Shown here piece by piece: positions 1-27,305 of a DNA stretch of 27,305 nt. This DNA comes from Candidatus Odinarchaeia archaeon (GTDB lineage: Archaea; Asgardarchaeota; Odinarchaeia; Odinarchaeales; Odinarchaeaceae), in the NCBI GenBank assembly GCA_029856525.1, contig JAHQXC010000009.1, forward strand, positions 1-27,305, given 5' to 3'. The stretch's first letter is position 1; each line of letters opens with the position of its first letter. The translations under genes were made by a program, and so were the position numbers. The notes beneath the pieces are model-generated. The model was given only the letters and a program-made list of their open reading frames with translations, was not told the DNA's origin and did not search any database.

Positions 1-36
1 TTTACATTTCTTCTTTTTTACTCTTCCAATTTTTAA

Positions 37-216
37 CTTTACCGTTGGAAAGCCCCCTCGAAAACTGTTGATTAAATGCGAAAAGATATTTATAGTTTCA
101 AAATCGTCAAAAAGGATACAGATGCTGGGCTGGCTGGTCCTGTGAGGCTCGCTGAGACGGCTCCTCTACTGTTAGAGATGACAGCAAGCTCCTTCCGATA
201 AGGAGGAGTAGTTCAC
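37..216 (+). mobile_element. Non-autonomous IS200/IS605 mini-element (PATE-like), copy 1; left-end hairpin degenerate
   Basis: Follows TTTAA (32-36). Begins ctttaccgttggaaagcccc, similar to ctttatcggcgtgaagtccc at 16068. Shares tatttatagtttcaaa(a)tcgtcaaaaaggata with 16118-16148. Ends in a right-end hairpin ctcc-ttcc-gata-agga-ggag followed by tagttcac, matching the ggagtagctcac end of the TnpB element at 27305. No ORF. Confidence 0.8.
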
Positions 217-352
217 GTTCTCTACGCGTGTAGATTACAGCTTATATTTTTAAGTATTCTCCGGAAGAGCGTGTAAGAGCTTAATTAGATTTTTTAAAAA
301 TAGTTTTAATATTATATATTTTTTATAATTTATTGTTGAATATTTTCAGCGA

Positions 353-757
353 GTGGTTAAATTGGTTGATGAAATAGAATTAACTTCAGAACAGCGGGAG
401 AGGCTTAATCGTCTAATCCGAGAGAAATGTGTGAATATGGATTTATCTTCATACCTGCTTTTACTTAAAAATATTAGAGATAAATTTAACAGTAACTGTG
501 TTAAGAATATTAATAATTTTTTGAAAGCTGTAAGTAATATTAACAGGTTGAAAATAATATTATTACTTTTTGAAAGAGATTTATGCGGGTGTGAAATTAA
601 TGTTCTACTAGGCTTATCCCAGCCGACCACCTCTCATCATCTGAAAATATTAGAGAAATCCGGTCTGATTTCTTCTAGAATAGAGTGGAAGTGGAAATAT
701 TACACGCTTTCAAATAATGGTAGGAGATTCTTGAAATTCTTGTTAGACATCTGTTAA
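353..757 (+). CDS. arsR: ArsR/SmtB family transcriptional repressor with N-terminal extension
   Basis: RLKIILLL...DLCGCEI...LSQPTTSHHLKILEKSGLI winged HTH with a CxC metal site (ELCVCD-like); adjacent to acr3. GTG start. Confidence 0.88.
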   Translation: MVKLVDEIELTSEQRERLNRLIREKCVNMDLSSYLLLLKNIRDKFNSNCVKNINNFLKAVSNINRLKIILLLFERDLCGCEINVLLGLSQPTTSHHLKILEKSGLISSRIEWKWKYYTLSNNGRRFLKFLLDIC

Positions 758-786
758 CCGGTGTTTTGATTCTTATAAAATTCTTC

Positions 787-1821
787 CTATACTTGTATCT
801 TCTCCTCTCCGCTTCTTCTTCTAAGACTGATTTTAACTAAGGCTAGCATTACAGGTATCTCTATTAGAGGACCTATCACAGTTGAAACTGCAACTAGAGG
901 TGTGGAAGCGAAAGCTGTTATCGCTATAGCTATCGCTAATTCGAAATTTCTGCCTGTACAGTGGAATCCTATAGTTGTTGAATCACAGTAATTGTATCCT
1001 ATTCGCTTTGCTAGATAATACGCTGAGTTATATAACAGGAATATGAAGAGAATTAGAGGCGGAACCATGAATAATATCAGCTGAGGGTTATCTAATATCA
1101 CATAACCTTGAAGTGAAAACATCACAACCAGAGTGAATAGAAGAGACAGGAGTTGAAGACTTCCAAATTGTGGGATCAATTTATTAGTGAACCATACTGC
1201 GCCTTTACGTTTTAAAACAATTTTACGCGTTAAAGCACCGGCTAAAAGAGGCAATCCGAGATATAGGAGTATGCTCTCCCCTAAAGATAAAATGTTAACA
1301 GAAACATATGTTCCCACTAATAAGGCGATATATAGGGGGGTTGTTATAATCTGGATTATGGAATTCCACGCCATTAAAACTATACCTAGAGGTCCGTTGC
1401 CTTGAGCTAAATCAGTCCAGACCAGAACCATAGCTATACACGGGGCTACTCCTAAAAGTATCAGCCCGGTCCATAGGGCGTTAGCTGTAACCGTGTTTAA
1501 TAAGCCTAAGCCGGGAAAAATTAGGTTGAAGAATATGAAGCCGATAAAGTAAACTAGAAAAGGGTTAACTGCATAATTTAAAAATGCGACTAAGCCGACT
1601 TCTCTCCTGCTTTTTAAAGCTTTTTTTAAATCGTTTAAATCTATTTTAACCATAGCCGGATAGATCATGAAGAATAATCCTATCGGTATACCGTACTGTA
1701 GGTATATGTTAAGCCATGGTGCTGTCTTGCCGAGGACTAATCCTATTATAATACCTACGGCTATCCAGAGGCTTAGCAGTCTATCAATTATACTGAGGCC
1801 GCCGACTTTGCATGTGCTCAT
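787..1821 (-). CDS. acr3: ACR3 family arsenite efflux transporter
   Basis: PIGLFFMIYPAMVKID, GVAPCIAMVLVW (catalytic Cys), GRNFELAIAIA and GPLIEIPVM motifs; about 10 hydrophobic segments. Confidence 0.93.
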   Translation of the reverse strand: MSTCKVGGLSIIDRLLSLWIAVGIIIGLVLGKTAPWLNIYLQYGIPIGLFFMIYPAMVKIDLNDLKKALKSRREVGLVAFLNYAVNPFLVYFIGFIFFNLIFPGLGLLNTVTANALWTGLILLGVAPCIAMVLVWTDLAQGNGPLGIVLMAWNSIIQIITTPLYIALLVGTYVSVNILSLGESILLYLGLPLLAGALTRKIVLKRKGAVWFTNKLIPQFGSLQLLSLLFTLVVMFSLQGYVILDNPQLILFMVPPLILFIFLLYNSAYYLAKRIGYNYCDSTTIGFHCTGRNFELAIAIAITAFASTPLVAVSTVIGPLIEIPVMLALVKISLRRRSGEEKIQV

Positions 1822-1846
1822 ATTGATCCAGTTTTGTTAAAGAAGT

Positions 1847-1872
1847 ATCATATTTAAATTTTTCTATATGAT
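1847..1872. promoter_or_regulatory. Inverted repeat straddling the acr3 TATA box; candidate ArsR operator
   Basis: atcatat-N12-atatgat overlapping TTTAAATA on the minus strand (1858-1851), upstream of the acr3 start. Confidence 0.4.
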
Positions 1873-1917
1873 TCACTAAATTTAAGAAGGCTATGATTTC
1901 TAGTTTCTTGATCGAAA

Positions 1918-2559
1918 ATGCAGATTGAAAAATTATTAAACTCGTTAGCGGAGAATTTAACCCCTGAGCTTATAAAATTCATCACACCGCCTGAAGGCGC
2001 TGTTAAGACGCCTACAACCATATATAGAGGTGTTCTTTTAATCGAACCTGCTTTAACAAAAACAGCGTTGAAATTTCAAGCAGACGAGGAGTTTAAAAAA
2101 CATATATCCACTAATTTAGTTTTAGGTTACACTCAAGCTGATGCAACAGATCAAACTTTAATTCTCCGTAGACTTGTAGGCTTCTTATGTTTCCCCAGTC
2201 CTTTAGAAAGCTATGCTCGTAGAAAAACTTTAGATGAGTTGAATCAAGTGAAATCGGATTGGATTCTTGGCTTAAACGCTCAAGCAAATCATAAAATATT
2301 CTTTTATCTTAACTTCACAATCCCTAGGGTTAAAGCTATTTATAGAGCTGAATTACCGTTAAACTATACTCCGGGAGATAACACCACTTACACTTCTAAA
2401 AGATTTATCGAATCGTTTAAACACTTCCTCCAGTATTTTAAAACGCTCTCAGAGACACCTGGCTTAGATTGGGTTAAATTAACTCAGACGAGTGTAGGCT
2501 ACCTTGTTGTTTTAACTTCGAAAGCAGGAGAGGTGTCCGAACAGGTTTTTGAATTATAA
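1918..2559 (+). CDS. Hypothetical protein (213 aa)
   Basis: Long ATG-initiated ORF filling the gap between acr3 and nfo; no motif recognised; stop overlaps the nfo stop (ttataa). Confidence 0.65.
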   Translation: MQIEKLLNSLAENLTPELIKFITPPEGAVKTPTTIYRGVLLIEPALTKTALKFQADEEFKKHISTNLVLGYTQADATDQTLILRRLVGFLCFPSPLESYARRKTLDELNQVKSDWILGLNAQANHKIFFYLNFTIPRVKAIYRAELPLNYTPGDNTTYTSKRFIESFKHFLQYFKTLSETPGLDWVKLTQTSVGYLVVLTSKAGEVSEQVFEL

Positions 2560-3429
2560 CTCTGAGATAATCTTCTTAACCACTCTCATATTATCTAAGT
2601 CGCTTCTCCGCTCGTCTACAGGTGTCTCCATTATTAAGGGTCGCTCTCCTAAGCAGCTTTTAAGGAAGTTTTTAAATCCGTCAACGCCTATCGAACCTAA
2701 ACCTATATGCTCATGTCTATCAATATGGGATCCTAATCCCCCAACCGAATCGTTTAAATGAATTAAATAGACTTTTTCAACACCTATGTTTTCATCTATT
2801 TCTTCAACAGTTTCATTCACGCCGCTGACAGTTTTAATATCATAGCCTGCAGCCCAGCCGTGACATGTATCAAAGCAAAACCCGATGTCACCGCTATTCC
2901 TAACACCGTCGATTATATCCTTGATGTGCTCGAATCTTGAGCCTATACTATTAGGCGACCCGGCTGTATTCTCTAATAGAATTTTAACCCTCCCCTTACA
3001 TAGGCTGCTCGCCAGGTTAAGCGCGTCTACGATTCTTCTAACACCGTTACGATAACCTTCCCCTAGATGTGAACCTAAATGAACTACTGTGAACGGTATG
3101 CGCAGTCTTATACATCTTGAAACCTCGTTTAAAAGTGTTTCAACAGACCTACTGTACACGTCTATTTTAGGTGAAGCGAGATTCGGTAGATAAGGCATAT
3201 GCGAGAAGACTATTTTGAAACCTTTTTCAATTCTCTTCTCAATGAATCTTTCAACCTCTAAATCGTTTAGGATTCTAGGCCTCCAACCGCGGGGGTTTGT
3301 AGTGAAGATTTGAAATGCAGTGCAACCTAATCTATAAGCTCTCTCAACCGATAAATCTATTGAACCTTGAATTGAAACATGAAAGCCGATTAAAGACCCT
3401 TTATAAGCGTTCTGAATATTCATATTCAA
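2554..3429 (-). CDS. nfo: Endonuclease IV (AP endonuclease 2)
   Basis: HMPYLPNLAS, VVHLGSHLG, LLENTAG, FCFDTCH, HLNDS and DRHEHIGLG zinc-ligand motifs. Confidence 0.95.
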   Translation of the reverse strand: MNMNIQNAYKGSLIGFHVSIQGSIDLSVERAYRLGCTAFQIFTTNPRGWRPRILNDLEVERFIEKRIEKGFKIVFSHMPYLPNLASPKIDVYSRSVETLLNEVSRCIRLRIPFTVVHLGSHLGEGYRNGVRRIVDALNLASSLCKGRVKILLENTAGSPNSIGSRFEHIKDIIDGVRNSGDIGFCFDTCHGWAAGYDIKTVSGVNETVEEIDENIGVEKVYLIHLNDSVGGLGSHIDRHEHIGLGSIGVDGFKNFLKSCLGERPLIMETPVDERRSDLDNMRVVKKIISEL

Positions 3430-3504
3430 TCTAAAACCACCGGTAGTATCGCGCTCTATTGAGATGATAACTTAACTTAAAGCTTAATTTAAAATATTAT
3501 TTAA

Positions 3505-3717
3505 CCTCATAGGCGGGAAACCTCTTTCGATAGGGAGGGTGAGAGCTGATAATCTTATAAAAGAGATAGTTACATTATAATAAATAAGGATGCGAGGTTC
3601 GACGGGTCTAAGCTGCCTGCTTAGGGTGGGGCGTCACTTCACATCTCTGCGAACCGATAATTGGTGGGGCCTGCTCAAGGAGGCATAAACCACTGTGAAA
3701 GCTAGGAGTGGTTTTAC
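3505..3717 (+). mobile_element. Divergent IS200/IS605 mini-element, copy 3 (left end + promoter + structured RNA + right-end-like tail)
   Basis: TTTAA (3500-3504), then cctcataggcgggaaacctc, aligning with the left end at 16068. Hairpin cctc-tttc-gata-ggga-ggg; TTATAAAA at 3555-3562; GC-rich scaffold ending ggagtggttttac (compare ggggtagtttac at 16233-16244). Confidence 0.55.
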
Positions 3718-3721
3718 ATCC
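3588..3721 (+). ncRNA. Structured non-coding RNA (~134 nt), possibly HgcC/sotRNA/omegaRNA-like
   Basis: GC-rich island behind a TATA box. Hand-found helices: ggatg/catcc, ggttcg/cgaacc, ctaagc/gcttag, gtgggg/cttcac, gcct/aggc, aaaccact/agtggttt (with a GAAA loop). Confidence 0.65.
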
Positions 3722-3740
3722 AAAAGTTTATTAAACAAGT

Positions 3741-3760
3741 CGTATTAAACGTTTAATACG
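3741..3760. promoter_or_regulatory. Perfect 20-bp palindrome between the Sm TATA box and RBS
   Basis: cgtattaaac|gtttaatacg; TATA-like tttattaaa at 3728-3736; RBS ggagg at 3774-3778. Confidence 0.5.
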
Positions 3761-3786
3761 GTTTAAATTTTTTGGAGGATTGTGTT

Positions 3787-4047
3787 TTGGAAAGGCAGCC
3801 GCTTAAACTTCTCTCGAAAGCGCTTAACAACCTAGTACTAGTCAAGTTGAAAAATAAGAAGGAATATGTTGGTCGTCTAACAGAAATGGATGTTTACATG
3901 AACATTGTCTTAGCTGAAGCTGAAGAAATAGAGGATGATAAACCTATAGCAAGATACGGTGAAATATTCATACGAGGAAATAATATTCTTTATATTAAAC
4001 CTGATGTTACATTAGACTGGTTGAAACGTAGAACATCTCAGAGTTGA
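3787..4047 (+). CDS. Sm-like archaeal protein (SmAP/Lsm)
   Basis: Sm1 motif VLVKLKNKKEYVGRLTEMDVYMNIVL and Sm2 motif IFIRGNNILYI. TTG at 3787 preferred over 3772 because ggagg lies 8 nt upstream. Confidence 0.95.
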   Translation: MERQPLKLLSKALNNLVLVKLKNKKEYVGRLTEMDVYMNIVLAEAEEIEDDKPIARYGEIFIRGNNILYIKPDVTLDWLKRRTSQS

Positions 4048-6092
4048 GAATTAAACTGAGCTGTTTTACTGCTCCTATACTCGTTGATTATCTCTACAAG
4101 TTTTTCAACGGTGAGATTCGCCTTCCTTCTGCGAATATCCTCTAGAAATCTATTGTATACTTTATTGAATTTCTCGTTGTCAACAGCGTAAAATTCACTG
4201 TATTTAGTTAAGTCAACAGCCTCTGCAGGTATAACGGGTATCTCAGCTGCTATAAGCTTCTCCATTGCTAGATGTGACATATCATTTCTTGTAATTACGG
4301 CTTTAACCCCTCTCTCTATAAGTATTTCCGCTGTCCCTGAACCACCGCCTGTTGCATCCTCTAAAAATATGATATCGTTTTTCAATATACCGTATTGCTG
4401 ATCTAGTTCATTTAAAGATTCTTTAGAGAAGGAGCGCGCTATTTTAACAGGTTTAACTTTACCTTGAGCTTCAAGTGTTTTAATACTCTTCAAATTATAT
4501 ATCTCGCTTTGAAGCGTCGATATAGTATTTTTAAGCCTGTTAACCTGTTCTCTTAACTTAAGGATCTCCCCTTCTTTTATCTTATAAACTCTCTCACGTC
4601 TCAGCTTCAACGCTTCTTCGCTTAACATTGTTTTGAAGCGTATCTCTAACTCTTTTATTTTAGCCTTAAGCTTATTATTCTCATCTTTCAATTGTTCATT
4701 GAATAATGTGAGGTTTGAAATCTCTCTTTTAAGTTCTTTAATAATAGAACTTTCTTCAGATACCGTTTTAGGTTGGACTGGTTTTTCAACGCTAACCCGC
4801 TCCGACTTTATCTTAGGTGAAAGATCGCTGATAGCCTGGGAAATAGGTTTCTCATGGATTATAACCTCCGCTTTAACATCGTTAGCAGGTATAAAGAACG
4901 GTGTCCTAGAGAGTTTCGCTTCGATTTTATTGAAAACAGGCTTATAATACTGGTATGCTTTAATAGCTGCAGCTAAAGCGTCCCTTTTATGCGAGTTAGT
5001 TATTTTCACACCCCCCTCTTTAATGAAATTATATACTAGCTCCTGCTTCTCAGAGATGCTCATAATTCTTCTAGGTGAAAAAATTTTCGAATCAGTTGCG
5101 TTAGCTAGTTTAACTATAAACTCAGGGATATGTGGAGTGTCACAGGCGTAAATAAGAGGTAAACCGTAGCTTCTAATATAATTAAGGATTTCACTTTTAG
5201 AAAACATTTTAGAACTTTTTAAATCTAGAATATTTCCATCTAAATCAATAATCGCTAATCCTGTCGTGATCCCTGGATCGACGCCTATAATAAGCCTCCT
5301 ATCAGAGCTGTAAACTCTCACTTCCCCGGATAATGGAATATAGGAGAGGGTTTTCCGTTTAATCGGTTTAATGGTAACTTTTATGTCAGGGCCTTTTATC
5401 TGAGGTATAATCTTTTTTAAATCACTTTGAGAAGCGGTTACAATAAATCGGCTGCTATCAAATCCGAAATCAGATTCCTTCGCAATAAGCTCATATTCAA
5501 ACCCAGATTCTTTAAGCTTGCTTTCAATCTCTCTTGTCGTGTTGAGAATGAAACTGTGAAGTCTCCTCCTTAACCTGGCTTGGCTGGAACCACCGGGCCC
5601 AAGGTTACGGCTTCTCGAAACAATTATCATTGTTTCATCTTCAAAGGCTTTAATTTCGAACCCTATGTTTCTGGAAGCTAAAATAGCGAGTGTTTTAGCG
5701 TTCTCCATCGGGTTAAGATGTTTTTTAACGTCTAATCCCTGTTCGCTGGCTATAACATTCACCGGCTTCATTAAATATCCTGGGGCTCCAGTTACTTGAA
5801 CAAGTCTAATTCTATCAGGTAGCTTTAAAAGAAATTTATATACGTCTTTACCGGTGGGTATGATTTCAAAAATATTATCTACGGCTAAAATATCAGCGTT
5901 ATATTTTCTCGCATAATATATTATGTCAGAGAGAGACACCTTATCTTTTACTTCTCTAAACGTATTGCTCTGTAACACCGCCATAGCATATTTAGGGCGA
6001 CTACTACCTTGAACTGAGAAACCGGGTAAAATATCTATACCTATAATAACACTACTGCTCGTAGTATTATTATTTTCATTGTTTGGCGCCAA
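4038..6092 (-). CDS. DUF460/COG2433-type protein: RNase H (RuvC/YqgF-like) fold plus long coiled coil
   Basis: IIGIDILPG at the N-terminus; IIGVDPGITTGLAIIDLDG and H.RDALAAA nuclease-fold motifs; heptad-rich coiled coil; C-terminal LEDATGGGSGTAE.L domain. Confidence 0.85.
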   Translation of the reverse strand: MAPNNENNNTTSSSVIIGIDILPGFSVQGSSRPKYAMAVLQSNTFREVKDKVSLSDIIYYARKYNADILAVDNIFEIIPTGKDVYKFLLKLPDRIRLVQVTGAPGYLMKPVNVIASEQGLDVKKHLNPMENAKTLAILASRNIGFEIKAFEDETMIIVSRSRNLGPGGSSQARLRRRLHSFILNTTREIESKLKESGFEYELIAKESDFGFDSSRFIVTASQSDLKKIIPQIKGPDIKVTIKPIKRKTLSYIPLSGEVRVYSSDRRLIIGVDPGITTGLAIIDLDGNILDLKSSKMFSKSEILNYIRSYGLPLIYACDTPHIPEFIVKLANATDSKIFSPRRIMSISEKQELVYNFIKEGGVKITNSHKRDALAAAIKAYQYYKPVFNKIEAKLSRTPFFIPANDVKAEVIIHEKPISQAISDLSPKIKSERVSVEKPVQPKTVSEESSIIKELKREISNLTLFNEQLKDENNKLKAKIKELEIRFKTMLSEEALKLRRERVYKIKEGEILKLREQVNRLKNTISTLQSEIYNLKSIKTLEAQGKVKPVKIARSFSKESLNELDQQYGILKNDIIFLEDATGGGSGTAEILIERGVKAVITRNDMSHLAMEKLIAAEIPVIPAEAVDLTKYSEFYAVDNEKFNKVYNRFLEDIRRRKANLTVEKLVEIINEYRSSKTAQFNSQL

Positions 6093-6204
6093 ACCGATCT
6101 TACCGTGAATTTTTAAAAAATATAAGATAGAGAACCAGAAATTTACCGCATATTATTATCGATAACTATACTAAAATATTAAATTTATTATTGTTTAATA
6201 GACT

Positions 6205-6546
6205 TCATTCACCTCTATATGTTTTAGAGTAGTCGAACCATTGGATAATCGGGTAGAGTTTAGTTCGAAACTGGACGCCGAAACTTGTTAACGCGTAGAC
6301 TGCTAAAGGCGGTTTATCCCCCATTATCTTTCTTTCAATTAAACCTGCATGTAGAAGTTTTTTTAAAGTTTCAGATAAAGCTCTAGAAGTTATACGCCCC
6401 CCTCTGCTTAGAAGCTTCTGTAAAGCGTTGAAATTAAGTTTACCGTAGTTTGCTAAAAGCTCTATCACCGCAAACGTCCATTTTGTGCAGATATTTTTGA
6501 AAGGACAGTAGTGTTCTATTTCAACGTCATCGTGTTTCTTCGACAT
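6205..6546 (-). CDS. HxlR/MarR-type winged-helix regulator with N-terminal cysteines
   Basis: CPF...KWTFAVIELL...F..LQ...IT.RALSETLKKL...GLIERK...P...YALT..G pattern typical of HxlR (DUF24); divergent from the nox-hydrogenase operon. Confidence 0.85.
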   Translation of the reverse strand: MSKKHDDVEIEHYCPFKNICTKWTFAVIELLANYGKLNFNALQKLLSRGGRITSRALSETLKKLLHAGLIERKIMGDKPPLAVYALTSFGVQFRTKLYPIIQWFDYSKTYRGE

Positions 6547-6653
6547 AGCCGATATAATTTAGTATACCATATATATAAAATTATACCATCATATTTATAT
6601 CCGCCATTATAATAGGCTGAAAACGCTTATAAAATTTTTTAAAGGTGTCGCTT

Positions 6654-8012
6654 ATGAGGATTATAATAGTAGGCTTCAACGCAGCTGGTTTAAGCGCTGC
6701 TATAAACGCGCGTAAAACAAATCTGGAAGCTGAGATAGTAGTCTACGAGAAAGAGAAATACCTCCCATACTCTAGATGTGGGATACCTTTTGTCATAAGC
6801 GGGGATGTTAAAAGCTTCCAAGACTTAATAGAGTATCCTAAAGAGTTCTATGAAAAAAATAATATTGAAGTTCACCTTAACAGCGAGGTTCTCTCCATAG
6901 ATCCGGCTGCTAAAAAGATTCACGGGGTGAGAGAGGGGGTTCCCTTTACAGATCGATATGATAGATTAATACTAGCATTAGGAGGCTCGCCGAGAATACC
7001 CCCCATTAAAGGCGTGGATAAGGAAAACGTTTTTTATGTTAGAACTCTCACAGACGGGGAGCGCATATTAAAAGCGGCGAAAACATTTGAGAAGTGTGCT
7101 ATAATAGGAGGGGGGATGGTCGGTCTTGAAATGGCTGACGCCTTATCTAAGATAGGTGTTAAAGTAACTATTATAGATCGGAAGACTCAGATTCTACCCA
7201 ATCTGCTAGATGAAGATATGACTAAGCGCATACTCCCGGAGTTCAGTAAACGCGGTATACGGCTTATACTTAACGGGCGCTGCTCAGAGATAATAGGAGA
7301 TGGAAGAGTTCAAGCAGTTAAAGTGAACGATGAAGTTATACCCGTAGACTTTGTGGTTATATCAACAGCTGTTGATCCTAACGTTTTACTTGCTGTGAAA
7401 GCAGGTATCGAATTAGGTGAATTAGGGGCTATCAAAGTTAACATGAGAATGGAGACAAGTATCAGAGACATATACGCTTGCGGTGATTGCGTGGAGCTGC
7501 CGGATCTTATAACAGGCAGGTCAAGTTGCTTCCAAGTTAGAACTGGAGCTGATTCAATGGGCGCCGTGGCGGGTGTTAACGCTGCAGGCGGCTACTCTGT
7601 TCTCCCAGCTATATTAATAGTCGGTATGCTCCAATTATTCAACCTTCAAATCGCGCATGTAGGTTACACTGAGAGGCAGGCTAGGCAACGCGGAATTATC
7701 CCTATAGTTTCAATAGTGGAGGGTAAAACTAAAGCAGACTATTACCCTGGGGCTAAATGGATACAGGTGAAGCTTATATTTGAATTAGAGTCTACAACAC
7801 TGATAGGCGCTCAACTAGTCGGAGAGGAAGGTGTAGCGATGAGAGCTATATTTTTATCAGCCGCTATGACGAATAAGATGACAGCTTCAGAGTTAGCGAA
7901 GCTTCATATAGGTTACACTCCGCCTTTAAACAATCATATTGAACCTATATGCAGGGCAGCTGAAGCCGCCTTCGATAATATAAAAATCTGTTTATTTAAA
8001 GTACCAGAGTGA
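6654..8012 (+). CDS. FAD-dependent NAD(P)H oxidase / CoA-disulfide reductase family flavoprotein
   Basis: IIIVGFNAAG (FAD), YSRCGIP (redox Cys), IIGGGMVGLEMA (NAD(P)H), IYACGDC and a dimerisation domain. ATG 6654 chosen for the aggtg RBS. Confidence 0.9.
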   Translation: MRIIIVGFNAAGLSAAINARKTNLEAEIVVYEKEKYLPYSRCGIPFVISGDVKSFQDLIEYPKEFYEKNNIEVHLNSEVLSIDPAAKKIHGVREGVPFTDRYDRLILALGGSPRIPPIKGVDKENVFYVRTLTDGERILKAAKTFEKCAIIGGGMVGLEMADALSKIGVKVTIIDRKTQILPNLLDEDMTKRILPEFSKRGIRLILNGRCSEIIGDGRVQAVKVNDEVIPVDFVVISTAVDPNVLLAVKAGIELGELGAIKVNMRMETSIRDIYACGDCVELPDLITGRSSCFQVRTGADSMGAVAGVNAAGGYSVLPAILIVGMLQLFNLQIAHVGYTERQARQRGIIPIVSIVEGKTKADYYPGAKWIQVKLIFELESTTLIGAQLVGEEGVAMRAIFLSAAMTNKMTASELAKLHIGYTPPLNNHIEPICRAAEAAFDNIKICLFKVPE

Positions 8013-8030
8013 TTTCAGCTATCGGAGTAG

Positions 8031-9038
8031 ATGAAATTGTATAAGAAGCTTTTAAAAGATGATTTAGAGAACTTCATATTTATTCTCAAAAAATTCGGGG
8101 TTGTTCACGCTCCTGTTAGAGAAGCAGGGAGGGTATACGAGTTCACAGAGTTAACGGATTCTAAAATCCTGCAGTTAAATTATACTCGAACCATGATACC
8201 TCCTAAAAAATTCTTTTTAAAACCGAAAGAGCAGTTATATATTTTAAACAGGCGGGAAGGTTTTAAAGAGATCGTTGACGATTCGAAAATAGTTTTACTA
8301 GGAGTTCACGCATGCGATATAAACGCGTTAAACCTATTAGACCGTATTTACATCGATCAATTCCCGGATAGATATTATAAAACACGGCGTGAGAATACTA
8401 TTATAATCGGTGTTAGCTGTAAACCTGACGAGTATTGTTTCTGCACTTCTACAAATTCAAGTTACGCTCTCGAAGGCTTCGACTTATTCATGCATGAAAT
8501 TGACGACAGTTATATTATTCGCATAGGGTCTTTGAAAGGCTTTCAGATAGTATGTGAAAGTGAAAATCTACTCGCAGAAGCTTCTTCAAATGATATAAAA
8601 GAATTTAAGAGAGCTGAAGCTGAACGGCTTAAAGAATTCACGCTTCATCTTAACGTTAACGGTATCCAGGATATACTAGACGCTTCATATGATCACCCTG
8701 TCTGGCAGGAGAACGCGGATATATGCTTCGGCTGCGGTTCATGTAACCTCGTATGCCCTACATGTAGATGCTATGATACAGCTGACTTCTTAAATCTCGA
8801 TTTAAAAACCGGTGTCAGGGTTAGAAGATGGGATAGCTGTATGCTTAAACAGCATGGTTTAGTTGCCGGCGGCCTTAACTTCAGGCCTACGAGAGTTGAA
8901 CGCTTATACAATAGATTCAACTGTAAGATGAGCTTAAGCGAAGATTCTTTAAATTGCGTCGGTTGCGGAAGATGCACCGTGTACTGTCCAGCTGACATAA
9001 ACTTTGTTGAAGTATTAAAACAGGTGGGTGAGGATTGA
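8031..9038 (+). CDS. hydB: Group 3b [NiFe] hydrogenase (sulfhydrogenase) beta subunit, 4Fe-4S
   Basis: GVHACDI, C...C.C, CFGCGSCNLVCPTCRC and CVGCGRCTVYCPADI motifs. Confidence 0.93.
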   Translation: MKLYKKLLKDDLENFIFILKKFGVVHAPVREAGRVYEFTELTDSKILQLNYTRTMIPPKKFFLKPKEQLYILNRREGFKEIVDDSKIVLLGVHACDINALNLLDRIYIDQFPDRYYKTRRENTIIIGVSCKPDEYCFCTSTNSSYALEGFDLFMHEIDDSYIIRIGSLKGFQIVCESENLLAEASSNDIKEFKRAEAERLKEFTLHLNVNGIQDILDASYDHPVWQENADICFGCGSCNLVCPTCRCYDTADFLNLDLKTGVRVRRWDSCMLKQHGLVAGGLNFRPTRVERLYNRFNCKMSLSEDSLNCVGCGRCTVYCPADINFVEVLKQVGED

Positions 9039-9919
9039 CTGTTAAAAACCCTTTAACACCAATGGAAGCGGAGATCATTAGAGTAGAAGAGATGACTAGC
9101 ATAGAGAAACTATTCTATTTAAAATTAACAGACCCACAGATAATCGGGGAATTCCACTATAACCCCGGGCAATTCTTAGAAGTAAGTGTTCCAGGCGTCG
9201 GAGAGGCCCCGATCTCTATATGCGATGCTCAAAGAGAGCCTGGCCAGCTTCAATTATGTATAAGAAAGGTCGGCCGGGTTACAAACGCTATTCACAGGCT
9301 TAAAGAAGGCGATCGATTATGGATAAGAGGACCCTACGGAAACGGGTTTCCGATGAAGCTTATGGAGAATCATAATCTACTATTAATAGCAGGCGGATTA
9401 GGTATAGCACCGCTGAGAAGCGTGCTTCAACACGCTCTTCTATATCGAACTAACTATGGGTTAATCACAGTCATGTACGGTGTAAGATGCTATTCGATGA
9501 TGCTTTTCAGAGAAGAGTTCATTAGGCTTTTCCGCGAAGGCGATAAATTAAACGTTAAATTCCTATTAGCTTACGAGGATGAAAGCGACACGAAATGTTA
9601 TCAACTAGCATGCGAGCGAAGTGATCGATGTATGCGCGGACTTGTCACAAGATTAATCGAAGCGGCTACTATAACACCTGATAACACCTACGCGGTGATA
9701 TGCGGACCCCCTGTCATGTACAAGTTTGTGGTTAGAGAGTTAACTCAGAGAGGCTTCACACCAACCCAAATATATATGACTATGGAGCGTCGGATGAAAT
9801 GCGGCGTCGGTAAATGCGGTCACTGTATAACAGGATCAAGTAACTCAATAAAATATGTGTGCAAAGACGGCCCGGTATTCACATACTGGGATGCTTTAAA
9901 AACAAAAGGGTTGATGTAA
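9035..9919 (+). CDS. hydG: Group 3b hydrogenase gamma subunit (FAD/NAD(P), 2Fe-2S)
   Basis: PGQF...GEAPISI, RGPYGNGF, AGGLGIAPLRS, ICGPPVM and MKCGVGKCGHC...VCKDGPVF; TTG start overlapping the hydB stop. Confidence 0.93.
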   Translation: MTVKNPLTPMEAEIIRVEEMTSIEKLFYLKLTDPQIIGEFHYNPGQFLEVSVPGVGEAPISICDAQREPGQLQLCIRKVGRVTNAIHRLKEGDRLWIRGPYGNGFPMKLMENHNLLLIAGGLGIAPLRSVLQHALLYRTNYGLITVMYGVRCYSMMLFREEFIRLFREGDKLNVKFLLAYEDESDTKCYQLACERSDRCMRGLVTRLIEAATITPDNTYAVICGPPVMYKFVVRELTQRGFTPTQIYMTMERRMKCGVGKCGHCITGSSNSIKYVCKDGPVFTYWDALKTKGLM

Positions 9920-9920
9920 A

Positions 9921-10727
9921 ATGAAGGAACCCGCGAGCGAGAATAAACCGAAAATAGGCGTATTCAGCCTCACAGGCTGCGCTGGAGACCAGTTGATGAT
10001 ACTAAACTTAGAGGATACATTAATAGAGTTACTGTCGAAATTCGAGATAAAATCATTTCAAGAAGCGAGCAGCTACAGTGAAAATATAAGACTTGATATA
10101 GCCTTCGTGGAAGGCTCGGTGAGCACGGAACATGATCTAGAAAAATTAAAAGAGATAAGAGATAAATCCTCGCTGCTTGTCGCTATAGGAGACTGCGCTG
10201 TCAACGGGTGCGTTCAAGCTATGAGGAACAGTCAAACAAGCATAGCTGAGAGAATGTTAGATGTTTACGGAGTTGAAGATAACATTTACAGAGCTCTTGA
10301 ACCTAAAGGTATAGGAGAATATGTGAGAGTCGACTTCGAAATCCCCGGTTGCCCTGTTGAGAAGGAAGAAGTGTTTAACACACTTATATCTCTTCTAAAC
10401 GGGGATCCCCCACTGATCCCAGATTACCCTGTATGCGTAGAATGCAAGCTTAACGGTTACCCTTGTGTAATCATAGAGGAAGGTAAACCGTGTCTAGGAC
10501 CAATTATAACAGCAGGATGCGATGCCCGCTGTCCTAGTCTAGGCTTAGACTGCGTAGGCTGCCGTGGACCTATAAAAGGGGAGACGAACGCTAAAGCCGA
10601 GCTTGAAGCGCTTCGAAAAAGAGGCTACCCTGATAAATATATAATTAACAGATTACGCTTCTTCGCCGGAAACTTCCCGGATATTCGAATTCTAGGTGAG
10701 AGAAAAAATTCTAAGGGGGAGAAATAA
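9921..10727 (+). CDS. hydD: Group 3b hydrogenase delta (small) subunit
   Basis: VEGSV, GDCAVNG, PGCP and CLGPIITAGCDARCP...CVGCRG; first motif is CAGD instead of CxGC. Confidence 0.93.
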   Translation: MKEPASENKPKIGVFSLTGCAGDQLMILNLEDTLIELLSKFEIKSFQEASSYSENIRLDIAFVEGSVSTEHDLEKLKEIRDKSSLLVAIGDCAVNGCVQAMRNSQTSIAERMLDVYGVEDNIYRALEPKGIGEYVRVDFEIPGCPVEKEEVFNTLISLLNGDPPLIPDYPVCVECKLNGYPCVIIEEGKPCLGPIITAGCDARCPSLGLDCVGCRGPIKGETNAKAELEALRKRGYPDKYIINRLRFFAGNFPDIRILGERKNSKGEK

Positions 10728-12013
10728 TGGTTAAAACACTTAAAATAGATGAGCTTACGAGAGTGGAGGGCCACGGCGGGATAACAGTAATAATAGAAGG
10801 GGAGAAGGTTAAAGACGTTAAAATGAATATTTTCGAAGGTCCAAGATTCTTTGAATCAATCATTAAAACAGTCTACTATGATAAAGTCCCTGATATAATG
10901 AGACGGATATGCGCTATATGCACAGCCTCACATAGTCTTGCTAGTATAAGAGCAATAGAGCATGCCTTCCACATACAGGTGAGCGATCAAACACAAATTT
11001 TAAGAGACCTATTAATACACGGCGAGATAATTGAAAGCCACGCTTTACACGTCTTCATGCTCGCTTTACCGGATTATTTAGGGTATCCTGACGCATTAAA
11101 AATGTCTTCAGAGCATTTTGAAATAGTTAAAGCAGCTTTAGAATTAAAAAAAGCAGGTAATATGATTCATAATATTATAAGCGGTAGAGAAATCCATGGA
11201 ATGAATGAGAGAGTCGGCGGTTTTTCTAAAATTCCAAACGAGAGAAAACTAGAAATTATAAAAGAGGAAATGTTAAACGTTAAGAAAACAGCTGAACTAT
11301 CCGTGGAGTTACTAGCTCGAAAAGAGCCGCCGCTTAATATTAACTCTAAAAACATATTTATGGCTTTAAACCCTGGTGGAAAATACGGTTTCATAGGGGA
11401 TGAAATCCTCATCTCAGACGGTGGCAAGCATCATATAAACGATTATCTTAACATAATTCATGAGCGGACCGTTAACTATTCTACAGCTAAAATATCACTT
11501 TATAAGAATCAGCCTTTCACGGTTGGGGCGTTAGCTAGAATAATTTTAAACAAGAGTAAACTCGAAGGATCGGCTAAAAACATGTTTAAAACATATCAAG
11601 CGTTAATACGGGAAGGAAACCCGCTTACCAATAATATAGCTCAAGCCATCGAACTTGTTCACAGCGTTGAAAGAGCGGTGGTTTTAGTCGATGAATTATT
11701 AAGCCGCGGTGTTAGAGATGAACGTTTACCCGTAGTTAACGTGAAGGAAGCGCGGGGTGTCGGAGCTGTTGAAGCGCCTCGCGGAATCCTATACCATGAC
11801 TACACGTTTGATAAATACGGTTGCATAGTTAAATGCAATGTAATCACTCCGACAGCTCAGAATATAGCTAGCATTGAAAGAGATTATCGTGAAGCAGCCT
11901 CCTCTTTAATAAACGAGGATGAGGATAAAATCAAATTTAACCTTGAATTAATCTCTAGAGCCTACGATCCATGTATCTCATGCGCCACGCATGTTATAAG
12001 GTTAAAAAATTAG
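10727..12013 (+). CDS. hydA: Group 3b [NiFe] hydrogenase alpha (large) subunit
   Basis: TRVEGHG, L1 RICAICTASH, EAPRGIL.H and L2 DPCISCATH with a short C-terminal extension (VIRLKN). Confidence 0.96.
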   Translation: MVKTLKIDELTRVEGHGGITVIIEGEKVKDVKMNIFEGPRFFESIIKTVYYDKVPDIMRRICAICTASHSLASIRAIEHAFHIQVSDQTQILRDLLIHGEIIESHALHVFMLALPDYLGYPDALKMSSEHFEIVKAALELKKAGNMIHNIISGREIHGMNERVGGFSKIPNERKLEIIKEEMLNVKKTAELSVELLARKEPPLNINSKNIFMALNPGGKYGFIGDEILISDGGKHHINDYLNIIHERTVNYSTAKISLYKNQPFTVGALARIILNKSKLEGSAKNMFKTYQALIREGNPLTNNIAQAIELVHSVERAVVLVDELLSRGVRDERLPVVNVKEARGVGAVEAPRGILYHDYTFDKYGCIVKCNVITPTAQNIASIERDYREAASSLINEDEDKIKFNLELISRAYDPCISCATHVIRLKN

Positions 12014-12060
12014 TATAAACCCTTTTTTAACCCTACTATACCCTATTAAAAGTCTTTGCA

Positions 12061-12087
12061 ATTTAGTCAACACTAAATTATATATAG
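12061..12087 (+). promoter_or_regulatory. Inverted repeat abutting the TATA box of the 54-aa ORF
   Basis: atttagt-caac-actaaat (12061-12078) immediately followed by tatatatag. Confidence 0.4.
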
Positions 12088-12124
12088 GAGTTTAAATCCC
12101 GTTTTTATAAGCGGAGGTTAAACT

Positions 12125-12289
12125 ATGGTCGCCTATAAGGTTTACGTTAAAAAAATCGGTAGCACGGGTACAATGGATAAGCTTTGGGATGTAGTCACCG
12201 TTGAAGCTGAATCCGAGGAAGAGTTGAATAATAAGATCGACGAATTGTTTAAGAGAGGTTGGAAGGTTTTTAGAATAAATAAAATATAG
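12125..12289 (+). CDS. Small protein (54 aa) missing from the ORF track
   Basis: ggaggt RBS at 12113-12118, ATG 12125, TAG 12287-12289. MVAYKVYVKKIGSTGTMDKLWDVVTVEAESEEELNNKIDELFKRGWKVFRINKI has plausible beta-beta-alpha-beta patterning. Confidence 0.75.
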   Translation: MVAYKVYVKKIGSTGTMDKLWDVVTVEAESEEELNNKIDELFKRGWKVFRINKI

Positions 12290-12364
12290 TTTTAAACTGT
12301 TTTTAGCTATTCATTTAAATATTATATTCGCTTAATTGATAACGCTGTTTGCCAGGTGTCTGCT

Positions 12365-13315
12365 ATGAGTAAATTAAATTCTATTCCAGGCGAGGTTGCT
12401 GCAACCTCGGAAATAGAGATAATCGCCCCTAATCCTAGTGAATATATTCCTGTAAACGTCCCCCCTTTTGTAGACACAAATAACCAGACGGATATAATTA
12501 AACTCCACCTTGAAGCTGAACCCCCTCAACCTCTTCTATTCATCGGCTATAAAGGAACAGGTAAAACATTAGCTTTCGCAAGCGTAGCATACCAGTTAAA
12601 AATACCTATAATTCAAGCCGACTTAAGCGAGAATACTAAACGCGGTGATCTGATAGGCAGATTCATATTAAGAGGCTCAGACGTAGTGTACCAGCTCGGC
12701 ATACTCCCCTCCGCGATATTAATAGCGAACAGTGTCGGCAAAGCTATCCTCGTATTAGAGGAGCTTAACGCGTTAACTCCTCAAATGCAAAAAGTGTTAA
12801 ACCAGATTTTAGACTGGCGTGGCCAAGTTCACGCTCCTGAAATAGGTAAAATATTTAGACTGAATAAAGGATGCAAACTTTTAATAGGGGCTACAAGCAA
12901 CCCGTCAAATTACGGCGGCGTCTTCGAGATAAACGAGGATCTTAGAAGTCGTTTCGCCACACTATGGTTCGATTATCCTAAAAAAGAGGATGAGTTGAAA
13001 ATCCTACACGCTTACGGGTCAACAGATGACAATCTCAACGAGCTTTTAATAAGATTAGCTGTAGAAACAAGGAAAGCCGTTGATAGAAACGAAATAGAAT
13101 ACGCTCTTTCACCTAGAGATCTTGTAAGATTCACGCAGATAATGAAAATTTATACCTCAAAGTTTACAGAGGAGGATGCGTTAAAGAAGACTCTGGAAAT
13201 AGTTGTTCTCGGAAAATATGAGGATATTGATGAACGCCAGTTGATAGCGCGGAGAATTGAATCAATTTTCGGCTTAAAAATAGGTGAAGACTTAAATGAC
13301 TCAGAGAATCGCTGA
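12365..13315 (+). CDS. MoxR-family AAA+ ATPase (CbbQ/NirQ/NorQ-like)
   Basis: Walker A GYKGTGKT, DLIGRF, Walker B LVLEELN, ATSNP...YGG, LRSRF arginine finger and SPRDL. ATG 12365 follows aggtg. Confidence 0.9.
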   Translation: MSKLNSIPGEVAATSEIEIIAPNPSEYIPVNVPPFVDTNNQTDIIKLHLEAEPPQPLLFIGYKGTGKTLAFASVAYQLKIPIIQADLSENTKRGDLIGRFILRGSDVVYQLGILPSAILIANSVGKAILVLEELNALTPQMQKVLNQILDWRGQVHAPEIGKIFRLNKGCKLLIGATSNPSNYGGVFEINEDLRSRFATLWFDYPKKEDELKILHAYGSTDDNLNELLIRLAVETRKAVDRNEIEYALSPRDLVRFTQIMKIYTSKFTEEDALKKTLEIVVLGKYEDIDERQLIARRIESIFGLKIGEDLNDSENR

Positions 13316-14951
13316 ATATATACCCTTCAATAAGTCGATATTTTATAAGACGGTTTCAATTTTTTCAGCGATTGAAAGAAAAGAGTTAACCCTAAAATTC
13401 ATCTCTGAACCAATCCCCCCTCACACCAACATGAATATTATAATTTTACCTATTGTTAAAACCCCTCCATTAATATTAAACGAAGACGACCTCTATACTG
13501 CTTTAGAATTTGAACTAGCACATTTCGTTTTCGGAACAGATTACAGTGAAGCTGAACGATGGTCTAAGAAGTACGGTGTTTTAGCTGAAGCTGCTTTAAC
13601 AGTCTGGAAGATACTAGAAGATCAGAGAGTGGAAAGTCTTTGGGGTAAACTATATCAAGGGAGTATGTTCCGTTTTAAAATACGCCGGGAGAGGCTTATA
13701 ACAAGAGAGGCCACGAATTTAATAGAAGTATTAACAGCCGCCAGAGCGAAGAGACTCGACTTAGTCCCTGAAGCACTGCTAGAGCATGCTAATTATTTTC
13801 AAATGGCGTTACGCGAAGTAGAGTTATGCGGGCCTGAAGCTTCCTTTCTAATAGCGGAGCGTATAATGAATGTTATAAAAAATTCCTCTAAACTCGAAGA
13901 TAAGATAAAAAGCGGCGAGGTTAAAGAACAGATCATAGAGTATACTTTGAAAGGTGTGGATGAAGCAGCCGATGAATTGAAAGATGAGAGTTTAGATGAT
14001 ATAAGAGAGGCGCTTCAAAAAGCTAGGGAAGAAGGATTAGACCGTATAAATCAGATCAGCCAGGCGTTGAGTAAAATAGAGAAAGTTTCTAGGAAGAACA
14101 GGTTTATAGAAGATAAATGCCAGGATACACCGGCCAGTTTAGATCCTATTAGAGAGGATATTGTAACAGCTAAAAAATTCATTCAAATATTTAAAAACAT
14201 GATTTTTAAACGTATATACGACCCGGATAATGAAGGCCTTGAACTGGATATAGACGAGTACGTTCAATGGAGGTTAAACCCGCATCAAGACAGGCACCTA
14301 TTCTTAGATGATGAGAAGGAAAACCAGTTCACTTGTACAGTTCTATTAGATCTAAGCCTAAGCATGAACCCAAGGTATGGATCATACTCAGACTCTTATA
14401 CAGCTATCGGTTTAACCACTAAACTAGGTTTAGCTAAAAGAGCTGCTACAGTTCTAGCCTTAGCTTTTAAAACACTGAGAAACGTAAACTTCAAAGTATA
14501 CGGGTTCAGCGGTAACACTAATGATCTCATTGTCTTAGTCCGAGAGGCGGAGGATGTTTTAGACATTCAAAAACTGGATTGTACACCAGGATGGGCTTTA
14601 AGCCCACTGCATTTAGCTATTAATGTAATAGTTGAAAATCTTAGAAATGTGAAGGGGAGGCGTCTATTATTCGTTATAACCGATGGATTACCGGAGGCTA
14701 TGCTTTACGGTAAAGCGGTCGAACAGGAATGGTTGATTAAATGGACGAGAGAAGCTGTTAGAAACGCTATTGAAAAAGGAGTTCAAGTCTACACTATAAT
14801 GATCGACCCGGATATAGACGAGGAGACCATGCATACAATGTTCGGTTCATCTGAAAGATGGACGATTCTACGAGATAAAGATAAGCTTAGAGAGGTAATG
14901 TTAAAATACGTGGCTAAACATGTTGCGAAAATAATACAGAAATCCATGTAG
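13296..14951 (+). CDS. von Willebrand factor A domain protein (NorD/CbbO/CobT-like MoxR partner)
   Basis: G.ELDIDEY, MIDAS LLDLSLSM and ITDGLP; N-terminal FELAH...LEDQRVE segment; overlaps the AAA+ gene. Confidence 0.85.
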   Translation: MTQRIAEYIPFNKSIFYKTVSIFSAIERKELTLKFISEPIPPHTNMNIIILPIVKTPPLILNEDDLYTALEFELAHFVFGTDYSEAERWSKKYGVLAEAALTVWKILEDQRVESLWGKLYQGSMFRFKIRRERLITREATNLIEVLTAARAKRLDLVPEALLEHANYFQMALREVELCGPEASFLIAERIMNVIKNSSKLEDKIKSGEVKEQIIEYTLKGVDEAADELKDESLDDIREALQKAREEGLDRINQISQALSKIEKVSRKNRFIEDKCQDTPASLDPIREDIVTAKKFIQIFKNMIFKRIYDPDNEGLELDIDEYVQWRLNPHQDRHLFLDDEKENQFTCTVLLDLSLSMNPRYGSYSDSYTAIGLTTKLGLAKRAATVLALAFKTLRNVNFKVYGFSGNTNDLIVLVREAEDVLDIQKLDCTPGWALSPLHLAINVIVENLRNVKGRRLLFVITDGLPEAMLYGKAVEQEWLIKWTREAVRNAIEKGVQVYTIMIDPDIDEETMHTMFGSSERWTILRDKDKLREVMLKYVAKHVAKIIQKSM

Positions 14952-14957
14952 AGTATT

Positions 14958-15596
14958 TTAAACTTTAAAAGCTGAAGGGCAGAGTTTATTTAACACGCAG
15001 TTATTACAATCCGGTTTTCTCGCAGTGCAGATGCTACGCCCATGCGCTTGAAGAAGATGCGCGATAACACCCCAATCACTACGGGGAACCAATTTCATAA
15101 GATCCTGCTCTATTTTTTCAGGGTCATCGCTTTCACTTAAACCTAAACGTTTAGATAATCGCCTCACATGAGTGTCAACAGCGATTCCTTCAACGATACC
15201 ATAACCGTCAGTTAAAACGATATTAGCTGTTTTACGCGCTACACCCGGTAAACTTAGAAGATCCTCCATTCTCTTAGGAGTATCCCCGTTAAATTTATCT
15301 ACGATAAGCTGAGCAGCCTTCTTAATATTCCTAGCCTTATTCTTATAGAATCCTGTCGAATGAATAATCTCCTCTAACTCTGTAATATCAGCGCTCGCTA
15401 ACTCAGCTGGAGTAGGATATTTTTTAAAAAGCACTTCAGTCACCTTGTTAACCTGGTCGTCAGTGCATTGAGCGGAGAGAATAGTCGCTATAAGCAGTTG
15501 AAAAGGATTGTTAAATTTAAGTTTTATACGTGCGTTCGGATATTCAGTTTTAAGAGCATTCAATATTTCAGCGAATCTATCACGGTTAACCGTCAA
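14958..15596 (-). CDS. nth: Endonuclease III
   Basis: LLIATILSAQCTD, HhH LPGVARKTANIV, AVDTHV and the CTARKPDCNNCVLNKLC 4Fe-4S motif. Confidence 0.96.
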   Translation of the reverse strand: MTVNRDRFAEILNALKTEYPNARIKLKFNNPFQLLIATILSAQCTDDQVNKVTEVLFKKYPTPAELASADITELEEIIHSTGFYKNKARNIKKAAQLIVDKFNGDTPKRMEDLLSLPGVARKTANIVLTDGYGIVEGIAVDTHVRRLSKRLGLSESDDPEKIEQDLMKLVPRSDWGVIAHLLQAHGRSICTARKPDCNNCVLNKLCPSAFKV

Positions 15597-15642
15597 ATTA
15601 CACCACCGTAATAAATAAATTTCCCTGAGAATAATAAATCCT

Positions 15643-15900
15643 ATGCAATCTCATATAAATGAAGTTATTGAAGAATTTAATAAATACAGGGGGTCGGAAA
15701 TCCAAGCGGAGTTAATCTCCGCGGATAATAACATGATTACAATAAAATTTTCAGGCTCTTTTTGTTATACATGCGGTTTAATAGACTATTTCGAAGACTT
15801 CCAGATCCTCTTAGAAGATATTACTAAACTTAAATTTAAAATAGAAAGCTACCGACAGCTGGACGTCGACTCCTATATAGTGGATTATTCAGTGATTTAG
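15643..15900 (+). CDS. Small CxxC protein with NifU/Nfu C-terminal-like pattern
   Basis: I.F.GSFCYTCG resembles the Nfu V.L.GAC..C motif; 85 aa. Confidence 0.6.
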   Translation: MQSHINEVIEEFNKYRGSEIQAELISADNNMITIKFSGSFCYTCGLIDYFEDFQILLEDITKLKFKIESYRQLDVDSYIVDYSVI

Positions 15901-16067
15901 CTATAAATCATTAAAATCACAGGATGCGTTGAATCGTTAACTATAGTAAATTTCATAAAACCCTCCTAAGAAGTTTTTCGAATTTAACAGCAGAATATAA
16001 GGCTACCACAAGCCTCCGCCTATTCCCTCTTTAACATTATTGTAAGCTGATGCGAGGTCTCTTTTAA

Positions 16068-16244
16068 CTTTATCGGCGTGAAGTCCCTTGCGAAAGCTAA
16101 GGGATAAAAGCCGAAAGTATTTATAGTTTCAAATCGTCAAAAAGGATAGAGAAGCGGGCTGAGACGGGGCCTCTACCGGTCGAAACAGCAGCAAGCTTCA
16201 TCATTAAAGTAGGAAGCCCCATCCGATAGGGAGGGGTAGTTTAC
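16068..16244 (+). mobile_element. Non-autonomous IS200/IS605 mini-element (PATE-like), copy 2, with both ends
   Basis: TTTAA (16063-16067); left hairpin ccctt-gc-gaaa-gc-t-aaggg; BRE/TATA cgaaag-tatttatag; scaffold gagacggggcctctac...agcaagc...ggaagcccc-atcc-gata-ggga-gggg-tagtttac. No ORF. Confidence 0.85.
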
Positions 16245-16301
16245 TTAGACTATTAAGCTAACGGCTTAAAATATTCTCAGGTAAAACTTTTAAGGAGGAT
16301 A

Positions 16302-18068
16302 ATGATGAGTGAAGATGAACTTTTAAAAGAAGCTACTCTACTTTTCAACCAGGAAAAATACCGTGATGTAATCAAATTATATGAGGGGCACCCGTTCTTA
16401 GAAAGATTAGACCACCGTCATTTTAGAATTCTAGCTTTAAGCTATCTTCAAACATTTCAATACGATGAATCTTTAAAAATGTTTGAGAAATGTATTCAGA
16501 AATACTCGCGAGCGGAGGAAAGGGATCAAAATATAGTTGAACCTCTGTATTTATTAGCTCACAAGCTTCTCAAAAACCGGCAGTATAAGGAATTCGAGAA
16601 AGCTAGAACTCTTCTACTATCTTTTAACCCAGATTATTATTTTTTTAGAGGACTCTACTGGAAGGCTAAAAGCTTCATGGAATTAGATAGGAGGGGGCTC
16701 TTCGACCGAGCTATAACGATAATCAATCATGTGCTTGAAGGTGAAAAATATCTTAGATCCGATATTGAAAGAGAGAGGGATCGTGAAATCTGGCAGGAGA
16801 AATGTTTCACACACCTTCAGAAAGCTCTTGAAATATCAGACGGCTTACCTTTTATACTTGAAGAATTAGGTTTATTCAATATATTAATACTGGATTTCGA
16901 AGAGGCAGAAAAATATCTTAGAAAAGCTTATTTTATGAATCCTGGATGTGAAACCATTCTCTACCATTTAGGGCTTTTAAGCGAGAAGAAGGGATTTTAC
17001 GAGGAGGCCTTGAAATATTACAGGGAAGCGTTAGAGTTAGACCCATCGTATGAGCTGTGTGAAACACACGTAAATATATGTAAATCTAAAATTTTACTTC
17101 TAGAAGCGGTTAACGATCATAGAAAAGGTGATCTTGAAGAAGCTATAAAAAAGTATAGAAGAGTATTAGAGTTGAATCCGGCTGACACAGAGGCTTTAAA
17201 CAAATGTAAAAAAGCTGTTAAACAATATATCGATAAAATGGTTTTAAAGGTTAAAGAGTATGTTAACAACCAGATGTTCTCTGAAGCTGAATCTCTTCTC
17301 TCACATCTTATCGACGAGTATCCGAGTGAAGCTGAAATAAAAAACATGTATTACGAATTAGCTGAAAAACTAAGCCAGCGGAATGAGATTAAAAAATTAG
17401 TTTTGAGAAGAGAGCGTGAACGTGACAGCTGTCTCATATTGATTAACGCTCTTGAAATATTAAGGAATAAACAGCTTAAACCTGACGATAAGATTAATAT
17501 TTTAGTCGAAGAATTTTCAAAGCTTCCAGAGCCTCTGCAATTCGAAATATTAGAGAAAATTAAAACTTTGAGAGCAGACTCTAATAATATTGAACCGTCA
17601 CTTGATAAGCTGCTTGCCGATGAACTGGACCGTTTTAAATGTACGCCTAGCAGGCTAATTCCAGCGGTTATCGATCCGGGTAGTCAACCAATAGACTTAG
17701 CTTTTACTATAGATTTAACTGTTAAAATAAAAACTTTTATTAAAAAATTCAATAACTGGGTTAACAGTATCCCTCTAACTCTAAAATATGATTATAGCAA
17801 TAACACTTCACTGCAAGCATCCAACTATATTGATTGTAAAGCAGTTCTCATAGTCGATAAGCTTTTAGAGGGGCCGGCTGCCTATCAAATATGGTTGAGA
17901 TCAGACGGGCGTTTTATTATTTTAAAAACTGATAGATACTCTGAGGAGCATCCTCTACCTAATAGTAGAATCGGCGTATGGTTTTTCAGAGAAGAGGAGG
18001 CGGCTCTACATAATAGGCTTATACAACTTCACAGATATGAAATAAAACATATTATAGAACGTACTTGA
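16302..18068 (+). CDS. TPR-repeat protein with unrecognised C-terminal domain
   Basis: Canonical TPRs (YHLGLLSEKKGFYEEALKYYREALELDP; KGDLEEAIKKYRRVLELNP); RBS ggagg; start may be ATG 16305. Confidence 0.85.
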   Translation: MMSEDELLKEATLLFNQEKYRDVIKLYEGHPFLERLDHRHFRILALSYLQTFQYDESLKMFEKCIQKYSRAEERDQNIVEPLYLLAHKLLKNRQYKEFEKARTLLLSFNPDYYFFRGLYWKAKSFMELDRRGLFDRAITIINHVLEGEKYLRSDIERERDREIWQEKCFTHLQKALEISDGLPFILEELGLFNILILDFEEAEKYLRKAYFMNPGCETILYHLGLLSEKKGFYEEALKYYREALELDPSYELCETHVNICKSKILLLEAVNDHRKGDLEEAIKKYRRVLELNPADTEALNKCKKAVKQYIDKMVLKVKEYVNNQMFSEAESLLSHLIDEYPSEAEIKNMYYELAEKLSQRNEIKKLVLRRERERDSCLILINALEILRNKQLKPDDKINILVEEFSKLPEPLQFEILEKIKTLRADSNNIEPSLDKLLADELDRFKCTPSRLIPAVIDPGSQPIDLAFTIDLTVKIKTFIKKFNNWVNSIPLTLKYDYSNNTSLQASNYIDCKAVLIVDKLLEGPAAYQIWLRSDGRFIILKTDRYSEEHPLPNSRIGVWFFREEEAALHNRLIQLHRYEIKHIIERT

Positions 18069-18072
18069 ATTT

Positions 18073-18543
18073 TCACCTCACCAGCCTGTCACACTTCTCA
18101 TAGTCTTCTCTAATCTGCCCGTAGTATGATTCACTGGAAACCCCCCATTCAGAGGGTTCGCTACCAATACGCTTAAGGGTTTTTAAAGCCATAAAATATA
18201 TTGAAGTATCTCCTTTAAGATCAAGTTCAGTTTTATCTTTACAGCTAATTAATCTCTCACCGTACTCTTTAACTATGTCTATAAGCGGGTTAACACTATT
18301 CTCATCGCCAATAGTGTAAAGGATTCTTATAAGTGTAAATTTTAGAAACTTATGTTTAATCGAGGGTAAAATTTTACAGATAGCTTCAGCAGCCGGCTCC
18401 CCCACTCTAGCTAAAGCCATCATCGCTTTACCCGCTATAGTCGGGTTCCTATCAATATTCGCGATTAAATATTCTAACAGGCCTTGTACATCTTTCTTTT
18501 TAATCATCCTAGACATTTTTAAATGAGTTAAAACTCGGAGCAT
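18073..18543 (-). CDS. HEAT/PBS-lyase-like repeat protein
   Basis: KDVQGLLEYL, AMMALARVGEPAAEAI and LYTIGDENSVNPLI repeat signature. Confidence 0.75.
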   Translation of the reverse strand: MLRVLTHLKMSRMIKKKDVQGLLEYLIANIDRNPTIAGKAMMALARVGEPAAEAICKILPSIKHKFLKFTLIRILYTIGDENSVNPLIDIVKEYGERLISCKDKTELDLKGDTSIYFMALKTLKRIGSEPSEWGVSSESYYGQIREDYEKCDRLVR

Positions 18544-18663
18544 AGCATTCCACCGTGAACTTAAATATAATAATCAATTTTTTCATATTCAAAACTCTTC
18601 ATTCACATATTTGTGTTTTTCTAGATAATATTTATATCTGTGACATGCTTTATATGTATTTCA

Positions 18664-18714
18664 ATGCGGGTGGAGGCCTCCCTCCGTTCCGCGTAATAAA
18701 CCCCGGGTGGGAGG
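18664..18714 (+). promoter_or_regulatory. Candidate translational riboswitch (RBS-sequestering pseudoknot) in the leader of the QueT-family gene
   Basis: P1 atgcggg/tccgcgt; loop cctccc is complementary to gggagg (18709-18714) next to the ATG; A-rich linker aataaa; TATA tttatatc at 18631-18638. Confidence 0.5.
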
Positions 18715-18717
18715 ATA

Positions 18718-19236
18718 ATGAATAAAACTCTTATAATTTCTTTAACAGCTGTTTTCTCCGCTCTTTACGCTGTAGGCGTTATTTTACTAGCCCCTATCTC
18801 TTACGGTGAAATACAGGTTAGAGTGATAGACTGCCTGATCCCTTTAACCGCTGTTTTCGGTCTACCTGTTGCGTTAGGGGTAACCGTAGGGAATATAGTT
18901 GCAAACATATTCGGAGGTCTAGGTGTTTTAGATATAGTAGGCGGTTCAATAGCTAATTTAATCGCTTCCTCAGCTGTTTACTATATAACAAATTTGAAAA
19001 AAACCTCTATTAATAGAAGATTAGAGGCTCTTATAATATATTCTTCATCGCTTCTGGCAGCGATTATAATAACTTTAATAGTAGGCTTCTATCTAGCCCT
19101 GATTTTTTCAGTTCCAATCCCTGTGATGATGTTAAGTATTTTCTCAGGCTCTTTTATTTCAATCACACTGCTCGGCGGAACTCTTACAGTTATACTCCGT
19201 AGATCAGCTTTTATTAAAAATATTTTAAGCCGTTAA
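18718..19236 (+). CDS. queT: QueT family (COG4708/DUF988) transporter, ECF S-component type
   Basis: APISYGEIQVRV...GVTVGNIVAN.FG.LG.LD...G pattern; about 5-6 TM segments; substrate not demonstrated. Confidence 0.8.
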   Translation: MNKTLIISLTAVFSALYAVGVILLAPISYGEIQVRVIDCLIPLTAVFGLPVALGVTVGNIVANIFGGLGVLDIVGGSIANLIASSAVYYITNLKKTSINRRLEALIIYSSSLLAAIIITLIVGFYLALIFSVPIPVMMLSIFSGSFISITLLGGTLTVILRRSAFIKNILSR

Positions 19237-19238
19237 AA

Positions 19239-20264
19239 TTAGGATTCAGAATATAATATAACTTTCAAGGATTCATCGCTTGCCGCGGCTATCTTAAAAC
19301 CTTTCTGAGCTTCTCTTAACGGTAGTCTATGCGTTATCATATCTTCCACGTTTATTCTTTTATTTTTAATTAACTGGAGAGCTTTATATAAGTCGCTTGG
19401 AGCTGCAGCGTATGAAACTTTAACTGTGACGTCGTTGCGCCATAGCTTATTTATATCTAAAGGGATCCGTGTATCCGGGGGTGGCACCGCGTAGAATAAT
19501 ATTACGCCTCCTTTATCAACTAATTCGAAAGCCTGCTCCGCCGCCTGCTCTGAACCTGTTGAAACAATCACTCTATCAACTAACTCGCCGTTATTCAACT
19601 CTTTTATTCTCTCGACAGTAGCTTCTTTAGGGGTGATAGCATAATCTGCGCCGAATTTTAAAGCCGCTTTACGCCTAAACTCTCTGTTATTAGTTGCTAT
19701 GATAGTGCCTGCGCCTGTGTACTTTGCTAGTTGAATGTGAAGGATACCTGAAACACCGCAACCCATTACTAGAATAGACTGACCTTTTCTAATATCTATC
19801 AATTCTTGGCCTCTAATAACACATCCTAAAGGCTCTATGAAAACACCTTCATCGTAGCTGACTGAGTCCGGTAGAACGAATACACCTCTATCAACGTTTA
19901 TAGGAGGTATACGAATATACTCCGCGAAGCCTCCTGGATCATAGTTAGTGGTGTGAAGCGTATGGCATGCCGTGTGGTTCCCGTAAAAACAGTATTTACA
20001 TGAATTACAGGGTACATGATGAGATACAAACACTCGCTGCCCTACACTGTATCGGTTAACATTCTCGCCGACTTTAACTATTTCACCCGTCATCTCATGT
20101 CCTAAAACACGTGGAGCTGTTTTTATCCTATACCACTCCATTACATCGCTTCCACATATTCCGCATGAATGCATTTTAACCAGTATTTCATTATCCGAGA
20201 TCTCTGGTATAGGCCTCTGCTCTATTCTCACATCATTATTATTATAATATACAGCTACAAGCAT
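19239..20264 (-). CDS. Zinc-dependent medium-chain dehydrogenase (iditol/threonine dehydrogenase-like)
   Basis: GICGSD, GHE.TG, structural-zinc CNSCKYC...C, EPLGC and G.GVSG. Confidence 0.92.
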   Translation of the reverse strand: MLVAVYYNNNDVRIEQRPIPEISDNEILVKMHSCGICGSDVMEWYRIKTAPRVLGHEMTGEIVKVGENVNRYSVGQRVFVSHHVPCNSCKYCFYGNHTACHTLHTTNYDPGGFAEYIRIPPINVDRGVFVLPDSVSYDEGVFIEPLGCVIRGQELIDIRKGQSILVMGCGVSGILHIQLAKYTGAGTIIATNNREFRRKAALKFGADYAITPKEATVERIKELNNGELVDRVIVSTGSEQAAEQAFELVDKGGVILFYAVPPPDTRIPLDINKLWRNDVTVKVSYAAAPSDLYKALQLIKNKRINVEDMITHRLPLREAQKGFKIAAASDESLKVILYSES

Positions 20265-20295
20265 ACACGGTCAACCTGAAAGATTTGAGGAGAAA

Positions 20296-21078
20296 TTACT
20301 TATTTTTCTCCTCGTTGAATAAGTCGAAAGCTTCATCTGGAGTGTAGCCTTCGTGAACTACAGCTCTAACCGCTTTAATCATAGCTACAGGCGCCTCTGA
20401 CTGGAATATATTCCGCCCCATATCAACTCCGACAGCTCCTGCTTGAATAGCGTTATATGTTAGTGTAAGCGCATCCTTCTCAGGGATTTTCTTACCTCCA
20501 GCTATCACTATTGGTACAGGACAGGATTCAACGACTTTCTCAAATCCTTCACAATAGTATGTTTTCACCATGTGCGCTCCAATCTCAGCGGCTATACGAC
20601 AAGCTAACCCTAAGTATCTGCTATCCCTGGTCATATCTCTACCAACCGCTGTGACAGCTAAAACAGGCATACCAACCCGCTCCCCCTCATCTATTAAACT
20701 AGCTAAGCTTAGAAGGGTCTGTCTCTCATATTGAGCGCCTACGAAAATAGATAAAGCCACTCCTGAAGCGTTAAGCCGTAAAGCATCCTCCATACACGTG
20801 ATTATCCCCTCGTTTGAAAGCTCTGTTAGAATACTTGTCCCACCTGACACGCGTAGAACTATAGGTGTGTTTATAGTAGGATCGATGCAGGTTCTCAAAA
20901 CACCTCTAGTTAGCATAAGGCTGTCAGCGTATGGCGCTAACGGCATAATAGTCTTTCTAGGCTGCTCTAAACCTGTAGTTGGGCCTAAAAAATAGCCGTG
21001 ATCAACAGCTAACATAACAGTTTTACCGGTTTTAGGTTGAATAATACGGGAAAGCCTGTTCTTTAACCCCCAGTCCAT
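20296..21078 (-). CDS. lsrF: LsrF-type thiolase / class I aldolase (DhnA family)
   Basis: [12 protein letters not shown]...[32 protein letters not shown] and [11 protein letters not shown]. Confidence 0.9.
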
Positions 21079-21095
21079 ATTCTATTCCTCCACTT

Positions 21096-21305
21096 CTATT
21101 TTTTTCTTATAATAATATATCCTTTATCTATAAGCCAGTGGTGGAACTGCCATGTAGTATATTTGCAATCAGTTTTACAAATATTTCTAATCTCCTCGTA
21201 TTCTTTAGACCCCTCTTGAAACTGGTTGAGTTTTAATTGAACAGGGCATTTAACATCATTGCAAAACTCTCTTTTCTTATACTCCACGTATCCTTCTAGA
21301 ACCAT
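21096..21305 (-). CDS. Small Cys/His-rich protein (69 aa), first gene of the lsrF operon
   Basis: RBS gaggtgg before ATG 21305; C-x4-C-x22-C-x3-C-x7-HH pattern. Confidence 0.75.
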   Translation of the reverse strand: MVLEGYVEYKKREFCNDVKCPVQLKLNQFQEGSKEYEEIRNICKTDCKYTTWQFHHWLIDKGYIIIRKK

Positions 21306-21602
21306 TAGCTCCACCTCTAAAAAATGAATCGCAATCGAATATTATTTTTAAATAAAAATTGTAAGTTATAAATGTTTGTATGAAAATTACCGTTTTGCTA
21401 TTATTCTAGTTTTCGGCGTATCTAAAAGTTTTCATCACTCTTATCCTCTAGCCTCCAGGTTATCTAAGAAAAATTAATATGCAAAAATTCATAAACCATA
21501 AACACTTTCTAGCTTTTAACTAGTAGCATCGATGCGTTTCATACTAGAAACTGAAATTTCTACGGTAAAAATATTAAGTGATTTTAATCATGGTGTGTTA
21601 AA

Positions 21603-22061
21603 ATGTTGTGTGAAGACTGTCAACGTGTTTTCGAAGCAGCGGATCTTAAAACATGCCCTGTTTGCGGATCTACTAATCTGCAGAATATTAGGAAAATCAC
21701 CTGCCCTGTGTGTGGATTAGAGATGAAACCAGGGTATATTTCTGTTCCGCTTAGAATGGATTGGCGTGATAAATGGGTTAAATCTGGTGAACCGATAATC
21801 ACCGTGACTGATCGCTCATGTGATCGAGGCTGGCTTCGAAGACTATCATATTACTGCGACTCCTGTGGGAGTTTCTTTATCTATAAAGCGGTTAAAAACA
21901 ATGTGAAACAGGAAGCGGGGGCTAAAAAAAGTCTTCTATGTTTGTTATGCCCGGAATGCGGCTCGGAGATCGTTGAGAAAGTTAACTTCTGTCCTTTTTG
22001 CGGATTCAAATTTACATCTGACGATGAGAAAAAGATTAGCAGAGTTAAATTCAGTTTGTAA
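21603..22061 (+). CDS. Multi-zinc-ribbon protein
   Basis: Six CxxC pairs (CEDC, CPVC, CPVC, CDSC, CPEC, CPFC); ggtg RBS 7 nt upstream. Confidence 0.8.
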   Translation: MLCEDCQRVFEAADLKTCPVCGSTNLQNIRKITCPVCGLEMKPGYISVPLRMDWRDKWVKSGEPIITVTDRSCDRGWLRRLSYYCDSCGSFFIYKAVKNNVKQEAGAKKSLLCLLCPECGSEIVEKVNFCPFCGFKFTSDDEKKISRVKFSL

Positions 22062-22093
22062 CGTTAAAATTAAAATCCTAAAATAAGCTATCC

Positions 22094-22474
22094 TTATTTG
22101 TTTTCTAATTCTATAGGCATTTTTTTAATAACTTCAACTGAGCGTTTATACCATTCCTCTAGGTTTTTAAGCATTTTCTCCCTGAATTTTTCAGCTGGAA
22201 TAGCGTTATAATAGTAGACGTAACCTCCTTTAAGGAATACCGTTCTTTTTCTATAAACTAATCCTTTCGCTAGTAGTTGGCCTAGTATTCTTTGAGTTGA
22301 CGGCCTGCTTTTATTAATATTTTCAGCCAGCTCGCTCACCGTCATCGCGCCTTTTTTAAGGATTGTGAGATACGCTTCAAGTTCATATTCTTTAAGTCCG
22401 AGTGTACATGATGCTAAGCAGCTTATATTCAAGTCGGGCATGCTAAGATGCTGGAAGACTTCTTTCATATCCAT
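22094..22474 (-). CDS. TrmB-like HTH transcriptional regulator
   Basis: LGLKEYELEAYLTIL...MTVSELAE...SRPSTQRIL..L..KGLV.R...GGY.Y.Y; CxxxC before the HTH. Confidence 0.82.
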   Translation of the reverse strand: MDMKEVFQHLSMPDLNISCLASCTLGLKEYELEAYLTILKKGAMTVSELAENINKSRPSTQRILGQLLAKGLVYRKRTVFLKGGYVYYYNAIPAEKFREKMLKNLEEWYKRSVEVIKKMPIELENK

Positions 22475-22568
22475 ACTATCACCTGATTATGGTTTTTAAT
22501 CAACCGTGAATAACTATAAATATAGAATTGCATATAAATTTTTTGTTAAAGCCGCATAGGTGGTAAAT

Positions 22569-22976
22569 ATGGCTGAAGATTTAGAATTAGAGAAGTTAAA
22601 ATTAAAGAAAATAAGTGATTTAATAAAAAAATCAAAGGAGGCTGAGAAAGATATGTCTGATACGCCTTTAGAGCTTAATCAATCTAATTTCGATAAGACC
22701 GTTAATGAGAGTAAAATCCCGGTTTTAGTGGATTTCTACGCGACTTGGTGTATGCCATGCAAGATGATGGCGCCTGTGGTAGCTGATCTAGCGCGAAAAT
22801 ATGCTGGGAGACTGATAGTTGGAAAAGTTGACGTTGATCGGAATCCTAAACTGGCTGTTAGATACCAGATTATGAGCGTGCCTACATTTATGATTTTTAA
22901 GAACGGTAAACCGGTGGAGCGAATTCTCGGAGCTGTCGGAAGCAGACTTGAAGAGTTAGTCGCATTACATGTTTAA
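22569..22976 (+). CDS. trxA: Thioredoxin with charged N-terminal extension
   Basis: VLVDFYATWCMPCKMMAP, KVDVD and SVPT; ATG 22569. Confidence 0.93.
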   Translation: MAEDLELEKLKLKKISDLIKKSKEAEKDMSDTPLELNQSNFDKTVNESKIPVLVDFYATWCMPCKMMAPVVADLARKYAGRLIVGKVDVDRNPKLAVRYQIMSVPTFMIFKNGKPVERILGAVGSRLEELVALHV

Positions 22977-23085
22977 CGATACATGGTTATATATTAAGAA
23001 TGCTTCAGTTGAGGCTGTGAACGATTTTATTGTTAGCTATAATATTATAGGCTTTGAGTTATACGGTTTTAACCGGCGTGTCGTG

Positions 23086-24288
23086 TTAAGCTTCCAGCTT
23101 CTTACTTTCTAATATTTTTATACATCTTTCTTCAAGCACTTCAGCCGGTAGATCATATAATCTTAGCACTGAGCGTCTACCACGTCTCCCAGATCCGAGA
23201 CTTATAACAGTGCTTGAAATTATTCCGAGCTCTGTTAAAAATTTAATAAATTCTCTGAAAGCTGACTTAGACTTAGCTTCTATATTATACTCTTCGCAGA
23301 CGGTCTTATAATATTCATAGGCTTCTTCTATAGTAGTTGAAATAACACCTTTATGTTTAAGTCTTTTAGCTACTGCTAGAGCTGAAATCAATTCATGTGT
23401 TTTCAAATCATGGAAGATATCAGCTCTAAACTCTGGGAAAACCTCGTCTTTAGCTTTTCTAACCATCTCCGGTGTGATAACATCTTCGGCGAGATGGTCT
23501 GCTATCTTACCGGCTCTGAAAAGCAGTTCTATAGCGTGCCTGGCGTTCTCTGTTTTAGAAGCTATATCCGCTACCATTTCAAGTACTTCGTCGGATATAA
23601 CCCCCGGTTTGAAAGCTAACCCTGCCCTGTAACGTACTATCTTGAGAAGAGTATCCTTACTGTATCCGGCTAACATCATCTGATCTGTTATTCTACCGCT
23701 TAGTGTATTGTTTAATAGCATTCTCCACTCGTTTAGCCTACTTATTATAATTGTTGAAATACGAGGTGAACCGGGGCTGTAAACTTCATTACTTCTTATA
23801 ATACTCAGTATAGCTTCACCGCCTAGGATATATGCTTCATCTAAGCCGAGTATTAAATGAGCTTCTTCTTTATTTAATCGCTTTAACAGTATACTTAACA
23901 ACTCTTCATCAGAGAACCCTCTGCTTGTTATATTAAACTTAGCTAGAATATTACTTAATACACTGCTTTTCGTCCTAGCGGCGAAGCAGTCTATATACTC
24001 GAAGATAATTTTACGTTCCCGTCTCTTACCGTACTCAACGAGGTTCTCCCCGAAATTTCTTACAAGCGCAGTTTTACCTGATCCAGGGGGGCCTATAACA
24101 GCTATGTTCACAGAATAGCCGCTTTCATCTAAAGTGAGATTCTGGAAATCTAAGATAAGACGTTGAAGCTCAGCTTCTCTACCTGGAAGTTTCTTCGGAA
24201 CATAGCTTGGGGATAACGTATACTCCGCGTTCTTTTTAAACACACTTTTCTTACTGATATACTTCTCGATATCCCAATCTTCTTCCAT
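23086..24288 (-). CDS. cdc6: Cdc6/Orc1 family replication initiator
   Basis: Y.P..LPGRE, Walker A GPPGSGKT, Walker B LDEA, ARHAIELL.RAG.IA and a C-terminal winged helix. Confidence 0.92.
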   Translation of the reverse strand: MEEDWDIEKYISKKSVFKKNAEYTLSPSYVPKKLPGREAELQRLILDFQNLTLDESGYSVNIAVIGPPGSGKTALVRNFGENLVEYGKRRERKIIFEYIDCFAARTKSSVLSNILAKFNITSRGFSDEELLSILLKRLNKEEAHLILGLDEAYILGGEAILSIIRSNEVYSPGSPRISTIIISRLNEWRMLLNNTLSGRITDQMMLAGYSKDTLLKIVRYRAGLAFKPGVISDEVLEMVADIASKTENARHAIELLFRAGKIADHLAEDVITPEMVRKAKDEVFPEFRADIFHDLKTHELISALAVAKRLKHKGVISTTIEEAYEYYKTVCEEYNIEAKSKSAFREFIKFLTELGIISSTVISLGSGRRGRRSVLRLYDLPAEVLEERCIKILESKKLEA

Positions 24289-24300
24289 TAAACCCCACCG

Positions 24301-25545
24301 CTATAGTTTCTCCCATTCTTTGATGCTGGTAAGAGTTTGAACCTTTCTTATTCCTTCTATTTTTTCAAGCTCTGTGACGATTGTTCTATAAGCTTTACCT
24401 AGACTCCTGATTTTAAGCTCAGCTATCAGCTTATTCTCTCCGCTCACAGCTGAAATCCTCGATATCCCCTTAATCTTCATCAATGTTTGCAGGATTGAAC
24501 CGGCGCTTTTCTCTATATATATTAGAAGATAACCTTTAACCTGGGTTGTAGCTATGGTGAATATTCCTACAGTTATCATAAAAGCTCCTGTAAATGTCAG
24601 CATCCCGTATATTCCTGTTAAGTTAATGGTTCCGAAACCTCCTGGTATTAACATATTACCTATCAGGGTGAAAGGGATACCTAGTATAACTGTGAAAGCT
24701 AGTATCGCGTTCACTATACTCATTTTTGCAACAGCTAGCGCTCTAATATATGTTATAGACGCGAAAGTAGCGGCCATCATATCTACTACTATAAGTAGTA
24801 TAAGTAAAGGTGTCAGTGAGAGAATGTAACCTATACCTTGAGGAGTGAATATGAAAGGAGCGAAGATTATAGTTGTGAATACACTGTTTAACGTTAAAAC
24901 CCATAGCCTGATATTTAAAGAGTCGACACGCTCCCCCATGTAAATACGTCTTTTAGCGTTTCGAACAGCTACTGTGAAGACAACACCGCTAATATTATAG
25001 GGTCCTAAAACTATACCGATAGTAAGAGGATTGAAAGCGACGTCGCCGACCGCCATTAGGAAGACGCCTGTCAATATTAGAATAATGCTTTGAACTTCTA
25101 TTATAGTAGGCGCGTCTCTATCGCTCATAGACTCTAAAACTATTAGATACACGATCATTAGTTTAGAGAATGGTAGTATAAGCGCGGGATTAGAGACTGA
25201 AACAAGTTGAAAATATGTGAACGTGGATATCGCGCCTGCTAAAGCTGCGATTACAATCCAAACCAGTAATCCCCCTTTAGGAAGTATAATTCTTCGAAAA
25301 TTCGGGTCAACATATTCTCCTAAGCATCCGCCCCATTTTAATGGGATCATCATAATTACCATTAAAACTATAAGAGAAACAGTTCCTAACCAGAGTGATA
25401 TAAAAGTGAAGGAGAATGCGTCGGGTATAAAATGTGTTAAAAGCAGTTTATCCATTTCAACATAAACAGCTGTTAATATAGCTGATATTAAAGGGAGCAG
25501 TACAATCTTAATTTTCCTAGTTAAGAAAAGCCATGGGTGAATCAT
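24301..25545 (-). CDS. EamA/DMT-like membrane protein fused to a C-terminal Lrp/AsnC (RAM) ligand-binding domain
   Basis: About 10 hydrophobic segments in two halves, then GYLLI...IKGISRISAVSGENKLIAEL...LEKIEGIRKVQT. Confidence 0.75.
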   Translation of the reverse strand: MIHPWLFLTRKIKIVLLPLISAILTAVYVEMDKLLLTHFIPDAFSFTFISLWLGTVSLIVLMVIMMIPLKWGGCLGEYVDPNFRRIILPKGGLLVWIVIAALAGAISTFTYFQLVSVSNPALILPFSKLMIVYLIVLESMSDRDAPTIIEVQSIILILTGVFLMAVGDVAFNPLTIGIVLGPYNISGVVFTVAVRNAKRRIYMGERVDSLNIRLWVLTLNSVFTTIIFAPFIFTPQGIGYILSLTPLLILLIVVDMMAATFASITYIRALAVAKMSIVNAILAFTVILGIPFTLIGNMLIPGGFGTINLTGIYGMLTFTGAFMITVGIFTIATTQVKGYLLIYIEKSAGSILQTLMKIKGISRISAVSGENKLIAELKIRSLGKAYRTIVTELEKIEGIRKVQTLTSIKEWEKL

Positions 25546-25549
25546 TACA

Positions 25550-25807
25550 TCACTCTTGCTCTTCTTCAGCTAATATCTCTTTTTCAACTATGTGAGTGGA
25601 TATATTATTTATTCCTTTAATATTAGAGAGTTTTTCATATGTTAACTCGTATAATTCTTCGAGTGTGTTAACTGACACTGTTAAAACCACGTCCACATGA
25701 CCTGTTACAACAGATATTGATTCTATATAGTTGAGTTTCTTTATCTCTTCAAGTATTTTCTTAGTATCCCCTAAAGTTAGAGTTAACAGAATATACGCTT
25801 TTATCAT
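25550..25807 (-). CDS. Stand-alone Lrp/AsnC ligand-binding (RAM, demi-FFRP) protein
   Basis: MIKAYILL...VVTGHVDVVLTV...L.NIKGI...STHIV; no HTH. Confidence 0.88.
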   Translation of the reverse strand: MIKAYILLTLTLGDTKKILEEIKKLNYIESISVVTGHVDVVLTVSVNTLEELYELTYEKLSNIKGINNISTHIVEKEILAEEEQE

Positions 25808-25881
25808 AGGTAAGCCTCGAATTTTTAAAAATACTAATTTTAAATCTGTATTTTTTATTTTTATAGTTTATAGTTAATGTA

Positions 25882-25944
25882 GGCTGTCAGCGGCTTGAAG
25901 CCTGTAGGCTCCCACTTAACGCGGTGTGTTAAAGCCGTACAGCC
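25882..25944. ncRNA. Candidate compact structured RNA element (multi-helix junction)
   Basis: ggctgt/acagcc, cggctt/aagccg, agcc-tgta-ggct and taac/gtta, in AT-rich intergenic DNA. Confidence 0.4.
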
Positions 25945-26062
25945 ATTCGCTTATAATCGATTATAAAGAAGGGTGCCCAGAAAACCCCTAACTTCAGTTA
26001 GGGGATGAATGGGCAGAAACTTAAATATCCATACGTGCTTAAAAAGTTTTAGGGATGTTCCC

Positions 26063-27289
26063 TTGCAGAAGGATGTTCAGATTACGGTCGTAGGAAAGGT
26101 TTTCAAGCCTAATCCAAGGAAGGTCTTAGCCCTAAACATAATTCTGCACGAATACTTTGAGCTTGTGAAGTGGTATCTTGGCTTTAACTCTGATTCTAAG
26201 ACGTTTCTGCACGAAAACGGTTATGAGAGGGCTAAGAGGCTCTACAACCTAAACACCGCTTTAATTCAGACAGCTAGAGATAAAGCTGTTGAAATCCTCA
26301 AGAGTTTTGGAGAAAACAGAAATGAGAACAGCGTTCTTAGGCTTAAGCGTATATCCATACGCTTTGACAAAAGATGCTACAATTTTTCGAAAACGGCTAA
26401 TCTCTTAACGCCATATTGGTTAACTTTAAGCCTAAACAAAAGAGAAAGAATTAGCTTACCAATAGTCTTCGGGAAGAGGCAGAAAGAGAGGGTTGAAGGA
26501 GTATTTAAGGGAGATTTATCTTTCACAACAGTTGAAATGGTTAAGCGCGGCAGAGAGTGGTACGCCCATTTTATCCTATCGAAAACTGTTGAGCTGCCGG
26601 ATGAGCCTGAAACAGTGATAGCAATAGATAGAGGAGAGCACAACCTAGCCGTAGCAGCCGCCATTTCAAAGCGTAAGCCAAATAAGCCCATGAAGGGACA
26701 GTTCTGGCGCGGCGAAGAAATCAAGCGCATTAGAGGTCTATACAGTCACATCAGAAGGAAACTTCAGGAAAGGCATAGGTTAGGAAAGATTAAGGAGTTT
26801 AAGGGCAGAGAGAGGCGTAAGGTAAACCAACAACTCCATATAATAGCAAACCAGATAATCGCCTACGCCAAGCAGTTCCCAAAGCCAATAATAGTAATGG
26901 AGAACTTAAACGGAATACGAAGAAACTTCAAAAAGTCCAAGAATCTTAACAGGCGGTTCCACAGCCTTCCATTCAGAAAACTTCAGGCAATCATAGAATA
27001 CAAGGTAAACCTAGAGGGAATAGAAGTAAGATACCTCCCAAGGAAGGAAGTAAAGAACACATCGAAAACCTGCAACAGATGCGGGCATGTTGCCCAAATG
27101 AAACCGTATGAAAGGGAATTAAAATGCCCAAAATGTGGGTTAATCTACAACCGGGATCTGGACGCATGCATAAACATAGCCCATGCCTTAATGAGAGGCA
27201 TGGGATGGCGGAGCTGTGAGCCCCGCGAACCAGCACGTGTAACTGAAGGCGTAAAGCCTCAGACGAACGCTGGAAGCTCCCGACTTTAG
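26063..27289 (+). CDS. tnpB: TnpB RNA-guided endonuclease
   Basis: RuvC-I AIDRGEHN, RuvC-II VMENL, zinc finger TSKTCNRCG...CPKCG and RuvC-III NRDLDACINI; D-E-D triad intact. TTG 26063 preferred (cttaaata promoter upstream); the ORF track starts at 26009. Confidence 0.95.
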   Translation: MQKDVQITVVGKVFKPNPRKVLALNIILHEYFELVKWYLGFNSDSKTFLHENGYERAKRLYNLNTALIQTARDKAVEILKSFGENRNENSVLRLKRISIRFDKRCYNFSKTANLLTPYWLTLSLNKRERISLPIVFGKRQKERVEGVFKGDLSFTTVEMVKRGREWYAHFILSKTVELPDEPETVIAIDRGEHNLAVAAAISKRKPNKPMKGQFWRGEEIKRIRGLYSHIRRKLQERHRLGKIKEFKGRERRKVNQQLHIIANQIIAYAKQFPKPIIVMENLNGIRRNFKKSKNLNRRFHSLPFRKLQAIIEYKVNLEGIEVRYLPRKEVKNTSKTCNRCGHVAQMKPYERELKCPKCGLIYNRDLDACINIAHALMRGMGWRSCEPREPARVTEGVKPQTNAGSSRL

Positions 27290-27305
27290 TCGAGGAGTAG
27301 CTCAC
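27203..27305 (+). ncRNA. omegaRNA/reRNA scaffold overlapping the tnpB 3' end
   Basis: gtgag (27216-27220) is complementary to the terminal ctcac (pseudoknot); right-end hairpin present; guide lies outside the window; 5' boundary uncertain. Confidence 0.7.

Follow-up and report, generated by a model that had tools for sequence, protein, structure and literature searches.

Miniature IS200/IS605 elements with predicted stand-alone omegaRNA-like genes in an Odinarchaeia genome

Palindrome-associated transposable elements (PATEs) of IS200/IS605, which "often encode omegaRNAs" and then need a TnpB in trans (10.1101/2023.03.14.532601), have been described in Haloquadratum walsbyi (PMC3119063) and, as PATE-like ISGst, in Geobacillus stearothermophilus (10.1101/2023.03.14.532601). 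Stand-alone omegaRNAs that are mobilised and functional in trans are attributed to Altae-Tran et al. (2021) in the summary given in PMC10691335, and the TAM of SisTnpB1 from Sulfolobus islandicus has been reported as TTTAA (10.1101/2023.03.06.531077). Here, we describe three mini-elements, el1 (37-216), el2 (3505-3717) and el3 (16068-16244), in a 27,305-nt stretch of DNA from an Odinarchaeia archaeon (the window).

The three elements are like the Haloquadratum and Geobacillus PATEs in having no ORF, in their subterminal palindromes, in the lack of terminal inverted repeats and of target duplication, in insertion at a 4-5-nt motif, in ends homologous to those of tnpB elements and in their presumed mobilisation in trans by a Y1 TnpA. 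They differ from those PATEs in their host, an uncultured archaeon of thermophile type, in that the archaeal BRE/TATA of the parent directly adjoins the start of the scaffold, and in that the cognate TTTAA-type tnpB was not found in the assembly. With the stand-alone omegaRNAs of Altae-Tran et al., as these are summarised in PMC10691335, they share the organization of mobilised guide loci without an effector or transposase, the presence of effector loci in the same genome and a guide consisting of the DNA outside the right end; according to that summary trans function was shown there by experiment, whereas here it is a prediction and the TAMs of the available TnpBs are mismatched. The SisTnpB1 elements, likened to ours by description rather than by sequence, are also archaeal TnpB elements with a 5'-TTTAA left-end flank/TAM, but carry both tnpA and tnpB, with a demonstrated nuclease. 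Both this kind of element and the trans use of mobilised stand-alone omegaRNAs have already been published (Altae-Tran 2021; Meers 2023), and el1-el3 add a further, well-documented example rather than a new system. What the locus provides is a set of boundary-resolved archaeal mini-transposons of the stand-alone omegaRNA type, complete with empty sites, parents, structure and census.

Boundaries, copies and empty sites

The features mapped here in the window lie on the + strand, and el1-el3 have a common layout comprising a left-end hairpin, a BRE/TATA block, a scaffold of ~100-130 nt and a right-end hairpin. In el1, delimited by an nhmmer family match and alignment and belonging to the long-form (el1) subtype of what we term family A, the TTTAA target/TAM at 32-36 directly precedes a left end with a hairpin (~37-85), followed by the BRE/TATA (~84-95, with TTTATA at 89-94), a predicted RNA start near GGATAC at 114 and a scaffold (114-216) that includes the right-end hairpin (189-208) and the tail TAGTTCAC (209-216). 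The putative guide, positioned from the family right-end boundary, occupies 217-236 (flank gttctctacgcgtgtaga..) and is unique in the genome. In el3, a short form of family A and its best nhmmer member, TTTAA at 16063-16067 is followed by the left end and its hairpin (16068-~16110), the BRE/TATA (16112-16127), in which TTTATA (16120-16125) lies 24 nt before GGATAG at 16144, the scaffold (16144-16244), with its right-end hairpin at 16217-16236 and tail TAGTTTAC at 16237-16244, and a putative guide at 16245-16264 (ttagactattaagctaac..). el2 belongs to a sister family (family C); its TTTAA is at 3500-3504, its left-end hairpin at ~3520-3540, a TATA-like TTATAAAA at 3555-3562 and GGATG at 3588, where a scaffold begins that extends to 3717 with a right-end hairpin at ~3687-3711 and the end TTTTAC(A). 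Alignment with an uninterrupted allele in a congener places the putative el2 guide at 3718-3740, the right boundary falling at either 3717 or 3718, a one-base ambiguity.

The three elements are intergenic and have T(C/T)AC ends, their right termini being ..ggagtagttcac (216), ..ggagtggttttac (3717) and ..ggggtagtttac (16244); that of the tnpB element in the window, ..ggagtagctcac at 27305, is also the contig end. The original prediction, made from the letters of the window, had placed three ORF-less IS200/IS605 mini-elements at these positions, each 3' of TTTAA and with aaGGAT downstream of a TATA-like box inside the element, and had put the guide starts at 217, 3718 and 16245. All of this holds, the guide starts of el1 and el3 following from the family right-end boundary. 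The promoter block that it took to be common to the first two copies is instead shared by el1 and el3 (~32 nt, with 87% identity over 60 nt).

Searches with nhmmer of the 1.32-Mb genome assign el1 and el3 to a single repeat family of ~180 nt (family A), with 21 full-length copies plus fragments, and a left-end-only HMM recognises at least 33 left ends. In the family alignment TTTAA precedes 19 of the 21 copies and TCAC terminates 17, with similarity between flanks vanishing exactly at TTTAA and after TCAC; the additional copies with sharp TTTAA/TCAC edges that were anticipated are thus present genome-wide. The el2 subfamily is separate and more heterogeneous, with ~10 diverged relatives in the genome. 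All family copies are intergenic. Like PATEs, the elements (154-230 nt) are too short for a transposase and lack a conserved ORF, the longest ORFs (about 41-42 aa) differing between copies in length and frame. A micro-peptide encoded from the ATG within GGATAAAGATG was considered, there being a leaderless-type ATG after the TATA box in many copies and frames of 26-42 aa in a few; however, the frame spans anything from 3 to 42 codons among copies, deletions shift it and el3 has no such ATG, and with frames not conserved between copies we rejected this reading, the chance of its being correct being negligible.

The left-end hairpin (CCCCCTGCGAAAGCTGGGGG type), ~17 nt from its end, and the right-end hairpin (CCCCATCCGATAGGGAGGGG type), 8 nt from its end, are alike, but neither end is an inverted repeat of the other. 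As in PATEs, each end thus has a subterminal palindrome and terminal inverted repeats are lacking. Comparison with two genomes of the same genus (G001 and G002) revealed an exact empty site for el2 in G001, ..TATTTAA/TCCAAAAG.. (the slash marking the insertion point), with no target duplication; in both congeners the uninterrupted allele reads TTTAA plus TCCAAAAGTTTATTAAACAA, i.e. the TAM and a match to the guide. A second family copy (C24:6331-6485) likewise has an empty site in both, ..TTTTAA/aTATTCGA... Insertion is thus clean, 3' of a short conserved motif and without duplication, a further property of PATEs. At the orthologous site of el3 in the congeners no empty site is visible, the intergenic region being too diverged, and the sites of the copies on contigs C78 and C109 gave no clean junction there. 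Taken with the ends and hairpins, el1-el3 are confirmed as genuine protein-less miniature IS200/IS605 transposon copies.

The genome has one intact Y1 tnpA, on contig C44, with the HUH and Tyr motifs; its own element flanks TTAC and has hairpins somewhat different from those of the mini-elements. Mobilisation of the mini-elements in trans by the C44 TnpA is plausible. None of the three congeners contains a tnpA, an intact tnpB or a family-A copy.

Parents, promoter block and scaffold

Two tnpB loci of other genomes, L008 and L009, share with the mini-elements both the left end, TTTAA/CTTTCTCGGCGGGAAG.., and the right end, which reads ..GGAAGCCCCATCC..GGGGTAGTTCAC, here flanking a 49-aa DUF7557 ORF plus tnpB, and the right-end hairpin and tail recur on three further tnpB loci (L005, L006 and L048). 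Homology of the ends with those of tnpB-carrying elements is another PATE property. The TATA box of L008 and L009 is in the same place as that of the mini-elements, ~30 nt before the first ATG, and appears to be the same one, probably driving the coding genes of these parents.

Within the mini-elements the block from BRE/TATA to GGATA is the best-conserved family segment, at 80-99% per column vs 60-70% for the hairpins. The proposal that each copy has its own promoter and omegaRNA-like gene stands in that a promoter-like BRE/TATA lies ~25 nt before a scaffold that shares homology and helix layout with the right-end (omegaRNA) region of tnpB elements; the promoter itself is a prediction from position, conservation and synteny with the parents. 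A positional TATA consensus from the crude gene starts of this genome had no sharp peak and was uninformative. The elements might alternatively be mobile outward-facing promoters, or 5'-leader modules, that modulate a downstream host gene rather than guide a nuclease. Consistent with this, el1-el3 all face a gene start 55-137 nt downstream (an ArsR-family gene at 353, an Sm/LSM gene at 3772 and a TPR gene at 16302, respectively), as do ~12 of 22 copies genome-wide. However, ~8 of the 22 point instead toward the 3' end of a convergently oriented gene, and orientation thus follows no rule, congeners with the same genes lack the insertions, and the conserved structured scaffold is left unexplained; we therefore regard such a role as very unlikely.

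With respect to the scaffold, right ends linked to tnpB in 14 genomes/homologues yield a structure of 33 pairs, 18 of which have compensatory changes. In a genome search with a covariance model (R1) built only from such tnpB-linked right ends, with no mini-element included, the next-best matches are mini-elements, each stopping exactly at its right-end boundary: el1 scores 20.9 bits (97-216), a long-form copy on C32 20.0 and el3 17.3 (16117-16244). The scores of the mini-elements are low (7-21 bits), several copies falling below significance; mini-elements of other genomes score as highly as tnpB-linked right ends of the sister clade (14-24 bits). The el1 scaffold also aligns over its full length with the right end of the window tnpB (score 54 vs 20.5 +/- 4 for shuffles, z ~8). 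R1 and this alignment thus indicate homology with omegaRNAs, but for the el2 scaffold no similarity was detectable with the right end of either tnpB of the genome.

Independent folds and RNAalifold give the mini-elements of five genomes a common layout of P2, P3(P4), P5 and tail, with compensatory changes in 6 of 18 pairs, located in P2, P3 and P5; the structure thus has covariation support, with the qualification that the el3-type short subfamily lacks P2 and half of P3. Because the 19 same-genome copies are of recent origin and differ in length, RNAalifold on them gave only nine pairs and little covariation, and the cross-genome sets were used for covariation instead. Among copies within the genome, variation largely reflects neutral decay and is no proof of selection at the RNA level.

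HgcC- and sotRNA-type archaeal ncRNAs are structured RNAs overlapping the 3' end of tnpB (IS1341). The original prediction had linked the elements to these; searches of Rfam, including HgcC, gave no family on el1-el3 at the gathering score or at E values up to 10, and membership is not supported.

Overall, the layout, the parent ends, the R1 matches and the shared helices point to PATE-type mini-elements from tnpB-only parents, and we consider it likely that el1-el3 carry stand-alone omegaRNA-like genes with a role in homing. In such a scheme tnpB-only (IS1341-like) transposons would have lost their coding core, giving non-autonomous, protein-less elements that kept the left end and the subterminal hairpin within it, with cleavage and insertion 3' of TTTAA, the archaeal promoter (BRE/TATA) of the parent's left end, the right-end-proximal omegaRNA scaffold (P2, P3 with P4 inside it, and the right-end hairpin P5) and the terminal T(C/T)AC. 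These would be moved by a Y1 transposase acting in trans, through single-strand peel-and-paste that leaves the target unduplicated. Transcription would begin ~25 nt downstream of the TATA box, about at GGAT, giving a scaffold RNA of ~100-130 nt that runs into the flank, which would serve as guide. Given a compatible TnpB, the transcript could direct cleavage of the element-free allele (TTTAA plus flank), such that the mini-element is kept or re-copied, i.e. homing rather than a defence or multi-target system.

It may instead be that the elements are inert deletion remnants, PATEs spread purely by TnpA in which promoter and scaffold are passengers and any RNA is without a role. In the commonest subfamily, which includes el3, a deletion between short direct repeats has removed P2 and the 5' strand of P3, both present in the long forms; the RNA of this subfamily may thus be impaired, and, this being the most numerous subfamily, amplification did not need an intact scaffold. 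Mutated right-end termini in 4 of the 21 copies, degradation of some hairpins, the weak covariance model scores and the missing cognate tnpB fit with inert remnants, as do the Haloquadratum PATEs, which are as short as 52 bp, occupy strain-specific sites and have been suggested to be mobile (PMC3119063). Against this, no part of the element is better conserved than the promoter block. In addition, family A, family C and the derivatives of the window tnpB, as three independent lineages of this genome, and the mini-elements of four or more other genomes all keep at least ~100 nt of right-end scaffold with the same helix layout, a length far beyond the needs of TnpA; we thus judge inert remnants to be unlikely, albeit with appreciable weight. 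Several lineages show the same kind of deletion, which fuses the left-end promoter of a parent to the scaffold of its guide RNA, and the resulting natural minimal scaffolds (~100 nt) may be of use for a TnpB clade found across many thermophilic archaeal phyla.

Candidate nucleases and guide targets

The window ends with an IS element of a related lineage that is full-length and carries tnpB only (25966-27305, the left end at ~25966 following TTAT), with tnpB at 26009-27289 (Pfam Cas12f1-like_TNB) and an omegaRNA/right-end region at 27170-27305, where the contig ends. The scaffold of el1 closely resembles that of this right end. The catalytic triad of the encoded TnpB is intact, as had been proposed, with the D-E-D motifs AIDRG, VMENL and NRDLD, and CxxC..CxxC motifs are present. 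This lineage has its own deletion derivatives of ~280 nt (on C125, C29 and C71).

The original prediction had el1-el3 loading this TnpB in trans as a dispersed multi-guide system, neither part of which is supported. Elements of the window tnpB lineage flank TTAT or TTTAT, not TTTAA, and the other tnpB, in the IS605 on C44, flanks TTAC and has a dissimilar right end, such that the assembly contains TnpBs of TTAT/TTTAT and TTAC type only, and none combining a matching scaffold and TAM. No TTTAA-type (L008/L009-type) tnpB was found in the assembly, although, this being 93% complete, its absence is not proven. Each 16-nt guide perfectly matches its own flank only in the genome, and a search for second targets (16-mers, up to two mismatches, genome) gave chance AT-rich near-matches only, none perfect; these results are those expected of the ordinary self-site (homing) logic of TnpB. 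It is improbable, in our view, that the window TnpB services the TTTAA-type guide cassettes (>30), each with its putative promoter, across lineages, a natural form of omegaRNA sharing. If it did, guide genes would outnumber nuclease genes more than tenfold, and such cross-family sharing would be a possible step toward array-like guide repertoires. The locus also provides a natural test of whether TnpBs accept the guide RNAs and TAMs of sister lineages.

With respect to the C44 IS605, identification of the el2 promoter block with its tnpA promoter was considered and rejected. In the closest IS605 homologues TTAC(A) precedes the left end, which begins with the hairpin ..CGACAAG..ACGGTTTTAACCG.., and the C44 IS605 is thus nested inside an el2-like mini-element.

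Distribution and insertion of the mini-elements

The window is the entire contig C93 of a 1.32 Mb genome (127 contigs, 38% GC, 93% complete). On re-reading, its three ORF-less mini-elements, i.e. el1 (37-216), el2 (3505-3717) and el3 (16068-16244), have the layout originally described, with TTTAA on the 5′ side, then a TATA-like box, aaGGAT and a GC-richer body, and with a 3′ terminus like that of the tnpB element (25966-27305), the right end of which (..GGAGTAGCTCAC) coincides with the contig end. The 31-32-nt promoter block assigned to the first two copies is, in fact, common to the first and third (el1 and el3). Iterated nhmmer searches from el3 gave 30 matches, 21 of them full length and including el1 (family A), and an HMM confined to the left end found 33 left ends in the genome, in agreement with the predicted existence of further copies with conserved ends. 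The predicted boundaries were also borne out on alignment with flanks: similarity starts precisely after TTTAA in 19/21 copies and ends precisely after TAGTTCAC, with TCAC in 17/21, and the downstream flanks of the family A copies all differ from each other. El2 resembles family A over its left ~110 nt only; its own family, a sister of family A, is looser and has about ten other members. All copies are intergenic, and the ORFs that they contain are short and non-conserved. El1, el2 and el3 each aim at the start of a gene that begins 55-137 nt downstream (for an ArsR-family regulator, an Sm/LSM protein and a TPR protein). About half of the copies genome-wide aim at a downstream gene start, hence no orientation rule is evident.

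Orthologous loci are present in three same-genus genomes. At the el2 site in one congener (G001) the flanks abut without duplication (..TATTTAA followed directly by TCCAAAAGTTTATT..), and the site of the family copy C24:6331-6485 reads ..TTTTAA then aTATTCGA.. in G001 and in a second congener, G002. These empty-site alleles imply that the mini-elements inserted 3′ of TTTAA and duplicated no target sequence, the hallmark of IS200/IS605. Their two hairpins are alike, the one at the left lying ~17 nt and the one at the right 8 nt from the element end. Two tnpB genes and a single Y1 tnpA, which carries the HUH and Tyr motifs, are intact in this genome. In the three congeners, tnpA and mini-elements of these kinds are absent, and tnpB survives as broken remnants only. 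In another genome (G177, locus L087, ~1990-2077 and downstream), a family-A-like mini-element ending ..TAGTTCAC is directly joined to the left end of an IS605 that carries tnpA; apparently, the right-end tail of one of the two served as the target of the other.

The finding of the mini-elements is real and well supported, and the kind of element is already known: in sequence and mode of insertion they have the defining features of palindrome-associated transposable elements (PATEs; PMC3119063). According to Meers et al. (10.1101/2023.03.14.532601), PATEs 'often encode omegaRNAs', which require TnpB to be supplied in trans, and mobilised omegaRNAs that stand alone are known and act in trans (summarised in PMC10691335). 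What remains of interest is that the fusion of promoter and scaffold recurs, that a cognate nuclease seems to be absent and that guides may be used across lineages.

Parent elements, putative promoter and scaffold

Two loci in other genomes of the phylum, L008 and L009, have ends as in the mini-elements, both on the left (TTTAA followed by CTTTCTCGGCGGGAAG.., a hairpin and GAAAGCCG) and on the right (..GCAGGAAGCCCCATCC..GGGGTAGTTCAC), and between these carry a 49-aa DUF7557 (ribbon-helix-helix-like) ORF and tnpB. In L008, a full-length parent of the mini-element family, this ORF (L008:158-307) lies immediately upstream of tnpB and overlaps it. The L008 TATA box directly follows the left-end hairpin, ~30 nt ahead of the first ATG, and the mini-elements retain BRE/TATA at the equivalent position (in el3, TTTATA at 16120-16125, 24 nt ahead of GGATAG at 16144); thus, their 'own promoter' is the parent's left-end promoter, now adjoining the right-end scaffold. 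Per-column conservation of the BRE/TATA block is 80-99%, the highest in the family, versus 60-70% for the hairpins, and we infer that this putative promoter would fire.

Homologues of the window TnpB (58-81% identical) occur in MAGs labelled Terraquivivens, Methanodesulfokora, Culexmicrobium, Bathyarchaeota, Methanomethylicota, Baldr-/Odinarchaeota, Archaeoglobaceae and others. Their tnpB right ends align, and of the 33 pairs in the consensus structure 18 have compensatory changes; its parts are a 5′ hairpin, P2, P3 with P4 inside it, P5 (the right-end hairpin) and the tail ..GCTCAC. We trained a covariance model, R1, on these right ends and on no other sequences. It strongly matched the right end of the window tnpB and the five copies that are derivatives or duplicates of it; the next matches genome-wide, a tnpB remnant on contig C118 aside, are mini-elements, each match stopping exactly at the right boundary (el1 20.9 bits, a copy on C32 20.0, el3 17.3, then copies on C29, C51 and C16). 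The remnant (C118:5608-5733; L073:209-334; 25.5 bits) is a decayed window-type right end without an adjacent tnpB. With R1, mini-elements of other genomes score 15-24 bits, on a par with those right ends in the L008 clade that are linked to tnpB (14-19 bits). The scaffold of el1 and the right end of the window tnpB can be aligned from end to end (score 54 versus 20.5 +/- 4 for shuffles).

When folded singly, four tnpB right ends and mini-elements of five genomes give one common layout, 5′ to 3′: a hairpin (P2), a long-range helix (P3; CCUGY/RCAGG, CCAGC/GCUGG or CUGCGA/UCGCAG) around a variable hairpin (P4), AAG, P5 and UAGUUCAC. RNAalifold on eight mini-elements recovered P2, P3 and P5, with 6/18 pairs compensatory. 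The commonest short form, which includes el3, is without P2 and the P3 5′ strand, lost via deletion between GCUG..GAGAC repeats. The el2 scaffold has no detectable similarity to either tnpB right end of the genome, and no Rfam family matches the mini-elements.

Would-be guides and candidate nucleases

The original prediction envisaged a dispersed multi-guide system. No 16-nt flank guide has a second perfect match in the genome, and in both G001 and G002 the uninterrupted el2 allele has TTTAA and then 20 nt that match the el2 guide. Such guides would act in homing to the element's own site, as shown for TnpB (10.1101/2023.03.14.532601), and not as a dispersed multi-target system.

The TTTAA motif is also the TAM of SisTnpB1 (10.1101/2023.03.06.531077). 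The window TnpB (26009-27289), proposed to be loaded in trans, has intact D/E/D and zinc-finger motifs; such loading is possible on scaffold similarity, above all for el1, but is unsupported with respect to the TAM, because TTAT or TTTAT, and not TTTAA, precedes all of the following: the window tnpB element, the three ~280-nt derivatives formed from it by deletion, and its homologues in other genomes. The derivatives (C125:1-278, C29:3820-4100 and C71:10583-10863) join the left end, 25966-26065, to 27133-27305. Other pieces of the two element ends are found where contigs C77, C78 and C5 end; the window contig stops exactly at the element's right end, implying that this repeat breaks the assembly. 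Homologues 73-81% identical to the window TnpB occur in MAGs placed in very distant groups of archaea (among them Caldarchaeales-type Terraquivivens, Korarchaeia, Bathyarchaeota, Methanomethylicota, Odin-/Baldrarchaeota, Hadarchaeota and Archaeoglobaceae; L045-L065), suggestive of a recent spread by horizontal transfer among archaea of hot habitats.

An L008-type tnpB was not found in the assembly (93% complete). The second TnpB (C44:8617-9902) has Gly at the RuvC-II Glu position (..KIVVGNLKG..), and its sequence matches the 'rearranged' catalytic-site clades, which are predicted to be active (PMC10691335); the L008-type parent TnpB also reads ..IIIGDLNVKG.. at RuvC-II. The C44 gene sits in the genome's only tnpA-tnpB IS605 (C44:8006-9916, L044), the own target of which is TTAC(A), as for its closest relatives, which begin after that motif. 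This IS605 appears to be nested within an el2-like mini-element, the order being TTTAA, left end, TATA and scaffold to ..CCTTTAC, then the IS605 left end, tnpA, tnpB and right end ..GTGGAAAATGTCAA; the ~37 nt beyond may be the remainder of the interrupted mini-element.

Follow-up and report, generated by a model that had tools for sequence, protein, structure and literature searches.

The window analysed here is a stretch of 27,305 nt from a Candidatus Odinarchaeia archaeon (contig JAHQXC010000009.1, positions 1 to 27,305), in which the segment of interest lies in the spacer between two divergently transcribed genes, one for an nfo-type AP endonuclease and one for an Sm-like archaeal protein. 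The Sm ORF was listed as starting at 3772; the likelier start is the TTG at 3787, placed behind GGAGG at 3774-3778, and the Sm BRE and TATA box (aaaag tttattaaa) occupy 3722-3735. The locus, as we read it, consists of the following features.

2554-3429, minus strand: gene for an nfo-type AP endonuclease (Pfam AP_endonuc_2, E 8e-43), left neighbour, divergent from the Sm gene
3500-3503, plus strand: TTTA(A), target or transposon-adjacent motif directly 5' of the element, with a 1-nt ambiguity over which A belongs to the flank
3504-3717, plus strand: very probable ORF-less IS200/IS605-type mini-element (PATE/MITE), complete, 214 nt; its exact deletion restores the congener sequence
3504-3632, plus strand: left-end-derived part with subterminal hairpin, promoter and leader (nhmmer, blastn and pairwise alignment)
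3521-3538, plus strand: left-end subterminal hairpin, CCTCT...GGAGG (DNA fold)
3555-3562, plus strand: element-borne archaeal TATA box, ttataaaa (aligned to homologous left-end promoters)
3588-3717, plus strand: putative omegaRNA-like scaffold, about 45 nt of left-end leader and 85 nt of right-end part (by position and architecture only)
3633-3717, plus strand: putative right-end part, 85 nt with two hairpins and undetectable ancestry (by layout)
3687-3714, plus strand: right-end subterminal hairpin, 8-bp stem and 12-nt loop (DNA fold -5.7 kcal/mol, z -2.35)
3718-3737, plus strand: host flank, invariant in all four genomes compared; would-be guide of a read-through transcript (role assumed after PMC10055086)
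3787-4047, plus strand: gene for an Sm-like archaeal protein (Pfam LSM, E 3e-22)

A first-pass annotation had described the stretch from 3588 to 3721 as a highly structured 134-nt RNA welded to the Sm promoter, possibly a domesticated omegaRNA. The TATA box, stems and hairpins that it listed were all recovered within 1 nt: ggatg (3588-3592) pairs with catcc (3717-3721), the ggttcg (3596-3601)/cgaacc (3650-3655) helix encloses two hairpins, gcct (3669-3672) and aggc (3681-3684) form a further hairpin, and aaaccact (3687-3694) pairs with agtggttt (3707-3714). The last of these had been called GAAA-capped; the 8-bp stem is there and GAAA lies within its loop, but the loop has 12 nt and is not a GNRA tetraloop. 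Likewise, the RNA had been said to end 7 nt before the Sm TATA box, and we measured 6-7 nt. The minimum free energy of the segment is -46.9 kcal/mol, with the listed helices present, which corresponds to a z-score of -1.62 relative to dinucleotide shuffles, 15 of 200 of which were equally stable; the opposite strand scored -1.49. The fold is not exceptional for its composition, and with such a z-score the assertion that extensive pairing has been kept lacks statistical backing; the sequence is a singleton, which leaves no covariation to draw on. The GC island itself is real, with a GC content of 0.59 at 3600-3679 versus 0.31-0.35 on either side. Rfam yielded no match over the whole window at gathering thresholds and only chance matches at E-values up to 10 for positions 3400-3850, so that the Rfam check suggested in the earlier annotation matched the RNA to no family; ARAGORN found no tRNA, no ORF of at least 50 amino acids lies within 3430-3771, and stop codons interrupt every forward frame.

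The decisive evidence comes from related genomes. A DNA search of 40 relatives produced matches in three congeners only (G001, G002 and G003, three other species of the same genus; the present genome is G000), confined to the final 48 nt of the query sequence, that is, to the Sm promoter. All three carry nfo and Sm in the same divergent arrangement, separated by a short spacer without the GC-rich segment. The orthologous nfo on the flank of the empty site is 74-80% identical to the present gene at the DNA level and the Sm gene is 85-86% identical, showing that these are true orthologous loci of different species. When the 214 nt from 3504 to 3717 are removed, the window aligns without gaps to G001 and G002 across the joint (...AATTTAAAATATTATTTA/ATCCAAAAGTTTATT...), with ~75 nt fully identical to G001; the empty site of the congeners reads ...ATTATTTA/ATCC... 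(the slash marks the joint). There is no target-site duplication, and an exact empty site without one is the signature of IS200/IS605 insertion. The empty orthologous sites thus indicate that 3504-3717 is an insertion in the lineage of this genome. They also set the right boundary at 3717/3718, which led us to reject a boundary at 3692, where ATAAACCAC can be aligned to TAGTTCAC of the mini-element family described below. ATCC at 3718-3721 is host flank, unchanged at the empty site of all three congeners. Because these four nucleotides, which are four of the five 3' bases of the ggatg/catcc closing stem, are old flank, the stem exists as pairing but is an accident of the landing site.

The comparison of the nfo-Sm locus bears directly on the first-pass annotation, which had itself named absence from orthologous loci as evidence against its reading; absence from G001-G003 is what we observed, and since the element is missing from the orthologous loci, covariation there is impossible. 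An insertion confined to the lineage of this Odinarchaeota genome is the best explanation, and one in which, taken as a whole, we have high confidence. An older insertion, since lost from the three congeners, is a less likely alternative, conceivable because IS200/IS605 elements excise precisely; it needs more events. Contigs of the probable source sequencing run contain the filled site only, and none with the empty site was found among them. Among the sequencing runs listed as containing the locus there was no RNA run.

The segment is not the only one of its kind in this genome. An iterated nhmmer search over the whole assembly uncovered ~22 full-length ORF-less copies of 160-230 nt, plus fragments, in the 1.3-Mb genome. 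Nearly all of them are immediately preceded by TTT(T)A and start with AAC(T/C)T(T/C)AT...; at the other border the copies close with a hairpin and T(T/C)AC, and their sequences are unrelated beyond both borders. Two other members lie in the window, together with an intact tnpB:

31-216, plus strand: mini-element copy 1 (nhmmer E 4.8e-32)
16062-16244, plus strand: mini-element copy 2 (nhmmer E 8.7e-56)
26009-27289, plus strand: intact tnpB, 426 amino acids (Pfam Cas12f1-like_TNB, E 4.6e-17; Cas12f/TnpB structures, E 9e-14)

Copy 1 can be aligned, over its right half, with the final 113 nt of the intact tnpB element (27193-27305) at a z-score of 7.2, and both end in GAGGAGTAG(T/C)TCAC, indicating that the family consists of a promoter-bearing left end fused to a tnpB 3'/right end, that is, to the omegaRNA region. 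The 3' end of the window tnpB, with its right end, is the source type of the right halves of the family. The genome contains two intact tnpB genes and a single tnpA (Y1_Tnp confirmed); the latter is located on contig C44 with a tnpB after it and forms the only autonomous IS605 element. A covariance model trained on the RNA halves of 16 family members recovered copy 1, which was outside the training set, with 27.2 bits (E 5e-4) and identified 19 copies in G000 and 0 in G001-G003, in which tnpB is absent or reduced to broken remnants. This distribution points to a recent lineage-specific burst of mini-elements in this genome. The RNAalifold consensus of the 16 RNA halves is weak (-5.1 kcal/mol, 4 pairs with double changes) and therefore provides no firm structural yardstick.

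Several features of the family and its surroundings deserve mention in their own right. The mini-element occurs in a long and a short form, and the ~25 nt that distinguish them lie between two imperfect direct repeats (GGGCTG.../...CTGCTGAGAC); this suggests that the forms may have arisen by deletion at microhomology shared by the left-end leader and the tnpB 3' region. The right end (GCTCAC) of the intact tnpB element is exactly where the contig stops, and the contig starts ~30 nt before copy 1; in this metagenome-assembled genome of 127 contigs, assembly breaks probably fall at these repeats. Just ahead of the tnpB element, an Orc1/Cdc6 gene adjoins a gene for a 414-amino-acid protein with an Lrp/AsnC ligand-binding domain (23086-24288 and 24301-25545, both on the minus strand), and a replication origin may be situated nearby.

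The left part of the element between nfo and Sm (3504-3632) belongs to this family. The family profile matches 3500-3608 with an E-value of 1.9e-11, blastn aligns the left part at 77% identity over 104 nt with C44:7990-8092, directly upstream of tnpA, and at 78% with C119:677-773, and 3588-3632 can still be aligned to the long-form copies (z about 3). The hairpin at 3521-3538 occupies the place of the CCCCC...GGGGG hairpin of the family; taken alone, it is no more stable than shuffled sequences, and the match of the right-end hairpin positions of the family model to 3519-3543 is weak and not significant (9.1 bits). In alignments, the TATA box at 3555-3562 falls on CTTATAAAAG in C44 and C119a, and on TATTTATA in the main family. 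Given that the left end matches the DNA upstream of the C44 tnpA, this TATA box is the homologue of the left-end promoter of the autonomous IS605-type element; from the usual spacing, transcription would be predicted to start near 3585-3590. Membership in the same family as the two other mini-elements of the window, with the RNA segment placed between an element-borne promoter and a right end, bears out the omegaRNA-like placement proposed earlier. The accompanying claim, that the segment is related to the tnpB-end repeats and far more diverged than they are, stands as far as the left and central part is concerned; no relationship is demonstrable for the last 85 nt.

Indeed, those 85 nt (3633-3717) resemble the family in layout and not in sequence. 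Aligned pairwise with five copies of the family and with the 3' ends of both tnpB genes, they scored within the shuffle distribution, with a z-score of -0.7 for the tnpB 3' end at 27121-27305 and nothing better than shuffles for the C44 tnpB 3' end. The family covariance model did not recognise the RNA half (6.7 bits, E 6.5, at 3582-3642), no second copy of 3633-3717 was found elsewhere in the genome, BLAST of 3588-3717 against 400 Asgard genomes gave chance matches of 17-33 nt only, and exact-pattern scans of metagenome contigs (twice) and of viral contigs returned nothing. The three reading frames, compared with TnpB C-termini, all gave E > 0.1, the sequences being too short. What is shared is the ending: TTAC at 3714-3717 lies exactly at the empty-site boundary behind the 3687-3714 hairpin, and family right ends have at the same place a hairpin followed by TTCAC. 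We thus use the right-end and omegaRNA labels for 3633-3717 as putative ones, taken from position, hairpin layout and the TTAC terminus. Because the flanks adjoining the element are identical to those of G001, the divergence of the right part did not arise by decay in place. Most likely, we infer, the copy came from a different, unsampled master element; the source of 3633-3717 is absent from the assembly, which is 93% complete, and the copy is probably inactive or an orphan.

The isolation of the right part leaves room for the idea that 3633-3717, or all of 3588-3717, is an unrelated cellular non-coding RNA, for example one bound by L7Ae, that sits beside a left-end remnant or was captured by it. 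The K-loop is a motif bound by archaeal L7Ae. The hairpin at 3687-3714 can be read as such a motif (stem AAACCAC/GUGGUUU, a 3-nt UGU bulge, then GA ... GA), a resemblance that may be due to chance; together with the GC-rich island and the lack of a detectable relation between the last 85 nt and the family, it is what speaks for this explanation. However, the segment arrived with the left end as one 214-nt unit, its hairpin and TTAC ending resemble family right ends, Rfam offered no match even at an E-value of 10 and no tRNA was found, homologues are lacking in the 400 Asgard genomes, the metagenome contigs and the viral contigs, and an essential cellular non-coding RNA would not be missing from the congeners. 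We regard a cellular RNA of this kind as very unlikely.

Taken together, the observations assign 3504-3717, with high confidence, to the non-autonomous IS200/IS605 mini-elements (PATE/MITE), inserted between the divergent nfo and Sm promoters. No IS family is more widespread in archaea than IS200/IS605, which most Asgard genomes carry (PMC13343696). Of the features that characterise the family, we observed the absence of target duplication, a tnpA-type left end, hairpins at both ends without terminal inverted repeats, the absence of an ORF and membership in a multicopy set; at the right end, the hairpin and T(T/C)AC terminus are shared, and the similarity of 3633-3717 to the parent right end is not significant. 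As for the features of a TnpB omegaRNA, the segment ends at the transposon right boundary and has no scaffold match to a cognate tnpB end.

Peel-and-paste transposition coupled to TnpB homing is the established model for such elements (PMC10055086), and the locus can be read along its lines. The element inserted 3' of TTTA(A), with no target duplication, into the nfo-Sm spacer, its parts being a left end with a subterminal hairpin, a tnpA-type promoter, a short leader and a two-hairpin right part that ends in TTAC. TnpA, the Y1 transposase encoded on C44, would mobilise it in trans in single-stranded form. Transcription from the internal promoter would begin near 3588 and continue past the right end into the flank; there, AUCCAAAAGUUUAUUAAA... 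would serve as a guide directed at the empty site behind TTTA(A), which a TnpB provided in trans would cut again after excision, thereby restoring the element. Both transcription from the element TATA box and omegaRNA function of this copy are extrapolated from the model, and a working omegaRNA is, in our estimate, unlikely but a real prospect; its role is doubtful because the right half matches neither resident tnpB 3' end. The would-be guide (3718-3737) does cover the Sm BRE and TATA box, as had been pointed out, but this follows merely from the landing site: any DNA that happens to flank the right end becomes the omegaRNA guide, and the insertion occurred 4 nt upstream of the Sm BRE. The position beside the Sm promoter is incidental.

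The closest known counterparts are the PATE-like/MITE elements of Geobacillus stearothermophilus; as described by Meers et al. (PMC10055086), PATE-like ORF-less derivatives of IS200/IS605 often encode omegaRNAs, to be used in trans by TnpB. Both sets are ORF-less and about 200 nt long, have subterminal hairpins at the two ends and no inverted terminal repeats, insert 3' of a short motif without duplication and depend on tnpA and tnpB in trans; a right half derived from the tnpB 3' end is also found in the sister copies in this genome. The differences are that the host here is an Asgard (Odinarchaeota) archaeon, that the cassette would drive the right-end RNA from a former tnpA left-end promoter and that the right half of 3504-3717 has no sequence relationship to the resident tnpB ends. 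Compared with the omegaRNA (reRNA) of TnpB from IS605/IS1341-type elements, the putative RNA has the same right-end position, ends at the boundary with the flank as guide and is likewise GC-rich and multi-hairpin, in our case as predicted from the DNA sequence alone. In contrast to those RNAs, no tnpB reading frame overlaps 3588-3717; neither sequence comparison nor the covariance model matches it to the 3'-end scaffolds of the window tnpB (26009-27289), and pairwise alignment to the C44 tnpB 3' end shows nothing either. The third parallel is the RNA-257 family of Sulfolobus, which had been invoked in the first-pass annotation and is indeed a tnpB-derived antisense regulator (PMC3674436). These archaeal small RNAs also exist in paralogous copies derived from IS200/IS605 tnpB ends. 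RNA-257, however, acts via extended complementarity to an mRNA 3' UTR (PMC3674436), whereas no such target is evident for the 3504-3717 copy, which is a singleton absent from relatives and lies upstream of its neighbour gene, not antisense to it.

The existence of tnpB-derived regulatory RNAs (PMC3674436) and of domesticated TnpB repressors, as reported in PMC10705468, lends some appeal to the proposal that the element is a domesticated omegaRNA or cis-regulator of the Sm gene, retained because it exerts transcriptional interference, forms a 5' leader or guides a TnpB-derived repressor. The element points in the same direction as Sm and stops 4 nt short of the Sm BRE, has its own TATA box at the right distance and lacks a strong oligo-T terminator before the Sm promoter, with only TTTT at 3712-3715. 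Yet the element is absent from the orthologous nfo-Sm spacers of three congeners in which the Sm promoter is otherwise almost the same, which means that Sm expression does not need it. Moreover, this is a single copy with nothing conserved to compare, and the family copies show no significant preference with regard to the downstream gene (15 in the same orientation versus 8 in the opposite one, in a rough ORF-based count). Domestication at the Sm promoter, whether as partner RNA or as cis-regulator, is very unlikely. An equally small chance attaches to the specific scenario in which the element promoter yields an omegaRNA-like transcript across the Sm BRE and TATA box that has been co-opted to modulate SmAP or to recruit, for example, L7Ae via 3687-3714; if true, a mini-transposon would have been domesticated very recently in an Asgard archaeon. 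The last alternative, that no element exists and the structure arose by chance in ordinary intergenic DNA, could appeal to the fold z-score of only -1.6 but is refuted by the significant family-profile match of the left end and the clean 214-nt presence/absence polymorphism at the empty site, and is at odds with the GC island as well, leaving it with virtually no credence.

The Sm promoter has a feature of its own. A perfect 20-nt palindrome, cgtattaaac-gtttaatacg, is found at 3741-3760, between the Sm TATA box (3727-3735) and the Shine-Dalgarno sequence and start codon. Its 18-nt core is kept in G001, differs by a single change in G002 and has degenerated in G003; with up to 2 mismatches allowed, the genome contains no further occurrence of the palindrome. 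It may act as an operator or a 5'-UTR hairpin peculiar to the Sm gene. Conservation is higher over the 60-nt Sm promoter as a whole than in the coding regions.

The segment at 3504-3717 matters little alone, being one diverged copy of a mobile mini-element: in all likelihood it is a new, diverged member of a known element type and an ordinary insertion, not a conserved partner of Sm. The filled and empty states of the nfo-Sm locus, taken as a pair, fix the element borders and the TTTA(A) target motif. For annotation, the value lies in the burst of promoter-bearing ORF-less IS200/IS605 mini-elements, ~22 in 1.3 Mb and none in three congeners, and in the warning that GC-rich, hairpin-rich intergenic islands in this genome are not to be taken for cellular non-coding RNA genes. 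The same set of elements could help in testing two intact Asgard TnpB nucleases together with their natural guide cassettes.

Follow-up and report, generated by a model that had tools for sequence, protein, structure and literature searches.

A conserved riboswitch-like RNA in the leader of archaeal queT, with preQ0 as its inferred ligand

The window, i.e., the whole stretch of 27,305 nucleotides of Candidatus Odinarchaeia DNA analyzed here (GCA_029856525.1, JAHQXC010000009.1:1-27305), carries on its + strand at 18718-19236 an open reading frame of 172 aa, which was identified as QueT by its match to PF06177 (E 1.8e-27, 96.8 bits) and thus belongs to the transporter family proposed for it in the first-pass annotation. 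It is the single QueT match obtained by homologue search in the window's genome, an assembly of 1.32 Mb, and its neighbours are a HEAT-repeat gene, transcribed divergently from it, and an alcohol dehydrogenase gene in convergent orientation. An identical gene order around queT is found in a closed record of the same genus (GCA_001940665.2 / CP091871.1; 1,418,269 bp), which we take to be Candidatus Odinarchaeum yellowstonii LCB_4, so that the host of the window would be an Odinarchaeum-like Asgard archaeon. The spacer in front of queT is uneven in composition: G or C make up 34 of the 51 nucleotides of 18664-18714 but 29 of the 120 spacer nucleotides outside this segment, the GC content of the window as a whole being 38.5%. 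It comprises the following parts, given together with the gene.

18631-18638, + strand: TATA-like box tttatatc, the inferred queT promoter, recognized by sequence and genus-level conservation; promoter function is inferred
18660-18730, + strand: the whole motif as delimited by covariance model R1 (G000:C93, 54.8 bits, E 2e-14)
18664-18670, + strand: 5' strand of helix P1, AUGCGGG; pairs checked, outer pairs covary
18672-18685, + strand: local hairpin P2, GGAGG (18672-76) pairing with CCUCC (18681-85) around the loop CCUC
18677-18682, + strand: anti-Shine-Dalgarno (anti-SD) segment CCUCCC, 5' strand of the pseudoknot, perfect complement of 18709-14
18684-18686, + strand: CCG, conserved and able to pair with CGG 18704-06, which would lengthen the pseudoknot; partner inferred
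18688-18694, + strand: 3' strand of P1, UCCGCGU, pairing with 18664-18670
18695-18700, + strand: A-rich linker AAUAAA, the equivalent of loop 3 of an H-type pseudoknot; ANAAAY is conserved before CCCGG
18701-18706, + strand: CCCCGG core (YCCCGG), candidate ligand-pocket and junction nucleotides; near-invariant, role inferred
18709-18714, + strand: Shine-Dalgarno (SD) sequence GGGAGG, 3' strand of the pseudoknot, ending 3 nt before the ATG at 18718
18718-19236, + strand: queT, the putatively regulated gene (PF06177, 172 aa)

Most of these elements had been pointed out in the first-pass annotation and were retrieved where it had placed them, namely the upstream TATA box, a leader of about two-thirds GC, the stem atgcggg/tccgcgt with its seven pairs (A18664-G18670 with U18688-U18694, two of them G.U), the perfect complementarity of the loop CCUCCC to the GGGAGG next to the start codon, the linker aataaa and a competing ggagg/cctcc hairpin. 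A mini-hairpin acc-ccg-ggt, also suggested there, had to be abandoned for lack of conservation; what is conserved at this place is YCCCGG, of which the CGG may instead extend the pseudoknot with CCG 18684-86.

As to the promoter, TTTATAT was present 24-28 nt upstream of GCGGG in 4/4 genomes of the genus, and a second TATA-like stretch at 18648-56 was not conserved in these four genomes. Archaeal promoters have an established geometry, and by this spacing the TATA box suggests a transcription start near 18660, about 23 nt past the box, so that the RNA would form the extreme 5' end of the mRNA; this start is inferred in the absence of start-site data. A 56-aa ORF with a GTG start (18555-18725, +) overlaps the leader and is almost certainly spurious, since it runs through both the promoter and the conserved RNA.

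Taken by itself, the sequence folds no better than its shuffles (z = -0.54), hence any evidence beyond chance has to be comparative. P1 and P2 together are predicted at -17.9 kcal/mol, of which P2 contributes about -10 kcal/mol, compared with -13.8 kcal/mol for the helix of the pseudoknot by itself; on these modelled energies the two states would be comparable and roughly balanced in the window. No T-run occurs 3' of the structure, wherefore transcription termination is unlikely and a terminator was rejected. A k-turn or L7Ae site was likewise rejected, as the motif type of Asgard family f12 lacks the GA dinucleotides.

Comparison of homologous leaders, which the first-pass annotation had recommended as a search for covariation, revealed that the motif is conserved before QueT across archaeal phyla. 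It has a constant order of GCGGGUG, a variable loop, CCG, 1-3 nt, UCCGC, the ANAAAY linker, YCCCGG and an SD-bearing tail, with 0-23 nt between its end and the start codon in the relatives first compared and 0-25 nt over all the lineages named below. In the homologues examined, the paired segment of the tail either is or overlaps an SD of the GGAGG or GAGGUG type. The core GCGGGUG (18666-18672 in the window) is nearly invariant, and CCG is present in all true motif instances, with CUG in its place in six Nitrososphaeria sequences from the covariance model, where a G.U pair is kept. YCCCGG is nearly invariant even among covariance-model matches that were not forced to contain it by a pattern, the exceptions being ACCCGG (L294), UCACGG (L291) and CCCAGG (L338).

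Upstream of QueT the motif was encountered in four Asgard families, in Bathyarchaeia, Nitrososphaeria and Methanomethylicota. A pattern search of 400 genomes of the phylum matched 32 genomes, compared to 3 matches for a reversed control. When one genome per GTDB species was scanned, 47 of the 120 matches listed stood before QueT, 2 before queE and 3 remained unresolved; the other 68 are read as chance matches because they had neither the CCG element nor a downstream QueT or QueE homologue, and those with titles were bacterial contigs. Titled archaeal hosts among the matches listed were Bathyarchaeia (about 30), Nitrososphaerota/Thaumarchaeota, Methanomethylicota, Promethearchaeota and Hermodarchaeum, and the match titled Promethearchaeota (L057) is G004, a relative within the order of the window's genome. 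With a stricter pattern on metagenome contigs, 108 of 120 matches listed preceded QueT and 4 QueE; of the remainder, 3 lay at contig ends, 2 were followed by an unknown membrane protein and 1 by an ECF-S-like fragment, and 2 were chance matches. Such pattern scans fix the conserved core and return only the matches listed, so that their counts are biased.

Covariance model R1 was derived from 76 distinct instances and leaves the core free. Its match at 18660-18730 is the sole one in the window's genome. Among Asgard archaea it was found in 27/151 genomes, belonging to only four families (4/4, 3/3, 17/19 and 3/3 genomes), and among Nitrososphaeria in 16/121 genomes, where every locus lay before QueT or QueE except one without a clear ORF. 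No motif was found upstream of the QueT-like genes (26-33% identity) of Asgard families f17, f5 and f15, a result drawn from two + strand loci that were read (L010, L014), the pattern scan and R1. Among the matches listed, the motif has so far been found only in archaea (TACK and Asgard), which implies no statement on other lineages.

Two individual loci may be mentioned here. In L077 (DATKTP010000091.1), titled Candidatus Deferrimicrobium sp., motif and flanks are identical over about 90 nt to those of the Asgard locus L039 / G146, and it is probably an archaeal contig mis-binned in a MAG with a bacterial label. A weaker copy in Asgard family f12 (L338, G134:C10:25269-25346, 33.8 bits) has UCCGU for UCCGC and CCCAGG for CCCGG, with G.U pairs that keep P1 and the pseudoknot; such a variant is either tolerated or in decay.

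Structures were compared on a 76-sequence alignment (A2) combined with anchored parsing. While the five inner pairs of P1 are invariant in the 76 sequences, its first outer pair is formed in 74/76 by five pair types (GC 39, AU 24, CG 4, GU 4, UG 3) and its second in 53/76 by six types. The covariation score of these outer pairs amounted to 0.238 versus 0.088 for shuffles (0/500) and 0.04-0.07 for slid controls. Columns of P2 were 88.9% paired in the 76 sequences, and double changes such as G-C/A-U and U-A/G-C occurred in 3/4 of its aligned pairs. For the pseudoknot, duplexes of loop and tail had a mean of -16.5 kcal/mol with cognate partners versus -14.45 kcal/mol with permuted ones (0/5000), and the longest contiguous helix measured 6.42 bp on average versus 5.83 +/- 0.07 for permuted partners. 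The 212 instances contained 95 haplotypes of the pseudoknot helix, among them the loop/tail combinations CCUCCC/GGGAGG, CCUCC/GGAGG, CUCGCA/UGCGAG, CCUCUCA/UGAGAGG, CUUCCA/UGGAAG and CCACCUCC/GGAGGUGG; in every lineage the pyrimidine-rich loop segment complements the tail, and both change together.

The gap between cognate and permuted partners is modest because most pseudoknot pairs are SD and anti-SD sequences common to many lineages, and all shuffle tests overstate significance since related sequences are not independent. Furthermore, variation is absent or almost absent from the inner five P1 pairs, CCG and CCCGG, which places their pairings beyond a covariation test. The partner of CCG is therefore an inference, as other G/C pairings are possible, namely of the 5' CGG with the loop CCG and of CGGG with the CCCG of the tail. 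No consistent partner emerged for the GUG, AAAY and CC nucleotides, which are invariant. Helices GGG/CCC and GUG/CAC were rejected as universal, as they hold in some lineages only. In L291 (G400:C11:168929-169000, minus strand) the tail reads AAAUCACGG instead of AAAUCCCGG and the loop GAGUUACC versus GAGUGACC in close relatives, with CCCGG of the tail changed to CACGG; this may be a compensatory exchange of G-C for U-A hinting at a tertiary pair, although it is a single case.

P2 shares nucleotides with the 5' strand of the pseudoknot, and the two helices are mutually exclusive. The first-pass annotation had set an RBS-sequestering pseudoknot against a local hairpin as competing states, and compensatory changes in P1, in the pseudoknot and in the alternative hairpin bear this out. 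As both exclusive helices covary, both are maintained, as a switch requires.

Of the matches listed, about 90% are followed by QueT and about 5% by operons of the type queE-queC or queE-GAT-QueC. The motif is followed by queE and then queC in L081 and L178, and by queE and then a GAT-QueC fusion in L143 (256-1704, -) and L274 (2-802, -). The GAT-QueC type is an archaeosine synthase in Crenarchaeota. In L290 the motif stands before a second queE paralogue, and this locus belongs to a Nitrososphaerota MAG (G400) with three copies of the motif, located before queE-queC (L081/L293), the second queE (L290) and queT (L291). The second queE of this MAG is followed by an ORF of a FolE/QueF-like T-fold and by riboflavin genes. 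The five best NCBIfam matches of the QueE-like radical-SAM genes were all QueE (E about 1e-30); these calls lie below the curated cut-offs of NCBIfam and are backed by the operon with QueC. Association with both QueT and queE-queC points to the preQ0 pathway as the regulon. Bacterial preQ1 riboswitches, which control queCDEF, queT and yhhQ, have a regulon of the same kind (PMC11625349).

Two motif copies from metagenomes (L205:246-980:+ and L261:2767-3492:-) lie before a multi-pass membrane protein of about 240 aa without Pfam match. Both proteins are 37% identical (E 9e-34), and the gene in L261 is followed by QueC. Kinship of this family with QueT was rejected (hhalign probability 1.6%); it may represent a new family of 7-deazaguanine transporters.

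Conservation, gene association and covariation, together with the lack of any match to a known family (see below), establish a conserved archaeal riboswitch-like RNA with three helices, and the operational features of a riboswitch are met, i.e., a structured leader, covarying helices, a conserved unpaired core and a pathway-coherent regulon. It could nevertheless be asked if sensing is involved at all, since SD-masking hairpins are common, the fold of the single sequence is unremarkable as reported above, and a constitutive leader might merely tune translation or mRNA stability, or serve as an RNA thermometer in thermophiles. Under this assumption a near-invariant core of about 20 nt across phyla, restriction to genes of the preQ0 pathway and two exclusive helices which both covary would all be unexpected, and for a thermometer the hosts, to judge from record titles, come from soil and sediment as well as hot springs. 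We regard a leader without sensing as highly improbable, and retain the metabolite-responsive switch.

ArcTGT is the archaeosine tRNA-guanine transglycosylase, and its substrate in archaea is preQ0. It is strongly matched in the Odinarchaeum-like genus (E about 1e-85), whereas true QueC or QueE was not found in its own genus and order (G000-G003 and G005), the closed CP091871.1 included, their QueC and QueE matches being only weak, partial ones to other PP-loop and radical-SAM proteins. With ArcTGT present and no true QueC or QueE found, the genus appears to rely on salvage, and QueT looks like its only route to preQ0. Judged from gene content, Odinarchaeum-like archaea with their small genomes thus appear to import preQ0 through QueT and to be unable to synthesise it. 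The preQ0-pathway regulon and the use of preQ0 by ArcTGT both favour preQ0, which is most likely the ligand; this supports the first-pass annotation, which had inferred a switch for a preQ0/preQ1-like or new ligand.

An RNA of the same architecture could, however, respond to another compound, such as preQ1, queuine (Q base), the archaeosine base, guanine or some other purine-like compound carried by this QueT subfamily. Support may be drawn from bacteria, where preQ1 gave its name to the known riboswitches of queT and queCDEF, which bind preQ0 too (PMC11625349). The substrate specificity of archaeal QueT is untested, besides, and the two copies before an uncharacterised membrane protein leave room for a different cargo. 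Yet the genes queE-queC and queE-GAT-QueC behind other copies have preQ0 as their product or substrate. It is preQ0 that ArcTGT inserts, and preQ1 is not known to be an intermediate of archaeosine synthesis. A ligand other than preQ0 is accordingly judged unlikely.

The direct binding of a small molecule might also be dispensed with, if an RNA-binding regulator or an archaeosine enzyme toggled hairpin and pseudoknot as a translational operator, for which conserved unpaired nucleotides and a two-state fold would fit equally well, ligand data being absent. Neighbouring genes differ, however, among the Asgard, Bathyarchaeia, Nitrososphaeria and Methanomethylicota genomes that were sampled, the loci read showed no conserved gene for a regulator next to the motif, and a compact H-type pseudoknot with A-rich linker and pathway-specific regulon follows the pattern of small-molecule riboswitches. 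A protein operator seems quite improbable to us.

We therefore return to a riboswitch for preQ0, and consider it probable that 18660-18717 is the 5' leader of queT mRNA and acts as a preQ0-sensing translational OFF-switch by sequestering the SD, with ligand, pocket, regulation and transcription start inferred. P1, consisting of GCGGG/UCCGC and 1-3 covarying outer pairs, would enclose the loop which bears the anti-SD. With little ligand, P2, proposed as the ON-state structure, would occupy the anti-SD, leaving the SD free and QueT translated. In the other state, the anti-SD and CCG would pair with the downstream CGG and the SD to form an H-type pseudoknot, in which the A-rich linker crosses P1, possibly docked in its minor groove as inferred by analogy, and the SD GGGAGG is hidden. 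A 7-deazaguanine, most probably preQ0, would bind at the junction of P1 and pseudoknot, where the pocket is inferred to consist of near-invariant unpaired nucleotides, namely the U and G that follow GCGGG, the 1-3 nt of the junction, and AAAYCC. Binding would stabilise the pseudoknot, and an ample supply of the base would in this way turn down translation of the uptake gene; the biosynthesis genes queE-queC of other archaea would be repressed likewise. Neither binding, probing and expression data nor mapped starts are available, and no RNA-seq run was listed for this DNA, so that the identity of the ligand, the pocket and the direction of regulation remain inferences, and SD-dependent initiation in Odinarchaeia is an assumption.

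In its widest form, the interpretation describes a structurally new, archaea-specific preQ0 riboswitch class in Asgard and TACK archaea, governing salvage (queT) as well as synthesis (queE-queC), in which the ON hairpin and the OFF pseudoknot are both under selection. Towards this reading, taken as a whole, we incline with some reserve. A full-text literature search brought up no account of the motif or of a QueT or preQ riboswitch from archaea, and the motif most likely represents a riboswitch class not yet described in archaea, from which few such classes have been reported, mainly ones shared with bacteria (PMC5473149). If this holds, these lineages, Odinarchaeia included, would have their first native class of metabolite riboswitch, and the use of SD-sequestering sensors for metabolites would be demonstrated in the prokaryotic relatives of eukaryotes, the TACK and Asgard archaea. 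The RNA folds that recognize 7-deazaguanines would be joined by a fourth, independent one, useful for studies of convergent evolution and ligand design, and a genomic marker of preQ0 salvage versus synthesis would be gained for uncultured archaea. With only about 60 nt, the RNA is short enough for a direct test of the hypothesis in vitro.

It remains to place the motif among known riboswitches. The first-pass annotation had recognized no preQ1 consensus in the sequence, and the Rfam models agree: cmscan with Rfam 15 gave no family match in segment 18500-18800 of the window (E<=10) or in 8 homologous loci totalling 59 kb (E<=1), with noise-level snoRNA matches at most, and RF00522, RF01054 and RF02680 (preQ1-I, II and III) were all unmatched. 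A divergent member missed by these models would still have some points in its favour. With preQ1-I (RF00522) the archaeal motif shares the H-type order, in which P1, the loop and P1' are followed by an A-rich linker and by a 3' strand that pairs back with the loop, a G/C-rich P1 of about 5 bp, a 3' strand which is or abuts the SD, a place before genes for 7-deazaguanine synthesis and transport, which it would control, and the expected logic of SD occlusion stabilised by the ligand, so that it has the topology of this class. It differs in size (about 50-60 nt versus about 34 nt), in its long pseudoknot helix of 9-11 bp with bulges, in the competing local hairpin inside the P1 loop and in its core of GCGGGUG, CCG, UCCGC and AAAYCCCGG. 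In preQ1-I, moreover, AC or UC immediately 5' of the 3' strand of P1 provides the C that pairs with the ligand (PMC11625349), a feature which is not met, UCCGC being preceded by CCG and 1-3 variable nucleotides (U, A, UGC, AGU, CGA).

PreQ1-II (COG4708 or queT motif, RF01054) resembles the archaeal RNA in its position upstream of queT and in the inclusion of the whole SD in the pseudoknot helix. It contains a U-rich triplex, whereas the archaeal motif has no U-rich strands and an H-type order of helices with a hairpin in loop 1. PreQ1-II forms an HLout pseudoknot of about 77 nt with P1-P4 and is limited to Bacillota (PMC11625349); neither its model nor this architecture was met. PreQ1-III (RF02680) was likewise discovered upstream of queT, and the SD in its 3' tail docks with a hairpin loop carrying the anti-SD. 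With about 100 nt and five helices, an aptamer apart from the expression platform and an occurrence in Ruminococcaceae and gut metagenomes (PMC11625349), it is a larger RNA, and the archaeal motif is too short for its five-helix form and does not match its model. Failing the defining features of sequence, size and architecture, the motif belongs to none of preQ1-I, II and III and we do not file it as a member; an overlooked relative of these classes is given hardly any credit, in spite of the topology, the SD role and the association with queT. Archaea are unmentioned in a 2024 review of the preQ1 family (PMC11625349). The archaeal riboswitches of a 2017 survey were mainly TPP and fluoride classes with rare cases of FMN, Mg2+-I and guanidine-II (PMC5473149). 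These are shared with bacteria and sparse in archaea (PMC5473149) and devoted to other pathways, in which they differ from the motif before queT, and would resemble it as cis-acting mRNA leaders that sense a metabolite or an ion.
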